From the NCBI GenBank assembly GCA_963779615.1, contig CAVZZA010000003.1, forward strand, positions 1,088,001 to 1,152,000: 64,000 nt of DNA, written 5' to 3'. Made by a program: the position numbers and the translations under genes. This stretch comes from an uncultured Nitrososphaeraceae archaeon. GTDB taxonomy: Archaea > Thermoproteota > Nitrososphaeria > Nitrososphaerales > Nitrososphaeraceae. The notes under the pieces were generated by a model that saw nothing but the letters and a program-made list of their open reading frames with translations, made no database searches and was not told the DNA's origin. Position 1 is the first letter of the stretch, and every line of letters starts with the position of its first letter. Shown here in pieces: positions 1 through 64,000 of the stretch.

Positions 1-56
1 TCATTTCCTTTAACCTAATGGAATGCCAAAAGGTTAAAGGAAACATTTTAGGCCAA

Positions 57-2402
57 CTAACATTGTTTTGGCACTGTCTTGGAATCCGTTTTAGTATTGC
101 CTTTTGATGGACATTGCGTGTTGATACAAAATTGCCACTGATGCTTTGTTGGAAGAGAATACATGCATTTGATAATGGGCCACCTGCATTCAGTGCAAAC
201 CTTACCAGTGTTTTTTATTCTTCCTTTTTGTGGTAATGGCGAAGTGGCAGTACATTTGTCAGATGAGTACAGAGAGCATCCAGCAAATCTTTTTTTGGTT
301 TTGTTTGATTTTTTGATGACCAGATCACCTCTGTTGCAAACAGGGCACGCTCCCAGCATAACCTGTTGCCTATTCTTGGCTGCTACAACAGATTTAGTTG
401 CTTCCAATGCACTTGTCATTTGTGCGCCTATCTCCCTTTGGTTTTCCTTAAAAAAAAATATTGCCTCTTTTAATTTATTTTTGGCATGATCTACCACATA
501 CTCGCTTTTGATTTTGCCTGATTCAATTTTTTCCAACTGTTCGTCCATAGATCTAGTAAGGCCTGTAGACACTATGTTAGGTACGTATTTTCGCATCGCT
601 CGTATTATTTCAAACCCAATATCTGTTGGCTTGATTCCGGTACTTAATGGGAGATCATTCATTTCTTTTTCCTTGGAAGGAACAACAGTATTGGTTATGT
701 AATTTCTTTTATAGAGGGTGTTAATGATTTCGGACCTTGTGGCCTTGGTGCCAATTTTTTCTTTTTCCATCTTCTCTAGTAGACTAGACTGATTGAACCG
801 TACCGGAGGCTGGGTAAACTTTTCTGTTAGGGTTATATCCACATTCTTCAACATGTCATCCTTGTGCAGTGTTGATAAAGCAATAGGCATTTCAACGTTA
901 GACATATTGGCATACGGCTTGTAAAAATACCCCCATCCCTCATACAACACCCTCTTTCCCTCAGCTTTGAAAATGTGGATATCCTTCACCAAAATGGTAA
1001 CAATTGTTTGTTGGGTTACACAAGGATCTCCAAACGTGGCAAAAAATCTTTTTGCTATCAAATCAAATAATTTGAAGTCTGCATCCTCAAGTCTACCTTT
1101 TGGTTTTTGACCCGTGGGATAAATTGCGGGATGTGCTGGATCGGTTTTACTGCCTTCATTTGGATAAATATGTTCTTTTGACAGCAACCTCATAGCCAAA
1201 TCAGCATAAGCATCGTCATCTTCATTGCCATGGATGGCATAACGAGAACGAAAACCAATTTTTGAAAGACCTGAAACAATTTTCTTGTAATTGATAGAGA
1301 CTGGAAGCTTTTGACTGGATGTTCTCGGATAGGAAATCAATGCAGAGAGATACAGTTTCTCGGCAACAGATAGGGTATAACCTGGAGAGAATTTGAATAC
1401 TCTATAGGCTTCCTTCTGAAGATCGCCAAGGTTAAAAGGATATGGAGGCTTAAGCGTTATCTTTTGAACTTTAATTTCGGTAACCTTGCCATCTTGATTT
1501 TTGCAGGCATTGACTATTAAAGTTGCTTTAGACATGGAATCCAGTTTTTGCGGATAATAGTATGCATGAAACACATGTCCATCTTTTTCAAATTCACCTG
1601 TTATTGTCCAATATGGCACAGGAATATGGTTTCTTATCTCAATTTCTTTATCCACTACGAAAGCAAGCGTTGGACCCTGTACTCTACCAATTGTCAAGTT
1701 GTAGTACATTTTACCATCACTGCTATTCTTGAAAGACTGCGTAAGGGCTCTGGAAAGGTTAACTCCATAAATAAAATCAATCATATGACGAGATTTACCT
1801 GCATCGGCTAATCTTATAATTGGTTTTAACAAGTTATCAAATGAGTGTCTTATTTCATCGTCTGTGAGAGTTGAAAATTTTGCCCTCAATGACTCTTCAT
1901 ATTTGTTATTACATGCATATTCCAAAATATTGTAGCCGATTACTTCACCTTCCTGGTCATAATCACACGCGTGAATAAAGATTGAAGCTTTTTGGGACAG
2001 TATGGATATTGTTTTTATAATTTTTTTAATTTTTTCAGACATTATATCTAAATTATTTCCTCCACTGCTTTTTTTTTTAATCGGCACCCATTGGATGTCA
2101 AATACAGGATATAAACTACGGTTCGCGCCTACATCAATCAGTCCATACAAATGACCCAACGCATAACATATAACAAAGTGTTGACCCTTTTTATTGGTTG
2201 CAAAGAAAAAAGGCAATGACATCCTTGTTGTTTTGTTATCATCACGAATCTCAGAATCTGATATGCTTTTTAAACTAGATGTTCCAAGAGCATGTGCTAT
2301 TCTTTGTGCAGCGGCAGGTTTTTCACAAATTACCAAGGCGAATGGCCGGGGTATACTAACAATGCCTGATGCGCTCAAGTCTACTATTTTATTCTCACCC
2401 AA
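57..2402 (-). CDS. topA: DNA topoisomerase I (type IA)
   Basis: TOPRIM motifs (ICEKP, ACDYDQEGE), GRVQGPTL, catalytic ISYPRT, IGTKATR, C-terminal Zn ribbons. Confidence 0.96.
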   Translation of the reverse strand: MGENKIVDLSASGIVSIPRPFALVICEKPAAAQRIAHALGTSSLKSISDSEIRDDNKTTRMSLPFFFATNKKGQHFVICYALGHLYGLIDVGANRSLYPVFDIQWVPIKKKSSGGNNLDIMSEKIKKIIKTISILSQKASIFIHACDYDQEGEVIGYNILEYACNNKYEESLRAKFSTLTDDEIRHSFDNLLKPIIRLADAGKSRHMIDFIYGVNLSRALTQSFKNSSDGKMYYNLTIGRVQGPTLAFVVDKEIEIRNHIPVPYWTITGEFEKDGHVFHAYYYPQKLDSMSKATLIVNACKNQDGKVTEIKVQKITLKPPYPFNLGDLQKEAYRVFKFSPGYTLSVAEKLYLSALISYPRTSSQKLPVSINYKKIVSGLSKIGFRSRYAIHGNEDDDAYADLAMRLLSKEHIYPNEGSKTDPAHPAIYPTGQKPKGRLEDADFKLFDLIAKRFFATFGDPCVTQQTIVTILVKDIHIFKAEGKRVLYEGWGYFYKPYANMSNVEMPIALSTLHKDDMLKNVDITLTEKFTQPPVRFNQSSLLEKMEKEKIGTKATRSEIINTLYKRNYITNTVVPSKEKEMNDLPLSTGIKPTDIGFEIIRAMRKYVPNIVSTGLTRSMDEQLEKIESGKIKSEYVVDHAKNKLKEAIFFFKENQREIGAQMTSALEATKSVVAAKNRQQVMLGACPVCNRGDLVIKKSNKTKKRFAGCSLYSSDKCTATSPLPQKGRIKNTGKVCTECRWPIIKCMYSLPTKHQWQFCINTQCPSKGNTKTDSKTVPKQC

Positions 2403-3298
2403 TTAACATAATTAAGTAATTTTGTTCTTAACAATTAGGGCAAGCCTATTACCACAATCTTTAGATTTTTATTAAAGGACATGGGCATGAAATATAATCA
2501 ACCACAGATAAGACGGTAAATGCAGTTTCTATAAAATCAAACTAAATTCAATGCAAGTGATATTTTGGGATAAAACAATATGATCAACAAATCGACAAGG
2601 TGATCAGTGTTTGCAGAGAGATAAGCAATACCGACGCATTTGAAATTGACACCTCTACCATCACACTCCAACTATCAGTGTATTTGCAATTTTCAAAAAA
2701 TTAAGGAGTCCATTTTTTTTAATAAAATAATTAATAAAATTTCTAAAAGAATCACTAGTGTAATTGCTTTGGGATGCTATTTTTGACGGTTTTGGCATTC
2801 GGCGATCTTAACTTTATCAAAGTTAAACCCTACCCCCATTCTTTTTTCTTATAATGGTTTGTTTAATGTGTCAAATTGTTAAATACCTTATATGAAAATG
2901 CAGATAATGCGTTGGATAAAAAAAACAATGACCATCAAATAAAACAGCTAATTGAATACATCAAAAAGGCATTACCTTTTGAAGATGCCGCAACAGAAAG
3001 TGGTAAATTATATTGCCATGCTGCTTGATTTACCATTATCAAGCTAATGATTAGCTTATCGAAAGTCATCCCACGATTTTCCAAGATAAGGCAAGTATCT
3101 CTTTATGCTCTTGCAGTTGTTTTAAGAACACTTTCCATGGTCTTTCAGTCCATCTCCTTTTCCGTTTCTGGCCGTTGTGTATTGCCAAGCCTTCCTGTGA
3201 TTTGCCTTGGGCTCAAATCCATGTTCTTTGGCATTTCGGAGGATTCAAGGGTTTGCGGGTTTCGCGGGAAGATGGTCATCTACAGTTAATTCTCTGAA

Positions 3299-4294
3299 TC
3301 ACCTTGGCAGCAATGCCCTGTGCATGTCCCACAGTATCATTGTGTAATTGGACAGAAATTGCACTCCGCCACCAAAGTTTCGGGGGTCACCACCCCGTGC
3401 GAACCTACAAGTTTCTTCTTCCCTTACTTGAACTTTAGAGGAATCCAGCTTTACCGGCTTGCTTGCCTCCGTGAAAACAATAGTACTCTTGCTGTCATAG
3501 TTGCACCTACCTGTCTTTGTTAGCGGGAGTTTGATTTTATCTGCAACAGATTGCTTTTTGAGCACTATCTTGTCATCGCCGGTGTTGAGCCCAAACCAAT
3601 CCTCAATTCCAGCACCAGTTGATGGGTTTATGAACTTGACACGCATCCACTGCCAACTATCTGTTGGAGTGCCATCCCTCGGCTGAAGGTCCGGCAGGGT
3701 TATCAGTTTGCTTGTGTCTGCCAACTCGGGTATCGGGACATCCCTTAGCCTGAGTGTGGTATGTTCACTGGTGTACACCATGGATATTTGTGTCAGGATG
3801 TTTTTGACATCCAGAAGTGGGTATCTTTCTGGTGGCGGGTTATCTCTGAACAACTTGTAATGTCTTTTGTCTTGCACCATAACTGGCAGGTCAATCTCTT
3901 TATCCAGTCCCACAATTTTGATTTTTCCTGGTTGCGCCTCTCTCTTGGATGAATCCTTTCCCACTCCATCAGGTCCGTATCCAAATGCAGACAGGAATTG
4001 AGGCGCCACGTCTGTAGGCCATAATGCGCCTGTGTCAAAATTGTATTTAACTGGCTGACTCCACGTGCCATCTGGCAGCATCATTTGAATTGGCAATATT
4101 GTTCTGTTTTCTGAACTTGTGAGATCGTAAACAAGAGTATTGTTAGCTGTGCCGGGTGCAGGGGTTACAGGCGGTATTATAGGTGGAGGTGTAGCAGAAG
4201 AAATGGTTAAGATAGATGATGATGCAAGCAAGAGCACCACAAACAGAAAAATTATGGAAATAGTACTTTTTTTAAATGGCTGATTAAATATCAA
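3299..4294 (-). CDS. Secreted protein, possible two-lobed aspartic-protease-like fold
   Basis: Signal peptide, Pro-rich linker, FDTGA motif and a second LNTGD motif. Confidence 0.5.
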   Translation of the reverse strand: MIFNQPFKKSTISIIFLFVVLLLASSSILTISSATPPPIIPPVTPAPGTANNTLVYDLTSSENRTILPIQMMLPDGTWSQPVKYNFDTGALWPTDVAPQFLSAFGYGPDGVGKDSSKREAQPGKIKIVGLDKEIDLPVMVQDKRHYKLFRDNPPPERYPLLDVKNILTQISMVYTSEHTTLRLRDVPIPELADTSKLITLPDLQPRDGTPTDSWQWMRVKFINPSTGAGIEDWFGLNTGDDKIVLKKQSVADKIKLPLTKTGRCNYDSKSTIVFTEASKPVKLDSSKVQVREEETCRFARGGDPRNFGGGVQFLSNYTMILWDMHRALLPR

Positions 4295-4756
4295 ATTATG
4301 GATTCCCCAACAACGCAGACTCTACCACAATATAAGGACGAAGAAACACACATAGTTGTAAATTAAATCACTTGTATATTAGAGCTGAGGCACAGTTGCC
4401 CAATCAATGAATTTTGTAACATTGTTTAGCACCCCTCTAGCGCATTTACAGTCAACACGGGGTTCACACCACCAACAAAAAATGTCGGACTGTCCTAAAG
4501 ATCATGCTATTGTTAGTCTTGATGTTTAAATCAGGAAAGCCGGACCAAAAAGGAGAGGAAACAGGTGATTTCATTTTAAATCACAAACATGCCATTGACA
4601 AAATGGGCAATACGAAATAGAATTTTTGTTTATTTGTTTTATATAATCTATAATAATTTAGATATAAGTTGTAATTATTTAATACTAATAGTTTATTTTG
4701 CATATGTATTAGAGGTATTATAAAAATTTTAATATACCAAATATTGGTTAAAACTC

Positions 4757-4948
4757 ATGACATTAAGTCTAAACTGTAAGATGGAGGCGATTCTGTTTGT
4801 ACTCATACAATGTATGGTGAAACAGAGCAAGAACTTTTAGAGAAACTCAAAAAGACATGGTATTGAAGACCACGGGTATACAGAAGAGACTTTTAACGAA
4901 AAAATTGGGAAGACATGGAGCACTAGAAAGTTAATAAAGTCTGCTTAA
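4757..4948 (+). pseudogene. DUF1059-like small metal-binding protein, frameshifted
   Basis: Reads across frameshifts as MTLSLNCK/DGGDSVCTHTMYGETEQELLE/..RHGIEDHGYTEE; C..C..H...H pattern. Confidence 0.6.
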
Positions 4949-5490
4949 TCTTTAATTTTTACATAAACTCATATTTTTTATTCTCGGTTATGAATGGCTC
5001 TGCTTAATGCATTATTATTGCCTCATCCCAAGTCAAAGTCAAACACACCCACTTTATAATCATCCCATACCGTCACTCTTCAGCATTTACACAAATATCT
5101 GAAGACAGTATTGGTCAATAGTAAATAATTGATTGAATCCACAATTAGAGTCAAATTTGCCATTGGGTCCAAAGGGATTTAAATCCTTGGGTAAATGGGT
5201 TGTAATGTTTTGCAAATCTTAAGCATTGCTATTAGTTCATTTGATGTTACCGAATTCTCAACCTAAATATGCTTTATCGGTAACAATAGAACACCAATAA
5301 TCTATGGCTATGGGGAATGTGATGAATGTTTTTGATTTGATGGATTGTTCAATTATGTATTGTTGCATAAATCATCAGAATTTGTATTTCTAAATTGGTC
5401 ATAGGTGGGGGCTAAATCTAGATGTTATATAACAATATATCCCTGTAGCTGTCGGATTGTACACATAACATACTTGCATGCTTTCATCTA

Positions 5491-5720
5491 CTATATATGA
5501 TCAAGCCATTCAGACCATGGTATTATTCCAAAATTAGGTTTTGGCTCCTCATTTAACATGGCCAAATATTCTATAAGGTGACTATCAGGGTCACGAAAGA
5601 AGACAGAAGCAGATGGCATTCAACATAATGCATTTGGCTCTTCTGTTTCTTGCCCAAAGAAGGAAAGAGGAGTATTCCATTTGACCTTAAACGTAATGTT
5701 GCATTCAGCAAATCATCCGG
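5491..5720 (-). pseudogene. VOC/glyoxalase-family C-terminal fragment
   Basis: Minus-strand translation TPLSFFGQETEEPNALC*MPSASVFFRDPDSHLIEYLAMLNEEPKPNFGIIPWSEW; has the FRDPD-H-IE VOC motif and an internal stop. Confidence 0.7.
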
Positions 5721-5765
5721 ATATTATAGTCAACTTGAGTACAGGTTGCTGAAATGGATTTCTGC

Positions 5766-7085
5766 CTATTTGTGTTTCCTTCTGCTTTTCAGACTTTTCA
5801 TATAATCAATAAAAAATGTCGCAAAGACTCCCGCTGCCCCACTGCCGAGAATCACTATTGGGGTTCCGTATGTGACCCAAAAGGCATTGAATGTCTCATT
5901 AACACTTAGTGGCGGTATTACCTGTATTGTTAAGTTTGCCGGCCCGGTTATGTAGCCAATTGTCGGGTATTTTTTGGATACCTTAAACTCGGGATCTGCA
6001 AACCCATTTACTGTGTCATTAAACATAGGCGATGTAGGTGATGTTGTTTGTATTAACAATGAAGCCCTAAAAGGTATTGTATATACGCCTAATGGTGATT
6101 GTGGAGAAACCTCTACCTTAAACAATGGGGGTTGAACCCTTTGCGTAGATACACTTAGGCCGCTAGAGCCGGCATCTGTGTCATTGTCGAAAGTTATGCT
6201 AGTGACAGTATTAGAAAATGGCGTCCCTATCTCGGCGGGAATTAGGAGCTTTTCTCCTTGCCTTATGACTATATCATTTGGGCGTGTCAACACGTCTATG
6301 GTTGGGGGAGGAACAGCAACCCAGCCTGTAAAATCCCTGACTTCGCTTGATTTGAAGGATTCTGCCGTATAAAATGACAAGCCGTAAAGGCTAGGAGAAT
6401 TTATGGAATTTAGGTTTAATCGCAGTTTAACATATCCTGGCCCCACAACAGGTCCACCAAAAGACTCTGTGTGGTTTTTCTTGGACTCTACAAGCGCAGA
6501 AGTGCCTGTTGAGGACAATTGGTAAAGATATTCGCTCCATTTTCCATCAACTGCTTCAACGTAAAAGTTGTAATTGGCTCCGTTATATCCTGAGTTTTGG
6601 GGCATGGAAACAATGGCAATAAGCACACCATACCTAATCTTTTTGAGGGGTTGACTGTATACAGAAGCATTTTCCAAATTTGTTGCTAACCAAAATGTAA
6701 CATTTAGAGTCTTTCCATCACTATGATAATGCACTGCCAGCAGGTTTGCATAGTCAGACCTTAAATGAGGACCGTCATTACCATAAGTTTGGACCCAATC
6801 ATTTGCCTGACCACGGGATTCTTTATCCGAAATTACAACCTGGTCAAACGCAGGCGATGCAGCAAAAGCCTTGTGAAAAGGCGAATTGGGGATTGATAGC
6901 AACACTAGCAATAACAACATAAAAACAATATCCATCGAAACAGACGATAAGAATAAGTATTTTTGTGACTGCAAATCTGTGTAAAGTAACCCTTTGCATA
7001 CTGAATCATATCTGACATAGATAAGGTTTTTGTCGATCCTGCAAAGTAATGGATATTCAAAGTCAAAACCAGCAAAATAAAACAA
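5766..7085 (-). CDS. Secreted/membrane-anchored hypothetical protein (likely start ~6935)
   Basis: Signal peptide ending AFA-ASP, beta-rich ectodomain, C-terminal TM helix and basic tail. Confidence 0.7.
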   Translation of the reverse strand: MFYFAGFDFEYPLLCRIDKNLIYVRYDSVCKGLLYTDLQSQKYLFLSSVSMDIVFMLLLLVLLSIPNSPFHKAFAASPAFDQVVISDKESRGQANDWVQTYGNDGPHLRSDYANLLAVHYHSDGKTLNVTFWLATNLENASVYSQPLKKIRYGVLIAIVSMPQNSGYNGANYNFYVEAVDGKWSEYLYQLSSTGTSALVESKKNHTESFGGPVVGPGYVKLRLNLNSINSPSLYGLSFYTAESFKSSEVRDFTGWVAVPPPTIDVLTRPNDIVIRQGEKLLIPAEIGTPFSNTVTSITFDNDTDAGSSGLSVSTQRVQPPLFKVEVSPQSPLGVYTIPFRASLLIQTTSPTSPMFNDTVNGFADPEFKVSKKYPTIGYITGPANLTIQVIPPLSVNETFNAFWVTYGTPIVILGSGAAGVFATFFIDYMKSLKSRRKHK

Positions 7086-7181
7086 GCTTACCCCTGAAGC
7101 ATTTTTTCAATTAATTACTGTTAATGCCCTGTTGTCAAATATTTAGAAACCTTTGAATATGTTTGTTGATCCATTATTCAG

Positions 7182-7579
7182 CTAATCATCATACAATCTC
7201 CATGGAATTACTTTACCCGGATTATTGTAATGTTCATTGCACAACCACCTAAAGAAGAATTTTATATGGTTGAAATAGTGGTTCCATACTGCTATCCATT
7301 TCTTTTCAGTGTCCATTTCTGAAGGTTTCATTTTGTTGTCTAGGAAACTTGTTACATCACCCCTTTTGATACCCCTAAGATATTTTCTGATTTCTGATTG
7401 AAGATTGAAAAAACCTTTCAAAATCAATAATAACTTTAAGGTTGTTTATGATGTGCCTTTCACTGGAGTTATTGTTCTTCATAAACTCATAGAACTGGCC
7501 AATCAATTCGGCATTTTCTATATTTGATAAAGTGCCTACTTGACTTGGTAATGTACTTGGTTTAATAGGAATTTTTCAT
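7182..7579 (-). pseudogene. N-terminal fragment of a tyrosine integrase (second family)
   Basis: NAELIGQFYEFMKNNNSSERHIINNLKVIIDF / VTSFLDNKMKPSEMDTEKKWIAVWNHYFNHIKFFFRWL resembles the N-terminal domain of Nitrososphaeraceae integrases (recognised from memory); frameshifted, no catalytic domain. Confidence 0.65.
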
Positions 7580-7634
7580 CAGCTCTCCTGTTATCTTTGT
7601 ATAACTATTGAAATATTTCAAACCGTTTCCTATA

Positions 7635-7660
7635 TGGGCCAAAAAAGGATTTGAACCCCC
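7635..7660 (-). repeat. Degenerate tRNA 3'-end-like (att-like) fragment, not tRNA-Gly
   Basis: Minus strand GGGGGTTCAAATCCTTTTTTGGCCCA (T-loop plus acceptor-like end) directly upstream of the integrase relic; similar sequence at 5164-5190. Confidence 0.4.
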
Positions 7661-8016
7661 TACACATAAATTGGTTCAATAGGGTAGTAACAAAAGAATG
7701 AGAATTTATCTGCGGATAATTGCAGGCCATTTTGCAATAGACATGAAACGGGTGTCTTAATCGCGAGGTTAAAAATTTGTGATCTTTCGCCACCATCATA
7801 AGAAAGTATAAGGGAGGAACATTAAAAACAAAGTCACATCATACTATATCGCACAAACACAAAATTCCCTAGTTTTCTTTTGATAGCCTTATTTAAAAAA
7901 AAAATTTACACATAATACAATACGCTATATCAATTTCTTATCCTTAGATTTACAATTAGGCTGTAAACATGATTGACGGTATATAAAACCTATCATAAAA
8001 TATTATATTAATACAT

Positions 8017-8982
8017 TTGACTCAAACTAGACAAACCAATCCTTCTTTTGGTATATTGATACACGGTGGAACAAAAACTGAAAAAGTTGGAAAAGCAGAT
8101 GAAAAAGAGGAAATCAAAAAGTCACTCAAATCTTCCGTATCAAGCGGTTTTGACCTATTAAAAAAAGGCAAAAGTGCAGTTGATTCAGTGGAAGCATCTG
8201 TAGCAGTCATGGAGGATAGCGGAGCTTTTAATGCAGGAGTGGGTTCATGCCTTACCATCGACAAAAAGGTAGAGATGGATGCATCCATCATGGATGGGAG
8301 AGACCTTTCTGCAGGCAGTGTAGGAATGGTGCAAGGTGTACAAAATCCAATCAAACTAGCAAGGCAAGTTATGGAACGCACCGATCACGTAATGATAGTG
8401 TCTGATGGCGCATTGAGGCTCGCAGAACTCTTGGATATAAATATCAGGCAGCATGAACCCAGCCAAAAAATAATAGATAAATTCAACAATCTCAAAAAGT
8501 CTACTAATAATAAATGGGAAAGGAACAATGACCTAATAACCAATTCCTCGAATAATAATTCTCTTGATAAAGACCATGGCACAGTGGGAGCTGTTGCAAT
8601 AGACAAAGATGGAAATGTAGCTTCAGGTGTATCTACCGGTGGAAGGTGGCTCAAGATGCGGGGCAGAATTGGAGACTCCGCAATCATTGGTGGAGGATTT
8701 TATGCAGACAATAGATTAGGGGCAGCATGTGCTACTGGAAAGGGTGAATTCATCATGAGAATCTGTTTGTGCAAATATGCTTGCGACCAGATGCAATTTA
8801 AAAATGCACTTTTTTCAAGCAAGAAATCAATTGCATCATTAACCAAGAGGTTTGGAAAAAACACAGGCGGAATAATCACGGTCGACACCAAAGGCCATTT
8901 TGGCATAGCATTCAATACAAACTATATGCCAGTAGCATTCATCAATAGCAAAAACGAAAAGATGAATATCTCTATTGAATAA
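8017..8982 (+). CDS. iaaA: Isoaspartyl peptidase / L-asparaginase (Ntn hydrolase)
   Basis: LIHGG, FNAGVG, EMDASIMDG, autocleavage HG/TVGAVA, STGG, GRIGDS, TGKGE. Confidence 0.93.
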   Translation: MTQTRQTNPSFGILIHGGTKTEKVGKADEKEEIKKSLKSSVSSGFDLLKKGKSAVDSVEASVAVMEDSGAFNAGVGSCLTIDKKVEMDASIMDGRDLSAGSVGMVQGVQNPIKLARQVMERTDHVMIVSDGALRLAELLDINIRQHEPSQKIIDKFNNLKKSTNNKWERNNDLITNSSNNNSLDKDHGTVGAVAIDKDGNVASGVSTGGRWLKMRGRIGDSAIIGGGFYADNRLGAACATGKGEFIMRICLCKYACDQMQFKNALFSSKKSIASLTKRFGKNTGGIITVDTKGHFGIAFNTNYMPVAFINSKNEKMNISIE

Positions 8983-9829
8983 AAACCAAAACTCATTTAA
9001 ATAAATAGATAGATAGATAGATAGATGCCAATCCAGAAAGATAATTCACATTAACAGCTTTATATAATGCATATTTTAATTCGGGGATTATTACCCCATT
9101 ATCAATGTCAATCATAATTATCGATCAGGCGCATTTGTATTTCCATTCATGTATTCATGTAACTATAAACCGGCATTGAGAAGTTATTGGTCGCTATAGA
9201 CGATTATTGAGCGGTTTTTGTACATTTACACTTATAGTCATTGAAGACGTGGGTAGCATTCAAAATCAAAAAAATTAATGCCTTTCTTATTATATGTTCA
9301 TTTGGTATGCATACAATCATCAAACAATATTAAGATGATAATCCCATTAGTTAGTATCAGTTTTTCATATTCCTTATTTTTACTATGATGCTAAATGAAT
9401 ATTTAAAATAACAGATTTAAATTTTATTTATAAACACAGACATAATGTAGTATATGGAATTAGGAACACATTTTGCCTCTACTAATGAAAATCAATCCGT
9501 TCTTAAGAATCCTAACTAGAAAAAAATTAAAAAGCAAATATGCTGATGCTCTTTTCGATTTCAAATATTGTCAAAATATAACTAAAGGTATTAAACGTTA
9601 TAAAAAAAAAGATCCTTGCAACTGTAAGAATATATTTTACACTGTAGCATAGTTTTTTGTTGGGTCGGAAAATTGATTTTTTTGCAATTTTGTTTAAAGA
9701 AATGTTTTTTGAGATTCTGTTAAGTTAAATGCTCCCTTAAAATCATTCAGGGTTAGTTGAAAATACAGGTAGAATTAGTGTTGTTGAGAGTATTGCTATT
9801 GATGTGGGGTTAGATGATGAGGATGATGT

Positions 9830-10999
9830 TTATGATGCGGGCAGTATTATTGATGGCGTGTCAGATGATGTTGTTGGTGGTGTTGTGGATACGGTTAATG
9901 TTGGATTAGTTGCTGTGAATGCTGTTGATGCCAGTTTATCTGCTGTGGATGCTAGTTTATCTGCTGTGGATTCCAGGTCATCTGCTGTGGATGCTAGTTT
10001 AGGTACTGTTAGTGTTAGTTTAGCCGATGCCTCAGCTGTCATTGTGGAGTTGTTTGCTGCTGCTGATTCAGATGCTGCTAATGTCTGTTTAGCCGCTGTG
10101 GATGTCTGTTTAGCCGCTGTGGATGTCTGTTTAGCCGCTGTGGATGTCTGTTTAGCCGCTGTGGATGTCTGTTTAGCCGCTGTGGATATCAGGTCTTCTG
10201 CTGCTGCTTCAGCCGCTGTGGATGTCTGTTTAGCCGCTGTGGACTCCAGGTTAGCCGCTGTGGATGTCAGGTTAGCCGCTGTGGACTCCAGGTTAGCCGC
10301 TGCTGCTGATATTTTATCTGCTGTGGATGTTAGTTTAGGTACTGTTAGTGTTAGTTTAGCCCCTGCTGCTGCTGTGGATGTCAGTTTAGTTGCCGCTGCT
10401 GCTGTTGATGATAAGTTGGCTGCGGTTGATGCCAGTTTATCTGCTGTGGATGCTAGTTTAGGTACTGTTAGTGTTAGTTTAGCCGCTGTTAGTGTTAATT
10501 TATCTGCTGTTAGTGCTAAGTTGTTTGTTGCTGACGTTGAGTTTGCCGCTGTTACGGTATTCACTGCCGATGGCGTTGAGTTTGCCGCTGTTACGGTATT
10601 CACTGCCGATGGCGTTGAGTTTGCCGCTGTTACGGTATTCACTGCTGTTGATGCTGTTTTATCAATACTTGCTATTTTTTTGGATGGATTATTTTCCCCG
10701 CTGCTGTCGTCGCCTCCGTCACTGCTGCTGCTGCTGTCGCCTCCGTCACTGCTGCTGCTGCTGTCGTCGCCTCCGTCACTGCTGCTGCTGCTGTCGTCGC
10801 CTCCGTCACTGCTGCTGCTGCTGTCGTCGCCTCCGTCACTGCTGCTGCTGCTGCTGTCGCCTCCGTCACTGCTGCTGCTGTCGCCTTCTGATTGTGCAAT
10901 TACTAAATTATTGACAGCACCAGCACTCATAATGCAAAAAATGGAAATGATTAAAACGCTTAAAACTATTTTTACTCTTAGCATGTTTTTATAGTACAT
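9830..10999 (-). CDS. Secreted Ser/Thr/Ala-rich repeat protein
   Basis: Signal peptide; (SSSSSDGGDD)n, (AVNTVTAANSTPS)x~3 and heptad STAAKQT/STADKLA repeats. Confidence 0.8.
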   Translation of the reverse strand: MYYKNMLRVKIVLSVLIISIFCIMSAGAVNNLVIAQSEGDSSSSDGGDSSSSSSDGGDDSSSSSDGGDDSSSSSDGGDDSSSSSDGGDSSSSSDGGDDSSGENNPSKKIASIDKTASTAVNTVTAANSTPSAVNTVTAANSTPSAVNTVTAANSTSATNNLALTADKLTLTAAKLTLTVPKLASTADKLASTAANLSSTAAAATKLTSTAAAGAKLTLTVPKLTSTADKISAAAANLESTAANLTSTAANLESTAAKQTSTAAEAAAEDLISTAAKQTSTAAKQTSTAAKQTSTAAKQTSTAAKQTLAASESAAANNSTMTAEASAKLTLTVPKLASTADDLESTADKLASTADKLASTAFTATNPTLTVSTTPPTTSSDTPSIILPAS

Positions 11000-11903
11000 T
11001 TTCAGTATACATAAACATAGTCATTCTATAGGTAAAAATGTAACATAAAAATACACTATAAATTAAACAAACAACAATAGTCCGAAATATTTTTGGCGTT
11101 TTCTTTATAGTTGCACCAAATGTTTTTGTTCAGTCGATTGAACATTACCACTTTAACATATGCCACAATAGAAACATATTTCGCATCCTGCTATGAAATC
11201 ATTATTCTACCTCTCTCAATCCGGTATGTTTTAAAAGAACAGTAAAAAAAGAGTAATCATATAAATATATTTGATTTTGTTTAAATCAGATACGATTAAC
11301 AATGATATATCGATACTAAACCGGTTGGTACAATAAAATTTCAATAAAAATTCTTTTTAAGACAATTTTATGTTATATCGTGATTCTCCAGAACATAATA
11401 GTCATCCATAAATTATTTTCACTACTTCCTATGATTATTCTAAACAGATTAAATAATGATATTTTCCGGATTACCTCTTTTATCATGTTTTGAAAGCGGT
11501 TATGATGTAGATACAACATATTCTCTGCCACCAACATTGTCTTGATTGCTATTGAAAAAGTAGTTCCCATAGTAACGGAAAAAATTGAGTTTTTCAACTA
11601 AGGAATATTAATTCACACGCGGATTACACCAAATGTACTATTTGCATTCATTCCTTATACGGCTAATTTCAAAATTGAGAATTCAAATTAAAGATAATAT
11701 TCAGTTTGATGACATTGTGCAAAACTATTATAATTCTAAAATTCAATCATCTTTCGAGTTTTACAATATTATTGAAAATAACGGATTTGTCATGGATAAA
11801 GTTTTTAGTCAAGACTTGAAAGAAATCGTAATTTCATGGTTTATAATGCCAAATTCATCTTGAAAGTTTTTAAGCCTAACTATGTTCATTACATGAACTG
11901 GTC

Positions 11904-14132
11904 TTGAGTGATAACCATAGTAATGATAATGATAATGATAGTACATTCTCATTATCAAATCCATCGGATTCATCACCAGGTTTGAGCGAAAACACAACAA
12001 CAACATATTCAAAACATCAACAACCGAAAGAAAAGACCGAGGTATGGCATGGCGAAGAAAAAGCCATGGACGTGCTAGCCCAAACTATGTACAATGTTAA
12101 AAAGAGGGCAGATGTTTGCGGCGACTCTTTGTCACCATCTTTTTCAATGGGTGTTGAACTGATTAAAAACGGATATATCGATTTTAAAAAAAGAGGAGTT
12201 ACAATACGATTCATTACAGAAATTACTAAAGAAAATCTTGGCTATTGCAAAGAATTAATGCAGTATGTTGACCTTCGGCACATTCCCGAAGTTAAAGGAA
12301 ATATGGCAGTTAGTGAGACAGAATATGTAGCTACCGCCAAACTTGAAGGAGAGTCAAAACCCGTTACGCAGACCATTTACAGCAACGCTAAAGCTGTAAT
12401 TGAACAGCATAGATATTTCTTTGAGAATTTATGGGTAAATGCAATACCGGCTAGCCAAAAAATTAGAGGAATAGAGTATGGAACAGAGCCAACAAAAACA
12501 GAGGTGTTGGAAAGTGAGGAGGAAATATCAAAAAGGATAACAGAGTTTGTTAAAAGGTCTGGCTGGCTGTATGTTTGCTCTACAATCGGGGGAATGCAGT
12601 TAAGTTACAACAATTTCTTTGATGTGTACAAAGACGCCGTGCAAAGGCACAGAAATGGAAAGCATAAAGGGGTCAGATGGATTACGGCAATAAACAACAA
12701 CAAGGATATAGAGTTGGCAAAAGCCTTTTTGGATGAAGGAATAAACGTACGCCATGTGAAAAGCATACCGCTCCCCAGTTTTGCCCTAAGCGACAAAATG
12801 CTGATCTCCACCATAGAAAAGATGGAGGGCGGAAGAATGGTCACTAACCTGCTCAGTAGCAACGACACTCTATACCTTAACCACTATGGCGCAATTTTTA
12901 AGGAGCTGTGGAAAACTGGCATTGATGCAAAATCCCGAATCAGGGATATCGAAGAGGGACACTACATAAATGTGGAGATAATGCCAAATCCAAAAGAGTC
13001 GATTAGGTTTGTCGCCGAATTAAACAAATCCGCCAAAGAAGAGATACTGATATTGTTATCTTCCGAGAACGGGTTTTTACGTACAGAAAAAAGTGGGGGT
13101 CTTAATTTATTGAATGAATTAGCTTCCAAGGGAACAAAAGTAAAAGTTCTAACCCCATCAGAGTTCAGCATCATGGGCAAAATAGATCAAATAAAATCAA
13201 AGTATCGCCATATTGAGTTTAGAAGTTTACAGTTTTCCTTGCAATTGGTAATGGGTATTACTATCATTGACAGAGAGAAAAGCATGATTTTTGAAATTAA
13301 AGACGATACCAAGGATAGCTTTCTGCAAACTCTGGGCATATCAATTTATATTGAAAGCAAATCTGCCGCGCGATCTTACATATCTATTTTTGAAAGCCTA
13401 TGGAAACAAACAGAGATGTATCAAGAATTACAAGCACATGACAGGATACAAAAGGAATTTATCAACACAGCAGCCCATGAACTTAGAACCCCAATTCAGC
13501 CAATACTTGGGCTTACAGAATATGTGAAGAGCAAAACAAAAGACAAGGAGCACAAAGAATTACTTGACATAGTAATCAAAAATACAAAGAAATTAAAAAA
13601 ACTGGCGGAAGATATTTTGGATGTCTCGAAAATTGAAAGCAATTCACTAAACCTAAACAAAGAAAGATTTACAATTGATGACCTAATATTGGACATTGTT
13701 AAAGAATTTGGAAGTAAATCAGCCAATGGCAAGAAAATAGAATTTGAATGCACAAACCCAAATGACATATCTACCACAATATATGGAGACAAAAACAGAA
13801 TGGGCCAGGTAATATCCAATTTAATTAGTAATTCTATAAAATTTATTGCAAAGGAAGGATTGATAACTACAAGCATAGAAAAAAGAAGTGGCAATAGCGA
13901 CAGTGAGAAGAACATAGTTGTTGTTAGAGTCAAAGACACAGGCATTGGAATAGATAACGAGATATTGCCAAAGCTATTTACAAAGTTTACCTCAAAATCC
14001 TTCCAGGGGACTGGGTTGGGATTGTATATTTCAAAAAGAATTGTCGAGGCCCATGACGGGAGAATATGGGCAGAAAACAATAAGGATGAAAAAGGCGCCA
14101 CATTTTCTTTTAGCCTGCCTTCAAATGACTAA
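11904..14132 (+). CDS. Sensor histidine kinase (Nitrososphaera-type cytoplasmic sensor)
   Basis: H-box AAHELRTPIQP, N-box NLISNSIKF, DTGIG, GTGLGL; repeated N-terminal input domains. Confidence 0.93.
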   Translation: MSDNHSNDNDNDSTFSLSNPSDSSPGLSENTTTTYSKHQQPKEKTEVWHGEEKAMDVLAQTMYNVKKRADVCGDSLSPSFSMGVELIKNGYIDFKKRGVTIRFITEITKENLGYCKELMQYVDLRHIPEVKGNMAVSETEYVATAKLEGESKPVTQTIYSNAKAVIEQHRYFFENLWVNAIPASQKIRGIEYGTEPTKTEVLESEEEISKRITEFVKRSGWLYVCSTIGGMQLSYNNFFDVYKDAVQRHRNGKHKGVRWITAINNNKDIELAKAFLDEGINVRHVKSIPLPSFALSDKMLISTIEKMEGGRMVTNLLSSNDTLYLNHYGAIFKELWKTGIDAKSRIRDIEEGHYINVEIMPNPKESIRFVAELNKSAKEEILILLSSENGFLRTEKSGGLNLLNELASKGTKVKVLTPSEFSIMGKIDQIKSKYRHIEFRSLQFSLQLVMGITIIDREKSMIFEIKDDTKDSFLQTLGISIYIESKSAARSYISIFESLWKQTEMYQELQAHDRIQKEFINTAAHELRTPIQPILGLTEYVKSKTKDKEHKELLDIVIKNTKKLKKLAEDILDVSKIESNSLNLNKERFTIDDLILDIVKEFGSKSANGKKIEFECTNPNDISTTIYGDKNRMGQVISNLISNSIKFIAKEGLITTSIEKRSGNSDSEKNIVVVRVKDTGIGIDNEILPKLFTKFTSKSFQGTGLGLYISKRIVEAHDGRIWAENNKDEKGATFSFSLPSND

Positions 14133-14312
14133 ATCCAAGACCGATTTCAAAAATTGAAAACTAATGAAAGATTGTCACAAATTCCTCACACCTGCAATCA
14201 ATAAAGTTCAGGGCTTGACTCACTGATTGACTAAATACAAAATAAAATTATTTGTATATTATTTTTAACCCAATAGACAAGGTGGGGGCGCCCCCTACAA
14301 AAAAGGACCTTG

Positions 14313-14810
14313 TTATGTAGGTGATGTTATCGTGTTAGAGGATTTTCCAAAAAATGCTTTTACATGTGGTCGGTAAAGATAATACAATATTATGATGTCG
14401 ATAGCTATCCCAATTATTTGCCCTATCAATCCTGACATTATTGAGGCGCCATCGTTGGAGATTGACGCAACAATTACTGAATTGGTAATTCCGGAAACTA
14501 TCTGAATGGCAATACTTATCACTGTCAGTATTATTGTAATTGTCCATGCCCAGCCTTTGCCTTTTAAGAGCCCATAGGACATGACTAGGTATCCTATACC
14601 CACTACAAGAAGGATTGCGCCTAACGATAGAAATACTATTCCAAAAAACGAACCCATTGATTCAGGTCCATTGGGGTTATTAGGGTTATCCGGGGTGGAA
14701 ATTGAAAACAATGCACCTGCACCAATCAAAGATAATCCACTAAATAGCAACAATATTCCAGATATTATGGCAAGAATTGCGATAATCGTTACACCTGTCG
14801 GTCTATTCAT
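14313..14810 (-). CDS. Four-TM membrane protein (RPTGVTIIAIL family)
   Basis: Four hydrophobic helices, GLLKGKGWAW and YLYRPHVKAFFG motifs. Confidence 0.8.
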   Translation of the reverse strand: MNRPTGVTIIAILAIISGILLLFSGLSLIGAGALFSISTPDNPNNPNGPESMGSFFGIVFLSLGAILLVVGIGYLVMSYGLLKGKGWAWTITIILTVISIAIQIVSGITNSVIVASISNDGASIMSGLIGQIIGIAIDIIILYYLYRPHVKAFFGKSSNTITSPT

Positions 14811-15280
14811 TTTTTGTGTCAAGGTTTTAAAATAAACACGCAACTAAATAAAGTTAAATTTTTATAATTTTCTTTCTTGTTTTGTTAATCTGTAATTTAC
14901 AAGGCAAGGAAAAAACCAGGCGATAACATAAGTACGCAGCAAATCACTATTACCACGGACTATCATTAGGAAATTTGTCAAAATGGATTTCTTTTTGATT
15001 TTCCAAAATCAATACACCCCTATTTCTGTTGTGTAATTCAATTTTTAAAATCATGCTATTTTTTCATTTACTATATACATCTGATGTTCGATATAATAAT
15101 CATATAGATAAGTTTATTTTGAATACATGGCGTCCTTTTTGCTCAGCCTGCAAATCAAATTGCAGCATAATAACTATTCTTTTGTTATGGCTAAAACTTA
15201 ATTACCTGTATAGTTCAACTAATAGCACAGTGTTGCACATTGTAACACAATTCATTAAACATGGAGACGAGAAAACATAA

Positions 15281-15574
15281 ATGAAGAAACCTAATTGGGT
15301 ATGCTCTGCATGCAGCATGTGGTCAAGCAGAAAATCCAGTGTAAAACGCCATATAAAAAATCAGCACAATGGTAATACTTCATTGGTTACATTTATGGAC
15401 TACATAGTGGGGAGACAATCAGGGCGATATTTACGGCCGTCCCCACCGCCATCTTCATTTCAGCGCTCTAATTACCAGAATAAAGAGAAAGAGTCCCCTC
15501 TGGATACATTTACACATGAATATATGAAAGAAAAAGCAAGACTAGCTGCCAGAAAAGAGATGGGTCTTATTTAA
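15281..15574 (+). CDS. Small C2H2 zinc-finger protein
   Basis: CSAC...SSRKSSVKRHIKNQH. Confidence 0.75.
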   Translation: MKKPNWVCSACSMWSSRKSSVKRHIKNQHNGNTSLVTFMDYIVGRQSGRYLRPSPPPSSFQRSNYQNKEKESPLDTFTHEYMKEKARLAARKEMGLI

Positions 15575-15993
15575 TTTTGGAATCTGTTCAACAAATAATC
15601 TAATTGCATTCAGTGACGCGGGAATTGGAATATGATAGGACTTTAAATGGAGGACAAGATATGTATCATCTGTGCTCCAATGGAACATTTTGGATCAAAT
15701 ATTTTATCCCTTTTTTATATGACCCAAGTTTTTCGAAATTATTGAAACAGTGGTCAATTTGATCATTGTTTCGGTCAAATCGGTCAAAAAATAGTCTTTT
15801 TTATGCACTACTATGAGCGTGATTTGAGCACGGTGGATATTATCATTTACCTTAGGAAATAAGAGTTGAAATAACTTTGGCGTATATCTTTAGTATTAAA
15901 AATTGAATTTGTTTCAATGTAATTTTTAAATATGATTTTTATTAAGGCCAATGCTGTTTCAACGGATACATACCCTATTCAATTTAACCCTAT

Positions 15994-16275
15994 TCAATTT
16001 AACCTTCTGCTTATTGTACTGTAATCGGGGATTGACGGCAATTTTCCTTTGGCATGTCCTTTTGCAGTACCCTCTGTTTGAAGAAAGGGTAGATGAAAGT
16101 ACGCTTTGACATGTCCCAGTAAAAGAAGAAATGCGTTGGGATGTTGAAACGGTTCGTCGGACTTATCTCCGTATACATCCTTTAGTTCTTGGCCCCAGTT
16201 GTCAATGACATCAAAACCGAGTAGGATCTCGCCACGCCTAACAAGCATTTGGTTGTATTCTGACCATTTCACACA
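15994..16275 (-). mobile_element. IS5-family transposase N-terminal relic
   Basis: VKWSEYNQMLVRRGEILLGFD...HLPFLQTEG...IPDYSTISRR; truncated before the DDE core. Confidence 0.85.
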
Positions 16276-16440
16276 GTTCGTAGGTGGGGGCCAGCTAAGT
16301 GTATTTGGAAATAAGGAATCATGCAACAAAGCACAACTAGACTACATCTTACACAACTCAACCAGGCAAGGCCATTTATTTAATAATTATTTTTTAGAAT
16401 ACGGTATTAGGTATTCTACTTTTGCTTTTTTCCTTTGACT

Positions 16441-17136
16441 TTATATTTTCTTTTTATCAAATGTTATTTCCAGTATTCCATTATTATACCTGGACCTAGC
16501 AGTTTCAATATCTGTTTCTGGGGGTAATCCTATAGTTTTGTGACATTTTCTTTGAGGGTTGTCAGCTGTCACCTCAACTGTTTCACCATAAGCGTTTATC
16601 TTGATGTCTTCTTTCTTTACACCCAGTATTTCCATTACAACTTTGACTTCTTTGTCGGTTGTATTCACATCGACTAGGGGCTCTCTTTCAGTAATTTTCT
16701 GCGAGTCTTCTCCAGATCCATTTTCTGCAAATCCTATTTTTTCTGCTACTGCATCAAGAGAATCAACATTTCCAAATTCTATAACACGAGGTTTACCATC
16801 AAATCCAATAGTCATTGAATATCCATAAACCAGTGGCCTGGCTTCTCTTACGCGTCTGCCATCAAATCCAATAGTCATTGAATATCCATAAACCAGTGGC
16901 CTGGCTTCTCTTACGAGAGGTCTACCTCCTTCAGGTATTTGGTGTTCTCTTACTAATTCTTTTGGTGCGTTTGATTGGACATGGTTTGATTGGCCAAATC
17001 TTCTCCCTATTTCTGCTTGTATAGCATCAAATTCACTAAGCCTGTTACTTCCTATTGATTTGCTTTTTACACTATTTCTACCACGGCCAAAAAATCTCTT
17101 AAACCCATCATAATTAATTATATCTTTAACATTCAT
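16441..17136 (-). CDS. hsp20: Archaeal small heat-shock protein Hsp20 with an internal 63-bp duplication
   Basis: PLVYGYSMTIG..GKPRVIEFGN, EREPLVDV, ARSRYNNGILEITF alpha-crystallin signature. Confidence 0.88.
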   Translation of the reverse strand: MNVKDIINYDGFKRFFGRGRNSVKSKSIGSNRLSEFDAIQAEIGRRFGQSNHVQSNAPKELVREHQIPEGGRPLVREARPLVYGYSMTIGFDGRRVREARPLVYGYSMTIGFDGKPRVIEFGNVDSLDAVAEKIGFAENGSGEDSQKITEREPLVDVNTTDKEVKVVMEILGVKKEDIKINAYGETVEVTADNPQRKCHKTIGLPPETDIETARSRYNNGILEITFDKKKI

Positions 17137-17267
17137 TTGTATTATTTCCTTTAATACTATGTAATATACATTACATAATATATATTTTTCTAACATTTTG
17201 TTATTTTTATATATATAAAGTAAAAAATACATTTTGGATTTACATATTCTAATACTCTGATTTAGTT

Positions 17268-17631
17268 ATGAACTTTAAAAAAATAATAACAAAAATCATC
17301 GTCAACCCAATAAAATCATTGCCCAAATTATTGTCAGTTGGCATAATATCTCTGTTTAGTGCTATACATCTACCTCGTTATCAAATAGAGGCATAATCTC
17401 CTATGCACAACAACAATCAGTAGATCCCTGGTCTGAGGCTTTAAAAACAGCTCGATCAAAATTGGAGACAGCAACACCACCTGGGGCGTTTGGAAATGGT
17501 GTTCCAGACCTGTGTAACATAACGACTCAAGAATTACTGATGGTCTTTGGAATTATATCCATTGGTAGCATATTGGTGTATACCACAATCAACTTGATAA
17601 ATCGCAGAGAGAAGATAAAAAGTGACCATTG
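17268..17631 (+). pseudogene. Small membrane protein, one frameshift
   Basis: MNFKKIITK..LLSVGIISLF / ISYAQQQSVDPWSEALKTARSKLETATPPGAFGNGVP..LLMVFGIISIGSILVY. Confidence 0.45.
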
Positions 17632-17648
17632 ATCACTACTGTTTCTGC

Positions 17649-17831
17649 GGCCCTGTTAACTTAAGTATTTTATAATAATTTTATTTAACTATTCCCTAGG
17701 TTCATTTTACCCGTCAGGTAGAATTTGTTCTATTTTAAGCATAATTTGTGGCCAATTATCTCTAAAAAATATTTTACCATGATTTTTAATGGCTTAAAAT
17801 AATGGAAAAATTTCCTTAAGTTAACAGAGCC
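17649..17831. mobile_element. 183-bp MITE with 17-bp TIRs and 8-bp target-site duplication
   Basis: GGCCCTGTTAACTTAAG (17649-17665) versus CTTAAGTTAACAGAGCC (17815-17831), 16/17 inverted match; GTTTCTGC flanks both ends (17641-17648, 17832-17839). Confidence 0.88.
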
Positions 17832-18097
17832 GTTTCTGCTCATTAAAAGGATATTAATCACCTAAAACAAGAGACTAAGCCTTTCTTTTTTAACTTTCTT
17901 TAAGGAATTAATGCATTATTAATAAAACAAATAAAGGTATAGTAGAGATTCGACATTAAATGAATAAGAATTTCCACATTATCTAAAAGTATTACAAACA
18001 TAAGACTCTGATTCCAGATTTGATGATTTCATATATTACCTATACCAAACATTATAACAACCAGAATGAACAAATATGGATTCAAGGTGAAAATATA

Positions 18098-19147
18098 ATG
18101 AGTGACAACTTTTCTGAATATCTAATTGATACAATAAACAAAGGCTCATTATCTTTGATGTTATCAATCGGTCATAGAGCTAAATTATTTGATCTAATGT
18201 CTACTCTGCCCCCATCATCCATTAAAGAAATTGCAGAGAAATCCAAACTTAATGAAAGATATGTTAAGGAATGGCTTGGGGCAATGGTAACTGGAAAAAT
18301 TATTGATTATGATTCTGAAAATAACACATTTACATTAGCAAAAGAAAAAGCACAATGCCTGACTCGAGAAGACAGCGTATATAATTTTGCTGCATCAATG
18401 CAATGGATTCCAGTATTAGCTCAAGTTGAAGATGAAATTTTAGAATGCTTCAGTAAAGGTGGTGGCGTTCCTTACTCCTCCTATCATCGATTCCATGAGG
18501 TCATGGCAGAAGAAAGCTATCAAACAGTAGTAACAGGCTTAATCGAACACATTTTGCCTTTAGCTCCAAATCTTATCAATAAATTAGAAAAAGGAATCAA
18601 AGTACTGGACATAGGATGTGGAATGGGCAAGGCTGTCAATATGATGGCCAAACATTTTCCTAATAGCACTTTTTATGGATATGATTTATCTGAGCAGGCA
18701 ATTGAAGTGGCAAAAAAAGAAGCAACAAAAATAGGAAACCCAAACACAGTTTTTCAGGTACAAGACATTCTCAATCTAAATTTTATAGAAAAATTTGATT
18801 GTATTACCGCATTTGATGCAATACATGACCAACCAAAACCAGATGAAGTATTGAGGAATATATATAAATCGTTAAACAATGGAGGAATGTTTCTTATGCA
18901 AGATATTCTTGCATCTACATCTTTAAAAGACAATGTTGCACACCCTCTTGGTCCTTTCCTCTACACAATATCATGTTTACATTGTGTGTCTGTCTCACTA
19001 TCTCAGAACGGGGCAGGCCTTGGTGCGATGTGGGGTAAAGAAAAAGCTATTGAAATGTTAAAGGAATCTGGATTTTCAAATGTGGAGGTTAAAACTTTAC
19101 CTCATGATTTCCAAAATTATTACTATACATCCTACAGGGAAGAATAA
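18098..19147 (+). CDS. wHTH + class I SAM-dependent methyltransferase (Rv2258c-like)
   Basis: LNERYVKEWLGAM N-terminal HTH, LDIGCGMG, FDAIHD, GLGAMWG. Confidence 0.9.
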   Translation: MSDNFSEYLIDTINKGSLSLMLSIGHRAKLFDLMSTLPPSSIKEIAEKSKLNERYVKEWLGAMVTGKIIDYDSENNTFTLAKEKAQCLTREDSVYNFAASMQWIPVLAQVEDEILECFSKGGGVPYSSYHRFHEVMAEESYQTVVTGLIEHILPLAPNLINKLEKGIKVLDIGCGMGKAVNMMAKHFPNSTFYGYDLSEQAIEVAKKEATKIGNPNTVFQVQDILNLNFIEKFDCITAFDAIHDQPKPDEVLRNIYKSLNNGGMFLMQDILASTSLKDNVAHPLGPFLYTISCLHCVSVSLSQNGAGLGAMWGKEKAIEMLKESGFSNVEVKTLPHDFQNYYYTSYREE

Positions 19148-19151
19148 TAGG

Positions 19152-19285
19152 TTAGTGTGTTTGACCCGGGTTGTCTTGGGGTTGGAAAATACTTTCCAGA
19201 ACAAACATAATCCATGCCAAACAGAAAGAAGAGGAGGCAAGATTCGTCTCAAGAGGAAAAAGACTACAATCAACACTATTCTATT
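19152..19285 (+). mobile_element. IS5-family (DDE_Tnp_4-like) transposase C-terminal relic
   Basis: VFDPGCLGVGKYFPEQT*SMPNRKKRRQDSSQEEKDYNQHYS resembles the DLGYLG...KK..L..EEKEYN region. Confidence 0.65.
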
Positions 19286-20009
19286 TTTGAACGACCTTTG
19301 CCAAGTTCCCGTTCGGCAGACAATCATTTTATGAATGCCAAAAGCCATTTTGCAATCACAAAATCATCTCTTGGTTGTATTCTTTTTGCTTTTTTAATTG
19401 TGTAGCGTAATCTTTAGCCATATTAAGTACCAGTGGTTTCATCGTATCACAAAATAACTTACATAACAGGTCAAATGTCGCTTCTGTTATTTGCATATAT
19501 GATTGATTGGAATTACTTACAAAATTGTACCAATTATCATTCAGCATTTTAAAAAATTCATAGAGAGGGTTCGGAGAATGGTAATTGTCTTTTGTTGGGA
19601 TGTAGTAATCCATATGCAAAAATCTTATCAACTTCTATAAATAATGATTTATTTCCAAGACAAAATATCTATAAAAAATTTATAGGAAAATATCCAAATG
19701 CTATATGTGACTTTTATTAATGGTTGCATTGTCATAAACCATTTATTAAATTCTTGTTTTTATGACAGCAAATAAGGCAATGATTTTCATCAAATACTTA
19801 GTTGCTTTTTGTAAAATTTCATTGTAACCTGTATTGCATTCTATACCTTCCAAGACATACACAATTAATTATGGCAGAGGCATTTAAAGACCTGAAGTTA
19901 ATCAACTATTTTGCCATCTTCTCAACTACAAACTTTCCTTTTAGGATTGGCCAATATTTCTATAATAGGTCTAGGAAGATAGCATTGGTTACCTCTTTGT
20001 TTATCATAT

Positions 20010-20225
20010 GCTTGAGGTTTTGGCAGTATTGTTATTGGTTGAATTGTTGGTATAGACCCATTTTTTAGCATTTATCTCTGGGGCATCAATTAATCCATCC
20101 AGACTCTTGGTCCCTGCATTGTTATCCGGAGGAATGGTGGGGAATCTGTGGCTATATTGGGCCACCCATTTATTGGAATATCCATAATCGCTACAATATT
20201 AGGAAAAAATTTGGCAATGGATGAT
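20010..20225 (+). pseudogene. Aquaporin (MIP) C-terminal relic, copy 1
   Basis: GFGSIVIG*IVGID..AFISGASINPSR..PALLSGGMVGNLWLYW; aligns with 42720-42932. Confidence 0.8.
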
Positions 20226-20250
20226 ATTAATTTGTTGAAATATATGCCAT

Positions 20251-20320
20251 TCTACATGAAAAGCAACATAAAAACAACACATGTAGCAGTTGTAAAAATA
20301 CAATAACAGAGAAAGCAGTA
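20251..20320 (+). repeat. CAACA-repeat element, copy 1
   Basis: AAAAGCAACATAAAAACAACACATGTAGCAG. Confidence 0.8.
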
Positions 20321-20400
20321 GATTTTTGTTTCTTTCATAAACCAACAGGATAATAATATTTGTTGTTGATGGTATTATCAGCAAAAGAGAAATAGGCTTG

Positions 20401-20472
20401 GTCAACAATCCGGTCAACAAACAACTTGTTTTGAGTATAAAAGAGGTGTGAAGTGCGGAATTTGTACTCGCG
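20401..20472 (-). repeat. Degenerate att copy (tRNA-Gly 3' end plus GTCAACAA arm)
   Basis: GGTGTGAAGTGCGGAATTTGTACTCGCG, 4 mismatches in 28 versus 50829-50856; preceded by two GTCAACAA. Confidence 0.75.
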
Positions 20473-20940
20473 TCCATCACTTTGATGGGACTTGATAAAA
20501 GTGGCACCTCTTCATCCAACAAGTGGGTCATCTTTTTCATGATGATGGAATTTAACTTTAACTTGTACTCATAGGACTTTAAAACCTGCTTCTATCCATG
20601 ATGAAATCGGATTACAGGCTTTAAGAAGGGACATGGTTGAGATAGGGGACAAAAGTATTAAAGGTTAGTCTTTTGCCCTGTCAATTATATCCATATGCAT
20701 ATGCGTTTATTGTCCTTTAATGCTGTTCTATTTTAAAAAGGGAATGAAGGAACCGGGCTTTTTAAGTTGGTTACTCAAGTCCTGGTCGCTTCTTTTTGAG
20801 TTTTTCTTTTCTTTAGCCGTCTTTTGGCTTCAGCATACATGCCATGCCATTATTGAGATATTGGCTTTTATGATGGCTTACAAATGCACTGTACTTTTGC
20901 TACCTACCCACTTTTATAGCGTACAAAGGACAGTATCAAC

Positions 20941-21369
20941 ATGAATCAAACAAATGCAACAGAAAGTGGAATGGAAAGAGGAAATGGAAACAGAAACCTT
21001 GTTCTTTTGTTTATATACAGGGCCCCAAAAAAGAATCACCAAGCGATTGTTGATCTGAACAATCGTGTAATTGGCACGTTTAAGGAATATGGCGTTCAGG
21101 GATTCGAGATGTTCCAGCTAGGGAACACCCAAGACATGATGGGATTTACCAACATAGCCAAAACCATCTCAGCTAATGGGGATGAGGAGGAAGTGTGGTT
21201 GGAAATCCAATCATATAGGGACCACAAACACCTGGAAGAGGTTGGGGCAAAGATGATGAGTGACGAAAAGATGAAAGCGGAGGGTCAACAGTTTATGAAC
21301 CTCATCACACCGGGCTCACGCTGCAGTTTTGGGGAATTCAACCGCCTCACTGAACTGGGCTTTATATAA
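20941..21369 (+). CDS. DUF1428-like dimeric alpha/beta-barrel protein
   Basis: 142-aa ORF; EEVWLEIQSYRDHKHLEEVGAKMMSD..FGEF pattern. Confidence 0.6.
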   Translation: MNQTNATESGMERGNGNRNLVLLFIYRAPKKNHQAIVDLNNRVIGTFKEYGVQGFEMFQLGNTQDMMGFTNIAKTISANGDEEEVWLEIQSYRDHKHLEEVGAKMMSDEKMKAEGQQFMNLITPGSRCSFGEFNRLTELGFI

Positions 21370-21470
21370 CTAGGGTATAGTCATCCCTTTTGCCTCTTCC
21401 TTTGTTATAAATCCCTGTATCCTTTTCCATGTCTGTCTCCTTTCACACGCCATTTCGGAAAAGTCCCTAT

Positions 21471-21586
21471 CCAACAATTCAACCCATTTGTCAACCATTC
21501 CAGGCATGAAATTAGGCAGTAAAAGTTTATTCAACAAAGAATTTGTTTTGAATGCCAAAAAGATGCAAAATGCGGAATTTGAACCC
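21471..21586 (-). repeat. Degenerate att copy (tRNA-Gly 3' end plus arm)
   Basis: GATGCAAAATGCGGAATTTGAACCC (4 mismatches in 25); upstream CAACAATTC..CATTTGTCAACCATT matches 50735-50765. Confidence 0.78.
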
Positions 21587-21649
21587 TAAATGTTGGGATA
21601 CAAAATGGGTATGTAAGCATAATTTTTAGACAAGTATCTCAAAAACAAT

Positions 21650-21880
21650 TACCCTTAATCAAAACCTAAAATGAGCCCACCAATCAATCCAAAGCCTATT
21701 TGCTTTCTTTCCCGTAACCATTACCAAACGAGGTAACCACCACCCATTTCTGCAATTGCTGCAACCGCAAATAACGTAAATGCGGATATAAAAAGTAAAA
21801 GTTTATTGTCATCACTATTTGCAGGAACTAATTCCAATTTTATCATCTTCTTCTTTTCTTGGTTAGTAACATATTATGAT
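21650..21880 (-). pseudogene. YnfA/UPF0060 membrane protein relic
   Basis: LFAVAAIAEMGGGYLVW*WLRERKQIGFGLIGGLIL. Confidence 0.7.
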
Positions 21881-21889
21881 GACCACGTT

Positions 21890-22448
21890 ACTAGCAATCA
21901 TTGTTCCCAAGATTGCATTTGCCCCCCTTTGTGGGCATCGTAATAGGCGTATACTCATTTGGAAAAATATCAATGGCCCACTTTAATCCCGATGTAACTT
22001 TGAGTTTCTTGATTACAGAACATAGTGAAAAGACAATTATTGCTGTACATATCTGCAGAGATAACAGGGGCGCTATTGGCAAGCCTGTTTGTAAAGTATG
22101 TCATATGAAATGAGGCTTTCCTTGGAGCCAAATCACCAAACTATGCCTATCCTCTGCCTTTGATATTTGGGGTAGAGGTATTGGCTTCCTCTTTACTGAT
22201 GACTGTAATTTTGGTTGTTGTATATACAAAGGGCCTGAGAGGTTTTGGCGGTATTGTTATTGGTACCATGGTTGGCTTGGACATATTTTTTTGGTATTTA
22301 TATCAGGAGCGTCAATGAACCCTGCCAGGTCCTTGGCCCCCGCCTTGTTATCAGGGGGAATGATACGAAACCTATGGCTGTATTGAACCGCCACATTTAT
22401 TGGAACATCCATAATCGCGACAATATTACGAAAAAGTTCAGCAAATAA
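21890..22448 (+). pseudogene. Aquaporin (MIP) relic, copy 2
   Basis: PFVGIVIGVYSFGKISMAHFNPDVT ... SGASMNPARSLAPAL; several frameshifts and stops; near-identical in parts to 39840-40229. Confidence 0.88.
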
Positions 22449-22486
22449 TTGCTTTGTGCATACATTTCAAAAAACATTGTCATTTT

Positions 22487-22610
22487 CTATCAAAAACAAC
22501 ATAAAAAACAACATATGTAGCAGTTGAAGATGTGTGGCAGCAGAGATAGCAGTTGGCAAAATATTGTAACACAGATACCAAAACTCATTATATTACAAAC
22601 CAACTGAATA
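22487..22610 (+). repeat. CAACA-repeat element, copy 2
   Basis: CTATCAAAAACAACATAAAAAACAACATATGTAGCAG; similarity to 42971-43090 continues for ~120 bp. Confidence 0.85.
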
Positions 22611-22998
22611 TCAACATCAGTTGCAAAAGTTAATGCAAGAAAAATTAAAATCTCAAACATAGAAACAGAAATGGACTTTGTGCGGAATTGGCGGTCTTGG
22701 CAGGACTTACAGGTATTGGACTTTTCAATATTTGAACAATATTGAGGTTGTTAGTAAGGCTATTGTAATACGCTATAATACTTTTGACAATATTTCAATA
22801 CCAACAGAAAAAATCAAATTGGGTCGGTAATGGAAGCATTGTTACTTAGCTGTTATGGCCGATCATTAGAAATTACTAATAGGTAACCACACTAAGAATC
22901 TAAAACTAAGTGTCGACCAATCATTACCTATACCCCACAAACGAAATGAACAAAATAATGTAAAAAGTATATACGAAACTTATTCCTTTATACAATTC

Positions 22999-23154
22999 AT
23001 GGCAAAAATGATCAGTTGTCCATGCGGTTGGACACTTATATCTCCCCAGGGAAACGAGGATATAAAAAAGCACATACAGATACATGCTAAGGATCATCAT
23101 CCTGGCCTGACCGAGACAGAGGATGAGGTTGAAAAGATGATCAAAACAGTCTGA
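22999..23154 (+). CDS. 51-aa DUF1059-like metal-binding protein (below the ORF-track cutoff)
   Basis: MAKMISCPCGWTLISPQGNEDIKKHIQIHAKDHHPGLTETEDEVEKMIKTV*. Confidence 0.75.
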   Translation: MAKMISCPCGWTLISPQGNEDIKKHIQIHAKDHHPGLTETEDEVEKMIKTV

Positions 23155-23221
23155 TGTTAAATCAAAGATGAACCTTGTTTGCTATCACGACTTCAAAAGG
23201 TAGTTGTTTAAAGTCAATGTC

Positions 23222-24160
23222 TTACATGGATTTTGACTCGGTTGTGATTTTTTGCCCTATTAAGTCGTCCATCCAGTTTTGTCTTTTCGGTTCTACGACT
23301 TCCTTGAATATAAAAAGGGAGCAAGATCTCACACCGTCGAACTTCAATATGTTTACGTAGGCCTCTTCAGGCTCCGCAAGAGTAAATGCAAAAAGATTGG
23401 CAAGCAAGATCTTCTCTGCCAGGGTTCGCACTGACCAAAGATTATCTGCGTAAGTTTCCCTTAACTGCTTGACAATCTTGTACCGCTTTGTTGCGTCAAC
23501 CGACAATTCCAATTCATAAAATATTAAGCCTTGTTGTTTTTGGCTATTTATTATTGCTCGGACTACTAACGTTTCTGAAACTAAGAGTTTTGTAATCCTG
23601 TATCTAACCATCCTGGGAGTAAGTGACAACGAGTCAGAAATCTCGTTGATACCTGACAATGCATCATATCGGAGTTTTTGAATAAGTTCCCAATCTAGAC
23701 TATCCGGAATTGAGACGGGTTCTTTTATTGAGTAACTTCCAAGCTTCCACTTGAATAATTCAAATCTATTGGCTATTTCAGCAGCCACTTGATCTATCTC
23801 CTCAGAGGAATTTCCAGTGATACTAACAGATACCACATTCCCTAAGTAGTCAACCGCTTCGACAATAAATGGGAGTCCATGGACATATTTTATGACTCCG
23901 TGTTTGGTGGCAATATTTAAGGCCTCAAATCTATAGGTGTTCATGTTTTTGAATTGAAAAAGCCCCAGGCGGGGCATTGCCTGATAGTACTTGATAAATC
24001 CGTCGTTTTCCATTTTCTTTACCCGTAATCGAACCGTTTTCTCATCCATTCCGAGCTTCCTCCCAATCTCTGACGGGCTAACCCGCCTGTCTATAAACGA
24101 GTCGTAATCTAAACCCTTGAATGCTATTTCACAGAAGATCCTTACATCTTTCGCATCCAT
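23222..24160 (-). CDS. Tandem (double) Lrp/AsnC-family regulator
   Basis: Two AsnC HTH units: SEIGRKLGMDEKTVRLRVKKM and LDWELIQKLRYDA..ISDSLSLTPRMVRYRITKL. Confidence 0.85.
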   Translation of the reverse strand: MDAKDVRIFCEIAFKGLDYDSFIDRRVSPSEIGRKLGMDEKTVRLRVKKMENDGFIKYYQAMPRLGLFQFKNMNTYRFEALNIATKHGVIKYVHGLPFIVEAVDYLGNVVSVSITGNSSEEIDQVAAEIANRFELFKWKLGSYSIKEPVSIPDSLDWELIQKLRYDALSGINEISDSLSLTPRMVRYRITKLLVSETLVVRAIINSQKQQGLIFYELELSVDATKRYKIVKQLRETYADNLWSVRTLAEKILLANLFAFTLAEPEEAYVNILKFDGVRSCSLFIFKEVVEPKRQNWMDDLIGQKITTESKSM

Positions 24161-24435
24161 CTAATTGTCCTGAACTTCCCGGCTAAAAAATTTAAAATAA
24201 AGATCATCATCTGCGTTTGACTCAACCATAAAAAAGATGGATGTGACACGCGCGATCTAATTTATGTAAAATACGGGTATAGAACTCCCGCCATTTATTT
24301 ATCATTCATGCGCCTGAACCTATATCATGATACGAGAAGTATTATCACCAACAACCATTGAAATGGAGAGGCACGAACAGGGAATAAGGCAATTAAGCAT
24401 CAGGAGAGGTTCAATGAATTCTAAAGGAGGTTTGG

Positions 24436-25500
24436 ATGCAAATGGTGGCAGATGAAGCAAAGTTGCAGAAATTTATTGAAAAGGCTGTAAACGAATGGGG
24501 AGCAACAGAAGGTGCTTTGATCACTTTTGTTGGCGACAGGCTGGGATTGTTTAAAGCTATGGCGGGAGCAGGTGAGATGACACCTCAAGAACTGGCAGAA
24601 AAGACAGGCACACACCCAAGAATGATTACAGAATGGCTATCAGGGCAAGCCGCTGGAGGTTACGTTATCTACAATAGCACTAAAAGAACATTCTCATTGC
24701 CTGAAGAGCATGCCTTGGCCCTGACTGACGAAAACAGCCCGGCATACGTAGCCGGATTTTACCAATCACTGGTAAGTCTTTTCAAAGACGTGGAAAAAAT
24801 TATTGAGGCATTCAAGACTGGAAAAGGCCTTGGATGGGGGGATCATCACCACTACTTGTTTGAAGGAACTGAAAGATTCTTCAGGCCTAATTACCTAGCC
24901 AATCTAACTAATAGCTGGATTCCAGCGCTCGAAGATGTCGAGTTCAAGCTAAAAAATAACGGAGCTAAAGTAGCAGACGTTGGATGCGGGCATGGCGCAT
25001 CAACAATCATGATGGCAAAAGCATATCCTAATTCAAACGTCATAGGATACGACTTCCATAAACCATCAATTGAGTGGGCTAAAAAACGGGCAGAAAAAGA
25101 GGGCTTGAAAAACCTAACATTTGAAGTGGCAAAGTCATCAGATTATCCTGGTGACGATTATGACTTGGTAACGTTCTTTGACTGCCTCCACGACATGGGT
25201 GATCCTGCAGGTGCTGCCAAACATGTGCTACAGACCTTAAAGAAAAAAAATGGCACCTGGATGGTAGTAGAACCATTTGCCAATGATCAATTAGAGGACA
25301 ATTTAAATCCTATTGGCAGGGTATTTTATTCGGTATCCTCTCTTGTATGCGTTCCTGCTTCTTTAAACGAGAATGGACCGGCACTGGGAGCTCAAGCAGG
25401 TGAACAGAGGACAACAGAAATAATGAAATTGGCAGGGTTTTCGAAGTTTCGTCGGGCTACTCAAACGCCTTTCAACTTGGTCTTAGAGGCACGACCTTAG
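24436..25500 (+). CDS. wHTH + class I SAM-dependent methyltransferase (Rv2258c-like)
   Basis: ELAEKTGTHPRMITEWL, ADVGCGHG, FFDCLHDMGDP, ALGAQAGE. Confidence 0.92.
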   Translation: MQMVADEAKLQKFIEKAVNEWGATEGALITFVGDRLGLFKAMAGAGEMTPQELAEKTGTHPRMITEWLSGQAAGGYVIYNSTKRTFSLPEEHALALTDENSPAYVAGFYQSLVSLFKDVEKIIEAFKTGKGLGWGDHHHYLFEGTERFFRPNYLANLTNSWIPALEDVEFKLKNNGAKVADVGCGHGASTIMMAKAYPNSNVIGYDFHKPSIEWAKKRAEKEGLKNLTFEVAKSSDYPGDDYDLVTFFDCLHDMGDPAGAAKHVLQTLKKKNGTWMVVEPFANDQLEDNLNPIGRVFYSVSSLVCVPASLNENGPALGAQAGEQRTTEIMKLAGFSKFRRATQTPFNLVLEARP

Positions 25501-25699
25501 TCCACATAACTGTCAAGGATTATTTCATGGTTTGAACCAGATATAATTTAAATCCTATGAGACGTTAATGACGACATACAATTGCAAAACTTATCCACAG
25601 TCTCATCATTAATTTTTAGACAAGGTTTATGATCATGAAGAAGAACTACTCAATAGTAATGTAGCGAAAATAACAGAGGAACAAAAATATTTGGGATGA

Positions 25700-26145
25700 A
25701 TTATTGCAGAGAGGCATCATCTAAGACGAATGTGCTATTGTATGCATCTGGCTTTGTATTATGTGCCAATAAACCACTTCCTCATATTGAGCCCGGTGTA
25801 ACATTTTTTGTGTTTTTTGAGCAAATAACTTGCTGCCAACCCCCCAGACCTTTGCAGTATCAGGAGACCGCCTACCTGCAATATCCTTAAAAGAAATTAT
25901 GGCTGCTGGTTGGTTTTGACAAATCAAATAGAAGAGTACCAGAATTCCTCGCACCATCACTAGAATCCTGAAAAAATGATAACCTGATGAGATTGATGTC
26001 CCTTGGCATTATGTGTAATAGATGATTGATTTTGTTGGTGCTGTTCTGCTAGGACGCTTTTATAATCCATTACTAGGAACCCTATGGCATATGTTAATGC
26101 GGTTGGTATAGCCACAAATAAGATAAATGCAAATGGTTTTGGCAT
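25700..26145 (-). pseudogene. Degraded secreted protein (HxAKGHQSHQV family)
   Basis: Signal peptide plus THNAKGHQSHQV; continues in shifted frames (TAKVWGVGSKLFAQK..GSGLLAHN). Confidence 0.5.
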
Positions 26146-26370
26146 AGTAAACGTGTTGTGAATCCATCTTTTTACAAATTGTAATACCAGTTAAAGGGTT
26201 TCTCTAAACATAATTAACTTAATAACTCGAACATGGATTTATGGTCAATATGAAAATATGAAAATTAATATGCATATTCAAAAACTGTGTTGACTCCAAT
26301 CGCGTTCATAATACTTTTGTGACTTTACAACAATTTCGTCAGAGAATTATCCACATGAAGTTAGAAAGAA

Positions 26371-26394
26371 GTGCGAAGTGCGGGATTTGAACCC
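26371..26394 (-). repeat. att core copy (tRNA-Gly 3' end)
   Basis: GTGCGAAGTGCGGGATTTGAACCC, 24/24 identical to 50830-50853; no arm retained. Confidence 0.88.
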
Positions 26395-26786
26395 TTAATT
26401 ATTGTCTTATCAATATGTTGGGTGTAGTTAATGATTGAACTAATATGTTCAATCAAAATACTTCTATCAAACAATGAACCTCTTAATATGCAATAAGTTA
26501 TAGTTATAGTATTTCCGAAATATCACATATTCGGGCAGGCTCATATCTTATCATGGATAGAAGCTCAAATAATGCGCCTTATTTCAAAATAAGCAAAATA
26601 AAGAGGATGAACAGATTTTGCTTTCTACATCAATTTTGTACTAAGCACGTAGTACACCATAATTATTTAACCAACAATACTGTACTATTGTCGTCATTAT
26701 CATCATGTTTCTCTAATAAACACAACCTTTGGAGTTTATTGAGAAAAAAGACTTCTTATATAATGATAAATGTACTCCTACATTTA

Positions 26787-28172
26787 ATGACAAGTAATAT
26801 ACCAGACAAATTCAACTTTAGCCAATTCATATTAGGAATATACATCATAATTATTTTTATACCATTAACAACAGATAATTTATTTCAATTGCCCAGTGCA
26901 CGAGCACAAAATGCTATAGTTGATGATCCTGATTTGGACAAAAAAGATGTTGCAAAGGCGTTGATTGACAAAGCGGAGGCATTAGAAAAGCTGGGTGACC
27001 ACACCGGAGCTTTAGAATCGTATGATAATGCCTCGGCCATAAACCCCACCAGCACAAAGGCGTTGACTGACAAAGGGAAGCTTCTGGAAAAGATGGGTGA
27101 CCACACCGGAGCTTTAGATTCCTACGGTCAAGCGTTGGTCATAAACCCCAATAGCACAAGGGCTTTGATAGAGAAAGGGGAGCTTCTGGAAAAGGTGGGT
27201 GACCACACCGGAGCTTTAGAATCGTATGATAAGGCCTTGGCCATAAACCCCACCAGCACAAGGGCTTTGATAGAGAAAGGGGAGCTTCTGGAAAAGATGG
27301 GTGACCACACCGGAGCTTTAGAATCCTACGGTCAAGCGCTGGCCAAAAACCCCACCAGCACAAGTGCGTTGACTGACAAAGGGGAGCTTCTGGAAAAGAT
27401 GGGTGACCACACCGGAGCTTTAGAATCCTACGGTCAAGCGCTGGCCATAAACCCCACCAGCACAAGGGCTTTGATAGAGAAAGGGGAGCTTTTGGAAAAG
27501 ATGGACAACAATACCGGAGCTTTAGAATCCTACGGTCAAGCGCTGGCCATAAACCCCACCAGCACAAAGGCGTTGACTGACAAAGGGCAGATTCTTGAAA
27601 AGGCGGGCAACAATACCGGAGCTTTAGAATCGTATGATAAGGCCTTGGCCATAAACCCCACCAGCACAAGGGCTTTGATAGAGAAAGGGGAGCTTTTGGA
27701 AAAGATGGGTGACCACACCGGAGCTTTAGAATCGTATGATAAGGCCTTGGCCATAAACCCCACCAGCACAAGGGCGTTGACTGACAAAGGGGAGCTTCTG
27801 GAAAAGGCGGGCAACAATACCGGAGCTTTAGAATCGTATGATAAGGCCTTGGCCATAAACCCCACCAGCACAAAGGCGTTGACTGACAAAGGGAGGATTC
27901 TGGAAAAGGCGGGCAACAATACCGGAGCTTTAGAATCGTATGATAATGCCTCGGCCATAAACCCCACCAGCACAAGGGCGTTGATAGAGAAAGGGGAGCT
28001 TCTGGAAAAGGTGGGCAACAATACCGGAGCTTTAGAATCGTATGATAATGCCTCGGCCATAAACCCCACCAGCACAAGGGCTTTGATAGAGAAAGGGGAG
28101 CTTCTGGAAAAGGTGGGCAACAATACCGGAGCTATACAAAATATTATAAAACCCATTCCAAACTCCCAATAA
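26787..28172 (+). CDS. Secreted TPR-repeat protein (11 near-identical 34-aa repeats)
   Basis: 102-bp tandem units ALxxKGxLLEKxGxxTGALESYxxALAINPTST; signal peptide ending ARA-Q; ORF track starts at 26553. Confidence 0.9.
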   Translation: MTSNIPDKFNFSQFILGIYIIIIFIPLTTDNLFQLPSARAQNAIVDDPDLDKKDVAKALIDKAEALEKLGDHTGALESYDNASAINPTSTKALTDKGKLLEKMGDHTGALDSYGQALVINPNSTRALIEKGELLEKVGDHTGALESYDKALAINPTSTRALIEKGELLEKMGDHTGALESYGQALAKNPTSTSALTDKGELLEKMGDHTGALESYGQALAINPTSTRALIEKGELLEKMDNNTGALESYGQALAINPTSTKALTDKGQILEKAGNNTGALESYDKALAINPTSTRALIEKGELLEKMGDHTGALESYDKALAINPTSTRALTDKGELLEKAGNNTGALESYDKALAINPTSTKALTDKGRILEKAGNNTGALESYDNASAINPTSTRALIEKGELLEKVGNNTGALESYDNASAINPTSTRALIEKGELLEKVGNNTGAIQNIIKPIPNSQ

Positions 28173-28464
28173 AGGCTTTGATTTACAAAGGTGAGGCAGT
28201 GGAGAATCTTGGTAACATACAAAGGTAATCAACCAAATACTGTAAGAGAGACAATAAAATCATTTAACTTGTAAGTCAACTGGACATTATTTTGGATATT
28301 TGTTTAGAATTCGCATTTCGTTATTGTCTGATGATATTTACCATTTTTGGTAAAATTATCATTATCATTTTATTCTAATAAACAGTATTCTGATTTTATC
28401 CATGCATGAGCAAATTCACCCAAAGTTTCAAATCCAGTATAATTTTTATTTATTATTTAATACA

Positions 28465-28539
28465 TAGATCGTTTCCCTTTAATTCAACTGTAAAACTTCC
28501 ATTTTAGTTGTTTTTGTGGATTTGTGTTTGCTCTTTCAT
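28465..28539 (-). pseudogene. 5' remnant of an integrase paralogous to 49584-50675
   Basis: MKEQTQIHK..KWK..TVELKGNDL versus MNQQIQIQKKPSEWKSVTVRLKESDI; DNA aligns with 50610-50675. Confidence 0.72.
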
Positions 28540-28558
28540 AACACATTCTATATCATTC

Positions 28559-28688
28559 ACCAAGCTTTAGCTGTTTCGTCAACAATTTACGAGCAGACCT
28601 AAACAATTTTATCTATTTGTCAATAATCCAGTCAACAAATCACCCATCTCAAATGCCAAAAGGTGCGAAGTGCGGGATTTGAACCTGC
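28559..28688 (-). repeat. att copy with integrase-proximal arm
   Basis: ACCAAGCTTTAGCTGTTTCGTCAACAATTTACGAGC identical to 50693-50728; GTCAACAAATCACCCAT..AAAAGGTGCGAAGTGCGGGATTTGAACC matches 50807-50852. Confidence 0.93.
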
Positions 28689-28928
28689 ATCTTGCACTCA
28701 CGGATTCATAATAACAATCCAATATATCACCTAAATATCAAATCATACAATACCTAATCAAATATGGAGCCTTTACAATTCAACAATTTTATTTTAAATC
28801 ATCAGGTAGATTTTACCAATGCTTTGTTTCCGTGTCTATGAAGTTTGATTATTTATATTCATTTTTTATTGCATCGCATGTAATGGGTACTTAATATTGT
28901 ATTTTTACCACCTATCTTCCGATCATAC

Positions 28929-29300
28929 ATGAGAGAATTCAAAAAGCGGGGTTATCTGTATGTCACCATCATGTTCTTCGCCATTGCATGGCTTGTGCAT
29001 GGGATTACTGCATACAATCAATTTGCAGATGAGCAGAATGAGCATGGACAACCATTTGAAATGAATGCTTTTTGGAATGAATTCATAAGGCAGACAACAG
29101 AAAACTGGCAATCAGAATTCCTACAGTTGGCTTGGCAGATAGGTGGGCTTATGATATTGTTTGCAGTTGCCTCTCCCCAGGACCGCATAGGTGACCAAAG
29201 AAAGGAGAAAATGCTCGAGAAACTATTGGAGTTGAAAATGAGCAAGGAAGATTATGAAAACTTTATGGCAAAGTTGGGGGAAAAATACCCTGAGAAATAA
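28929..29300 (+). CDS. DUF6766-like membrane protein
   Basis: TENWQSEFLQL motif, two TM helices. Confidence 0.75.
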   Translation: MREFKKRGYLYVTIMFFAIAWLVHGITAYNQFADEQNEHGQPFEMNAFWNEFIRQTTENWQSEFLQLAWQIGGLMILFAVASPQDRIGDQRKEKMLEKLLELKMSKEDYENFMAKLGEKYPEK

Positions 29301-29440
29301 TATCCATCCAAAATTTATTATTCCCATTGGACCAACAGTATTTGATTTGCTGATTTATTGCGTATAAAATACCAATCCAATATCAATAAGAAAAGAAAGT
29401 AAAAACAGTAACAATATTAGATATATGACAACCGCATTAA

Positions 29441-31039
29441 TTGCAATGGTTGCAAAATAATACAGAGTCAAACTTTTCAGATGAAAAGTCACGGACTGCA
29501 TTTGGTGAGAGAACATTTGGCAATTGTATAACCATTACAATAGACGGGGTGGAGACATTTTGGCAGATTCATGAGGCTATACGTCAAGCAAAATCAAGCA
29601 TATGCATAGCAAGCTATGATTTTGACCCACAACTGCGTCTCATTAGGGAAGGAATGCAACAACAGTCACCCCCAAACTTGATACATTCTCAATGTAAAAC
29701 AGAGGAACAAAAACAAAGTTTTAACCGTGACAATGGGGCAAAAATAACAGATATTACTTTGGAAGGTCTTTTGGTCGAAAAGGCAATGCAGGGTTTGGAC
29801 ATTAAAATAGTTGTTTGGGAGCCAAGGTTTATCATCAGGGCAATGCCAGGAAGCAAAAAGCGGGGAATTGAAGGCAGGGCAAAAAAGGTAAAGACACTCC
29901 GGAAACTAGCAAGGCGTTATGGTGTTGAAAACCGCATTGAAATAAGGTTTGACAGCAACGCGCCTGCCCTTACATCCGGTTTTCATGAGAAGATCATCAT
30001 AGTGGATAGCAAAATAGGCTTTTGTGGTGGATATGATCTATTGGGAAACAAATGGGATACGAGTTGCCATGGTTTTGAGAACCCCTCAAGAGACAATGGT
30101 TCCTCACCCTGGCATGACATTCACGCGATGGTCAAGGGACCTATATTATGGGATTTGATATTCCATTTCAATCAAAGGTGGGTTTTCGCCATGACAAAGA
30201 AAATTCAAGAAGCCAGGGATGTCAAAATTGGCTCATTAGCGTTTTTCAGCATGCCTTTTGTTGCCAATACTAACTATGACCCTGAAGGAGACACAGAGAT
30301 TATCGCACTCAGAACTTGGAAGGGGTTAGACATGGATGGAAATGGACTCAAGGGTAGCAGCAGTACTGATGAGGGCATTCGTTCATGGTATGCACGAATG
30401 TTCAAAAAAGCAAAATACAGCATTTATGTTGAGGACCAATTTCCATTCCAAGACATTTCAATCACCAATACCCTTAAGAAACAGATGGAGCAAGAAAAGA
30501 ACCTCAAAGCTATAATAGTGTTACCAATGAAGCCAAATCTGCCAAAGTCTGCACTGGCTCTAATCTCAAAGGAAAGCATCAATGATATAAACAACAATTT
30601 GTCATCCTTGCGAAAGGCAGGAGGAGGCAGGGTTAAAACATACTCTTTGATATCGCAGCATCCATCCATTGCAGAAAAAAGAACCCAAATCTATGTGCAT
30701 TCAAAGATAATGATAGTGGATGACCGTTGGATAACGATAGGCTCTGCAAATATGGATAGAAAAGGGTTCAAGGACTCCACCGAACTGGACATTGGAGTGA
30801 CGTCGCCTAAACTGGCGAAACAAACAAGGGTAAAACTATGGAATGAGCATATAAGCCATGAGAGCCCCTCTCTTTCCAGCTTCGATTTAAATGACTTTGA
30901 GTCAGGATTCAAAGCCTGGGAGACATTGGCAAACGATAACGGAAAGCGGGTGCTTGACAATGAGCCAATACAGGGACATGCGTATTATTACAATTTTGAA
31001 GAGATAAACCTTCCTTCCCCTTATCCAAACGCCAAATAG
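29441..31039 (+). CDS. Phospholipase D-family protein (two HKD motifs)
   Basis: FHEKIIIVD..GFCGGYD, PWHDIH, IYVHSKIMIVDD..IGSANM. Confidence 0.9.
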   Translation: MQWLQNNTESNFSDEKSRTAFGERTFGNCITITIDGVETFWQIHEAIRQAKSSICIASYDFDPQLRLIREGMQQQSPPNLIHSQCKTEEQKQSFNRDNGAKITDITLEGLLVEKAMQGLDIKIVVWEPRFIIRAMPGSKKRGIEGRAKKVKTLRKLARRYGVENRIEIRFDSNAPALTSGFHEKIIIVDSKIGFCGGYDLLGNKWDTSCHGFENPSRDNGSSPWHDIHAMVKGPILWDLIFHFNQRWVFAMTKKIQEARDVKIGSLAFFSMPFVANTNYDPEGDTEIIALRTWKGLDMDGNGLKGSSSTDEGIRSWYARMFKKAKYSIYVEDQFPFQDISITNTLKKQMEQEKNLKAIIVLPMKPNLPKSALALISKESINDINNNLSSLRKAGGGRVKTYSLISQHPSIAEKRTQIYVHSKIMIVDDRWITIGSANMDRKGFKDSTELDIGVTSPKLAKQTRVKLWNEHISHESPSLSSFDLNDFESGFKAWETLANDNGKRVLDNEPIQGHAYYYNFEEINLPSPYPNAK

Positions 31040-31059
31040 ATAAGGAAAAAATTACTGAT

Positions 31060-31722
31060 TTATAAAAATCCCCTTTTTGGAATTTTCATTCCAAAAACAT
31101 TTATGGTTTCATCTTTGGAGGCTGCAAACCTTTCCACAATTGACCAATTTTCCTTTATAATTCCTGCCACTTCATGTGGGACATATCTTTGCCATGCCAA
31201 TCCGTCTGTGATTGCAGTGGAATTGGAATCTAATACACTCGAATACAGCATTTCTTTAACATTGGATGATGATATTTGCATTCTTTTAGCTTTGAGGGGA
31301 TGAAATCCATGAATTAATAGCATTATCCTTTCAGACAAATCACCAGTATAGGAAACAAACCTTTCTTCTGGCATTCCCTTTATTATTTGATCTTTGAACT
31401 TGCGTGAAAGTGGGGAAACTAGCTGTGGGAGGTACTTGACATATGGTGAATTAAAATAGTAATTCGGCAAAACCTTTACTGTTTTGTCATCATCAAATAC
31501 CGACTCAACCATTTTTCTTCGAATGGCATAAGGGAACGGAAAGCTTCTAGTGTTTACCTCTTTGTTGTCGCTGAGGAAAACCACTGGAAAAACATACACC
31601 CTATACTTTTCCCTCAAGTTAGAGATTATATTTGCATGGGAGTTGGTTAAAGGATTGAAATGACCCAGAAAGACAACAGCGGAAGGCATCGACAATTGCC
31701 TGAATACGATAAAATCATTCAC
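31060..31722 (-). CDS. Cytidylyltransferase-like (HIGH-type) nucleotidyltransferase
   Basis: FLGHFNPLTNSH, PFPYAIRRKMV, ISSSNVK, WQRYVPHEV. Confidence 0.78.
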   Translation of the reverse strand: MNDFIVFRQLSMPSAVVFLGHFNPLTNSHANIISNLREKYRVYVFPVVFLSDNKEVNTRSFPFPYAIRRKMVESVFDDDKTVKVLPNYYFNSPYVKYLPQLVSPLSRKFKDQIIKGMPEERFVSYTGDLSERIMLLIHGFHPLKAKRMQISSSNVKEMLYSSVLDSNSTAITDGLAWQRYVPHEVAGIIKENWSIVERFAASKDETINVFGMKIPKRGFL

Positions 31723-31954
31723 TAAATGAACTTTATCTTTTCCATTTTTTTGTTATGTGGGGGCTTTTCATTTACAGAAAAAAAAGGGGATGATTCCATG
31801 TCTCCTTTCATATGGTCTGCAACAACAAAAGACACTACAAGGAAAATTTATGGATAAAATCAAGTTTGACAAAAAAGAGGTTTAAGACGTATTCAACACA
31901 GGTTATTGAAAAAGGTAAATTATTTTTTATTAAGGCAATTTAGTATTGATATAA

Positions 31955-32197
31955 TCAATCAGATATCTTGTACTGGCTTTTTGCCTCGTCTTTGGATATC
32001 CTAAACCATAGGTTATGGCCATCGTACCTTTCAACAAGATTCTTTGGAATGCAATAAGTCTCCTTATCTATCAAACCCACCTTTGTGATTACGTCATTGC
32101 CACGAACTTCCTGGACTTCACCAAGCTCATCATCGCCCAGACCCCTCGCTTCTTTTTTTACAACATCACTCCAATCAATATTATCAATAGATGACAT
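31955..32197 (-). CDS. Small conserved hypothetical protein (PRC-barrel-like)
   Basis: IDWSDVVKKEARGLGDDELGEVQEV...YCIPKNLVERYDGHNLWF. Confidence 0.75.
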   Translation of the reverse strand: MSSIDNIDWSDVVKKEARGLGDDELGEVQEVRGNDVITKVGLIDKETYCIPKNLVERYDGHNLWFRISKDEAKSQYKISD

Positions 32198-32261
32198 TGC
32201 CTAAAGTGTAAGATGACAAGTATTTAAGATTTAAAAAGATTAAAATAAAAGTTAAAAAAGT

Positions 32262-32423
32262 TTAGGAAAAGGCGTCCTTGACCTTTTCTTTTGCCTTGTT
32301 CAGTGTTTCTGAACTTGGTTTACCCTCGGCATGGTCTTGTGTGGTCTCAGCTTTTGCCTCAGCATCTTGGTTGGTGTTTTTCATTTTCATTTTCTTTGCT
32401 GAATCATATATTGAATCGCTCAT
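32262..32423 (-). CDS. 53-aa hydrophilic LEA/CsbD-like protein (below the ORF-track cutoff)
   Basis: MSDSIYDSAKKMKMKNTNQDAEAKAETTQDHAEGKPSSETLNKAKEKVKDAFS*. Confidence 0.55.
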   Translation of the reverse strand: MSDSIYDSAKKMKMKNTNQDAEAKAETTQDHAEGKPSSETLNKAKEKVKDAFS

Positions 32424-32723
32424 TGATACCCATTACCTAACAATTTTTATGATATGCCTACCATAACCATAGAATTTCAAATGTCATCCTAATAGCTAAC
32501 AGAACCAAAAAAAGGTTTATTATTGAATTGGACCGGATGGGATGTGATTCAAGAATGAATGGAACCTAAACATGGCTACCAGTGTCCTGAGAAATGACGA
32601 ATTTATTATTGTAGAGACACATCAAAAAAAGATGTACCTGCCAACACTGTTGAAAGGTCAGGTATTTGTGGTTTACGTGTTATTTTATGGTACTTTTTAG
32701 ATTCGCTTCAACAATAAAAAACA

Positions 32724-33308
32724 CTATCTTCCAAATACTACTCCGATAGATTTCAAACACTTTATCAGTTCAGCAATTTTTTCAATGCCAATTCCATCTT
32801 CCAGTAGGGAAGTGATGAATAAAATTTCATTAATACCACCTTCCACTCTTTCGCAAATATCTGCAAGTGGGAGATCAAAATCATCTTCAACAGCATCTAT
32901 CTGTGTAGAATTAAGAACAGACCTAAAACATTCTTCACAGGTTCTTGGTGATGGTGATGGTGATGTAGTGGATGGTGATGTAGTGGATGGTGTGAATAGT
33001 GGAAAATTATTGCTTTGGTCGGTGAATCCAACTGCATCATTGTCTTTGCCTATTAGCTCTTGGCCTTCATTGGCTTGTGTGCAGGTCTCATTTCCCCTAT
33101 AACACACATTATCCTGGTCCTGGTGTTGGCTTGCACTTTTCTTGTCTGTTTGAGAGCCTGCACTTGTTTTTGATTTTTTATCTTTATGTTTTTCATTTTC
33201 GTCATTACTACCGCTTTCTGCAAAAGATTGTATCGGAATTATGCTTGTTCCCATGATTAGTAATAATGTACATACTGCCATCATCCACATTTTATTTGTA
33301 TTTTTCAT
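32724..33308 (-). CDS. Secreted protein with QANEG-GKDN module and helical Cys-bearing C-terminus
   Basis: Signal peptide; SQHQDQDNVCYRGNETCTQANEGQELIGKDNDAVGFTDQ; Ser/Pro linker; TCEECF...C...C domain. Confidence 0.8.
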   Translation of the reverse strand: MKNTNKMWMMAVCTLLLIMGTSIIPIQSFAESGSNDENEKHKDKKSKTSAGSQTDKKSASQHQDQDNVCYRGNETCTQANEGQELIGKDNDAVGFTDQSNNFPLFTPSTTSPSTTSPSPSPRTCEECFRSVLNSTQIDAVEDDFDLPLADICERVEGGINEILFITSLLEDGIGIEKIAELIKCLKSIGVVFGR

Positions 33309-33556
33309 AATTGAGGTTACGTGTTATTATTGATATAAGTGGAATAAGTCACTTCATACGTAAAGTACCTAATTAATTTTTTAACCTAGAAATATCAACG
33401 TAACATTAAAACATAATATGATAAAATTATTATTGAGTATATTTTTAACTAGTAATCTATTAAAGGAAATATTGCGTCAAGGTTTTAGAGCAAAGCTGTT
33501 AGTATTAATTATAAACTTATTTTAAAAGATAATTTTTCAAAACTATATATTATTAT

Positions 33557-33633
33557 CCATCAAAAACAACACAAAAAACAACACATGTAGTAATGCCTTG
33601 GATGCTGTAACAAGGAGTTATGATGGGGGCGAT
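33557..33633 (+). repeat. CAACA-repeat element, copy 3
   Basis: CCATCAAAAACAACACAAAAAACAACACATGTAGTAAT...TGTAACAA..GTTATGATGGGGGCGA. Confidence 0.85.
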
Positions 33634-34005
33634 TTCCCCCACCTTTAAAAACCCTAAACTGCGAACTTTGTGAAACGGCAGATGATGAGATTGACAGGCC
33701 AAACTTCTTCAAATCCAACCCTGCAAGGGATGTGGGTGAACGAACTCACAAGAAGGATATGTGAATAGGATGCCATGCTTTTGGAAAGGGCCAGCAAGCA
33801 AGACGGTTAAGGGTGCTGCCAAGTTGAGGTTTATCAAGGACGGCTGGATGGGACGTCCCAGAATTGAGGAGGCACAGTAAACATTTCCTGTGCTTTGTTC
33901 AGTGCCAGTGTTATGCTGTTTTTTGCAGGATGATAAACGCAAAAAGAGATATGGGTTTTATATGACCTACCCCAAATAAGCCGCAAAACGAACAATATAT
34001 AATAT

Positions 34006-35565
34006 ATGAACATTTTACGGTGTCTGTTAATATTATCCGCTTTAGTGTCTTTGCTGGTCACAGTACCAAACCTGGCTCCATTGCAGTCTTATGCCGCTGC
34101 AGCTGACAATGGCGACTACAAAATCACCAAGGACTATAAGGACAGCATACACAAGGACGTAAATACAAAGTCAGACAGCACTAATCAGCACTCAAGCCAG
34201 GACAACCTCTGCTACAGTGATGACGGTTGCGAGCAGGCAAACGAAGGCGGACAGATAGAGGGCAAGGATAACGCCGCAGACGGTTTCAACGACCAGGGCA
34301 AAAATGCGCATCAACAGCCCGGTGTCTCCGGTGGCTTACCGACATCAACCCAGACAAACTCGCCACCATCACCACTACAAACCGGCACCCTGCTGGCCAC
34401 AAAGAACGTCACCTGCCCCGATGGTTTCTCATGCCCACAACCATCCGACTTTACAATACGTGTCACGGGCGTCCCTGGCAACGGCAATCCAAGCCCCTCA
34501 TCGTTTGCCGGCTCCGAGGAGGGCACCACTGTCACGCTCAATGTAGGAGAGTACAACGTCACCGAGGACTTTGAGGACAGCGCGTCATCGCCGCTGAAGG
34601 TTGTGAGGAACTTTAGCGCCGGTTGCAGCGGCAGCATCGAATCGGTAGGTCAAAGCAGAATATGCAACGTGACAAACGAGTTTGCGGTGAAGGAGTACCT
34701 GTTTCTTGATAAATGGGGCTCCCGCGGCTCCGGCAACGGCCAGTTTAATTCCCCAACAGACGTTGATATGAACCCCTCGACGGGCAACGTGTTTGTGGCA
34801 GACTGGATCAACAACAGAATCCAAGTGTTTGACTCTAGTGGCACCTTTATCACAAAGTTTGGGACTTTGGGCTCCGGCAACGGCCAGTTTAATCAACCAG
34901 TAGGCGTTGCCGTGAACCCTATAACAGGCAGCATCTATGTGGTAGATGCCGGCAACGACCGCATCCAGGTGTTCGACAGCACCGGCAACTTCATTATGAA
35001 ATGGGGATCATTTGGCTCCGGCAACGGCCAGTTTAATAATGCGGTAGGCGTTGCCGTGAACCCCTCGACGGGCGGTGTATATGTGGCAGATCAATTAAAC
35101 GACCGCATCCAGGTGTTCGACAGCACCGGCAACTTCATTATGAAATGGGGATCATTTGGCTCCGGTAACGGTCAGTTTTTTAATCCGATAGACGTTGCCG
35201 TGAACCCCTCGACGGGCGGTGTATATGTGGCGGATACCTTCAACGACCGCATCCAGGTGTTCGACAGCACCGGCAACTTCATCACAAGTTTCGGAACTTT
35301 GGGCTCCGGCAACGGCCAGTTTAGGTCTCCAGAAGGCGTTGCCGTGAACCCCTCGACGGGCAACGTGTTTGTGGCAGACACCTTCAACGACCGCATCCAG
35401 GTGTTCGACAGCATCGGCAACTTCATAACAAAGTTTGGAACCGCCGGCTCCGGCAACGGCCAGTTCAATACTGCAGCAAGGGTTGCCGTGAACCCGGCGA
35501 CGGGCAACGTGTTTGTGGCAGACCAAACCAACAACAGAATCCAGGTGTTTTTCCTGGACCCTTGA
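34006..35565 (+). CDS. Secreted protein: QANEG-GKDN module + Ig-like domain + six-bladed NHL beta-propeller
   Basis: Six 47-aa repeats GSGNGQFxxPxxVAVNPSTGNVxVADxxNxRIQVFD; N-terminal module as in 32724 and 40391. Confidence 0.9.
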   Translation: MNILRCLLILSALVSLLVTVPNLAPLQSYAAAADNGDYKITKDYKDSIHKDVNTKSDSTNQHSSQDNLCYSDDGCEQANEGGQIEGKDNAADGFNDQGKNAHQQPGVSGGLPTSTQTNSPPSPLQTGTLLATKNVTCPDGFSCPQPSDFTIRVTGVPGNGNPSPSSFAGSEEGTTVTLNVGEYNVTEDFEDSASSPLKVVRNFSAGCSGSIESVGQSRICNVTNEFAVKEYLFLDKWGSRGSGNGQFNSPTDVDMNPSTGNVFVADWINNRIQVFDSSGTFITKFGTLGSGNGQFNQPVGVAVNPITGSIYVVDAGNDRIQVFDSTGNFIMKWGSFGSGNGQFNNAVGVAVNPSTGGVYVADQLNDRIQVFDSTGNFIMKWGSFGSGNGQFFNPIDVAVNPSTGGVYVADTFNDRIQVFDSTGNFITSFGTLGSGNGQFRSPEGVAVNPSTGNVFVADTFNDRIQVFDSIGNFITKFGTAGSGNGQFNTAARVAVNPATGNVFVADQTNNRIQVFFLDP

Positions 35566-35624
35566 TTTGTCGCCATAAATGAATAGAATTCCCAAGTCTA
35601 CCTTTAGCCTTAATCCTTTTGCCA

Positions 35625-35990
35625 TAAATGGAAAGGCGACATGGGATGGAGTATTGGGAGGAGGAGATGACGCAAAAGGCCGGAGAATGCAAAAGGATAA
35701 CAGATACAGGAAGGTGAGCTGAGGATGGCAGGGGGAAATCGAATAAAATAAGGATACCCGTGGATTACACCGGAGCAGACGTTGTGGTAGGCAACTGTGT
35801 CATTCCATCCGTAGGACAAGGCGAAAACTTTCATGAGATTACGGGATGCTGAAGCCCGGTGATATGGGAATGGGGGCAATTTTCCGGCTTGGTCGCATCC
35901 GGAGAGGTGGAGGATATCTCCATGGATACTGAAGGTTGATGCGTAGGCTGCATCGGCTGGGAGACGCCAACAAAGAAACTAATGAAAGAA
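35625..35990 (+). pseudogene. Heavily degraded arsenite methyltransferase (ArsM)-like relic
   Basis: Across frames: MTQKA..DNRYRKV..GEIE..IPVDYTGADVVVGNCVI..DKAKTF..MLKPG..SGLVASGEV..*CVGCIG; matches the ArsM DVVISNCVI / LKPGG / W..CI.G motifs. Confidence 0.6.
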
Positions 35991-36012
35991 TCATTCTTTT
36001 GTTAACACTTTT

Positions 36013-36070
36013 GTCAACAAATCACCCATTTCAAATGCCAAAAGGTGCGAAGTGCGGGATTTGAACCCGC
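36013..36070 (-). repeat. att copy (attR of the newest element)
   Basis: GTCAACAAATCACCCATTTCAAATGCCAAAAGGTGCGAAGTGCGGGATTTGAACCCGC nearly identical to 50807-50855. Confidence 0.95.
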
Positions 36071-36331
36071 AATTCTCGCAATGAGGGGGCGAATTGCTTG
36101 GCTGTTTATGGCACGGTCAAGATTAAGGTTGGAGAACAGTGACGACATCAAGAAAAGTTCCTTGTCCGCTAGTTTGGCTAGTTTTTTTTGATGATGGATT
36201 TGAATAACTAGATAAGATATAATTAATAACATCATTTTTAGTCCTTTTGATTTTATCTTTTTACTTTCTTTTTGTGACACAAAGGTAAGAGATTAAGTTT
36301 TTATATCATCCATTAGTATATTAACATATCA

Positions 36332-36706
36332 TTGAATGATGATATGTTAATTAGTATTCAAAAACTATCATTAAAGGCAAAACTGTTTAGGGGTTTGGCA
36401 GATAGCACCCGCCTTTCCATTTTGGAGGCATTAAGGGATGGTGAAAAGAACACTAGCGAAATTGTAAAGAAGACCTCGCATAACCAGTCAAATGTGTCCA
36501 ATCATTTGGCGTGTCTTTTGGACTGCGGGTTGGTCAAGAACAGAAGAGAGGGCAAGAACATCTATTATAAGCTAAACAACGAAAAAGTGTTAAGGCTGCT
36601 TGAGGAAAGCGATGCGGTTTTATCTGAAATTGTGAGTGGCCTGTATCTTTGCGTGAACTATAACGATGAAACTGCAAAGGGAAAAAACCTAAATGAAAAA
36701 AATTAA
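36332..36706 (+). CDS. ArsR/SmtB (CadC/CmtR-like) metalloregulator
   Basis: LFRGLADSTRLSIL, QSNVSNHLACLLDCGLV, C-terminal Cys. Confidence 0.9.
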   Translation: MNDDMLISIQKLSLKAKLFRGLADSTRLSILEALRDGEKNTSEIVKKTSHNQSNVSNHLACLLDCGLVKNRREGKNIYYKLNNEKVLRLLEESDAVLSEIVSGLYLCVNYNDETAKGKNLNEKN

Positions 36707-38922
36707 CCTTTCTCCAGACACCAACTTTGGCAACAATGAAGAAGAGAGCATAGGGAATAAGAAAGTGCCTAAGTGAAATAAAGGAAGAGGATGGCTGTGG
36801 ATGTTGCAGTGGACCTGATTTATCGTTTTTAAAAACCCCATCATCTCAATCAACAAATTCAAAAGCAGAGAAATCAGTTTTGGAGGAGCAGGAAAATGAA
36901 AGGGAGAGAAGGGAGAAGAGAAAGGACAGAAAGGACAGAATTCTCATTCTGATTGGACTAGCGTTAACCATTCCCTTGGTCGCAATAGAAATGTTGGAGT
37001 TTTACAATGTCGCGGGGATTGATGTTGTAAACACGGATTACCTTCTACTGGCTTTAGCAACCCCAATTCAAGTATTGCTGGGAGGTCCGTTTTACATGCG
37101 CTTTTTTGGCTCCCTAAAGAGAAGACGTGGCTTTACGGTAGACACATTGGTTGTGTTGAGCACAACCGTTGCTTATGTCTACAGCATAGTTGCCATGTTT
37201 ACAAACCAGGATATAAGGTTCTTTGAGGCCTCTGCCTCTGTGTTGACAATATTTACAATTGGTGAGTATGTTGAAAGTAAAGCTCTGGGAACAACCACAG
37301 AATCCATAAAAAAACTTTTTGCGTTAAAGCCCAAGACCGCTATAAGAATCAAGAGAAGCGATGGAAAGCATCATCAGCAGGAAGAAGTAGTCAATGTAAA
37401 TGACTTGGTAACAGGAGATGTTTTCATGGTAAAACCTGGGGAGAACATTGCAACAGATGGTGTAATAGTTTATGGGAACTCATCAGTAGATGAATCCATG
37501 ATTACAGGCGAATCCATTCCTGTTGATAAGGGAGATGGAGAAAAGGTAATTGGCGGAACCACGAACAAGAATGGTTATCTGCATGTCAAGGCTACAAGTG
37601 TAGGAAGCCAAACCGTGCTGGCAAACATAATTGAAATGGTGGTAAAGGCAAGGGCCAGCAAGTCATCAATCCAAAGGATTGCAGACAGGTGCGCAAAATA
37701 CTTTATTCCTGTTGTTTTGGGTATTGCTGCCTTATCCTCTCTGTATTGGCTGCTTGTGGGGCAGTTTCCCATCCAATTTGCTGTGACTGTTTTTGCAACA
37801 GTCTTGGTTGTGTCTTGTCCCTGTGCCTTGGGAATTGCAACTCCCATGGTGGTGTCATTGGGTGTTGGCAACGCCGCAAAACATGGTGTGTTGATAAAGG
37901 GCGGAAAATACCTTGAGAAATTGGCCTCAGTTGACACAGTAGTCTTTGACAAAACAGGAACCTTGACCAAGGGAAAACCAGAAGTTACAGACATAATTCC
38001 GATTGACGGTTATGATGAAACCTATGTACTGCAAATGGCATCCTCATCAGAAAACAAATCTGAGCATCCCATAGCACAGGCAATAGTAAAAAAAGATCAT
38101 GAGAAAGGGATACAGTTTCTTGAAGTCAGTGGATTTAACGCAATCACAGGACAAGGGGTTGTTGCAAGGTACAAAGAACAGAGAATATTTATCACAAACC
38201 CACAAAGCGCAAACAGCAATCACCCAAACAAAATCACCAAAGAAGTTCAGTCAAAGATATACGAATTGGAATCAGATGGCAAATCTGTGGTAACAGTCTT
38301 CATCGAGGACAAGATGATAGGGGGTATAGCGGTTGCGGATGTGCTAAGGGAGAATTCGGCAGAGACCGTTAAACAGCTTCAATCAATGGGCAAGGAGACA
38401 ATTCTCTTGAGCGGTGACAACAAAAGAACGGCCAACGCCATTGCCAAAAAAGTCGGGATAAAAAATGTCCTGGCAGAGGTGTTGCCAGAGCAAAAGGCAG
38501 AGAAGATAAAGAGTTTGCAAAATGAAAAAATGAAAAAGAAGGTAGTGGCCATGATAGGCGATGGCATTAATGACGCACCTTCCCTGACCCAAGCCGATGT
38601 GGGAATCGCAATGAGGTCAGGGACCGATGTTGCAATGGATGCGGGACACGTGATTCTCATGAAAAATGACTTGTCCGACATAGTTTATGCATTTAATCTA
38701 GCCGAATATTCCATAAACAAGATAAAGCAAAACCTGACAATGTCTTTTGCCTATAATGCCGTAACGATTTCAATAGCCGCTGGCCTTTTCTATGGCATGA
38801 CCAACTCACTCATCCTTACTCCCGCATTGGGGGCACTGGGTTGGGTCATAAGTGACACACTTGTTTTTGGAAACTCTTTGTTGTTGAGGAAGTTTAAAAT
38901 TCCAAAGAAAACAAGAAAATAA
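36693..38922 (+). CDS. P1B-type heavy-metal ATPase (CopA-like); N-terminus separated by one frameshift near 36760
   Basis: TGES, CPC, DKTGT, EHP, GDGINDAP; in-frame CGCCS upstream of the ORF-track start at 36880. Confidence 0.92.
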
Positions 38923-38971
38923 TCCCTAGAAACGATTTTTCCTTAAAAAAACAGTTTTTATTGTTATTTTT

Positions 38972-39187
38972 CTAGTGGACATCCAGGTTAATTTGCTCGC
39001 CATCCTTTAAGACATGGTTTGCAAAATCTGCCATAGGCTCCCCATTCGCTGATGCCTTTACTGTTTTACCGTTAAAGTCCACTCCCCAAATCCTGAGAAA
39101 GTCACCTAACGTGTAATTTTTGATAACCATTGACTCCACATGAATCAAACCATCGGAGGAGTGGGTGTGCAATGGCGCCATTTCCAC
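38972..39187 (-). pseudogene. C-terminal fragment of a secreted HTHxxxGxIHVES-family protein
   Basis: APLHTHSSDGLIHVES..YTLGDFLRIWG; no N-terminus. Confidence 0.6.
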
Positions 39188-39579
39188 TCTTTGTGTGTGT
39201 TGAGAATGCGGGGCGAAGCCAAATGGCAGAGGGCTTCTTTAGGAAATATGGCACAGGAGACTACGAGCCAATCAGTGCGGGCACACGCCATAAATCCCAA
39301 ATCAACCCTGTTGCTGTGGAAGTTATGAAGGAAGTTGGCATAGACATTAGCGGTCAAAAACCAAAGGAGCTGACCGAGGACATGATGCGAAACGCAGCAA
39401 AAATAATCAGCATGGGTTGCATGGACAAGGACTTCTGCCCTACTTTATTTGTCCCCAAGGTTGTTGACTGGGGGATTGAGGACCCCAAGGATAAGACAAT
39501 AGGAAAAGTTAGGGAGATAAGAGATGAGATAGAGAGCAGAATAAAAGAAGTAGTAAAGCAAATTGACAAAGATGGATAG
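39173..39579 (+). CDS. arsC: Arsenate reductase (LMW-PTP / thioredoxin type), 5' end possibly truncated
   Basis: LFVCVENAGRSQMAEG P-loop, SAGT, MGC....CP, DWGIEDP. Confidence 0.85.
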
Positions 39580-39660
39580 AAGAACTAAAGCTTTCACAAT
39601 ATTTTGTTTGTTGCCATGGAAAATTAGCCTGTAAACCAACATAAGAAAAGAGAAGATACG

Positions 39661-40229
39661 TTGAGAAACACAGCAAACAACCTAGCCACAACAATAAGGG
39701 ATAGTCTGTCCCCAAGCCAAAAGAGGTTTATTGCTGAAGTAATTGGAACTTTTATTGTCGTGGTTTTGGCTACTGGCTCTGTAGTCATAGACGCCAAACT
39801 AAATAGGGCGTGGGGCATTCCCTTTATAGCATTTGCCCCTTTTGTTGGTGTCGCAATAGGCGTATACCTATTTGGCAAAGTCTCCATGGCCCATTTCAAC
39901 CCCGCCGTGACCTTGGGATTTCTGATTACAAGGCACATAACGAAAAGGCAGCTGTTGGTCCTTACACACCTGCAGAGATAATGGGGGCGCTATTGGCAAG
40001 CCTGTTTGTAAAGTATGCCATAGGGAACGAGGCTTTTCTTGGAGCCAACTCACCAAACTATGTATATCCTTTGCCTTTGGTATTTGGGGTGAAGACATTG
40101 GCTTCTGCCCTGCTGATGGCTGTGATATTGGTGGTGGTGGTTTTCACAAGGGGCATGAGAGGTTTTAGCGGCATAGTTATTGGCGGCATTGTCGGACTGG
40201 ACATATTCTTTTTGGCCTTTTACATATGA
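39661..40229 (+). pseudogene. Aquaporin (MIP), copy 3: frameshifted and 3'-truncated
   Basis: AEVIGTF, AHFNPAVT; frameshift near 39960; ends at FLAF before the second NPA. Confidence 0.88.
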
Positions 40230-40390
40230 AAATCATTTTTAGAATATCAGATAAAGTTATGCTAAACATTCCCATTTACATCTATAGTATTAAGATAATA
40301 CGTATATTTTCAGGTTAACAAATTCAGACAAAATATCAGGTGACAAAAGACCTACTTCAGATATGACAAAAATGTAACTGTTTTTTATAC

Positions 40391-41394
40391 ATGAACAACG
40401 CAAAAAACATTTTGTTAATATCTATAATCACATCAACACTGGTTCTTGGAACAGGCGTAATCCCAATGCAGTCATATGCATTTGAGGAGCACAAAGAAAA
40501 TAGTGACTTAAAGTCGTCAATAAAATCAGGCTCTGACGTGGACAAAAATGGCGCAAGCCAGCACTCGGGCCAGGGCAACTTTGCGTACAGGAGCGGTGAC
40601 CCCAGCCAGGCAAACCAGGGGCAGCAGATAACAGGAAAGGACAACGAGGCGACGGGGTTCAACGACCAGAGTGCTTTAGAGTCAGTCGATAATCAAGGTC
40701 AGTCAGGACCCGCTAGACCTGAATGCCCAAGTGAATTTACTTTCAATGAGTCCACTAAAAAATGCGAAAAGCCCGCTTGTAATGACGGATTTGCATTCAA
40801 TGTCGGCATCCAACAATGCGAAAGACCAATAACAACACAGGCAACATGCCCAGACGGCAGTGCCGCAACCAGCGCAACATGCCCTGGAACTACAACCAAT
40901 GTCCCCGCAACATGCCCAGCCAATTACGCTGGCCCTAGCAGCATCGGCACTTGTACAGGACCTGTACAAAGGACAACGGGATTATGCCCAGCTCCTGTAG
41001 GCGCAACCAATGTTGTATGGGACCGTACATTAATGGGCAAGGACAGTGTGAAATAGTGGTCGTGGGGACGATTGCAAGCAATTACCTTGGCTGTTTTGGC
41101 CAAATTTCATTTACATGCATGGATGGAATTTTCACATGCCCAGAGGGTTTCGCTATAGAAAACCTCGTTACCGGAATATGCAGGGGAACGCCAACTACAC
41201 AGGCAACATGCCCGGACGGAAGTGCCGCCACCAGTGCGACATGCCCAGTAACAGGACCCTCGACAATGGCAACCTGCCCGGCTGGTTTCACGGGACCCGA
41301 CGCCACCGGACGTTGCACGGGAACTGAAACAGGACTTATACAGTGTGCCAATCCAACATCAACCGGCACCTGCCAGACTAACCCAAAATTCTGA
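40391..41394 (+). CDS. Secreted protein: QANQG-GKDN module + Cys-rich (TCP/CPxG) repeats; one frameshift near 41020
   Basis: ORFs 40391-41056 and 40951-41394 join as VVW/GPYING; TTQATCPDGSAATSATCP occurs twice. Confidence 0.8.
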
Positions 41395-41835
41395 TAGGGC
41401 AGTTTTCGGAATTTAAATTTGCGACATGCACATGCGTTATTTGCCTACTTCCCTATGATAAGCCTCTGCATCCTTTTCCACGCCTGCCTTGTCTCATAAG
41501 ACATCGCTGGGACGTCCTTCTCCTCGAGTTTGCCGTACCTTTTGTATGCTGGGCAAAACCCTCCTGCAGGCTGGCAAGGACCTCTTTCCGGTCTTTACCA
41601 ACAACCACGCATTCAGTGTTGTTTAACTCAAAGTCGTGGTGGATTTCCTCGTCCACTATGTTGACGATTCCACGGTGTATGTCTATGCTGACAGGCATGA
41701 ATTTTACTTCATCGATTGGGTCGGGCTGAAAAAGAAAATGGGGCATAAAGAAGCATTGTGGTAAATCCTTTTATTTGATAGTTTTCACACGGGGAAATCG
41801 CTCAATGCGCCTTTGCGTTTCATTTGCAGTATTGT

Positions 41836-41909
41836 CTACCATAAACAACACAAAAAACAACATATGTAGTAATAACACGTTGTAACAATGGGTTATAATG
41901 GGGGGCGAC
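41836..41909 (+). repeat. CAACA-repeat element, copy 4
   Basis: CCATAAACAACACAAAAAACAACATATGTAGTAAT...TGTAACAATGGGTTATAATGGGGGGCGA. Confidence 0.85.
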
Positions 41910-42032
41910 ATTATCCAAAAGGCCGACAACAAAGATGTCCGGAACATCCACGAGTTGTTAAGATACATTGAAAACGAAAAGAAGGATGGGAACAACATGG
42001 TGGCCACTGTTCTTAGAAATGCAATAGAATAA
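41898..42032 (+). pseudogene. PDZ-domain fragment of an HtrA/DegP-like protease
   Basis: MGGDIIQKADNKDVRNIHELLRYIENEKKDGNNMVATVLRNAIE*. Confidence 0.65.
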
Positions 42033-42275
42033 TCGATAAATGTGAAGATTGACTCAAACCTTGCATTCACGCCCCACTTAAAATAGGAAAATTGCCACAT
42101 AGGGGCTTGTAATAAATTAACGTTGAATCATCCGGGTCGTTATATGCATGAAGTTAGTACACGCAATGTATTACTATCGCGACATTCATGCCATGAATGG
42201 TATAAAATCAAAATCAAAAAAAAAGACATGATGGACATGGAGAGAACAAAATTATCACTAATATTAAAAAACAAA

Positions 42276-42932
42276 ATGTCTTTAAATCAAAAGAAGTTTT
42301 TAGCCGAAGTTATTGGAACGTTCATTGTGGTTGTGCTGGCCACAGGCTCCGTGGTTGTTGACGCGAAAATGGGCGGAAGCCTCGGCCTGCCTTTTATTGC
42401 GTTTGCCCCGTTTGCGGGAGTTGTAGTGGGTGTATATTTGTTTGGGAGGATATCAATGGCCCACTTTAACCCCGCCGTGACATTGGGGTTTCTCATCACA
42501 AAACACATTTCAAAAAATATGTTTTTTCTTTATGTCGTTGCAGAGGTGACTGGGGCACTGCTGGCCAGCCTTTTTGTGAGTTCGGTCATCGGGTCCAGTG
42601 CAAACCTGGGTGCCAACTCACCAAACTACTCTTACCCATTGCCCTTGGTGTTCGGTGTCGAGGTGCTGGCATCGGCCCTGCTGATGGCTGTCATATTGGT
42701 GGTTGTGCGCAAAAAAGGCTTGAGGGGTTTTGGCGGGATGGCAGTTGGGGCAATGGTGGTCCTTGACATACTCTTTTTGGGCTTTATCTCGGGTGCCTCC
42801 ATGAATCCCGCGCGTTCCTTGGCCCCCGCCTTAATCTCTCATGTGATGGGAAGCCTGTGGCTGTATTGGTCTGCCACGTTTGTTGGAACATCAATAGTCG
42901 CAACAATATTTAGGAAAAAATTCAACAGATAG
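42276..42932 (+). CDS. Aquaporin (MIP family), intact copy 4
   Basis: Both NPA boxes (AHFNPAVT, SMNPARSLAP); ORF track starts at 42123. Confidence 0.93.
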   Translation: MSLNQKKFLAEVIGTFIVVVLATGSVVVDAKMGGSLGLPFIAFAPFAGVVVGVYLFGRISMAHFNPAVTLGFLITKHISKNMFFLYVVAEVTGALLASLFVSSVIGSSANLGANSPNYSYPLPLVFGVEVLASALLMAVILVVVRKKGLRGFGGMAVGAMVVLDILFLGFISGASMNPARSLAPALISHVMGSLWLYWSATFVGTSIVATIFRKKFNR

Positions 42933-42970
42933 TTATGCTTTAGAACACCGTTAAAAAATTATGTTGTTCT

Positions 42971-43105
42971 CTATCAAAAACAACATAAAAAACAACACAT
43001 GTAACAGTAAAAAATGCAGTAACAGGGATAGCGGTCAGGAAAAGGCTGTAACATGAATAGCAAAATCATTTGCTTATAAGCCATCTCAATAACAATGGGT
43101 GGCGT
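42971..43105 (+). repeat. CAACA-repeat element, copy 5 (upstream region of an HTH gene)
   Basis: CTATCAAAAACAACATAAAAAACAACACATGTAAC...TTATAAG (TATA-like)...ATGGGTGGCGTATG. Confidence 0.85.
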
Positions 43106-43669
43106 ATGCTACCAAATGAAAAGGACAAAGAAAATCATGTTATTGACTTGCTGAAAAAGGGTTACAAAACAAGGGAGATTGTAAAGCTGGCCCACGTTTC
43201 GAACACCACCGTCAAGAAGATAAGGGCGAAACTAACCGCTGAGGCTAAAGAGGAGCAGGAGCAAGGCGACCAAAGGAAAAAACCGTTGTCCGTTTCGTCA
43301 CAGGCATTCAACCTATTTGAAGAGGGCAAGTCCGTTGTCCAGGTCACCACTGGGCTTGATTTGACCACGGACCAGGCACTGAAAATACAATCCGACTACC
43401 TGGTATTGCGGAATATGGGACTGGCCTCGCGTATTCTGATGGAAAACCGAAAGGACTTGGGTGCATATTTGAAACTGTTTGATTTTCTGGACGGAAACAA
43501 AGTTAAGGTGAAGGACTTGAACCGTGCGGTTGATTTGACACAGAACATAGACAATATGAAGAAAGAGAAATCGCAACTGGAATACGACATAGACACGCTG
43601 ATTGACTTAAAAAAGTATTACGAGACAGAACTGGACGAAACCAAAAGAAAATACTACAAAAATCATTAA
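43106..43669 (+). CDS. HTH + coiled-coil protein
   Basis: VIDLLKKGYKTREIVKLAHVSNTTVKKIR; second HTH-like SQAFNLFEEGKSVVQV; C-terminal coiled coil. Confidence 0.8.
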   Translation: MLPNEKDKENHVIDLLKKGYKTREIVKLAHVSNTTVKKIRAKLTAEAKEEQEQGDQRKKPLSVSSQAFNLFEEGKSVVQVTTGLDLTTDQALKIQSDYLVLRNMGLASRILMENRKDLGAYLKLFDFLDGNKVKVKDLNRAVDLTQNIDNMKKEKSQLEYDIDTLIDLKKYYETELDETKRKYYKNH

Positions 43670-43818
43670 AGCCAAAACAGCGGTAAAATATTTTTCACGA
43701 GAATGTCTTTCTGTTGTGGTGGTGGTGGTGGTGGTGTTCATTGTTGGTAGGATAAATGCTATATCCGACACCACCTTTAACAGAAATATTTTTTATGTAA
43801 ACAAATCGTACTCTCTAA

Positions 43819-44703
43819 ATGAGTCTGGTGATTCGACCCATAGAGCAGGTTGATGCATAGACTTGCGGAAAGATTGGATACGAGGCGCACAAAACAATTT
43901 CCTCCGCTCATGGCTATCCCTCCGAGCAGCCCTCTGAAGAATTTGCAACAGGGCTCATCAGAAGGCTACTTGACAATCCAAATTCATGGGGCGTTTTGGC
44001 AGAGAAACAAGGCAAGACATTAGGAAGCGTATTCCTTCACAAGTTTCCGCCTTCGCCTGTGGCAGTGATAGGACCACTCACGGTCCATCCTTCAGCAGAG
44101 GGCGGCGGTGTGGGAAGGATGTTGATTGGTGCTGCCCTTTCTCAGGCCTGTAAACAGAACCATGACCAGGTTAGGTTGGTGCAATCGCCAAGCCACATTC
44201 GCTCCTTCGTTCTGTATACAAAGTCTGGCTTTGTCCTTCGTGAGCCATTACTTTTGATGCAAGGACGGCCCCTAAAAAGCGGCATCAATACAAGCAGCAG
44301 CAGCAGCAGCAATAATGTGCGCCCAGTTCGTGATGACGGCGATATTTCCGTGTGCAACGAGCTTTGCAAAACAGTGCATGGTTTTTCAAGGGACATGGAG
44401 TTGAGTCAGGCAAAGGACCAAGGCGTTGCCACCCTGATTGTACGAGATGGCGCCATCACAGGCTATGCGGCAGGCTTGGGCATATTCGGCCACGCAGTTG
44501 CAAAGTCAAACAACGACTTGAAGGCACTGATTGCCAACGCACCTGCAGTTCTTGGCCCAGGTTTCTTTGCACCTGCCCGAAACCGCGAGGTAGTTAACTG
44601 GCTGCTTCAAAACGGCTTTCAGATGGGCTGGCCTGCAAACCTTATGACCTTTGGTCCATACAAAGAACCACCGATGCCTTTTCTTCCGTCTTTGGCATAC
44701 TGA
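43819..44703 (+). pseudogene. GNAT acetyltransferase with in-frame TAG at codon 14
   Basis: ATG at 43819 (MSLVIRPIEQVDA*TCGKIGYEAH) in frame with ORF 43996; VHPSAEGGGVGRML acetyl-CoA motif. Confidence 0.8.
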
Positions 44704-44764
44704 ACATTCACGAATTATGGTTATGCAATTCGCAACCTTAGGCTGCATTGACGAAATCCCAAGT

Positions 44765-45080
44765 AAGTCTTGGCCATCGACGGATTTGGAGACTGACGAG
44801 TAATGAGCATAAAATGACTTTTTGAGGCTGCAGAACATGCACAAGTCCGCCACAATCCTAAAGGAGCACAAAGACCAGTTGGCCCCCTTCGTGAAATTGT
44901 TTGAGTTGCTAAAGAAAAACAACACCCAGGGTTAGGGACATCAGGTATGCGGTTGACAATGTAAATAAAATAAACTCCCTAATACAGCAAAAGGAATCCA
45001 TGAAAAAAGAGGTCGAGCCATAAAAGGGGAGAGGGACTATTTGCTGGACAACCTAGGCGACATCAAAAGAGCATGCTGTA
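44765..45080 (+). pseudogene. Degraded paralog of the C-terminal half of 43106-43669
   Basis: DFLRLQNMHKSATILKEHKDQLAPFVKLFELLKKNN..DIRYAVDNVNKIN versus DYLVLRNMGLASRILMENRKDLGAYLKLFDFLDGN..DLNRAVDLTQNID. Confidence 0.65.
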
Positions 45081-45175
45081 GAATATCCAACTTATTACTT
45101 CTTCTAAGAGGAGGTTTGAGCTATCTGTCTTTTATGAATTCTATAAATGATTTTTTTAATTGAAATGATTTACCC

Positions 45176-45520
45176 CTATTCCTTGAACTTTTGCCACAGT
45201 CTAACAACTTTTTCTCCAACTGGTTTTCGCTTTATGCTTAATGATAAGGAATTGTTTTTATAACTTATGCTTACCTCATGAACCCATCGAGTGTAAAAAG
45301 ACTCGTCCATCCCTTCTGCTCTCCTTATAATTTTTGTTTTCTTGATAATGCCAAGCTGATCCAGCCCAGCCACTTTTCTGTAAGTGGATGACAATGGCAT
45401 GTCCAAAGAGCTGGATATTTGCTGCATACTCAATTCTTTTCCATCCAGCAACTCCATTATTGCCAGGCTTGTTTCGTCGGAAAGAATAAGCAAAATATCC
45501 TTTGCGTATGAATTCGTCAA
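45176..45520 (-). CDS. Winged-helix transcriptional regulator
   Basis: LSMQQISSSLDMPLSSTYRKVAGL. Confidence 0.82.
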   Translation of the reverse strand: MTNSYAKDILLILSDETSLAIMELLDGKELSMQQISSSLDMPLSSTYRKVAGLDQLGIIKKTKIIRRAEGMDESFYTRWVHEVSISYKNNSLSLSIKRKPVGEKVVRLWQKFKE

Positions 45521-45789
45521 CTTTTAAGGACAGCTAAAATTACTAACACAAAGCCAGAAACTTCAAAAATCTCTTCACTAATTCCCCGATTAGTGTTATC
45601 TACAAAGCTGATGTCTAAATAGCTTAGAAAATCCCCCAGTAGTGTATCCCCAATGGTTATAAGAATGAATCCAAATGCCAGATAAAGCATTGGGATATAT
45701 TTGGTCTTTTTAAAAGCCTTGGCTGTAAGATAAACCAAAAGAGCTCCCAAAATAAGATGGATTGAAACTACTATAGGATAAATCTCCAT
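45517..45789 (-). CDS. Small three-TM membrane protein coupled to the wHTH gene
   Basis: Three hydrophobic helices, KAFKKTKYIPMLYLAFGF; 4-bp overlap with the wHTH ORF. Confidence 0.75.
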   Translation of the reverse strand: MEIYPIVVSIHLILGALLVYLTAKAFKKTKYIPMLYLAFGFILITIGDTLLGDFLSYLDISFVDNTNRGISEEIFEVSGFVLVILAVLKS

Positions 45790-45972
45790 CTTTGTATTAA
45801 GATGCTGGTTGGATTAAACATTTTCACTAAAACCATTGAAAAACCAAAATGATAACCCAACCCCCTTTAAGTCAAACAAAATATAAAAGATTACCAAATT
45901 AATGATTCCCATTTCCATTTCCTGAGAATAGGACTAAATTATTTATTGGCATAATTGAATAAATTAAATTAA

Positions 45973-46764
45973 ATGGCATTACCGAAAACTAGCCTATCAA
46001 ACACATTTTGCTTAATAATGGCGATTACCACATTCACAATTCTTTTGCAATCCATGACATCTGTAAATGATATTGCATTTGCACAAGTAAGCAACAACCA
46101 ACAGCCAAACATCAACGCGCAGAGTCTTTTCAACACCCAAGCAATGACATTGGGAAACAATGTGAAGAACCTTGTGATACTCATACCCAATGAGGGACAC
46201 CATGGCCCCAATGAAGCCAGTGAAGCCAGGTTCCTGGAACCGTCATTTGTCCCTGCAAATGCGGTGATAAACACTGGAACCACAGTGGCATGGTATAATG
46301 GTGATTTCGGTCACGAACGTACGGTAAACGTAAAAGACGCAACTGGCAGCTCAGTTGTATTTAGCACCGGGGCAATAATAGACAATCAGGCATCAAAAAC
46401 ATACACATTCAACACTCCCGGAACCTACAGTTATGAGGCAATTGGCGACGCGGGTTACATAATGAAGGGCACCATAACTGTCAAAAGCATACAATCCCCT
46501 GTAACCACACCCGCTGCTGCTGGTGGTGGAATAGACACAGTGGGGGTATTGATGGTTCCAACACAGGGCATAGACAAATACATGCAGGACATCAAAAATG
46601 CCGGTTTAACGGTCGACAGCGGGCATAGCTTCAAAGACCTAAGGGGAGGTCAGAGCGGAACAGGAGACGTGCAGACACTCTTGGTGTGGACCTCAGGCGG
46701 CAAGGATTTGAATACCGCGATTGCGCCCCTAAGCCAGCTATCGTTAACCTTACCATACAGTTAA
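45973..46764 (+). CDS. Secreted cupredoxin-fold protein lacking the type-1 Cu cysteine
   Basis: FVPANAVINTGTTVAWYNGD.GH..TV, TYTFNTPGTYSY...MKGTITV. Confidence 0.78.
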   Translation: MALPKTSLSNTFCLIMAITTFTILLQSMTSVNDIAFAQVSNNQQPNINAQSLFNTQAMTLGNNVKNLVILIPNEGHHGPNEASEARFLEPSFVPANAVINTGTTVAWYNGDFGHERTVNVKDATGSSVVFSTGAIIDNQASKTYTFNTPGTYSYEAIGDAGYIMKGTITVKSIQSPVTTPAAAGGGIDTVGVLMVPTQGIDKYMQDIKNAGLTVDSGHSFKDLRGGQSGTGDVQTLLVWTSGGKDLNTAIAPLSQLSLTLPYS

Positions 46765-47269
46765 TAGCGTCTTTTTTTATTTTTTAAATATTGTTGCAAG
46801 GTCATCATGAGTATCCGTAATTAATATTATATCGCAATCAAAGAGCAATTGAGGCAAAGCAAATTTTATGTATGTATATGCTTTAGTATTTTTCCCAATA
46901 CGTTCTCGTCCAACTGTCTGGTTATCCATCTTTTATAAACTCTATCACTGCATATCCTGGGTCGATTTTGTTTTCATTCAGAATTTCCAACAGTTTTAGT
47001 GGGTCCCTGTGACTGTAGACTTGCTGGTTCTTTACGGCAATGAACTTGTTTTTTGTGTTTTAGGCAAAGTTCGTCGCGTTTATCACTAAAGTACTGAAAA
47101 TCCCTGCCATACTCTTTTGGGGTTTCCATTTTCTCATCTTTGACAGATTTTTTCTTATCTACACCCATGAAACAGCTAATTATTAAAAAATACTTTTTGA
47201 TGCCAAAAGATGTTATTTGATACCAATATAAAACCACACAAAAGATGCAAAGCCAGTTGTTGTAATCAA

Positions 47270-47545
47270 ACTCCAATCGCACCAGTACCGAAGATGGGGC
47301 AGCCTAGGGAAACCCGGACTTGGAGGCACAATTAGGGGCTTGGTAGCCCATGGCATACAGGGGTTTGTCTACGAAAGGGCAAGGGCCGACTTGGGGATTC
47401 CAAACAGCGTTGACGTGATGGCCATGATTGCGATTAGAAAAAGATGGCCAAAGGAGAACCTCTCAATGAATGTGCAGGAAAATACCCAAATGGCAGAAAA
47501 CCATTGGGGGAAATAGTTAGGGGCCGCTTTACAGGAAAATAGAAT
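47270..47545 (+). pseudogene. Nitroreductase-family C-terminal relic
   Basis: Across frames GAA*..LEAQL.GLVAHGIQGF.YERARADLGIPNSVDVMAMIAIRKR.PKENL..PNGRKPLGEIV. Confidence 0.7.
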
Positions 47546-47640
47546 AAGATGTTGCAAACCAATGGTTTTTTACAGCCTGTCTTATGACGAAGACTTGGAC
47601 CCTTTTTTTATTCTATAAATCAACTTAATTATTTTACCAT

Positions 47641-49093
47641 TTAATCAGTTTCTTTGTTGCATAGGTCATATGCATTAAAGAACTCAAATGGGCGCCCTAA
47701 TGCTTCCTCGATTCCTTGCTCCAACGGTATGTCTTCCTTGATGCTGACGTTCTCCTCCAGCCTTAAGCACTTTCCGCATACTGGCATTATCTTCCCATAG
47801 ATTTGGAAAACATGGCCAAGCGCCTTGACTTTAATTCCCTCCTGGCTATACCAGTGCCTAACATATGGGTATTTTTTCACCAAGTATGATTCCGGTATCG
47901 TAAGGTCCACATCATACTGTTTCAACAGCCATTCTCCGGTTGGTGGGATGATTGACGACAGCCCTTCAAATTCTTGACCCAGTATGAACGATATTTTTCC
48001 TACGGTCTCAAAGAACTCCCGGCAATCGTCAGTTCCATGCAGTTTAAAGGGCCTGTAGGAAGCATTCCAGAGCAGCAATCACCTTGCCATTTGGATAGAC
48101 CTGTAGGGTGCAGCTGCGCTTACTTTCCAACCTAAATGACTTCACCTTGGCTTTGTTGCCCTCGCTTTTTACTATCCAGCCGTCTTCCCTGGTGAGAAAA
48201 TCATAAGTTTCATCAAATTCGCCCCCAATAATCTTGACATGAATTATTAACTTATGGAATGTAGGTGGACGTTGTGTAATCTCATTTACCAGCAGCTGAA
48301 TCACACTAACCTGCGGCACGTCTAGAGATTGCTGATGCTGTTGAATTGAATCAGTAGATTGTTTTTTTTATAAACCTCCCAATTTCTGTGGACAGAAAAT
48401 ATTCCTTGTATCTTCCCTGCTTGTATCCATCTAAATGAACTGAGTCTGTACTTATGACACTCAAATAGAACCTTTTTGGCATATCCTTCTGTATACCCTA
48501 GGTTAACTATGTCTTCCCGAGTAATGCCCCTGTTTTCTTTATGATGTATGTCATATGCCTTTATTGCTATTTTTCTAAGTTTGGCTGGTAGTTTTGTGTG
48601 TATGGCAGACTCCCATTCACTGATTGCGCCTTCTTCATCAGAGGCAAAGGCGCAATAGGAAGGAAGAGGAGGGGCAGTGATATTGGTGACCTCTCTGACC
48701 ATTGGAGTTACCTTTTTAGCCCTTGTTGCACTGAATGTGAAAAGACTTATCATTTTTGATGAAATGTGGTGCCGTATCACAAGGATTAGACATCTTCGAA
48801 GGATAATTATTGGCTATTTGGTGTTCTTTGATTGGATTTTCAAGGTCATCGTATAATTTATTATCTGGTTTTATCTTTTGCTTCTCAATATTTTTTATTT
48901 TTTGCTTGGGAACCCAGTAGAATGAATGGTTAGAGTTACCTTTTTTAAATTTTAAATTAGATGTACTCTCAAAGTATTGAGTCATTTTGGGTCGTCCCCT
49001 TGGGACAATGTCTAAGCAAGTTATTGAGTTCTTTAAAGTAGATGGAATGACAAATTCGTTATCTTTATAAATAAATTTTACATTAGTAGTCAT
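47641..49093 (-). CDS. Probable single frameshifted element core gene (wHTH + possible replication-initiator domain)
   Basis: Four overlapping/abutting minus-strand ORFs (48716-49093, 48322-48780, 48044-48319, 47641-48078); wHTH-like GITREDIVNLGYTEGYAKKVL; C-terminal QYDVD..QIYGK..LRLEE. Confidence 0.5.
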
Positions 49094-49096
49094 ATT

Positions 49097-49360
49097 CTAA
49101 TCTCCTATTCGATTTTCCAATCCCAATCCAGAAGGTGTCTTTGTTGCAGCCTTGTGATAATGGGAATTAGAATTTGGATATGACTCAATCTTCTTAACTG
49201 GTTGGTCGCCCGTTACTTTAGATTGAGTCACATTATTTTTTATATTGATAGAAGTTTTACAGATACTACAAGGGGCATAAAAAAGACTTTTTCCTTTGTA
49301 TGTCCACTCATTACCACATCTTTTACAATTTAAAATAAAGGATTCTCTACCTTCCCTCAT
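49097..49360 (-). CDS. Small Zn-ribbon protein
   Basis: CKRCGNEWTYKG...CSICKT. Confidence 0.78.
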   Translation of the reverse strand: MREGRESFILNCKRCGNEWTYKGKSLFYAPCSICKTSINIKNNVTQSKVTGDQPVKKIESYPNSNSHYHKAATKTPSGLGLENRIGD

Positions 49361-49583
49361 ATTATTATCATTTATAGTAGTAAGTATATAAAATTTATTG
49401 ATATTTACCTAATTATTTGTAATTATTATATTTACAATGCCAATATAAATCAATAATTACAAATAATTAAAATCATTGCATTTCGGCCATATCATAAACA
49501 GTCAAAAATTTCAAATTACAAAATCCCAATCAAAAATAACCTCATAAAATACTTGATAAAAATGCAAATATCCAATAAATTAA

Positions 49584-50675
49584 TTATAAATATTTTTGCC
49601 AAGCAATAATGTATTGCTCTGCCATTTTGTCAATTTCATAGGTCATGTAATGCTTTGCGCTAATGGTCTTTGCTCTGCCTGCCAAGACCTCTGCCCCCTG
49701 CTCCTTTAGCCCCGACCTACAAAGCATGTTATAATGAAACTTTCTTAAATCCATAAAAGAGACTTTACTATCTGTATGAGTTTTAATTATCGAGTGGGCG
49801 ATTTTACGTTGCTCATAGTCTGCATGTCCAAGTCCCCTAAAATCCCTCCAGCAATTGGTTGGCACAATTGAAAAATAGCTATGTTTTTGCCCCACGATTC
49901 TGTTTAAGACAATAACCGAGTGTCCATTCCTCTTATCCATAACATGCAAACTTTGGCAACCACAGCCTGACAAGTTGTCACAAATGGGAGCAACATGAGC
50001 ATAAGATATCTCTTCTCCCCGTAACCCTGAGTATAATGCGAACTTGATTAAGATTCCAAGTTCCCCATCAATTTTTAATATTTTGACCATCATCCTTTTT
50101 ATATAATTCTCGTCACTGAGCCAAACTCTATCATGTATCTTCATTTTTCTGTTTAGTTCATATCTTTCAATGATTTCCTGAATAAGCAACTTTAACTCTG
50201 GATTGTGAAACTTTCTATCGTAGTATTCTCCGAATCTTCTCATTGCATCACATATCCACGCCCTCTCGTGTCCAGACTCTCCTCGAATTATATCAGGGCT
50301 GGTAAAGAATATCTCCACATATCTTTCAAAATAACGCACCAAGTCTTTGGCGTGCTTTGGATATGCGTATCTTTTGGAGAGGTCCCTTAGCATATCCTCA
50401 GAGTTCACATTTCTGTAAAAGGTGGCATTAAACTCGCCAGTCAGCGGGTCCCTTATGCCTTTGTCTCTGATTCTTTTTATCAGCCTCTCAACCTGTTCGT
50501 TATTCTGATGTGCAGGATAGTCGCCCTTTATCCACGCATGAATAAATTCGCTGAAGGTTTCAAAACCGTTTAACTTTAGTTTACTGTTTAGAATGGCTAT
50601 ATCACTCTCCTTCAACCGGACCGTAACGCTTTTCCATTCAGACGGTTTTTTCTGGATTTGTATTTGCTGATTCAT
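49584..50675 (-). CDS. Tyrosine recombinase/integrase with N-terminal RHH-like domain
   Basis: ALYSGLRGEE (R), DLRKFHY, LAGRA, SAKHY (Y nucleophile); adjacent to the tRNA. Confidence 0.9.
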   Translation of the reverse strand: MNQQIQIQKKPSEWKSVTVRLKESDIAILNSKLKLNGFETFSEFIHAWIKGDYPAHQNNEQVERLIKRIRDKGIRDPLTGEFNATFYRNVNSEDMLRDLSKRYAYPKHAKDLVRYFERYVEIFFTSPDIIRGESGHERAWICDAMRRFGEYYDRKFHNPELKLLIQEIIERYELNRKMKIHDRVWLSDENYIKRMMVKILKIDGELGILIKFALYSGLRGEEISYAHVAPICDNLSGCGCQSLHVMDKRNGHSVIVLNRIVGQKHSYFSIVPTNCWRDFRGLGHADYEQRKIAHSIIKTHTDSKVSFMDLRKFHYNMLCRSGLKEQGAEVLAGRAKTISAKHYMTYEIDKMAEQYIIAWQKYL

Positions 50676-50709
50676 AATTTACTCTATAATCTACCAAGCT
50701 TTAGCTGTT

Positions 50710-50816
50710 TCGTCAACAATTTACGAGCCAATGTCAACAATTCGGCCTCATTTGTCAACCATTTCCTGCGTGTATTCTGTGTGGGTCAACAAACTGGTCA
50801 ACAAATCACCCATTTC
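50710..50816. promoter_or_regulatory. Five GTCAAC(AA) direct repeats between the integrase and tRNA (putative arm sites)
   Basis: GTCAAC at about 50712, 50733, 50754, 50795 and 50807; the same motif recurs at four of the five att copies. Confidence 0.6.
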
Positions 50817-50830
50817 AAGTGCCCAAAAGG

Positions 50831-50905
50831 TGCGAAGTGCGGGATTTGAACCCGCGATCCCGAGCTTGGGAAGCTCGTACCTTAACCAGGCTGGGCCAAC
50901 CTCGC
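50831..50905 (-). tRNA. tRNA-Gly(CCC)
   Basis: GCGAGGTTGGCCCAGCCTGGTTAAGGTACGAGCTTCCCAAGCTCGGGATCGCGGGTTCAAATCCCGCACTTCGCA; acceptor GCGAGGT/ACTTCGC, anticodon stem CGAGC/GCTCG around CCC, T-arm GCGGG-TTCAAAT-CCCGC. Confidence 0.96.
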
Positions 50906-50993
50906 TTGTGATAAAAATCACTATTCAATCAAATTAAAGTTTATCTTTCCATCATATGCCAAAAACAAATTTAAACAACATCAAGAAAAAAAA

Positions 50994-51647
50994 CTACTGC
51001 TGCCTGTCATATATGCGGCCATTTCTAAATGCGATTTTACGCGCCGAGCTAATGTCGCGTAACCCTCGCCTGTTTATTTCTGTTCCTTGCCTGATAGAGG
51101 TACCATGTTCATCAACAATCTCAACTGTGACTTTATCTTTAAAACAGTTTTTCAAAATTTTTGCAATTTGGTATGACAAAGATAAACTGCCATCACCTAT
51201 TCTGACAATTTTTTTTCGGGACTCAACGGCAGACAAAATTACAGATACTTTTTCAATGGCAGACTGCACGGATAACACTGTTACTTTGTGGAATTCAAAG
51301 TTATAGTATAGAATGGATATGCCGATTCTTTTCCCTGGATCAATACCAACAATCAACTGATCGGTGGTGGAACAGCCGTATGAACTCATGAAATTTTGCA
51401 GGATTTTTGCCTTGAAAGAAAGTGGTGATTGCTCCAAATCCGTATCAAGAAAAACATCGCTCCTCTTTACAATTTTCGATTCGTTTAAAGTAGTGATTAT
51501 TATTTTTGCATCACACATGGCTGCTTCCTCTGGAGACAGGGACAGAAAATTCAACTCCAGAGATTTAAGGACACTTGTTATTTTGTAATACGAACGCCCC
51601 GAAAGGGTTGCGACAATAACAGGTTGACAACTTAATAGGTTCAACAT
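50994..51647 (-). CDS. Conserved protein with RNase H-like (YqgF/RuvC-type) domain
   Basis: IVGIDPGKRIG, RIGDG, VDEHGTS, D..SAR.IA. Confidence 0.75.
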   Translation of the reverse strand: MLNLLSCQPVIVATLSGRSYYKITSVLKSLELNFLSLSPEEAAMCDAKIIITTLNESKIVKRSDVFLDTDLEQSPLSFKAKILQNFMSSYGCSTTDQLIVGIDPGKRIGISILYYNFEFHKVTVLSVQSAIEKVSVILSAVESRKKIVRIGDGSLSLSYQIAKILKNCFKDKVTVEIVDEHGTSIRQGTEINRRGLRDISSARKIAFRNGRIYDRQQ

Positions 51648-51914
51648 ATTTCTTGTTAAATCCTACCTAAAACAGCAATACAAGACTATTAAAGATTATG
51701 GAAAAATTAGATTGTTTTTAGTGGTTTTGCAGGAAACTGGCATACACACAACAACGCTGTTGTGTACATCTTCAGCGCTAAAACAAATTTTTTCTCAATT
51801 CATACGGGCAGTCTCTATGCCCCTCCTCACCCTTTCAGAAATACCGGTTTCATTTCACATCCGTTGATAGTCTTTTAAAAATGATACATTTAGCGATGAT
51901 CATTACTTTTATTG

Positions 51915-52254
51915 TTAGACGGTCAAATTCAAAATAGCCTGGGCTATGTCACCCTTGGTGTCGGTTAGGGCAGAAACAGCTTTTTCTTTAGACACATTAG
52001 ACTGTTGCATCACTAAAATAACATCCTCATCCTTAAATGAGGGTACAGAATCTATTGCTTTCCTCGATTTCGGTAGCAACAATTTGAAATATGGTGCTAT
52101 CCTTTCCCTTCATTTCTACAACCTGAGGTTTTTTTAGAAATATCTCTTTAGTATCGGTTCTTATAATGACTTCTTCGACCGAGCTTAAATCCTTCATATC
52201 AAGACCCATCCGGTCAAGCATCCTCCTCATATCCCTATTGCCTGAGCGCATCAT
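51915..52254 (-). CDS. nac: Nascent polypeptide-associated complex protein (one frameshift)
   Basis: MRRMLDRMGLDM..VEEVII..PQV; the UBA-like end EDVILVMQQSNVSKEKAVSALTDTKGDIAQAIL is in another frame. Confidence 0.88.
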
Positions 52255-52262
52255 AGGAATCC

Positions 52263-52799
52263 CTATGCGCTTCTACTTTTTATTCCTTCTCTAATTTTCA
52301 CCCCCACACCCCTTAAAAGAGACCTGTCATGGTTTTCTAGCCTTGTGTTGTAATATGAGAAAGGGAATAATGAGCGCCCCACAGCCAAAACATGATTATC
52401 CTTGGGGTGTATTATTGCCACATCTGAGCCATTTTTGACATTATTTCCACATTTATACACATGCTTGACAAATAAGGATCTCCCTTCTGAAACAAATGGG
52501 ATAGCATCATCAACAGGAATTATGCAATTGGGTGTAAAGTTTTCATTTTTCAAAAAAAGGTCTGCTCCGTGAATTGTCAATGCAATACCACCATCTGTTC
52601 TGAAGGTCCCAATCAATTTCCCATTAGAACTAAAACTCTTTATCTTACCGGTTTTTTTTGAGTAGTCAATTCCCATATCCTTTGGCAAAACAGAACTTAT
52701 TTCCCGGCCAAAAAGAAAATTAACATGTGCTGAGATTTTCTGAAATGGATCTATCAATAGTTTTTTTTTCAAAGATTGTTTCATGTGTATTGAATACAA
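52263..52799 (-). CDS. PUA-domain protein (archaeosine TGT C-terminal-like)
   Basis: SKKTGKIK, DGGIALTIHGA, PFVSEGRSLFVKHV, LAVGRS, GVGVKIREG. Confidence 0.85.
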   Translation of the reverse strand: MYSIHMKQSLKKKLLIDPFQKISAHVNFLFGREISSVLPKDMGIDYSKKTGKIKSFSSNGKLIGTFRTDGGIALTIHGADLFLKNENFTPNCIIPVDDAIPFVSEGRSLFVKHVYKCGNNVKNGSDVAIIHPKDNHVLAVGRSLFPFSYYNTRLENHDRSLLRGVGVKIREGIKSRSA

Positions 52800-52894
52800 C
52801 TATAAGAATTATCAGCACAAAAACGGGTTCTGTTGAAACGACAAAACTGGGGGAAATAGAAAATACTAATAAATTACTATTTAAATAAAGAAGC

Positions 52895-53443
<549 letters not shown>

Positions 53444-53450
53444 ATAAAAA

Positions 53451-54056
53451 ATGCCAAGAAAAAAATACGGTTTGTGTTTTTACCTGATGGCTAAGAAAAC
53501 ATGTTGGACAGAGGTTGCGGTACTTAGAATAGGCCACAGGCTTGTCAGAGATGACAGGACAACAACACATGCGATACTGGTGTCAAGGGCTTTTGGGAGT
53601 ACCGCTATGTATATGACTGATGTGGATGAGGAAATAAAAAACACAATCAACAAGGTAAACAATTCATGGGGAGGGTTAAATGAATTTAATCTCAAGATAA
53701 TCGATGACTGGAAGGACTTGGTTAAGGAATGGAAAAAAAACGAAGGCAAAGTCATCCACCTGACCATGTATGGGCTCCAAATTAACAAGGTAATTGAGGA
53801 GGTTAAATCGCTAGAGCAGAAAATTTTGGTGATAATCGGGGCTGAAAAGGTTCCAAAGGAAATTTATTTTTTGGCAGACTATAACATATCCATAGGAAAT
53901 CAGCCCCACTCAGAAATAGCAGCGCTGGCTGTCTTTCTGGACAGGTTATTTGAGGGCAAACAATTTGACAAAAGGTTTTCTGACGGAAAGATGAAAATCA
54001 TTCCTGCAGAAAAAGGAAAAAATGTGATTCGAATGGAAAGCAAAAAAGACGATTAA
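53451..54056 (+). CDS. trm56: tRNA (cytidine(56)-2'-O)-methyltransferase
   Basis: VLRIGHRLVRDDRTTTH, HLTMYG, GAEKVP, GNQPHSEIAALA. Confidence 0.95.
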   Translation: MPRKKYGLCFYLMAKKTCWTEVAVLRIGHRLVRDDRTTTHAILVSRAFGSTAMYMTDVDEEIKNTINKVNNSWGGLNEFNLKIIDDWKDLVKEWKKNEGKVIHLTMYGLQINKVIEEVKSLEQKILVIIGAEKVPKEIYFLADYNISIGNQPHSEIAALAVFLDRLFEGKQFDKRFSDGKMKIIPAEKGKNVIRMESKKDD

Positions 54057-54103
54057 TAATCACACTTGTGAGAACAACCTTAAAAGACATCCTCCGATAA
54101 AAA

Positions 54104-55204
54104 TCAGGTCAAAAGTAGGCCAAGTTTGGATAAGCCTATAGCCTTTTTTATCTCCATGGCGATTCGCCGTCCCATACTCACAGAACTATCATACAACAGG
54201 TCAGAATATGGAGAGCCAGAAACATACAGGTTCGTGCCTGCAACAATCCGGGCGGAAAATTCAAACGCAGTAAAATTGGCATTGCTGTCATATACACCCT
54301 CTATGCAAAAGGGTCCAGGCATACCCGGAGGAACAAGTTTACTGGCAGCGCTGACAAACTTTTCGCCAATAGAATAAACCTCAGGCAACAACGATTCCCT
54401 CAGTACGATGGGAGAATTACCCACTACGGTATACGAAGGCACCAAATTGGATGATAGTTGATATTTTGCTGGAATTCTCCCTATCCCATCAATATCAGTT
54501 TCATAACGCCTGTCAACACCCAATAACTCCAATTCATTTTCAATAGGGGAATAAAAGAATTGCAAATAAACAGGAACGCCATTGGCATATCTTTGTATAA
54601 AAAGCTGCTCCTCTGAATCAATAACGTTGGACTCTACAAGTCTTTGAGATTGCTCCTCAAAACTTTTCCTATCAGTAACCAAAAAGTAACCCTTGCCACC
54701 GGCGGCTCCATGCAATTTAACAATGCACAATCCGTCAATATCATTTTTGGATAGCACCTGTTTGGGGGTTGACAATGAGGATTCATCCATTAATCGTTGT
54801 TTTAACAGCCTGTCAGCCTCCCACCGTAAAATCCACTTATTTCCAAAAATCGGTATTTTGATTTTTTCAAGACTGTCCACAGATATTGAAGACACTAGCG
54901 TCCCATGGGGTATCAAAATTGGATTATGCGCATCGATCAGGTTTTTTTGAAATTCAGGCTTTAGCATTTCCTGAAAATTGTTTAACACAACCAGTTTATC
55001 AATAAATTTAAACCTTTTGTAAAGGGAGACTCTTTTTTCTTCACAAATCAACAAAGTTTGAAATCCCTCATCTTTAGCCCCCTTTAGAACTTGCAGAGAG
55101 CAGTGCGACCCGAGTGTCATTATGCACCGAGGATTTGCAGGATTTGAATGGTTTTCGGTATCTTTAGTATCAACAGCGGCAGCGGCAGAAGGAGCAGCAG
55201 TCAT
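54104..55204 (-). CDS. purP: Formate-dependent AICAR formyltransferase (FAICAR synthetase)
   Basis: TLGSHCSLQVLKGAKDEGF, VVGN.PIVLRESLL, FEFSARIVAGTN, MGRRIA. Confidence 0.93.
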   Translation of the reverse strand: MTAAPSAAAAVDTKDTENHSNPANPRCIMTLGSHCSLQVLKGAKDEGFQTLLICEEKRVSLYKRFKFIDKLVVLNNFQEMLKPEFQKNLIDAHNPILIPHGTLVSSISVDSLEKIKIPIFGNKWILRWEADRLLKQRLMDESSLSTPKQVLSKNDIDGLCIVKLHGAAGGKGYFLVTDRKSFEEQSQRLVESNVIDSEEQLFIQRYANGVPVYLQFFYSPIENELELLGVDRRYETDIDGIGRIPAKYQLSSNLVPSYTVVGNSPIVLRESLLPEVYSIGEKFVSAASKLVPPGMPGPFCIEGVYDSNANFTAFEFSARIVAGTNLYVSGSPYSDLLYDSSVSMGRRIAMEIKKAIGLSKLGLLLT

Positions 55205-55513
55205 ATAACAGATATAGTATTGAAAAATCACCAGATTAAAGTTTTATTAAGGAATTTTGATAGCGGCGGTCACCACACAGCCACTACACTAAAAAAAGAC
55301 TCAGGAACGGATGCGAATCAGCATAGAATCTGTCTTTCAAACCATCATCTGAACACAATAGGCAAGACGGATCATCACAATTTTAGATTACTGGAAACCA
55401 AAACAACAAGGTAACAAAAATAAAATAAAGGCATTTTTGAAAATAACAGATAACCCTATTAAAAAAATTGATTTATTATGTTGGTTAAATAAATACTTTA
55501 TACCGTAGTTATC

Positions 55514-56074
55514 ATGTTTGAGAAAGATCACATAATCATCAACAGTGAACTGATTTACAATGGTCCAGTAAGGCTAAGGCTAGACACTTTTAAAGCTAAA
55601 GGAAAAACTTTTAGAAAAGAGGTAGTGGAACATAATGCATCTGTAGGCATAATCCCGGTAATAAATAAAGATGAAATCGTGTTAATAAAACAATACAGGC
55701 ATGCGGTAAACGAATACCTGATTGAGATACCTGCTGGCAAAATAGAGAACAAGGAGAAACCAATAGAAGCTGCAAAAAGGGAGTTGGAGGAGGAAACGGG
55801 ATTTAGGGGGGATTTGACTCCCTTGACTCAATGCTATCTAGCGCCAAGTTATGACACAGAGCTTATGCATTTTTTCATCGCAAAAAACATCCACAGGACA
55901 GACAGTTCACAAATAATGGATGATGATGAAAACATTTCAAGCATGATTGTAAAGATAGATGACGCACTGCAGTATTGTTTTAATGGAGGCATAAGGGACT
56001 GTAAAACGATATCAGCAATACTACTCTATTACATGTCATTTTTTAAATTAAACAGGCAAACTGCTCAAAAGTAA
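55514..56074 (+). CDS. NUDIX hydrolase (ADP-ribose pyrophosphatase-like)
   Basis: EIPAGKIE..E.PIEAAKRELEEETG Nudix box, KQYRHAV. Confidence 0.92.
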   Translation: MFEKDHIIINSELIYNGPVRLRLDTFKAKGKTFRKEVVEHNASVGIIPVINKDEIVLIKQYRHAVNEYLIEIPAGKIENKEKPIEAAKRELEEETGFRGDLTPLTQCYLAPSYDTELMHFFIAKNIHRTDSSQIMDDDENISSMIVKIDDALQYCFNGGIRDCKTISAILLYYMSFFKLNRQTAQK

Positions 56075-57320
56075 TTGTCATGTATGTAATTAACAATATC
56101 CTGTAACGCAGGGGGATCGTTGTAATAATTTTCAAGATATAAAAATGCAAACAGATTTGCAAAGCACAGTTTTTCCTCATTTGTAAAGTTTAGCAAATGA
56201 CCAAACAAAAATGCAGAGTCCCACGAGTCCCCGGCGCCGCTTACAATATCAATCTTGGATGGTGAGATTGAATTCACAAACACGGTGTTTTCACCATCGG
56301 ACCAAACAGAGCCCATAACGGTATGGACGCATACATCAATTTCAAAAAAATTAGCCAGAAACAGTGCGGATTTGCCAAGGTTGAGCGGTGTTGCCGGGTT
56401 TAAGCATACCGCTGTTAGAAACAAGGCATACCTTCGGTTTTTGGGAGAGCGCAAATTATTTGAATGCATTCGTTTTCGTTTACGCTTAGGAAATCAATTA
56501 ATTTTGAGTTGTTTTTTAAATCCTTGACAAATTCTAGCCTCCTTTCGCTTATATCAGCAGGGTCTAAGAAATGCAATGAATTTTTAGAATTTTCAAAAAC
56601 ATATTTCAACAAATCGGTTCCCCGTAAATTTGACGCCCAGTTTGTCAAAACCACACCAGACGAGGAACTTAAAATCGACAGCATGTCACCATCACCATCA
56701 CCATCAGCATGTTCAATCAATTCCGGTCCAAAGTTACGGTTATCGCCAACATCACTTAACATAACATTTGAAACAGAGAATGAGGAATTGGAGAATTCAA
56801 AAATAGTCGTTAATCCATGCTTTCCGTTTTTAATGTGCAGGTTTATTCGCGAGCCAAATTTTTTAAAAACGGTGTTCAGAACAGAGCAACCAACTTCATC
56901 CGCAACTGTAAAGAGATCAACTTTTGCGCCTAGCCTTGCAAGGCAATATGCGACATTAACAGCATTGCCCCCTTTTATGTCAACACTTTCAATGCCACGA
57001 ATGCTACCACCCCCCACACCAATTTTTTTGTCTATGGCATCTGTCAAATTTTTCATGTTGGAAATGTGGATAACCCTATCAATAAAAAAATCTGGCAGAA
57101 CGGTTATTTTAATACCTGCTCCGGATTTAGATTTCACAATCTCATTTAATTTGTAATAAATGCCTTTAAAAACGGGAGCAACATCAGATGGCGAGGAAAA
57201 AAGTTGATTGTCACTGCCTTCCCCATCTTTATTTGAATACTCTTTGTCAAGACAAACATGATAATTATCATTGTTGTTGTTTTTTGAATTGCGATCATTC
57301 CCAGAATAATATGTTTCCAA
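56065..57320 (-). CDS. PfkB-family carbohydrate kinase (one frameshift near 56440)
   Basis: GGNAVNVAYCLARLG, SVNENE, DIVSGAGDSWDSAF split across two ORFs. Confidence 0.85.
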
Positions 57321-57509
57321 ACTGTAAACTCATGAAACCCATTGTTAATATACATAATATTTTTTTATACACACACACTCGGGTTAATGCAATAGACCTA
57401 ATGGATGTTAAAAAATGAATCAAAAAAACCAAAATCAAAAAAACACAAAACAAAAAAAATCAAAATAAATAGAAAATGGGCAATAAATGGTTAACGGTAT
57501 TTGGGCAGG

Positions 57510-59215
<1,706 letters not shown>

Positions 59216-59337
59216 CTATTAGAATACTATAATTTTTAGAAAGCCCCTTTTATAGTTTTCATAATTATTTGCAAAAATGTCGGTTACACGGTCACTGCTA
59301 TTGAAAAAAATTTAACAGAGCAAACCAATAATTTTTT

Positions 59338-59752
59338 ATGGATTTCAAAATTTACCCACACGCGAAAAAGGAAAGGAAAACAACAGTCAAACAAAACCAA
59401 ACAACAAGTTTCCTCTGGGAGGGGGAAAATGTTTTTTCGACCCCATCCATGATTTCAGAAATGGAGGAAACCTGCAGACTGCTATTAAAAGAGCAATTCC
59501 TCAACAATAGCGTTGAGTTTGATTCTGTTGGAACTTTGGTGGACATAAAACACCTCGCTGCAACACCTGTAGGGGCAGAAATAACGCTATACGCGGAAAT
59601 AATCAGTGTAGGCGATAGCAGAATATTATTTAAAGTATCAGCAAAGGACAAAGTGGAGATTGATCGGTGAGGGAAACCATGAGAGATTTATCATCAACAT
59701 TCCAAGGTTCAAGGAAAGATTCAGCAAAAAAGTGGAAAAATTAAAAGAATAA
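59338..59752 (+). CDS. FlK-like hotdog thioesterase (frameshift near 3' end)
   Basis: VFSTPSMISEMEETC, SVGTLVDIKHLAATPVG; G.HERFII continues in another frame. Confidence 0.85.
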
Positions 59753-59802
59753 AGCACTAGATTTTGCATAAATGTGCTTTAAATCAACAATCATCCCACC
59801 GG

Positions 59803-60693
59803 TCAGTGAAAAAACGAATCCACCATAAATGCAATAAATAACGCGGCAAGGTAAGGACTGCTGAATTTAAAAACAAGCCAGGAAGTCTTCTCACTGGGTT
59901 TTATTAATAACCACAAAGATAGGATCATCATAACGACACCGAAAACAGCGGCAGTCATCAAGTAGATAAGGCCAAATTGATTAAAGAAGAAAGGTATAAC
60001 ACTAAAAACCACCATCATCAATGTGGTTATAGCAATTATTCTCACGGACTTTATTTCGCTTGATACTACAGGCAGCATTGGAACTTTGGCCTTTTTATAG
60101 TCTTCTTTTACATGCAAAGCTAGACTCCAAATATGCGTAGGGATCCAGAAAAAGACCAGGCCGGCCATTACAAAGCCTATTTCTATGTTTTGAAAAGTCA
60201 CTGCAACATAACCAATGAGGGCAGGCGCACCCCCCGAAAAACCACCCAAAATGATGTTGTATTGACTGGTTCTTTTAAGCCATTTGCTGTACACTATGAT
60301 GTTATCAAACAGGCCAAAAGCCATTAGCAAAAATGCCCATATGTTTATAAACCATGAAAAAATTAGCGAAATTGCAGCTAACACAAGCCCAAATGCAAGT
60401 GCATTTTTGGGCGATATTCGTCCTGATGGAATGGGGCGATCTTTTGTCCTATCCATAATGGCGTCTATATCCCTATCATTATATCCGGTAAGGGTATCTG
60501 CAGCGGCAGAACCAGCAGCAACTCCACCCAATAGCAGAATCCATGTTGTCAAACTGATCGGAATGTCAAATAACCATGACGCAGATATAGCTGCCCCAAA
60601 AGCTGTGAAAACCAGCAGATACCAAATTTTTGGTTTCGTAAGTTCATAATAATTTTTAATTTGGTCACCAACTGTTTTCCTCTCTAAAACCAA
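59803..60693 (-). CDS. cyoE: Protoheme IX farnesyltransferase (heme o synthase)
   Basis: ELTKPKI, DRDIDAIMDRTKDRPIPSG, VYSKWLKR, FFWIPTHIWSLA, DYKKAKVPMLPV. Confidence 0.95.
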   Translation of the reverse strand: MVLERKTVGDQIKNYYELTKPKIWYLLVFTAFGAAISASWLFDIPISLTTWILLLGGVAAGSAAADTLTGYNDRDIDAIMDRTKDRPIPSGRISPKNALAFGLVLAAISLIFSWFINIWAFLLMAFGLFDNIIVYSKWLKRTSQYNIILGGFSGGAPALIGYVAVTFQNIEIGFVMAGLVFFWIPTHIWSLALHVKEDYKKAKVPMLPVVSSEIKSVRIIAITTLMMVVFSVIPFFFNQFGLIYLMTAAVFGVVMMILSLWLLIKPSEKTSWLVFKFSSPYLAALFIAFMVDSFFH

Positions 60694-60759
60694 ATATACT
60701 ACTAACCTACCACAATACGTTAATTAAAATAGTTATTTATATCTTGACAGAGCCCTTTT

Positions 60760-61221
60760 TTATTTTGAGATGGGATTTGAAATCAACTCCCTAGAAGTTT
60801 TTCTCATCTCAATAAATGTCTCAGTTTTTTGCACCCCTTCAATGCGTCCAACCTTTTCTGAAATGATTTGGTGCATCTCATCAAGCGAGCGAGCAGTCAT
60901 TGTAACCAGTACATCAAACCTCCCGGTAACCTCGGCTACCTCCCTAACCTCGGGTATTTTAAAAAGCTCATTTAGGACATTATCCCGGAGTTTTGAATCC
61001 ATAGTTATTCCGGTAAGGGCCTTTACATTAAACCCTAAAGCTTCGTCATTTATTATGATTGTAAACTTCTTGATGAGTCCTCTCTTAACTAGTCGTTTAA
61101 TCCTGCTGTATACAACAGAAGAGTTAATGTTAATTTTTTTTGAAAGCCTGGGAACAGAGATACTTGCGTCTTTTGATAGTTCTCGCAATATCTTGAGATC
61201 AAGATCATCTATTCTGCCCAT
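60760..61221 (-). CDS. Lrp/AsnC-family regulator
   Basis: IDDLDLKILREL..RIKRLVKRGLIKKF, VTGRFDV. Confidence 0.93.
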   Translation of the reverse strand: MGRIDDLDLKILRELSKDASISVPRLSKKININSSVVYSRIKRLVKRGLIKKFTIIINDEALGFNVKALTGITMDSKLRDNVLNELFKIPEVREVAEVTGRFDVLVTMTARSLDEMHQIISEKVGRIEGVQKTETFIEMRKTSRELISNPISK

Positions 61222-61318
61222 GAAATTTCAAATATACTAAATTTTCGTGGTTAATAAATGTATTATTTTCATTTTTTTTATTTATTTTTATAAAGTTTAT
61301 TGAATTTTGAAAAAAAGA

Positions 61319-62400
61319 TTACATAATGTTTTTTGTTTTCAACAGTTCGGCTAATAGTACAGCTCCTTTCGCAGAACCCATTTTTTCATTGTGGGTTAAA
61401 AGAACATATTTTATCCCATTTTCAAATACTGAATCCTTTCTTAATCTGCCCACAACAGTAGTCATGCCATCATTAACTTCCCTGTCAATACGGGGTTGGG
61501 GCCGAGTGGGATCATCATTAACCAAAATGTAATCTTTGGGAGCAGAGGGAAGAGCCTTTATTGAAACATTTTCTGAAAACTTTATCATTTGTTTTGCAAC
61601 AGATTCAGGATCAGCTTTTGTGGATGTCTCAACAAAAACTACCTCTGTATGACCATCAGATACCGGTACCTCGTGCAGGTGCAGCTAACCTTGATCTCAT
61701 CAGAAATAATCTCTCCCGGTTGATCACTATATCTTCCAAGAATCTTTTTGGTTTCTATCTGAACCTTTTCCTCTTCCTTTGGGATATACGGTATTACGTT
61801 ATCCAAAATATCAAGAGCCGCGACACCCGGGGAGCGTCCAGCACCAGATAAAGCCTGCATGGAGGTCATTAGAACACTTTTTATGCCAAAATTAGCCATT
61901 ATTGGCTTTAGAGTTATAGCCAACCCTGTGGTAGTGCAGTTTGGCAAAGGGGCAATAAATCCCTGCCATTTGCGTTCCTTTTTTTGTTTATTCAGCAATT
62001 CTATATGATCGTCATTTATTCCAGGAATAAGAATAGGGACATCATTTTCATATCTGAAGGCAGCAGCAGTACTAATAACGGGAACTTGGGTTGCTAACTT
62101 GGGTTCGATTATTTGAGCGGCATCAGACTCGACAGCAGTAAAAATTAGATCAAAATCCTTGGGGTTGATATCATCTAACTTGGATATAACAGTATCACGT
62201 ATATACTCTGGAATCTGTTCACGGTTATGCCATTTTAAAATGCCTGAGTGGGGATCGCGTATAGCATCGATATATCTTTTTCCAGTGGATCTGTCGGAAG
62301 AAACAACATGAGTTAAATTAAACCAAGGATGTTTGTTAAGCGCAACAACAAATTCTTGGCCAACAGCTCCGGTAGAGCCAATTAGTGCAACCTTTAACAC
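61319..62400 (-). CDS. asd: Aspartate-semialdehyde dehydrogenase (frameshift near 61665)
   Basis: GSTGAVGQ, PNCTT, QALSGAG, NVIPYIPKEEEK, CTR, RPQPRID, GAVLLAE. Confidence 0.93.
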
Positions 62401-62502
62401 ACTATAAGCAAATTTAAAACATTTAATAATCCTTTTCAAATCAATGCCAATACAAAACTAAAATAATTGCGAAATAAATAAAAAGTCAAGTCAAAGCAAC
62501 AA

Positions 62503-63609
62503 ATGGTGAAAAAAAACGAATTGAATTTTTTTAACTGTCATCATGGGGGAATCCATTCGGTAAAAAATCACAATCTAGTTAAAATCGACTTTAGTTCCAA
62601 TATCAACCCTTTAGGCATCTCAAAAATGGTAATAAAATCCCTTATGGAAAACATAAACTTATCACATATTTATCCGGACCCAGGCTGTATAGAATTAAAA
62701 AAGGACATTTTAAAGCATTTACACAGCAACATTGTTGAAATCGATCAAATAGTTACCGGCAATGGCGCAACCGAATTGATTCACTACTTTGCATCCACAT
62801 TTGTGAAAAAAAAAGTTATCATACCATCTCCGACCTTTTGTGAATACGAGCTTGCATCTAGAAGAAATAGTGCTAAAGTCATTCATTCTCAAGTCAAGGA
62901 GGATTTTCAAATAGATCCAGAATTCATAGTAAAAAATGGCAACAATCCAAACAGCGGGATAACCACAATTTTTTTATGCAATCCCAATAACCCCACAGGA
63001 AAAGATTCAAAAAAACAGGTAGTTGAAATTTTAGAAAAAATTAACGATAAAATTACAATACTAATAGACGAATCATATGTCGAATTCCTAAATGACATGG
63101 ATCATAAAAGGCATAATTTTTTTATCAATTTAATCAAAGAATATAACAATGTGGTAATCCTTCGATCGCTTACCAAAACTTGTGGCTTGGCAGGACTTAG
63201 AATAGGATATGCGGCATCAAGCAAAAAATTAATCGAGAAAATAAACAACAAAGTAATTGCATGGAATGTAAATGGATTAGCTCAAATTGCGGCAAGAGAA
63301 GCATTGAAAGACAAAAATTACTTAAAATCTGCAAAAAGAATAATTGAAATTGAAAGGAGAAGAAGCTTCAACAGGCTGAAAAAAAATAACAAGTTACGAC
63401 CTATCAGCACTGACGTAAATTTTTATTTGATTGAAATCCTAAACAATAAAAACTCAACCGAAATAACAGACGAGATATTAAATAAAAACAATTTGCTGGT
63501 AAGGGACTGCAAAACTTTTACAGGAATGAACGACAAATTTATCAGAGTTGCAATAAAAACACCCAAAGAGAACAACAAGTTATTCAAAGCTCTGGAAAAG
63601 GCCTCATGA
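62503..63609 (+). CDS. cobD: L-threonine-O-3-phosphate decarboxylase (HisC-like PLP enzyme)
   Basis: HHGG, DFSSNINPLG, GNGATELI, CNPNNPTG, DESY, RSLTK..GLAGLRIGY; adjacent to cobQ. Confidence 0.85.
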   Translation: MVKKNELNFFNCHHGGIHSVKNHNLVKIDFSSNINPLGISKMVIKSLMENINLSHIYPDPGCIELKKDILKHLHSNIVEIDQIVTGNGATELIHYFASTFVKKKVIIPSPTFCEYELASRRNSAKVIHSQVKEDFQIDPEFIVKNGNNPNSGITTIFLCNPNNPTGKDSKKQVVEILEKINDKITILIDESYVEFLNDMDHKRHNFFINLIKEYNNVVILRSLTKTCGLAGLRIGYAASSKKLIEKINNKVIAWNVNGLAQIAAREALKDKNYLKSAKRIIEIERRRSFNRLKKNNKLRPISTDVNFYLIEILNNKNSTEITDEILNKNNLLVRDCKTFTGMNDKFIRVAIKTPKENNKLFKALEKAS

Positions 63610-64000
63610 ATTCAAAAATTCTAATGATCCAGGGAACATCATCTGGCGCAGGTAAAAGTCTGATGGTGACAGCGCTTTGCAGGATTCTATCAGACAAAGG
63701 CTACAAAGTTGCACCGTTTAAGTCACAGAACATGTCATCATTTATCTTTCATGTCAACAACACAAATAAAATAATAGCTCAAGCACAAGCAGTGCAAGCA
63801 TTAGGGGCCAGAACAGTGCCAGATGTCAGAATGAATCCCATATTGTTAAAACCCATAGGCAACTATGAAAGTGAAGTATATGTATATGGAGAGTTTCTCT
63901 CAAAAATGAATGCTCAGGAATACTATACAAATTTTGTTCTAAAAAAGGGATTCAAGTTGGTTTTAGAAGCATTCAAAAGCTTAAGGAAAGAAAATGACAT
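63606..64000 (+). CDS. cobQ: Cobyric acid synthase (partial, runs off the window)
   Basis: MNSKILMIQGTSSGAGKSLMVTALCRILSDKGYKVAPFKSQNMS..MNPILLKP. Confidence 0.93.
   Translation, partial: MNSKILMIQGTSSGAGKSLMVTALCRILSDKGYKVAPFKSQNMSSFIFHVNNTNKIIAQAQAVQALGARTVPDVRMNPILLKPIGNYESEVYVYGEFLSKMNAQEYYTNFVLKKGFKLVLEAFKSLRKEND

Follow-up and report, generated by a model that had tools for sequence, protein, structure and literature searches.

A probable tandem array of mobile elements, most of them decayed, at a tRNA-Gly(CCC) gene of an uncultured Nitrososphaeraceae archaeon

The tRNA-Gly(CCC) gene and its displaced 3' ends

We analyzed a 64,000-nt stretch of the genome (the window) in which an intact tRNA-Gly(CCC) gene is followed on its 3' side by five more copies of its own 3' end. 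All five are in direct orientation, and together with the tRNA they span 30.5 kb (Table 1). The attachment core is the tRNA-Gly 3' end, at 50829-50857. An earlier note on this DNA had described five same-orientation copies with their identities to the tRNA, as well as segment lengths of 14.8, 7.4, 2.3, 4.8, and 1.1 kb, and we found all of these as given. The note also described four copies as retaining DNA of the arm beyond the tRNA; such DNA is indeed retained, but by all five copies, over lengths of 33 to ~105 nt. Across the 22-nt core, the three copies closest to the tRNA show no mismatch, and the two farthest show 3 to 4. The arm motif GTCAACAA occurs 14 times in the window versus 3.3 expected, with 9 of the 14 on the plus strand and no more than ~135 nt left of an att core.

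Table 1. Features of the tRNA-Gly(CCC) locus, in window coordinates
Feature	Position	Strand	Basis
tRNA-Gly(CCC), intact	50829..50905	-	ARAGORN (ARAGORN/Rfam start 50829/50831); Rfam tRNA 58.3 bits, full length
E1, ~14.8 kb between cores: integrase, unique small ORFs, cargo	36074..50675	.	Pfam + NCBIfam
E1 integrase-side arm: four exact GTCAACAA, one GTCAACCA	50676..50828	+	sequence; motif enrichment
E1 tyrosine integrase, intact, 363 aa, PF16795 (SSV1-type catalytic domain)	49584..50675	-	Pfam
E1 unique small ORFs adjoining integrase	47641-49360		no paralogues
E1 cargo: cupredoxin-like	45973-46764
E1 cargo: DUF7521	45517-45789
E1 cargo: HTH	45176-45520
E1 cargo: GNAT	43996-44703
E1 cargo: HTH	43070-43669
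E1 cargo: MIP channel	42123-42932
E1 cargo: LMW-PTP/ArsC-like	39130-39579
E1 cargo: heavy-metal P1B ATPase	36880-38922
E1 cargo: ArsR/SmtB regulator	36332-36706
E1 distal arm, "module": chimeric pseudo-tRNA, then conserved small ORF remnant on minus strand	36066..36249	+	alignment; conserved peptide
Displaced att copy 1: 33-nt arm of older element E2 + core	36013..36073	+	36044-36070 = 27/27 vs 50829-50855
E2 remnant, 7.4 kb, without integrase	28692..36012	.	Pfam; paralogy; no integrase similarity
E2: NHL beta-propeller	34006-35565
E2: multi-copy 194-aa ORF	32724-33308	-
E2: cytidylyltransferase-like	31060-31722	-
E2: phospholipase-D-like	29441-31039
E2: DUF6766	28929-29300
Displaced att copy 2: ~105-nt arm, first block 36/36, + core 26/27 (from 28662)	28559..28691	+
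E3 remnant, 2.3 kb: TPR-repeat protein (26553-28172) + integrase stub	26395..28558	.	Pfam
E3 integrase start remnant (aa 9-53)	28385..28516	-	tblastn 41%, E 0.002
Displaced att copy 3: degenerate ~43-nt arm + perfect 24/24 core (from 26371)	26328..26394	+	genome profile E 2e-8
E4 remnant, 4.8 kb	21587..26327	.	Pfam
E4: wHTH-methyltransferase	24436-25500
E4: AsnC-type HTH protein	23222-24160	-
Displaced att copy 4: ~90-nt arm + core 21/25 from 21562 (4 mismatches)	21472..21586	+	genome profile E 2e-4
E5 remnant, 1.1 kb	20476..21471	.
E5: DUF1428 protein	20941-21369
E5: module remnant (similarity reaches ~20773)	20493-20601
Displaced att copy 5, outermost: ~45-nt arm with two GTCAACAA + core 24/28 from 20445	20400..20475	+	genome profile E 1e-9

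A profile that combines the tRNA copy with the strongest two of the displaced copies was searched against the whole 3.17-Mb genome. It regained the three weaker copies, at 20397-20474 (1e-9), 26314-26394 (2e-8), and 21523-21586 (2e-4), and gave further matches outside the locus at C1:184839-184921 (80 bits), C5:186551-186620 (45 bits), C5:869510-869586, and C5:234457-234504. The copy on C1 carries both arms. No integrase was found near any of these four off-locus copies, so that later rearrangement or another route of spreading is needed to account for them. Copies scattered away from the tRNA had been named in the earlier note as a finding that would speak against its reading, and this is partly the case, at the four loci above; five of the approximately nine displaced copies nevertheless cluster in 1% of the genome, where each lies on the 3' side of the tRNA and in direct orientation to it. 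Of the 24 tRNAs tested in this genome, none has as many extra 3'-end copies as tRNA-Gly(CCC).

The element next to the tRNA and the older remnants

E1, the segment adjoining the tRNA, encodes an intact tyrosine integrase, which Pfam places just over the threshold of PF16795 (28 bits versus a cut-off of 27). Its 170 homologs, where they have a name, are annotated as integrases of Nitrosocosmicus or Nitrososphaeraceae, and it retains 57 of 57 family-invariant residues, including R219, K264, R311, R334, H342, and Y343. It is the sole copy in the genome (tblastn, E<1e-3). The gene was not split by integration: an open frame of 364 aa stops just upstream of the ATG, and 155 nt separate the integrase start from the core upstream of it, with attP outside the ORF. 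The whole ORF follows the type II (pNOB8-like, non-suicidal) arrangement of archaeal integrases. Membership in the pNOB8 integrase sequence family itself (PF00589 with a SAM-like N domain) was rejected, as only PF16795 matched at E<=0.01, with neither PF00589 nor PF02899. A whole-genome PF00589 search matched three other loci, the E1 integrase not among them, and no solved structure matched the integrase by sequence. GC content over 37-45 kb is 0.42-0.49 versus 0.36 for the contigs. E1 (36.0-50.9 kb, cores 27/27) looks to be the only element that may still be excisable.

The distal arm of E1 begins with a tRNA-Glu-like body that is fused in the T-loop to a tRNA-Gly 3' end. There are 13 copies of this module in the genome. 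The copy on C1 is identical at 43 of 50 nt to the genome's own tRNA-Glu(CUC) gene, and the module in the window is ~85% identical to that copy. The arms to the right of att copies 1 and 5 belong to one module family.

The segments differ in content: self-comparison shows that the five segments share no sequence beyond the att region and the module, and their genes are unrelated from one segment to the next. We found no integrase similarity in E2, E4, or E5, and only a 45-aa stub in E3, in agreement with the earlier claim that older copies lost their integrase. That one copy keeps the start of an older integrase is borne out by the tblastn match and by a DNA alignment of 28395-28688 with 50527-50855 (70% over 333 columns, E 6e-33). 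The same note had counted at least five integrations. However, an integrase-side arm is present to the left of even the outermost copy (20400-20475), which implies at least six elements; the far end of the element left of att copy 5 was not found.

The same site in related genomes

In congeners, the right flank of the tRNA is conserved, with 65-81% DNA identity, and the left side is not shared; the locus thus has one variable side and one conserved tRNA flank among relatives. No empty site could be defined in relatives, because the left flank is conserved in none of them. The cargo is not common to the congeners, except for one GNAT gene in G010. Integrase homologs lie beside the same tRNA in G002 (intact, 65%), G012 (broken), G007, and G009, and at least one displaced copy is present in 6 of the 10 fetched congener loci. 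In a scan across the genus, 26 of 34 genomes had two or more 22-nt cores (<=1 mismatch), versus 0 for a reversed-pattern control. Congeners carry differing arrays at this tRNA.

Three relatives (G038, G043, and G042) have seven perfect cores each, with the last one inside tRNA-Gly(CCC), in the same geometry as here. The arrays of G038, G042, and G004, three of the four relatives examined, contain no homolog of the E1 integrase at E<1e-3. In G043, the only intact integrase adjoins the fifth core, and two integrase-less segments lie between it and the tRNA. Relatives also have ~1.3-kb units, each with a paralogous alpha/beta-hydrolase gene, repeated between perfect cores, and the rank of homologous hydrolase cassettes in the array differs among G038, G043, and G042.

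Origin of the array and comparison with known systems

We consider it very probable that mobile elements integrated repeatedly at the 3' end of tRNA-Gly(CCC), and that the region is a tandem array of these elements and of what decay has left of them. Each incoming element would have carried an attP with a copy of the last ~25 nt of the tRNA (the acceptor 3' strand and T-arm), adjoining a tyrosine integrase that belongs to the PF16795 family of the Nitrososphaeraceae. We infer that an integrase of this family catalyzed recombination in or near the T-arm, which would leave the tRNA body on one side of the element and the former 3' end on the other. The element's own 3'-end copy would then restore the tRNA, and the former 3' end, fused to the integrase-side arm of the preceding element, would be pushed outward. 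At least six such rounds could give the present order, presumably with the oldest element on the left and the newest adjoining the tRNA. Older elements may then have shed the integrase and most backbone genes by deletion while keeping some cargo. Such repeated integration into a re-formed tRNA, with displaced fragments fused to the previous arm, is what the earlier note had proposed. It is supported by the core and arm geometry, the lone integrase stub, which sits exactly where accretion predicts (left of copy 2), the unrelated segments, the decay of the cores, and the differing arrays of congeners. Points to be set against the accretion reading are the off-locus copies, the lack of a definable empty site, the relatives' arrays that have no homolog of the E1 integrase, the marginal Pfam score of this integrase and its lack of a match among solved structures, and the absence of excision or circle junctions from the short, low-depth metagenome contigs of four runs.

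The array could instead be composite or reshuffled, and not the product of single-element additions in this lineage. Multi-segment blocks, formed by accretion and then jointly excised and transferred, would have arrived together, or recombination between att copies would have reordered, deleted, or exported segments; in either case position would not record time. The homologous cassettes at different positions across genomes mean that the order may be reshuffled and not purely chronological. Other observations point the same way, i.e., the att copy with both arms at C1:184.8 kb, the module family common to the right arms of copies 1 and 5, the fifth-core integrase of G043 with its two integrase-less segments nearer the tRNA, and the chimeric Glu/Gly pseudo-tRNA, which shows an exchange of att halves. 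Against this, core decay grows with distance from the tRNA, and all five copies share the direct orientation and have their arm on the side where it would be expected. Moreover, the metagenome contigs showed no joints between att copies, though this is weak evidence against reshuffling; the earlier note's suggestion that the surviving integrase might still reshuffle segments drew no support from them. Altogether, we regard a reshuffled array as unlikely.

Similarly unlikely, in our judgment, is that the tRNA-Gly(CCC) site serves in this genus as a standing gene-capture platform. There, short cassettes without an integrase, each flanked by perfect 22-nt cores, would be inserted, excised, and reordered by resident or in-trans PF16795 integrases. 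The 1.3-kb single-gene cassettes of relatives (secreted alpha/beta-hydrolases) would fit such a platform, as would the arrays without any integrase, the differing cassette ranks across species, and the att halves swapped between tRNA-Glu-type and tRNA-Gly-type sites. If true, the platform would be an archaeal, tRNA-based functional analogue of the integron.

A process that needs no mobile elements, in which the 3' region of the tRNA was locally duplicated in tandem or underwent unequal crossing-over, could account for the hydrolase units of relatives. In the window it is contradicted by the self-comparison, since the segments differ in gene content, and also by segment lengths that span 1.1 to 14.8 kb and by an integrase and an integrase stub at the predicted places; we therefore find it very improbable. 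That the repeats match a common T-arm motif by chance, or stem from faulty assembly, is scarcely credible: GGGATTTGAACCC is present in several tRNAs of the genome, but the matches continue through the acceptor strand and, for 33-105 nt, through arm sequence that is not tRNA, a 27-mer with <=3 mismatches gave 4 matches versus 0.00 expected (a match in 0 of 100 shuffles, which rules out chance for the att copies), the repeats of 60-170 nt sit within a 1.2-Mb contig, independent metagenome contigs cover 35915-36069 (0 differences) and 50693-50875 (1 difference and one 1-nt gap), and 25 of the 33 other genomes scanned have the same multi-core pattern.

How does tandem accretion followed by decay compare with known systems? 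The earlier note likened the region to an integron- or CRISPR-like record, which holds only as an analogy. Mobile integrons have an IntI-type integrase, an attI site, and promoter-less cassettes bounded by attC. The locus resembles them in having one integrase at the primary site and captured segments between site copies, with the newest nearest the integrase. In contrast, its integrase belongs to PF16795 and not IntI, its segments are whole decayed elements of 1-15 kb with multiple genes on both strands, and the window has no attC hairpins, common promoter, or promoter-less single-gene cassettes. A CRISPR array, with short regular repeats and 25-50-nt spacers, was likewise rejected, as the repeats here are tRNA-derived and spaced 1.1-14.8 kb apart. 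In Sulfolobus, She and colleagues (in 2001, 2002, and 2004) reportedly described integrase-mediated insertion at tRNA genes, after which mobility was lost and element genes became fixed in the chromosome; capture in that case is said to result from the splitting of the SSV-type integrase gene on integration. Insertion at a tRNA gene by an integrase, followed by loss of mobility, is common to both cases. Unlike in Sulfolobus, the resident integrase gene is whole (type II, pNOB8-like), though its catalytic domain is of the SSV1-type Pfam family.

On our best reading, the pattern is of the known tandem-island or "gene capture" type and closest to the tandem ssrA (tmRNA) island arrays of Dehalococcoides (McMurdie et al. 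2011, PMC3146451). As described there, one small-RNA gene is re-formed at each integration, with insertion in the T-loop region, and its 3' end is repeated downstream, in direct orientation, at least a dozen times. The Dehalococcoides islands also vary by strain within a genus-wide region of high plasticity, as at tRNA-Gly, and about half, being without an integration module, are interpreted as cis-mobilisable elements arising from accretion. The structure of E2-E5, att-bounded and integrase-less, fits such a CIME gathered by accretion, for which mobilisation by a neighbor's integrase is putative. The two systems differ in that Dehalococcoides is a bacterium with a serine recombinase (CcrB-like) overlapping attL, whereas here the target is a tRNA, and an archaeal PF16795 tyrosine integrase is set 155 nt apart from the core.

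Integrated elements of Thaumarchaeota, including "cryptic integrated elements" (Krupovic et al. 2019, PMC6563490), are from the same phylum and share tRNAs as main targets, short direct repeats, and host-like cargo. That paper records that tyrosine-recombinase elements build arrays by re-using one site; the tandem cases we draw from it are pairs, versus stacks of five to seven here, and its main text does not contain the word Nitrosocosmicus. The Islander/TIGER work on tandem arrays and islands in tDNA (Hudson et al. 2015, PMC4383910) gives a signature identical to that of this locus: the tDNA is intact, its displaced 3' fragment points the same way, and the integrase lies inside. A class whose crossover falls in the T-stem region is also on record there. 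Here, too, the intact tRNA has direct 3'-end fragments on its 3' side, and the tyrosine-recombinase gene lies inside the island, adjoining the tRNA. The Islander rule for arrays asks for an integrase in every member, and 125 arrays of >=2 and 4 of >=3 were counted among 3919 islands (PMC4383910). Under this strict rule, with an integrase in E1 only, the locus would count as a single island plus four extra fragments. The novelty implied by the earlier note was overstated, as tandem arrays at tRNA or tmRNA genes, some of whose members lack an integrase, are already published (PMC3146451, PMC4383910, PMC6563490).

The mechanism is established biology and a known route by which foreign genes are collected, and so its general interest is moderate. 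What the locus adds is a case of accessory-gene gain at one defined site in a soil ammonia-oxidising archaeon. The gained genes include a copper/heavy-metal ATPase with an ArsR regulator, an ArsC-like phosphatase, a MIP channel, and surface-type repeat proteins. As a natural landing site with a matching integrase, it may offer genetic tools for a group that has none, and, being a genus-wide hot spot, tRNA-Gly(CCC) is a convenient marker of strain-level variation.

Displaced ends of tRNA-Gly(CCC)

The window (G000:C3:1088001-1152000) belongs to a 3.17-Mb host genome, G000, of five contigs and 36% G+C, and the names given to the integrase homologues suggest the genus Candidatus Nitrosocosmicus (Nitrososphaeraceae). 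Because tRNA-Gly(CCC) is on the minus strand, the plus strand shows its 3' end first and lower coordinates are downstream of the tRNA. With up to 3 mismatches allowed, the 27-nt tRNA 3' end recurs at 36046, 28664, and 26372 (expected 0.00; 100 shuffles). A profile trained on three sequences, the copy at the tRNA and the two best displaced ones, all of which match it by construction, was run on the whole genome and recovered the three weaker copies at E = 1e-9, 2e-8, and 2e-4. The earlier note had described five repeats of this end; realignment of each copy gave the same identities (27/27, 26/27, 24/24, 21/25, and 24/28), and the segment lengths of 14.8, 7.4, 2.3, 4.8, and 1.1 kb were likewise correct. 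Over its 22 nt, the core shows no mismatch in the three copies closest to the tRNA; the two outermost copies carry 3 and 4 mismatches. On these att copies, Rfam reported no family besides tRNA itself.

Features of the tRNA-Gly(CCC) array and of the arm module. Copies are numbered outward from the tRNA and delimited by local alignment to 50690-50862; E1-E5 are the segments between copies, E1 beside the tRNA.
Feature	Position	Strand or orientation	Details
tRNA-Gly(CCC)	50829-50905	-	only tRNA gene called in window; Rfam 58.3 bits, full length
Integrase ORF	49584-50675	-	363 aa; PF16795, 28 bits (cut-off 27)
Displaced copy 1	36013-36073	tRNA orientation	arm 33 nt
Displaced copy 2	28559-28691	tRNA orientation	arm ~105 nt, opens with 36/36 block
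Displaced copy 3	26328-26394	tRNA orientation	arm ~43 nt, degenerate
Displaced copy 4	21472-21586	tRNA orientation	arm ~90 nt
Displaced copy 5	20400-20475	tRNA orientation	arm ~45 nt
E1	36.07-50.68 kb		integrase, five small ORFs, cargo (Pfam/NCBIfam)
E2			phospholipase-D-like protein, cytidylyltransferase-like protein, NHL propeller
E3			TPR protein
E4			AsnC-type regulator, wHTH-methyltransferase
E5			DUF1428 protein
Module	36066-36249		right of copy 1; 13 copies in genome
Module remnant	20493-20601		right of copy 5
Further module copies in G000 (partial list)	C1:184667-184847; C5:234287-234466; C5:225250-225427; C3:430917-431095; C5:866624-866804; C3:375021-375191

At all five displaced copies, local alignment found homology on the low-coordinate side to the integrase-side arm, the 155 nt that separate the tRNA from the integrase start. 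The window has 14 occurrences of the octamer GTCAACAA where 3.3 are expected (0/100 shuffles reach 14), with 9 of the 14 on the plus strand, immediately left of an att core; these copies are likely arm-type binding sites. To the left of copy 2, similarity continues into the first ~50 integrase codons (70% DNA, 333 columns, E 6e-33), and tblastn detects this integrase remnant over aa 9-53 (41%, E 0.002); no further integrase remnants were found in the window.

We base our reasoning on established tRNA-site integration, the Islander principle, as set out in PMC4383910. In that scheme, an incoming element goes in where the 3' end joins the tRNA body. The tRNA is completed by the 3'-end copy that the element brings, fused to its integrase-side arm, and the earlier 3' end is pushed to the element's far end. 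At a site already occupied, the displaced copy keeps, on its outer side, the integrase-side arm of the element before it. This pattern is matched exactly by all five copies; the outermost too has an integrase-side arm, which implies at least six elements. For the window, tandem duplication is excluded, as self-comparison found no sequence common to the segments except the att region and one arm module. The rise in core mismatches away from the tRNA fits segments that grow older outward; a displaced core leaves tRNA selection only upon displacement. Altogether, the repeats proposed in the earlier note are confirmed and its integration-stack mechanism is well supported, so that the locus is very probably a stack of integrations at tRNA-Gly(CCC).

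Integrase, cargo, and distal arm

PF16795 is the family of archaeal phage integrases defined on the SSV1-type catalytic domain. The integrase has 170 homologues at E<=1e-5, and in an alignment with 19 of them it holds 57/57 invariant positions, including R219, K264, R311, R334, H342, and Y343; a search of solved structures by its sequence returned nothing below E 0.38. As the gene is whole and starts 155 nt from the core, its arrangement is non-split and pNOB8-like, type II of the archaeal classification in PMC8371274, yet its domain family is that of SSV1. G000 has no second member of this integrase's family (tblastn, E<1e-3), and other, unrelated integrase-like genes adjoin some of its other tRNAs. 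A little downstream of the integrase gene is an 87-aa ORF (49097-49360, minus strand) whose relatives lie beside other tRNA-linked integrases, at C4:212369-212563 (close to tRNA-Arg and the integrase at C4:213194) and also at C3:274085. This ORF may encode a recombination directionality factor.

Most of the five small ORFs in E1 have no relatives in the genome or in the fetched congener tRNA-Gly loci. The cargo of E1 comprises an ArsR/SmtB regulator, a P1B heavy-metal ATPase that passes the cut-off of the copper subfamily model, an ArsC-like LMW phosphatase that scores below cut-off, a MIP channel, a GNAT, two HTH proteins, and a cupredoxin-like protein. G+C in E1 is 0.42-0.49 across 37-45 kb versus 0.36 for the contigs. 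Genes for replication, virions, or conjugation were not recognised in the elements. Over 26953-28139, the TPR gene of E3 consists of 102-nt tandem units with 84-89% DNA identity, which implies recent internal repeat expansion.

The distal arm of E1, at the end away from the integrase, holds a conserved module of ~180-400 nt. Its copies start as a tRNA-Glu-like pseudo-tRNA, joined in the T-loop to the 3' ends of different tRNAs. The first ~50 nt of the copy on C1 are 43/50 identical to G000's tRNA-Glu(CUC), from the T-loop back to the D-loop, and the window copy is ~85% identical to the C1 copy. The junction is therefore a chimeric pseudo-tRNA with a Glu-like body and a Gly(CCC) 3' end, joined within the common GGGATTTGAACCC. 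At C3:375.0-375.2 kb, the module adjoins a true 44-45-nt tRNA-Glu 3' fragment, 6.4 kb downstream of an intact tRNA-Glu; this site is an ordinary anticodon-loop-type island. We infer a family whose first target was tRNA-Glu and whose distal attP arm is the module; a T-loop exchange would have given this family a Gly-type integration half. Such an exchange would put the Gly-type integrase's crossover in the T-loop or next to it. A conserved peptide (...SYEYKLKS.IKKK..DKELPLLSSLF...) is also encoded in the module, reading toward the core, and one idea is that this ORF represents the N-terminal part of an integrase that has been split. Pfam has no match for the peptide, and Rfam has no family for the module besides tRNA itself. 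Among longer proteins containing the ORF, there was one match, the PF16795 integrase P0121, only over the part translated from the tRNA-Glu gene and not over the conserved peptide.

ARAGORN intron-mode calls with introns of 300-650 nt were held unreliable, and the call at C3:374838-375215 was rejected, as it is really the module plus the tRNA-Glu 3' fragment. At two other loci, L030 (G031:C260) and L031 (G033:C158), a tRNA-Glu(UUC) at ~1225-1320 has a 20-nt insertion in the D-loop region and was missed by ARAGORN; the insertion is probably a non-canonical intron.

The tRNA-Gly(CCC) site across the genus

All 18 congeners searched have the tRNA and its right flank (genes for a PUA-domain protein, Trm56, PurP, thermosome, and others), with DNA identity of 65-81%. 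Along the 33 kb on the left, only a GNAT gene recurs among congeners, in G010. Six of ten fetched loci have at least one displaced core, and the remaining four had just 0.9-4.4 kb of contig on that side. Integrase homologues adjoin tRNA-Gly(CCC) in G002, G012 (in three pieces), G007, and G009; that of G002 is intact (65%), in an 18.3-kb element between 31/31 repeats. Counting G000, 26 of 34 genus genomes have the 22-nt core at least twice with no more than 1 mismatch; a reversed-pattern control gave 0 everywhere. G038, G043, and G042 each carry seven perfect cores, all facing the same way inside a stretch of 14-26 kb, and the last core belongs to tRNA-Gly(CCC). In G000, tRNA-Gly(CCC) tops the 24 tRNAs tested for extra 3'-end copies. 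On these results the hot spot belongs to the genus as a whole, with arrays that vary between species.

Some observations complicate a history of serial integration. The profile search found four more copies of the tRNA-Gly att sequence elsewhere in G000. One of these, C1:184839-184921, has both integrase-side and distal arms and thus looks like an attP or a junction of two tandem elements; it has >130 nt of arm in common with C5:186551-186620. No integrase was found near the off-site copies, and their simplest reading would be that rearrangement moved them. The arrays of G038, G042, and G004 contain no homologue of this integrase, and in G043 the sole intact one adjoins the fifth core, two segments without an integrase lying closer to the tRNA. 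Several ~1.3-kb units lie between perfect cores in G038 (L038/L039), G043 (L040), G042 (L042), and G004 (L041). Each contains one secreted alpha/beta-hydrolase gene (PF00561 matched 4/5 ORFs tested); the units have 69-91% mutual identity, and homologous units take different ranks in different genomes. The off-site copies, integrase-less arrays, and rank-shifted units leave room for a contribution of duplication, joint transfer, or reshuffling. A bolder reading, based on the same observations, makes the site a cassette platform, which we consider improbable; a stack of integrations remains our preferred account.

In the G043 array (L040, G043:C2), an integrase C-terminal fragment (...LAKSISAKHY...) reads in frame through the tRNA-Gly core of two att copies, at ~1794-1916 and 9348-9476. 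This would be either a split arrangement of SSV type, in which attP lies within the gene, or the result of a deletion that stopped at the core.

The locus adds an archaeal case to an already known kind of system. The closest described case is the Dehalococcoides ssrA island array, which PMC3146451 presents as a genus-wide plasticity region with many direct 3'-end repeats, T-loop insertion, and islands specific to strains; roughly half of these islands lack integration modules and are interpreted as cis-mobilisable elements that accumulated by accretion. Tandem arrays at tDNAs are reported by Islander, those of at least three members being rare (4/3919) if each needs its own integrase (PMC4383910). 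According to Krupovic et al. (PMC6563490), tyrosine-recombinase elements build arrays through site re-use, and E1-E5 match the "cryptic integrated elements" of Thaumarchaeota in that paper; the word Nitrosocosmicus is absent from its text. A 2026 paper mentions integrase-flanked islands in Nitrosocosmicus genomes, with nothing on tRNA in its text (PMC13245735). Our literature search found no description of this tRNA-Gly array in Nitrosocosmicus. The locus is neither an integron nor a CRISPR array, to which the earlier note had likened it, since it fails on the defining features of each.

Excision, empty site, and flanks

Four metagenome runs (5-17% of sampled words; contigs only) were aligned to 33000-52500. 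They gave short pieces only, in which no joints between att copies were seen. The contigs showed an unrelated skip of 2.75 kb; they also had loose ends at 50831-50843, from other organisms' tRNAs or a different site occupant. One contig of run X2 matches the tRNA from 50831 rightward and has leftward a different AT-rich arm resembling the GTCAAC arm, which suggests another occupant of the tRNA-Gly site in a related population.

Synteny left of the tRNA is absent in every relative compared. In both single-contig genomes examined, >300 kb separate the topoisomerase gene (57-2402) from the tRNA; the asparaginase gene (8017-8982) was not found in five relatives. With left-flank genes elsewhere or not found, no empty site or ancestral attB flank can be defined.

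The non-syntenic region left of the array contains a DDE transposase fragment (PF13737; 15994-16329, minus strand). A ~130-nt repeat at 19151-19283 has >20 copies on four of the five contigs at 72-85% identity and is possibly a miniature transposable element. Inside an HTH protein gene (52895-53443) is a tandem repeat with a 24-nt period (~53087-53140), and longer arrays of it occur elsewhere in G000 and in relatives, as at G000 C5:530195-530440 and G012:C1:2205799-2205914.
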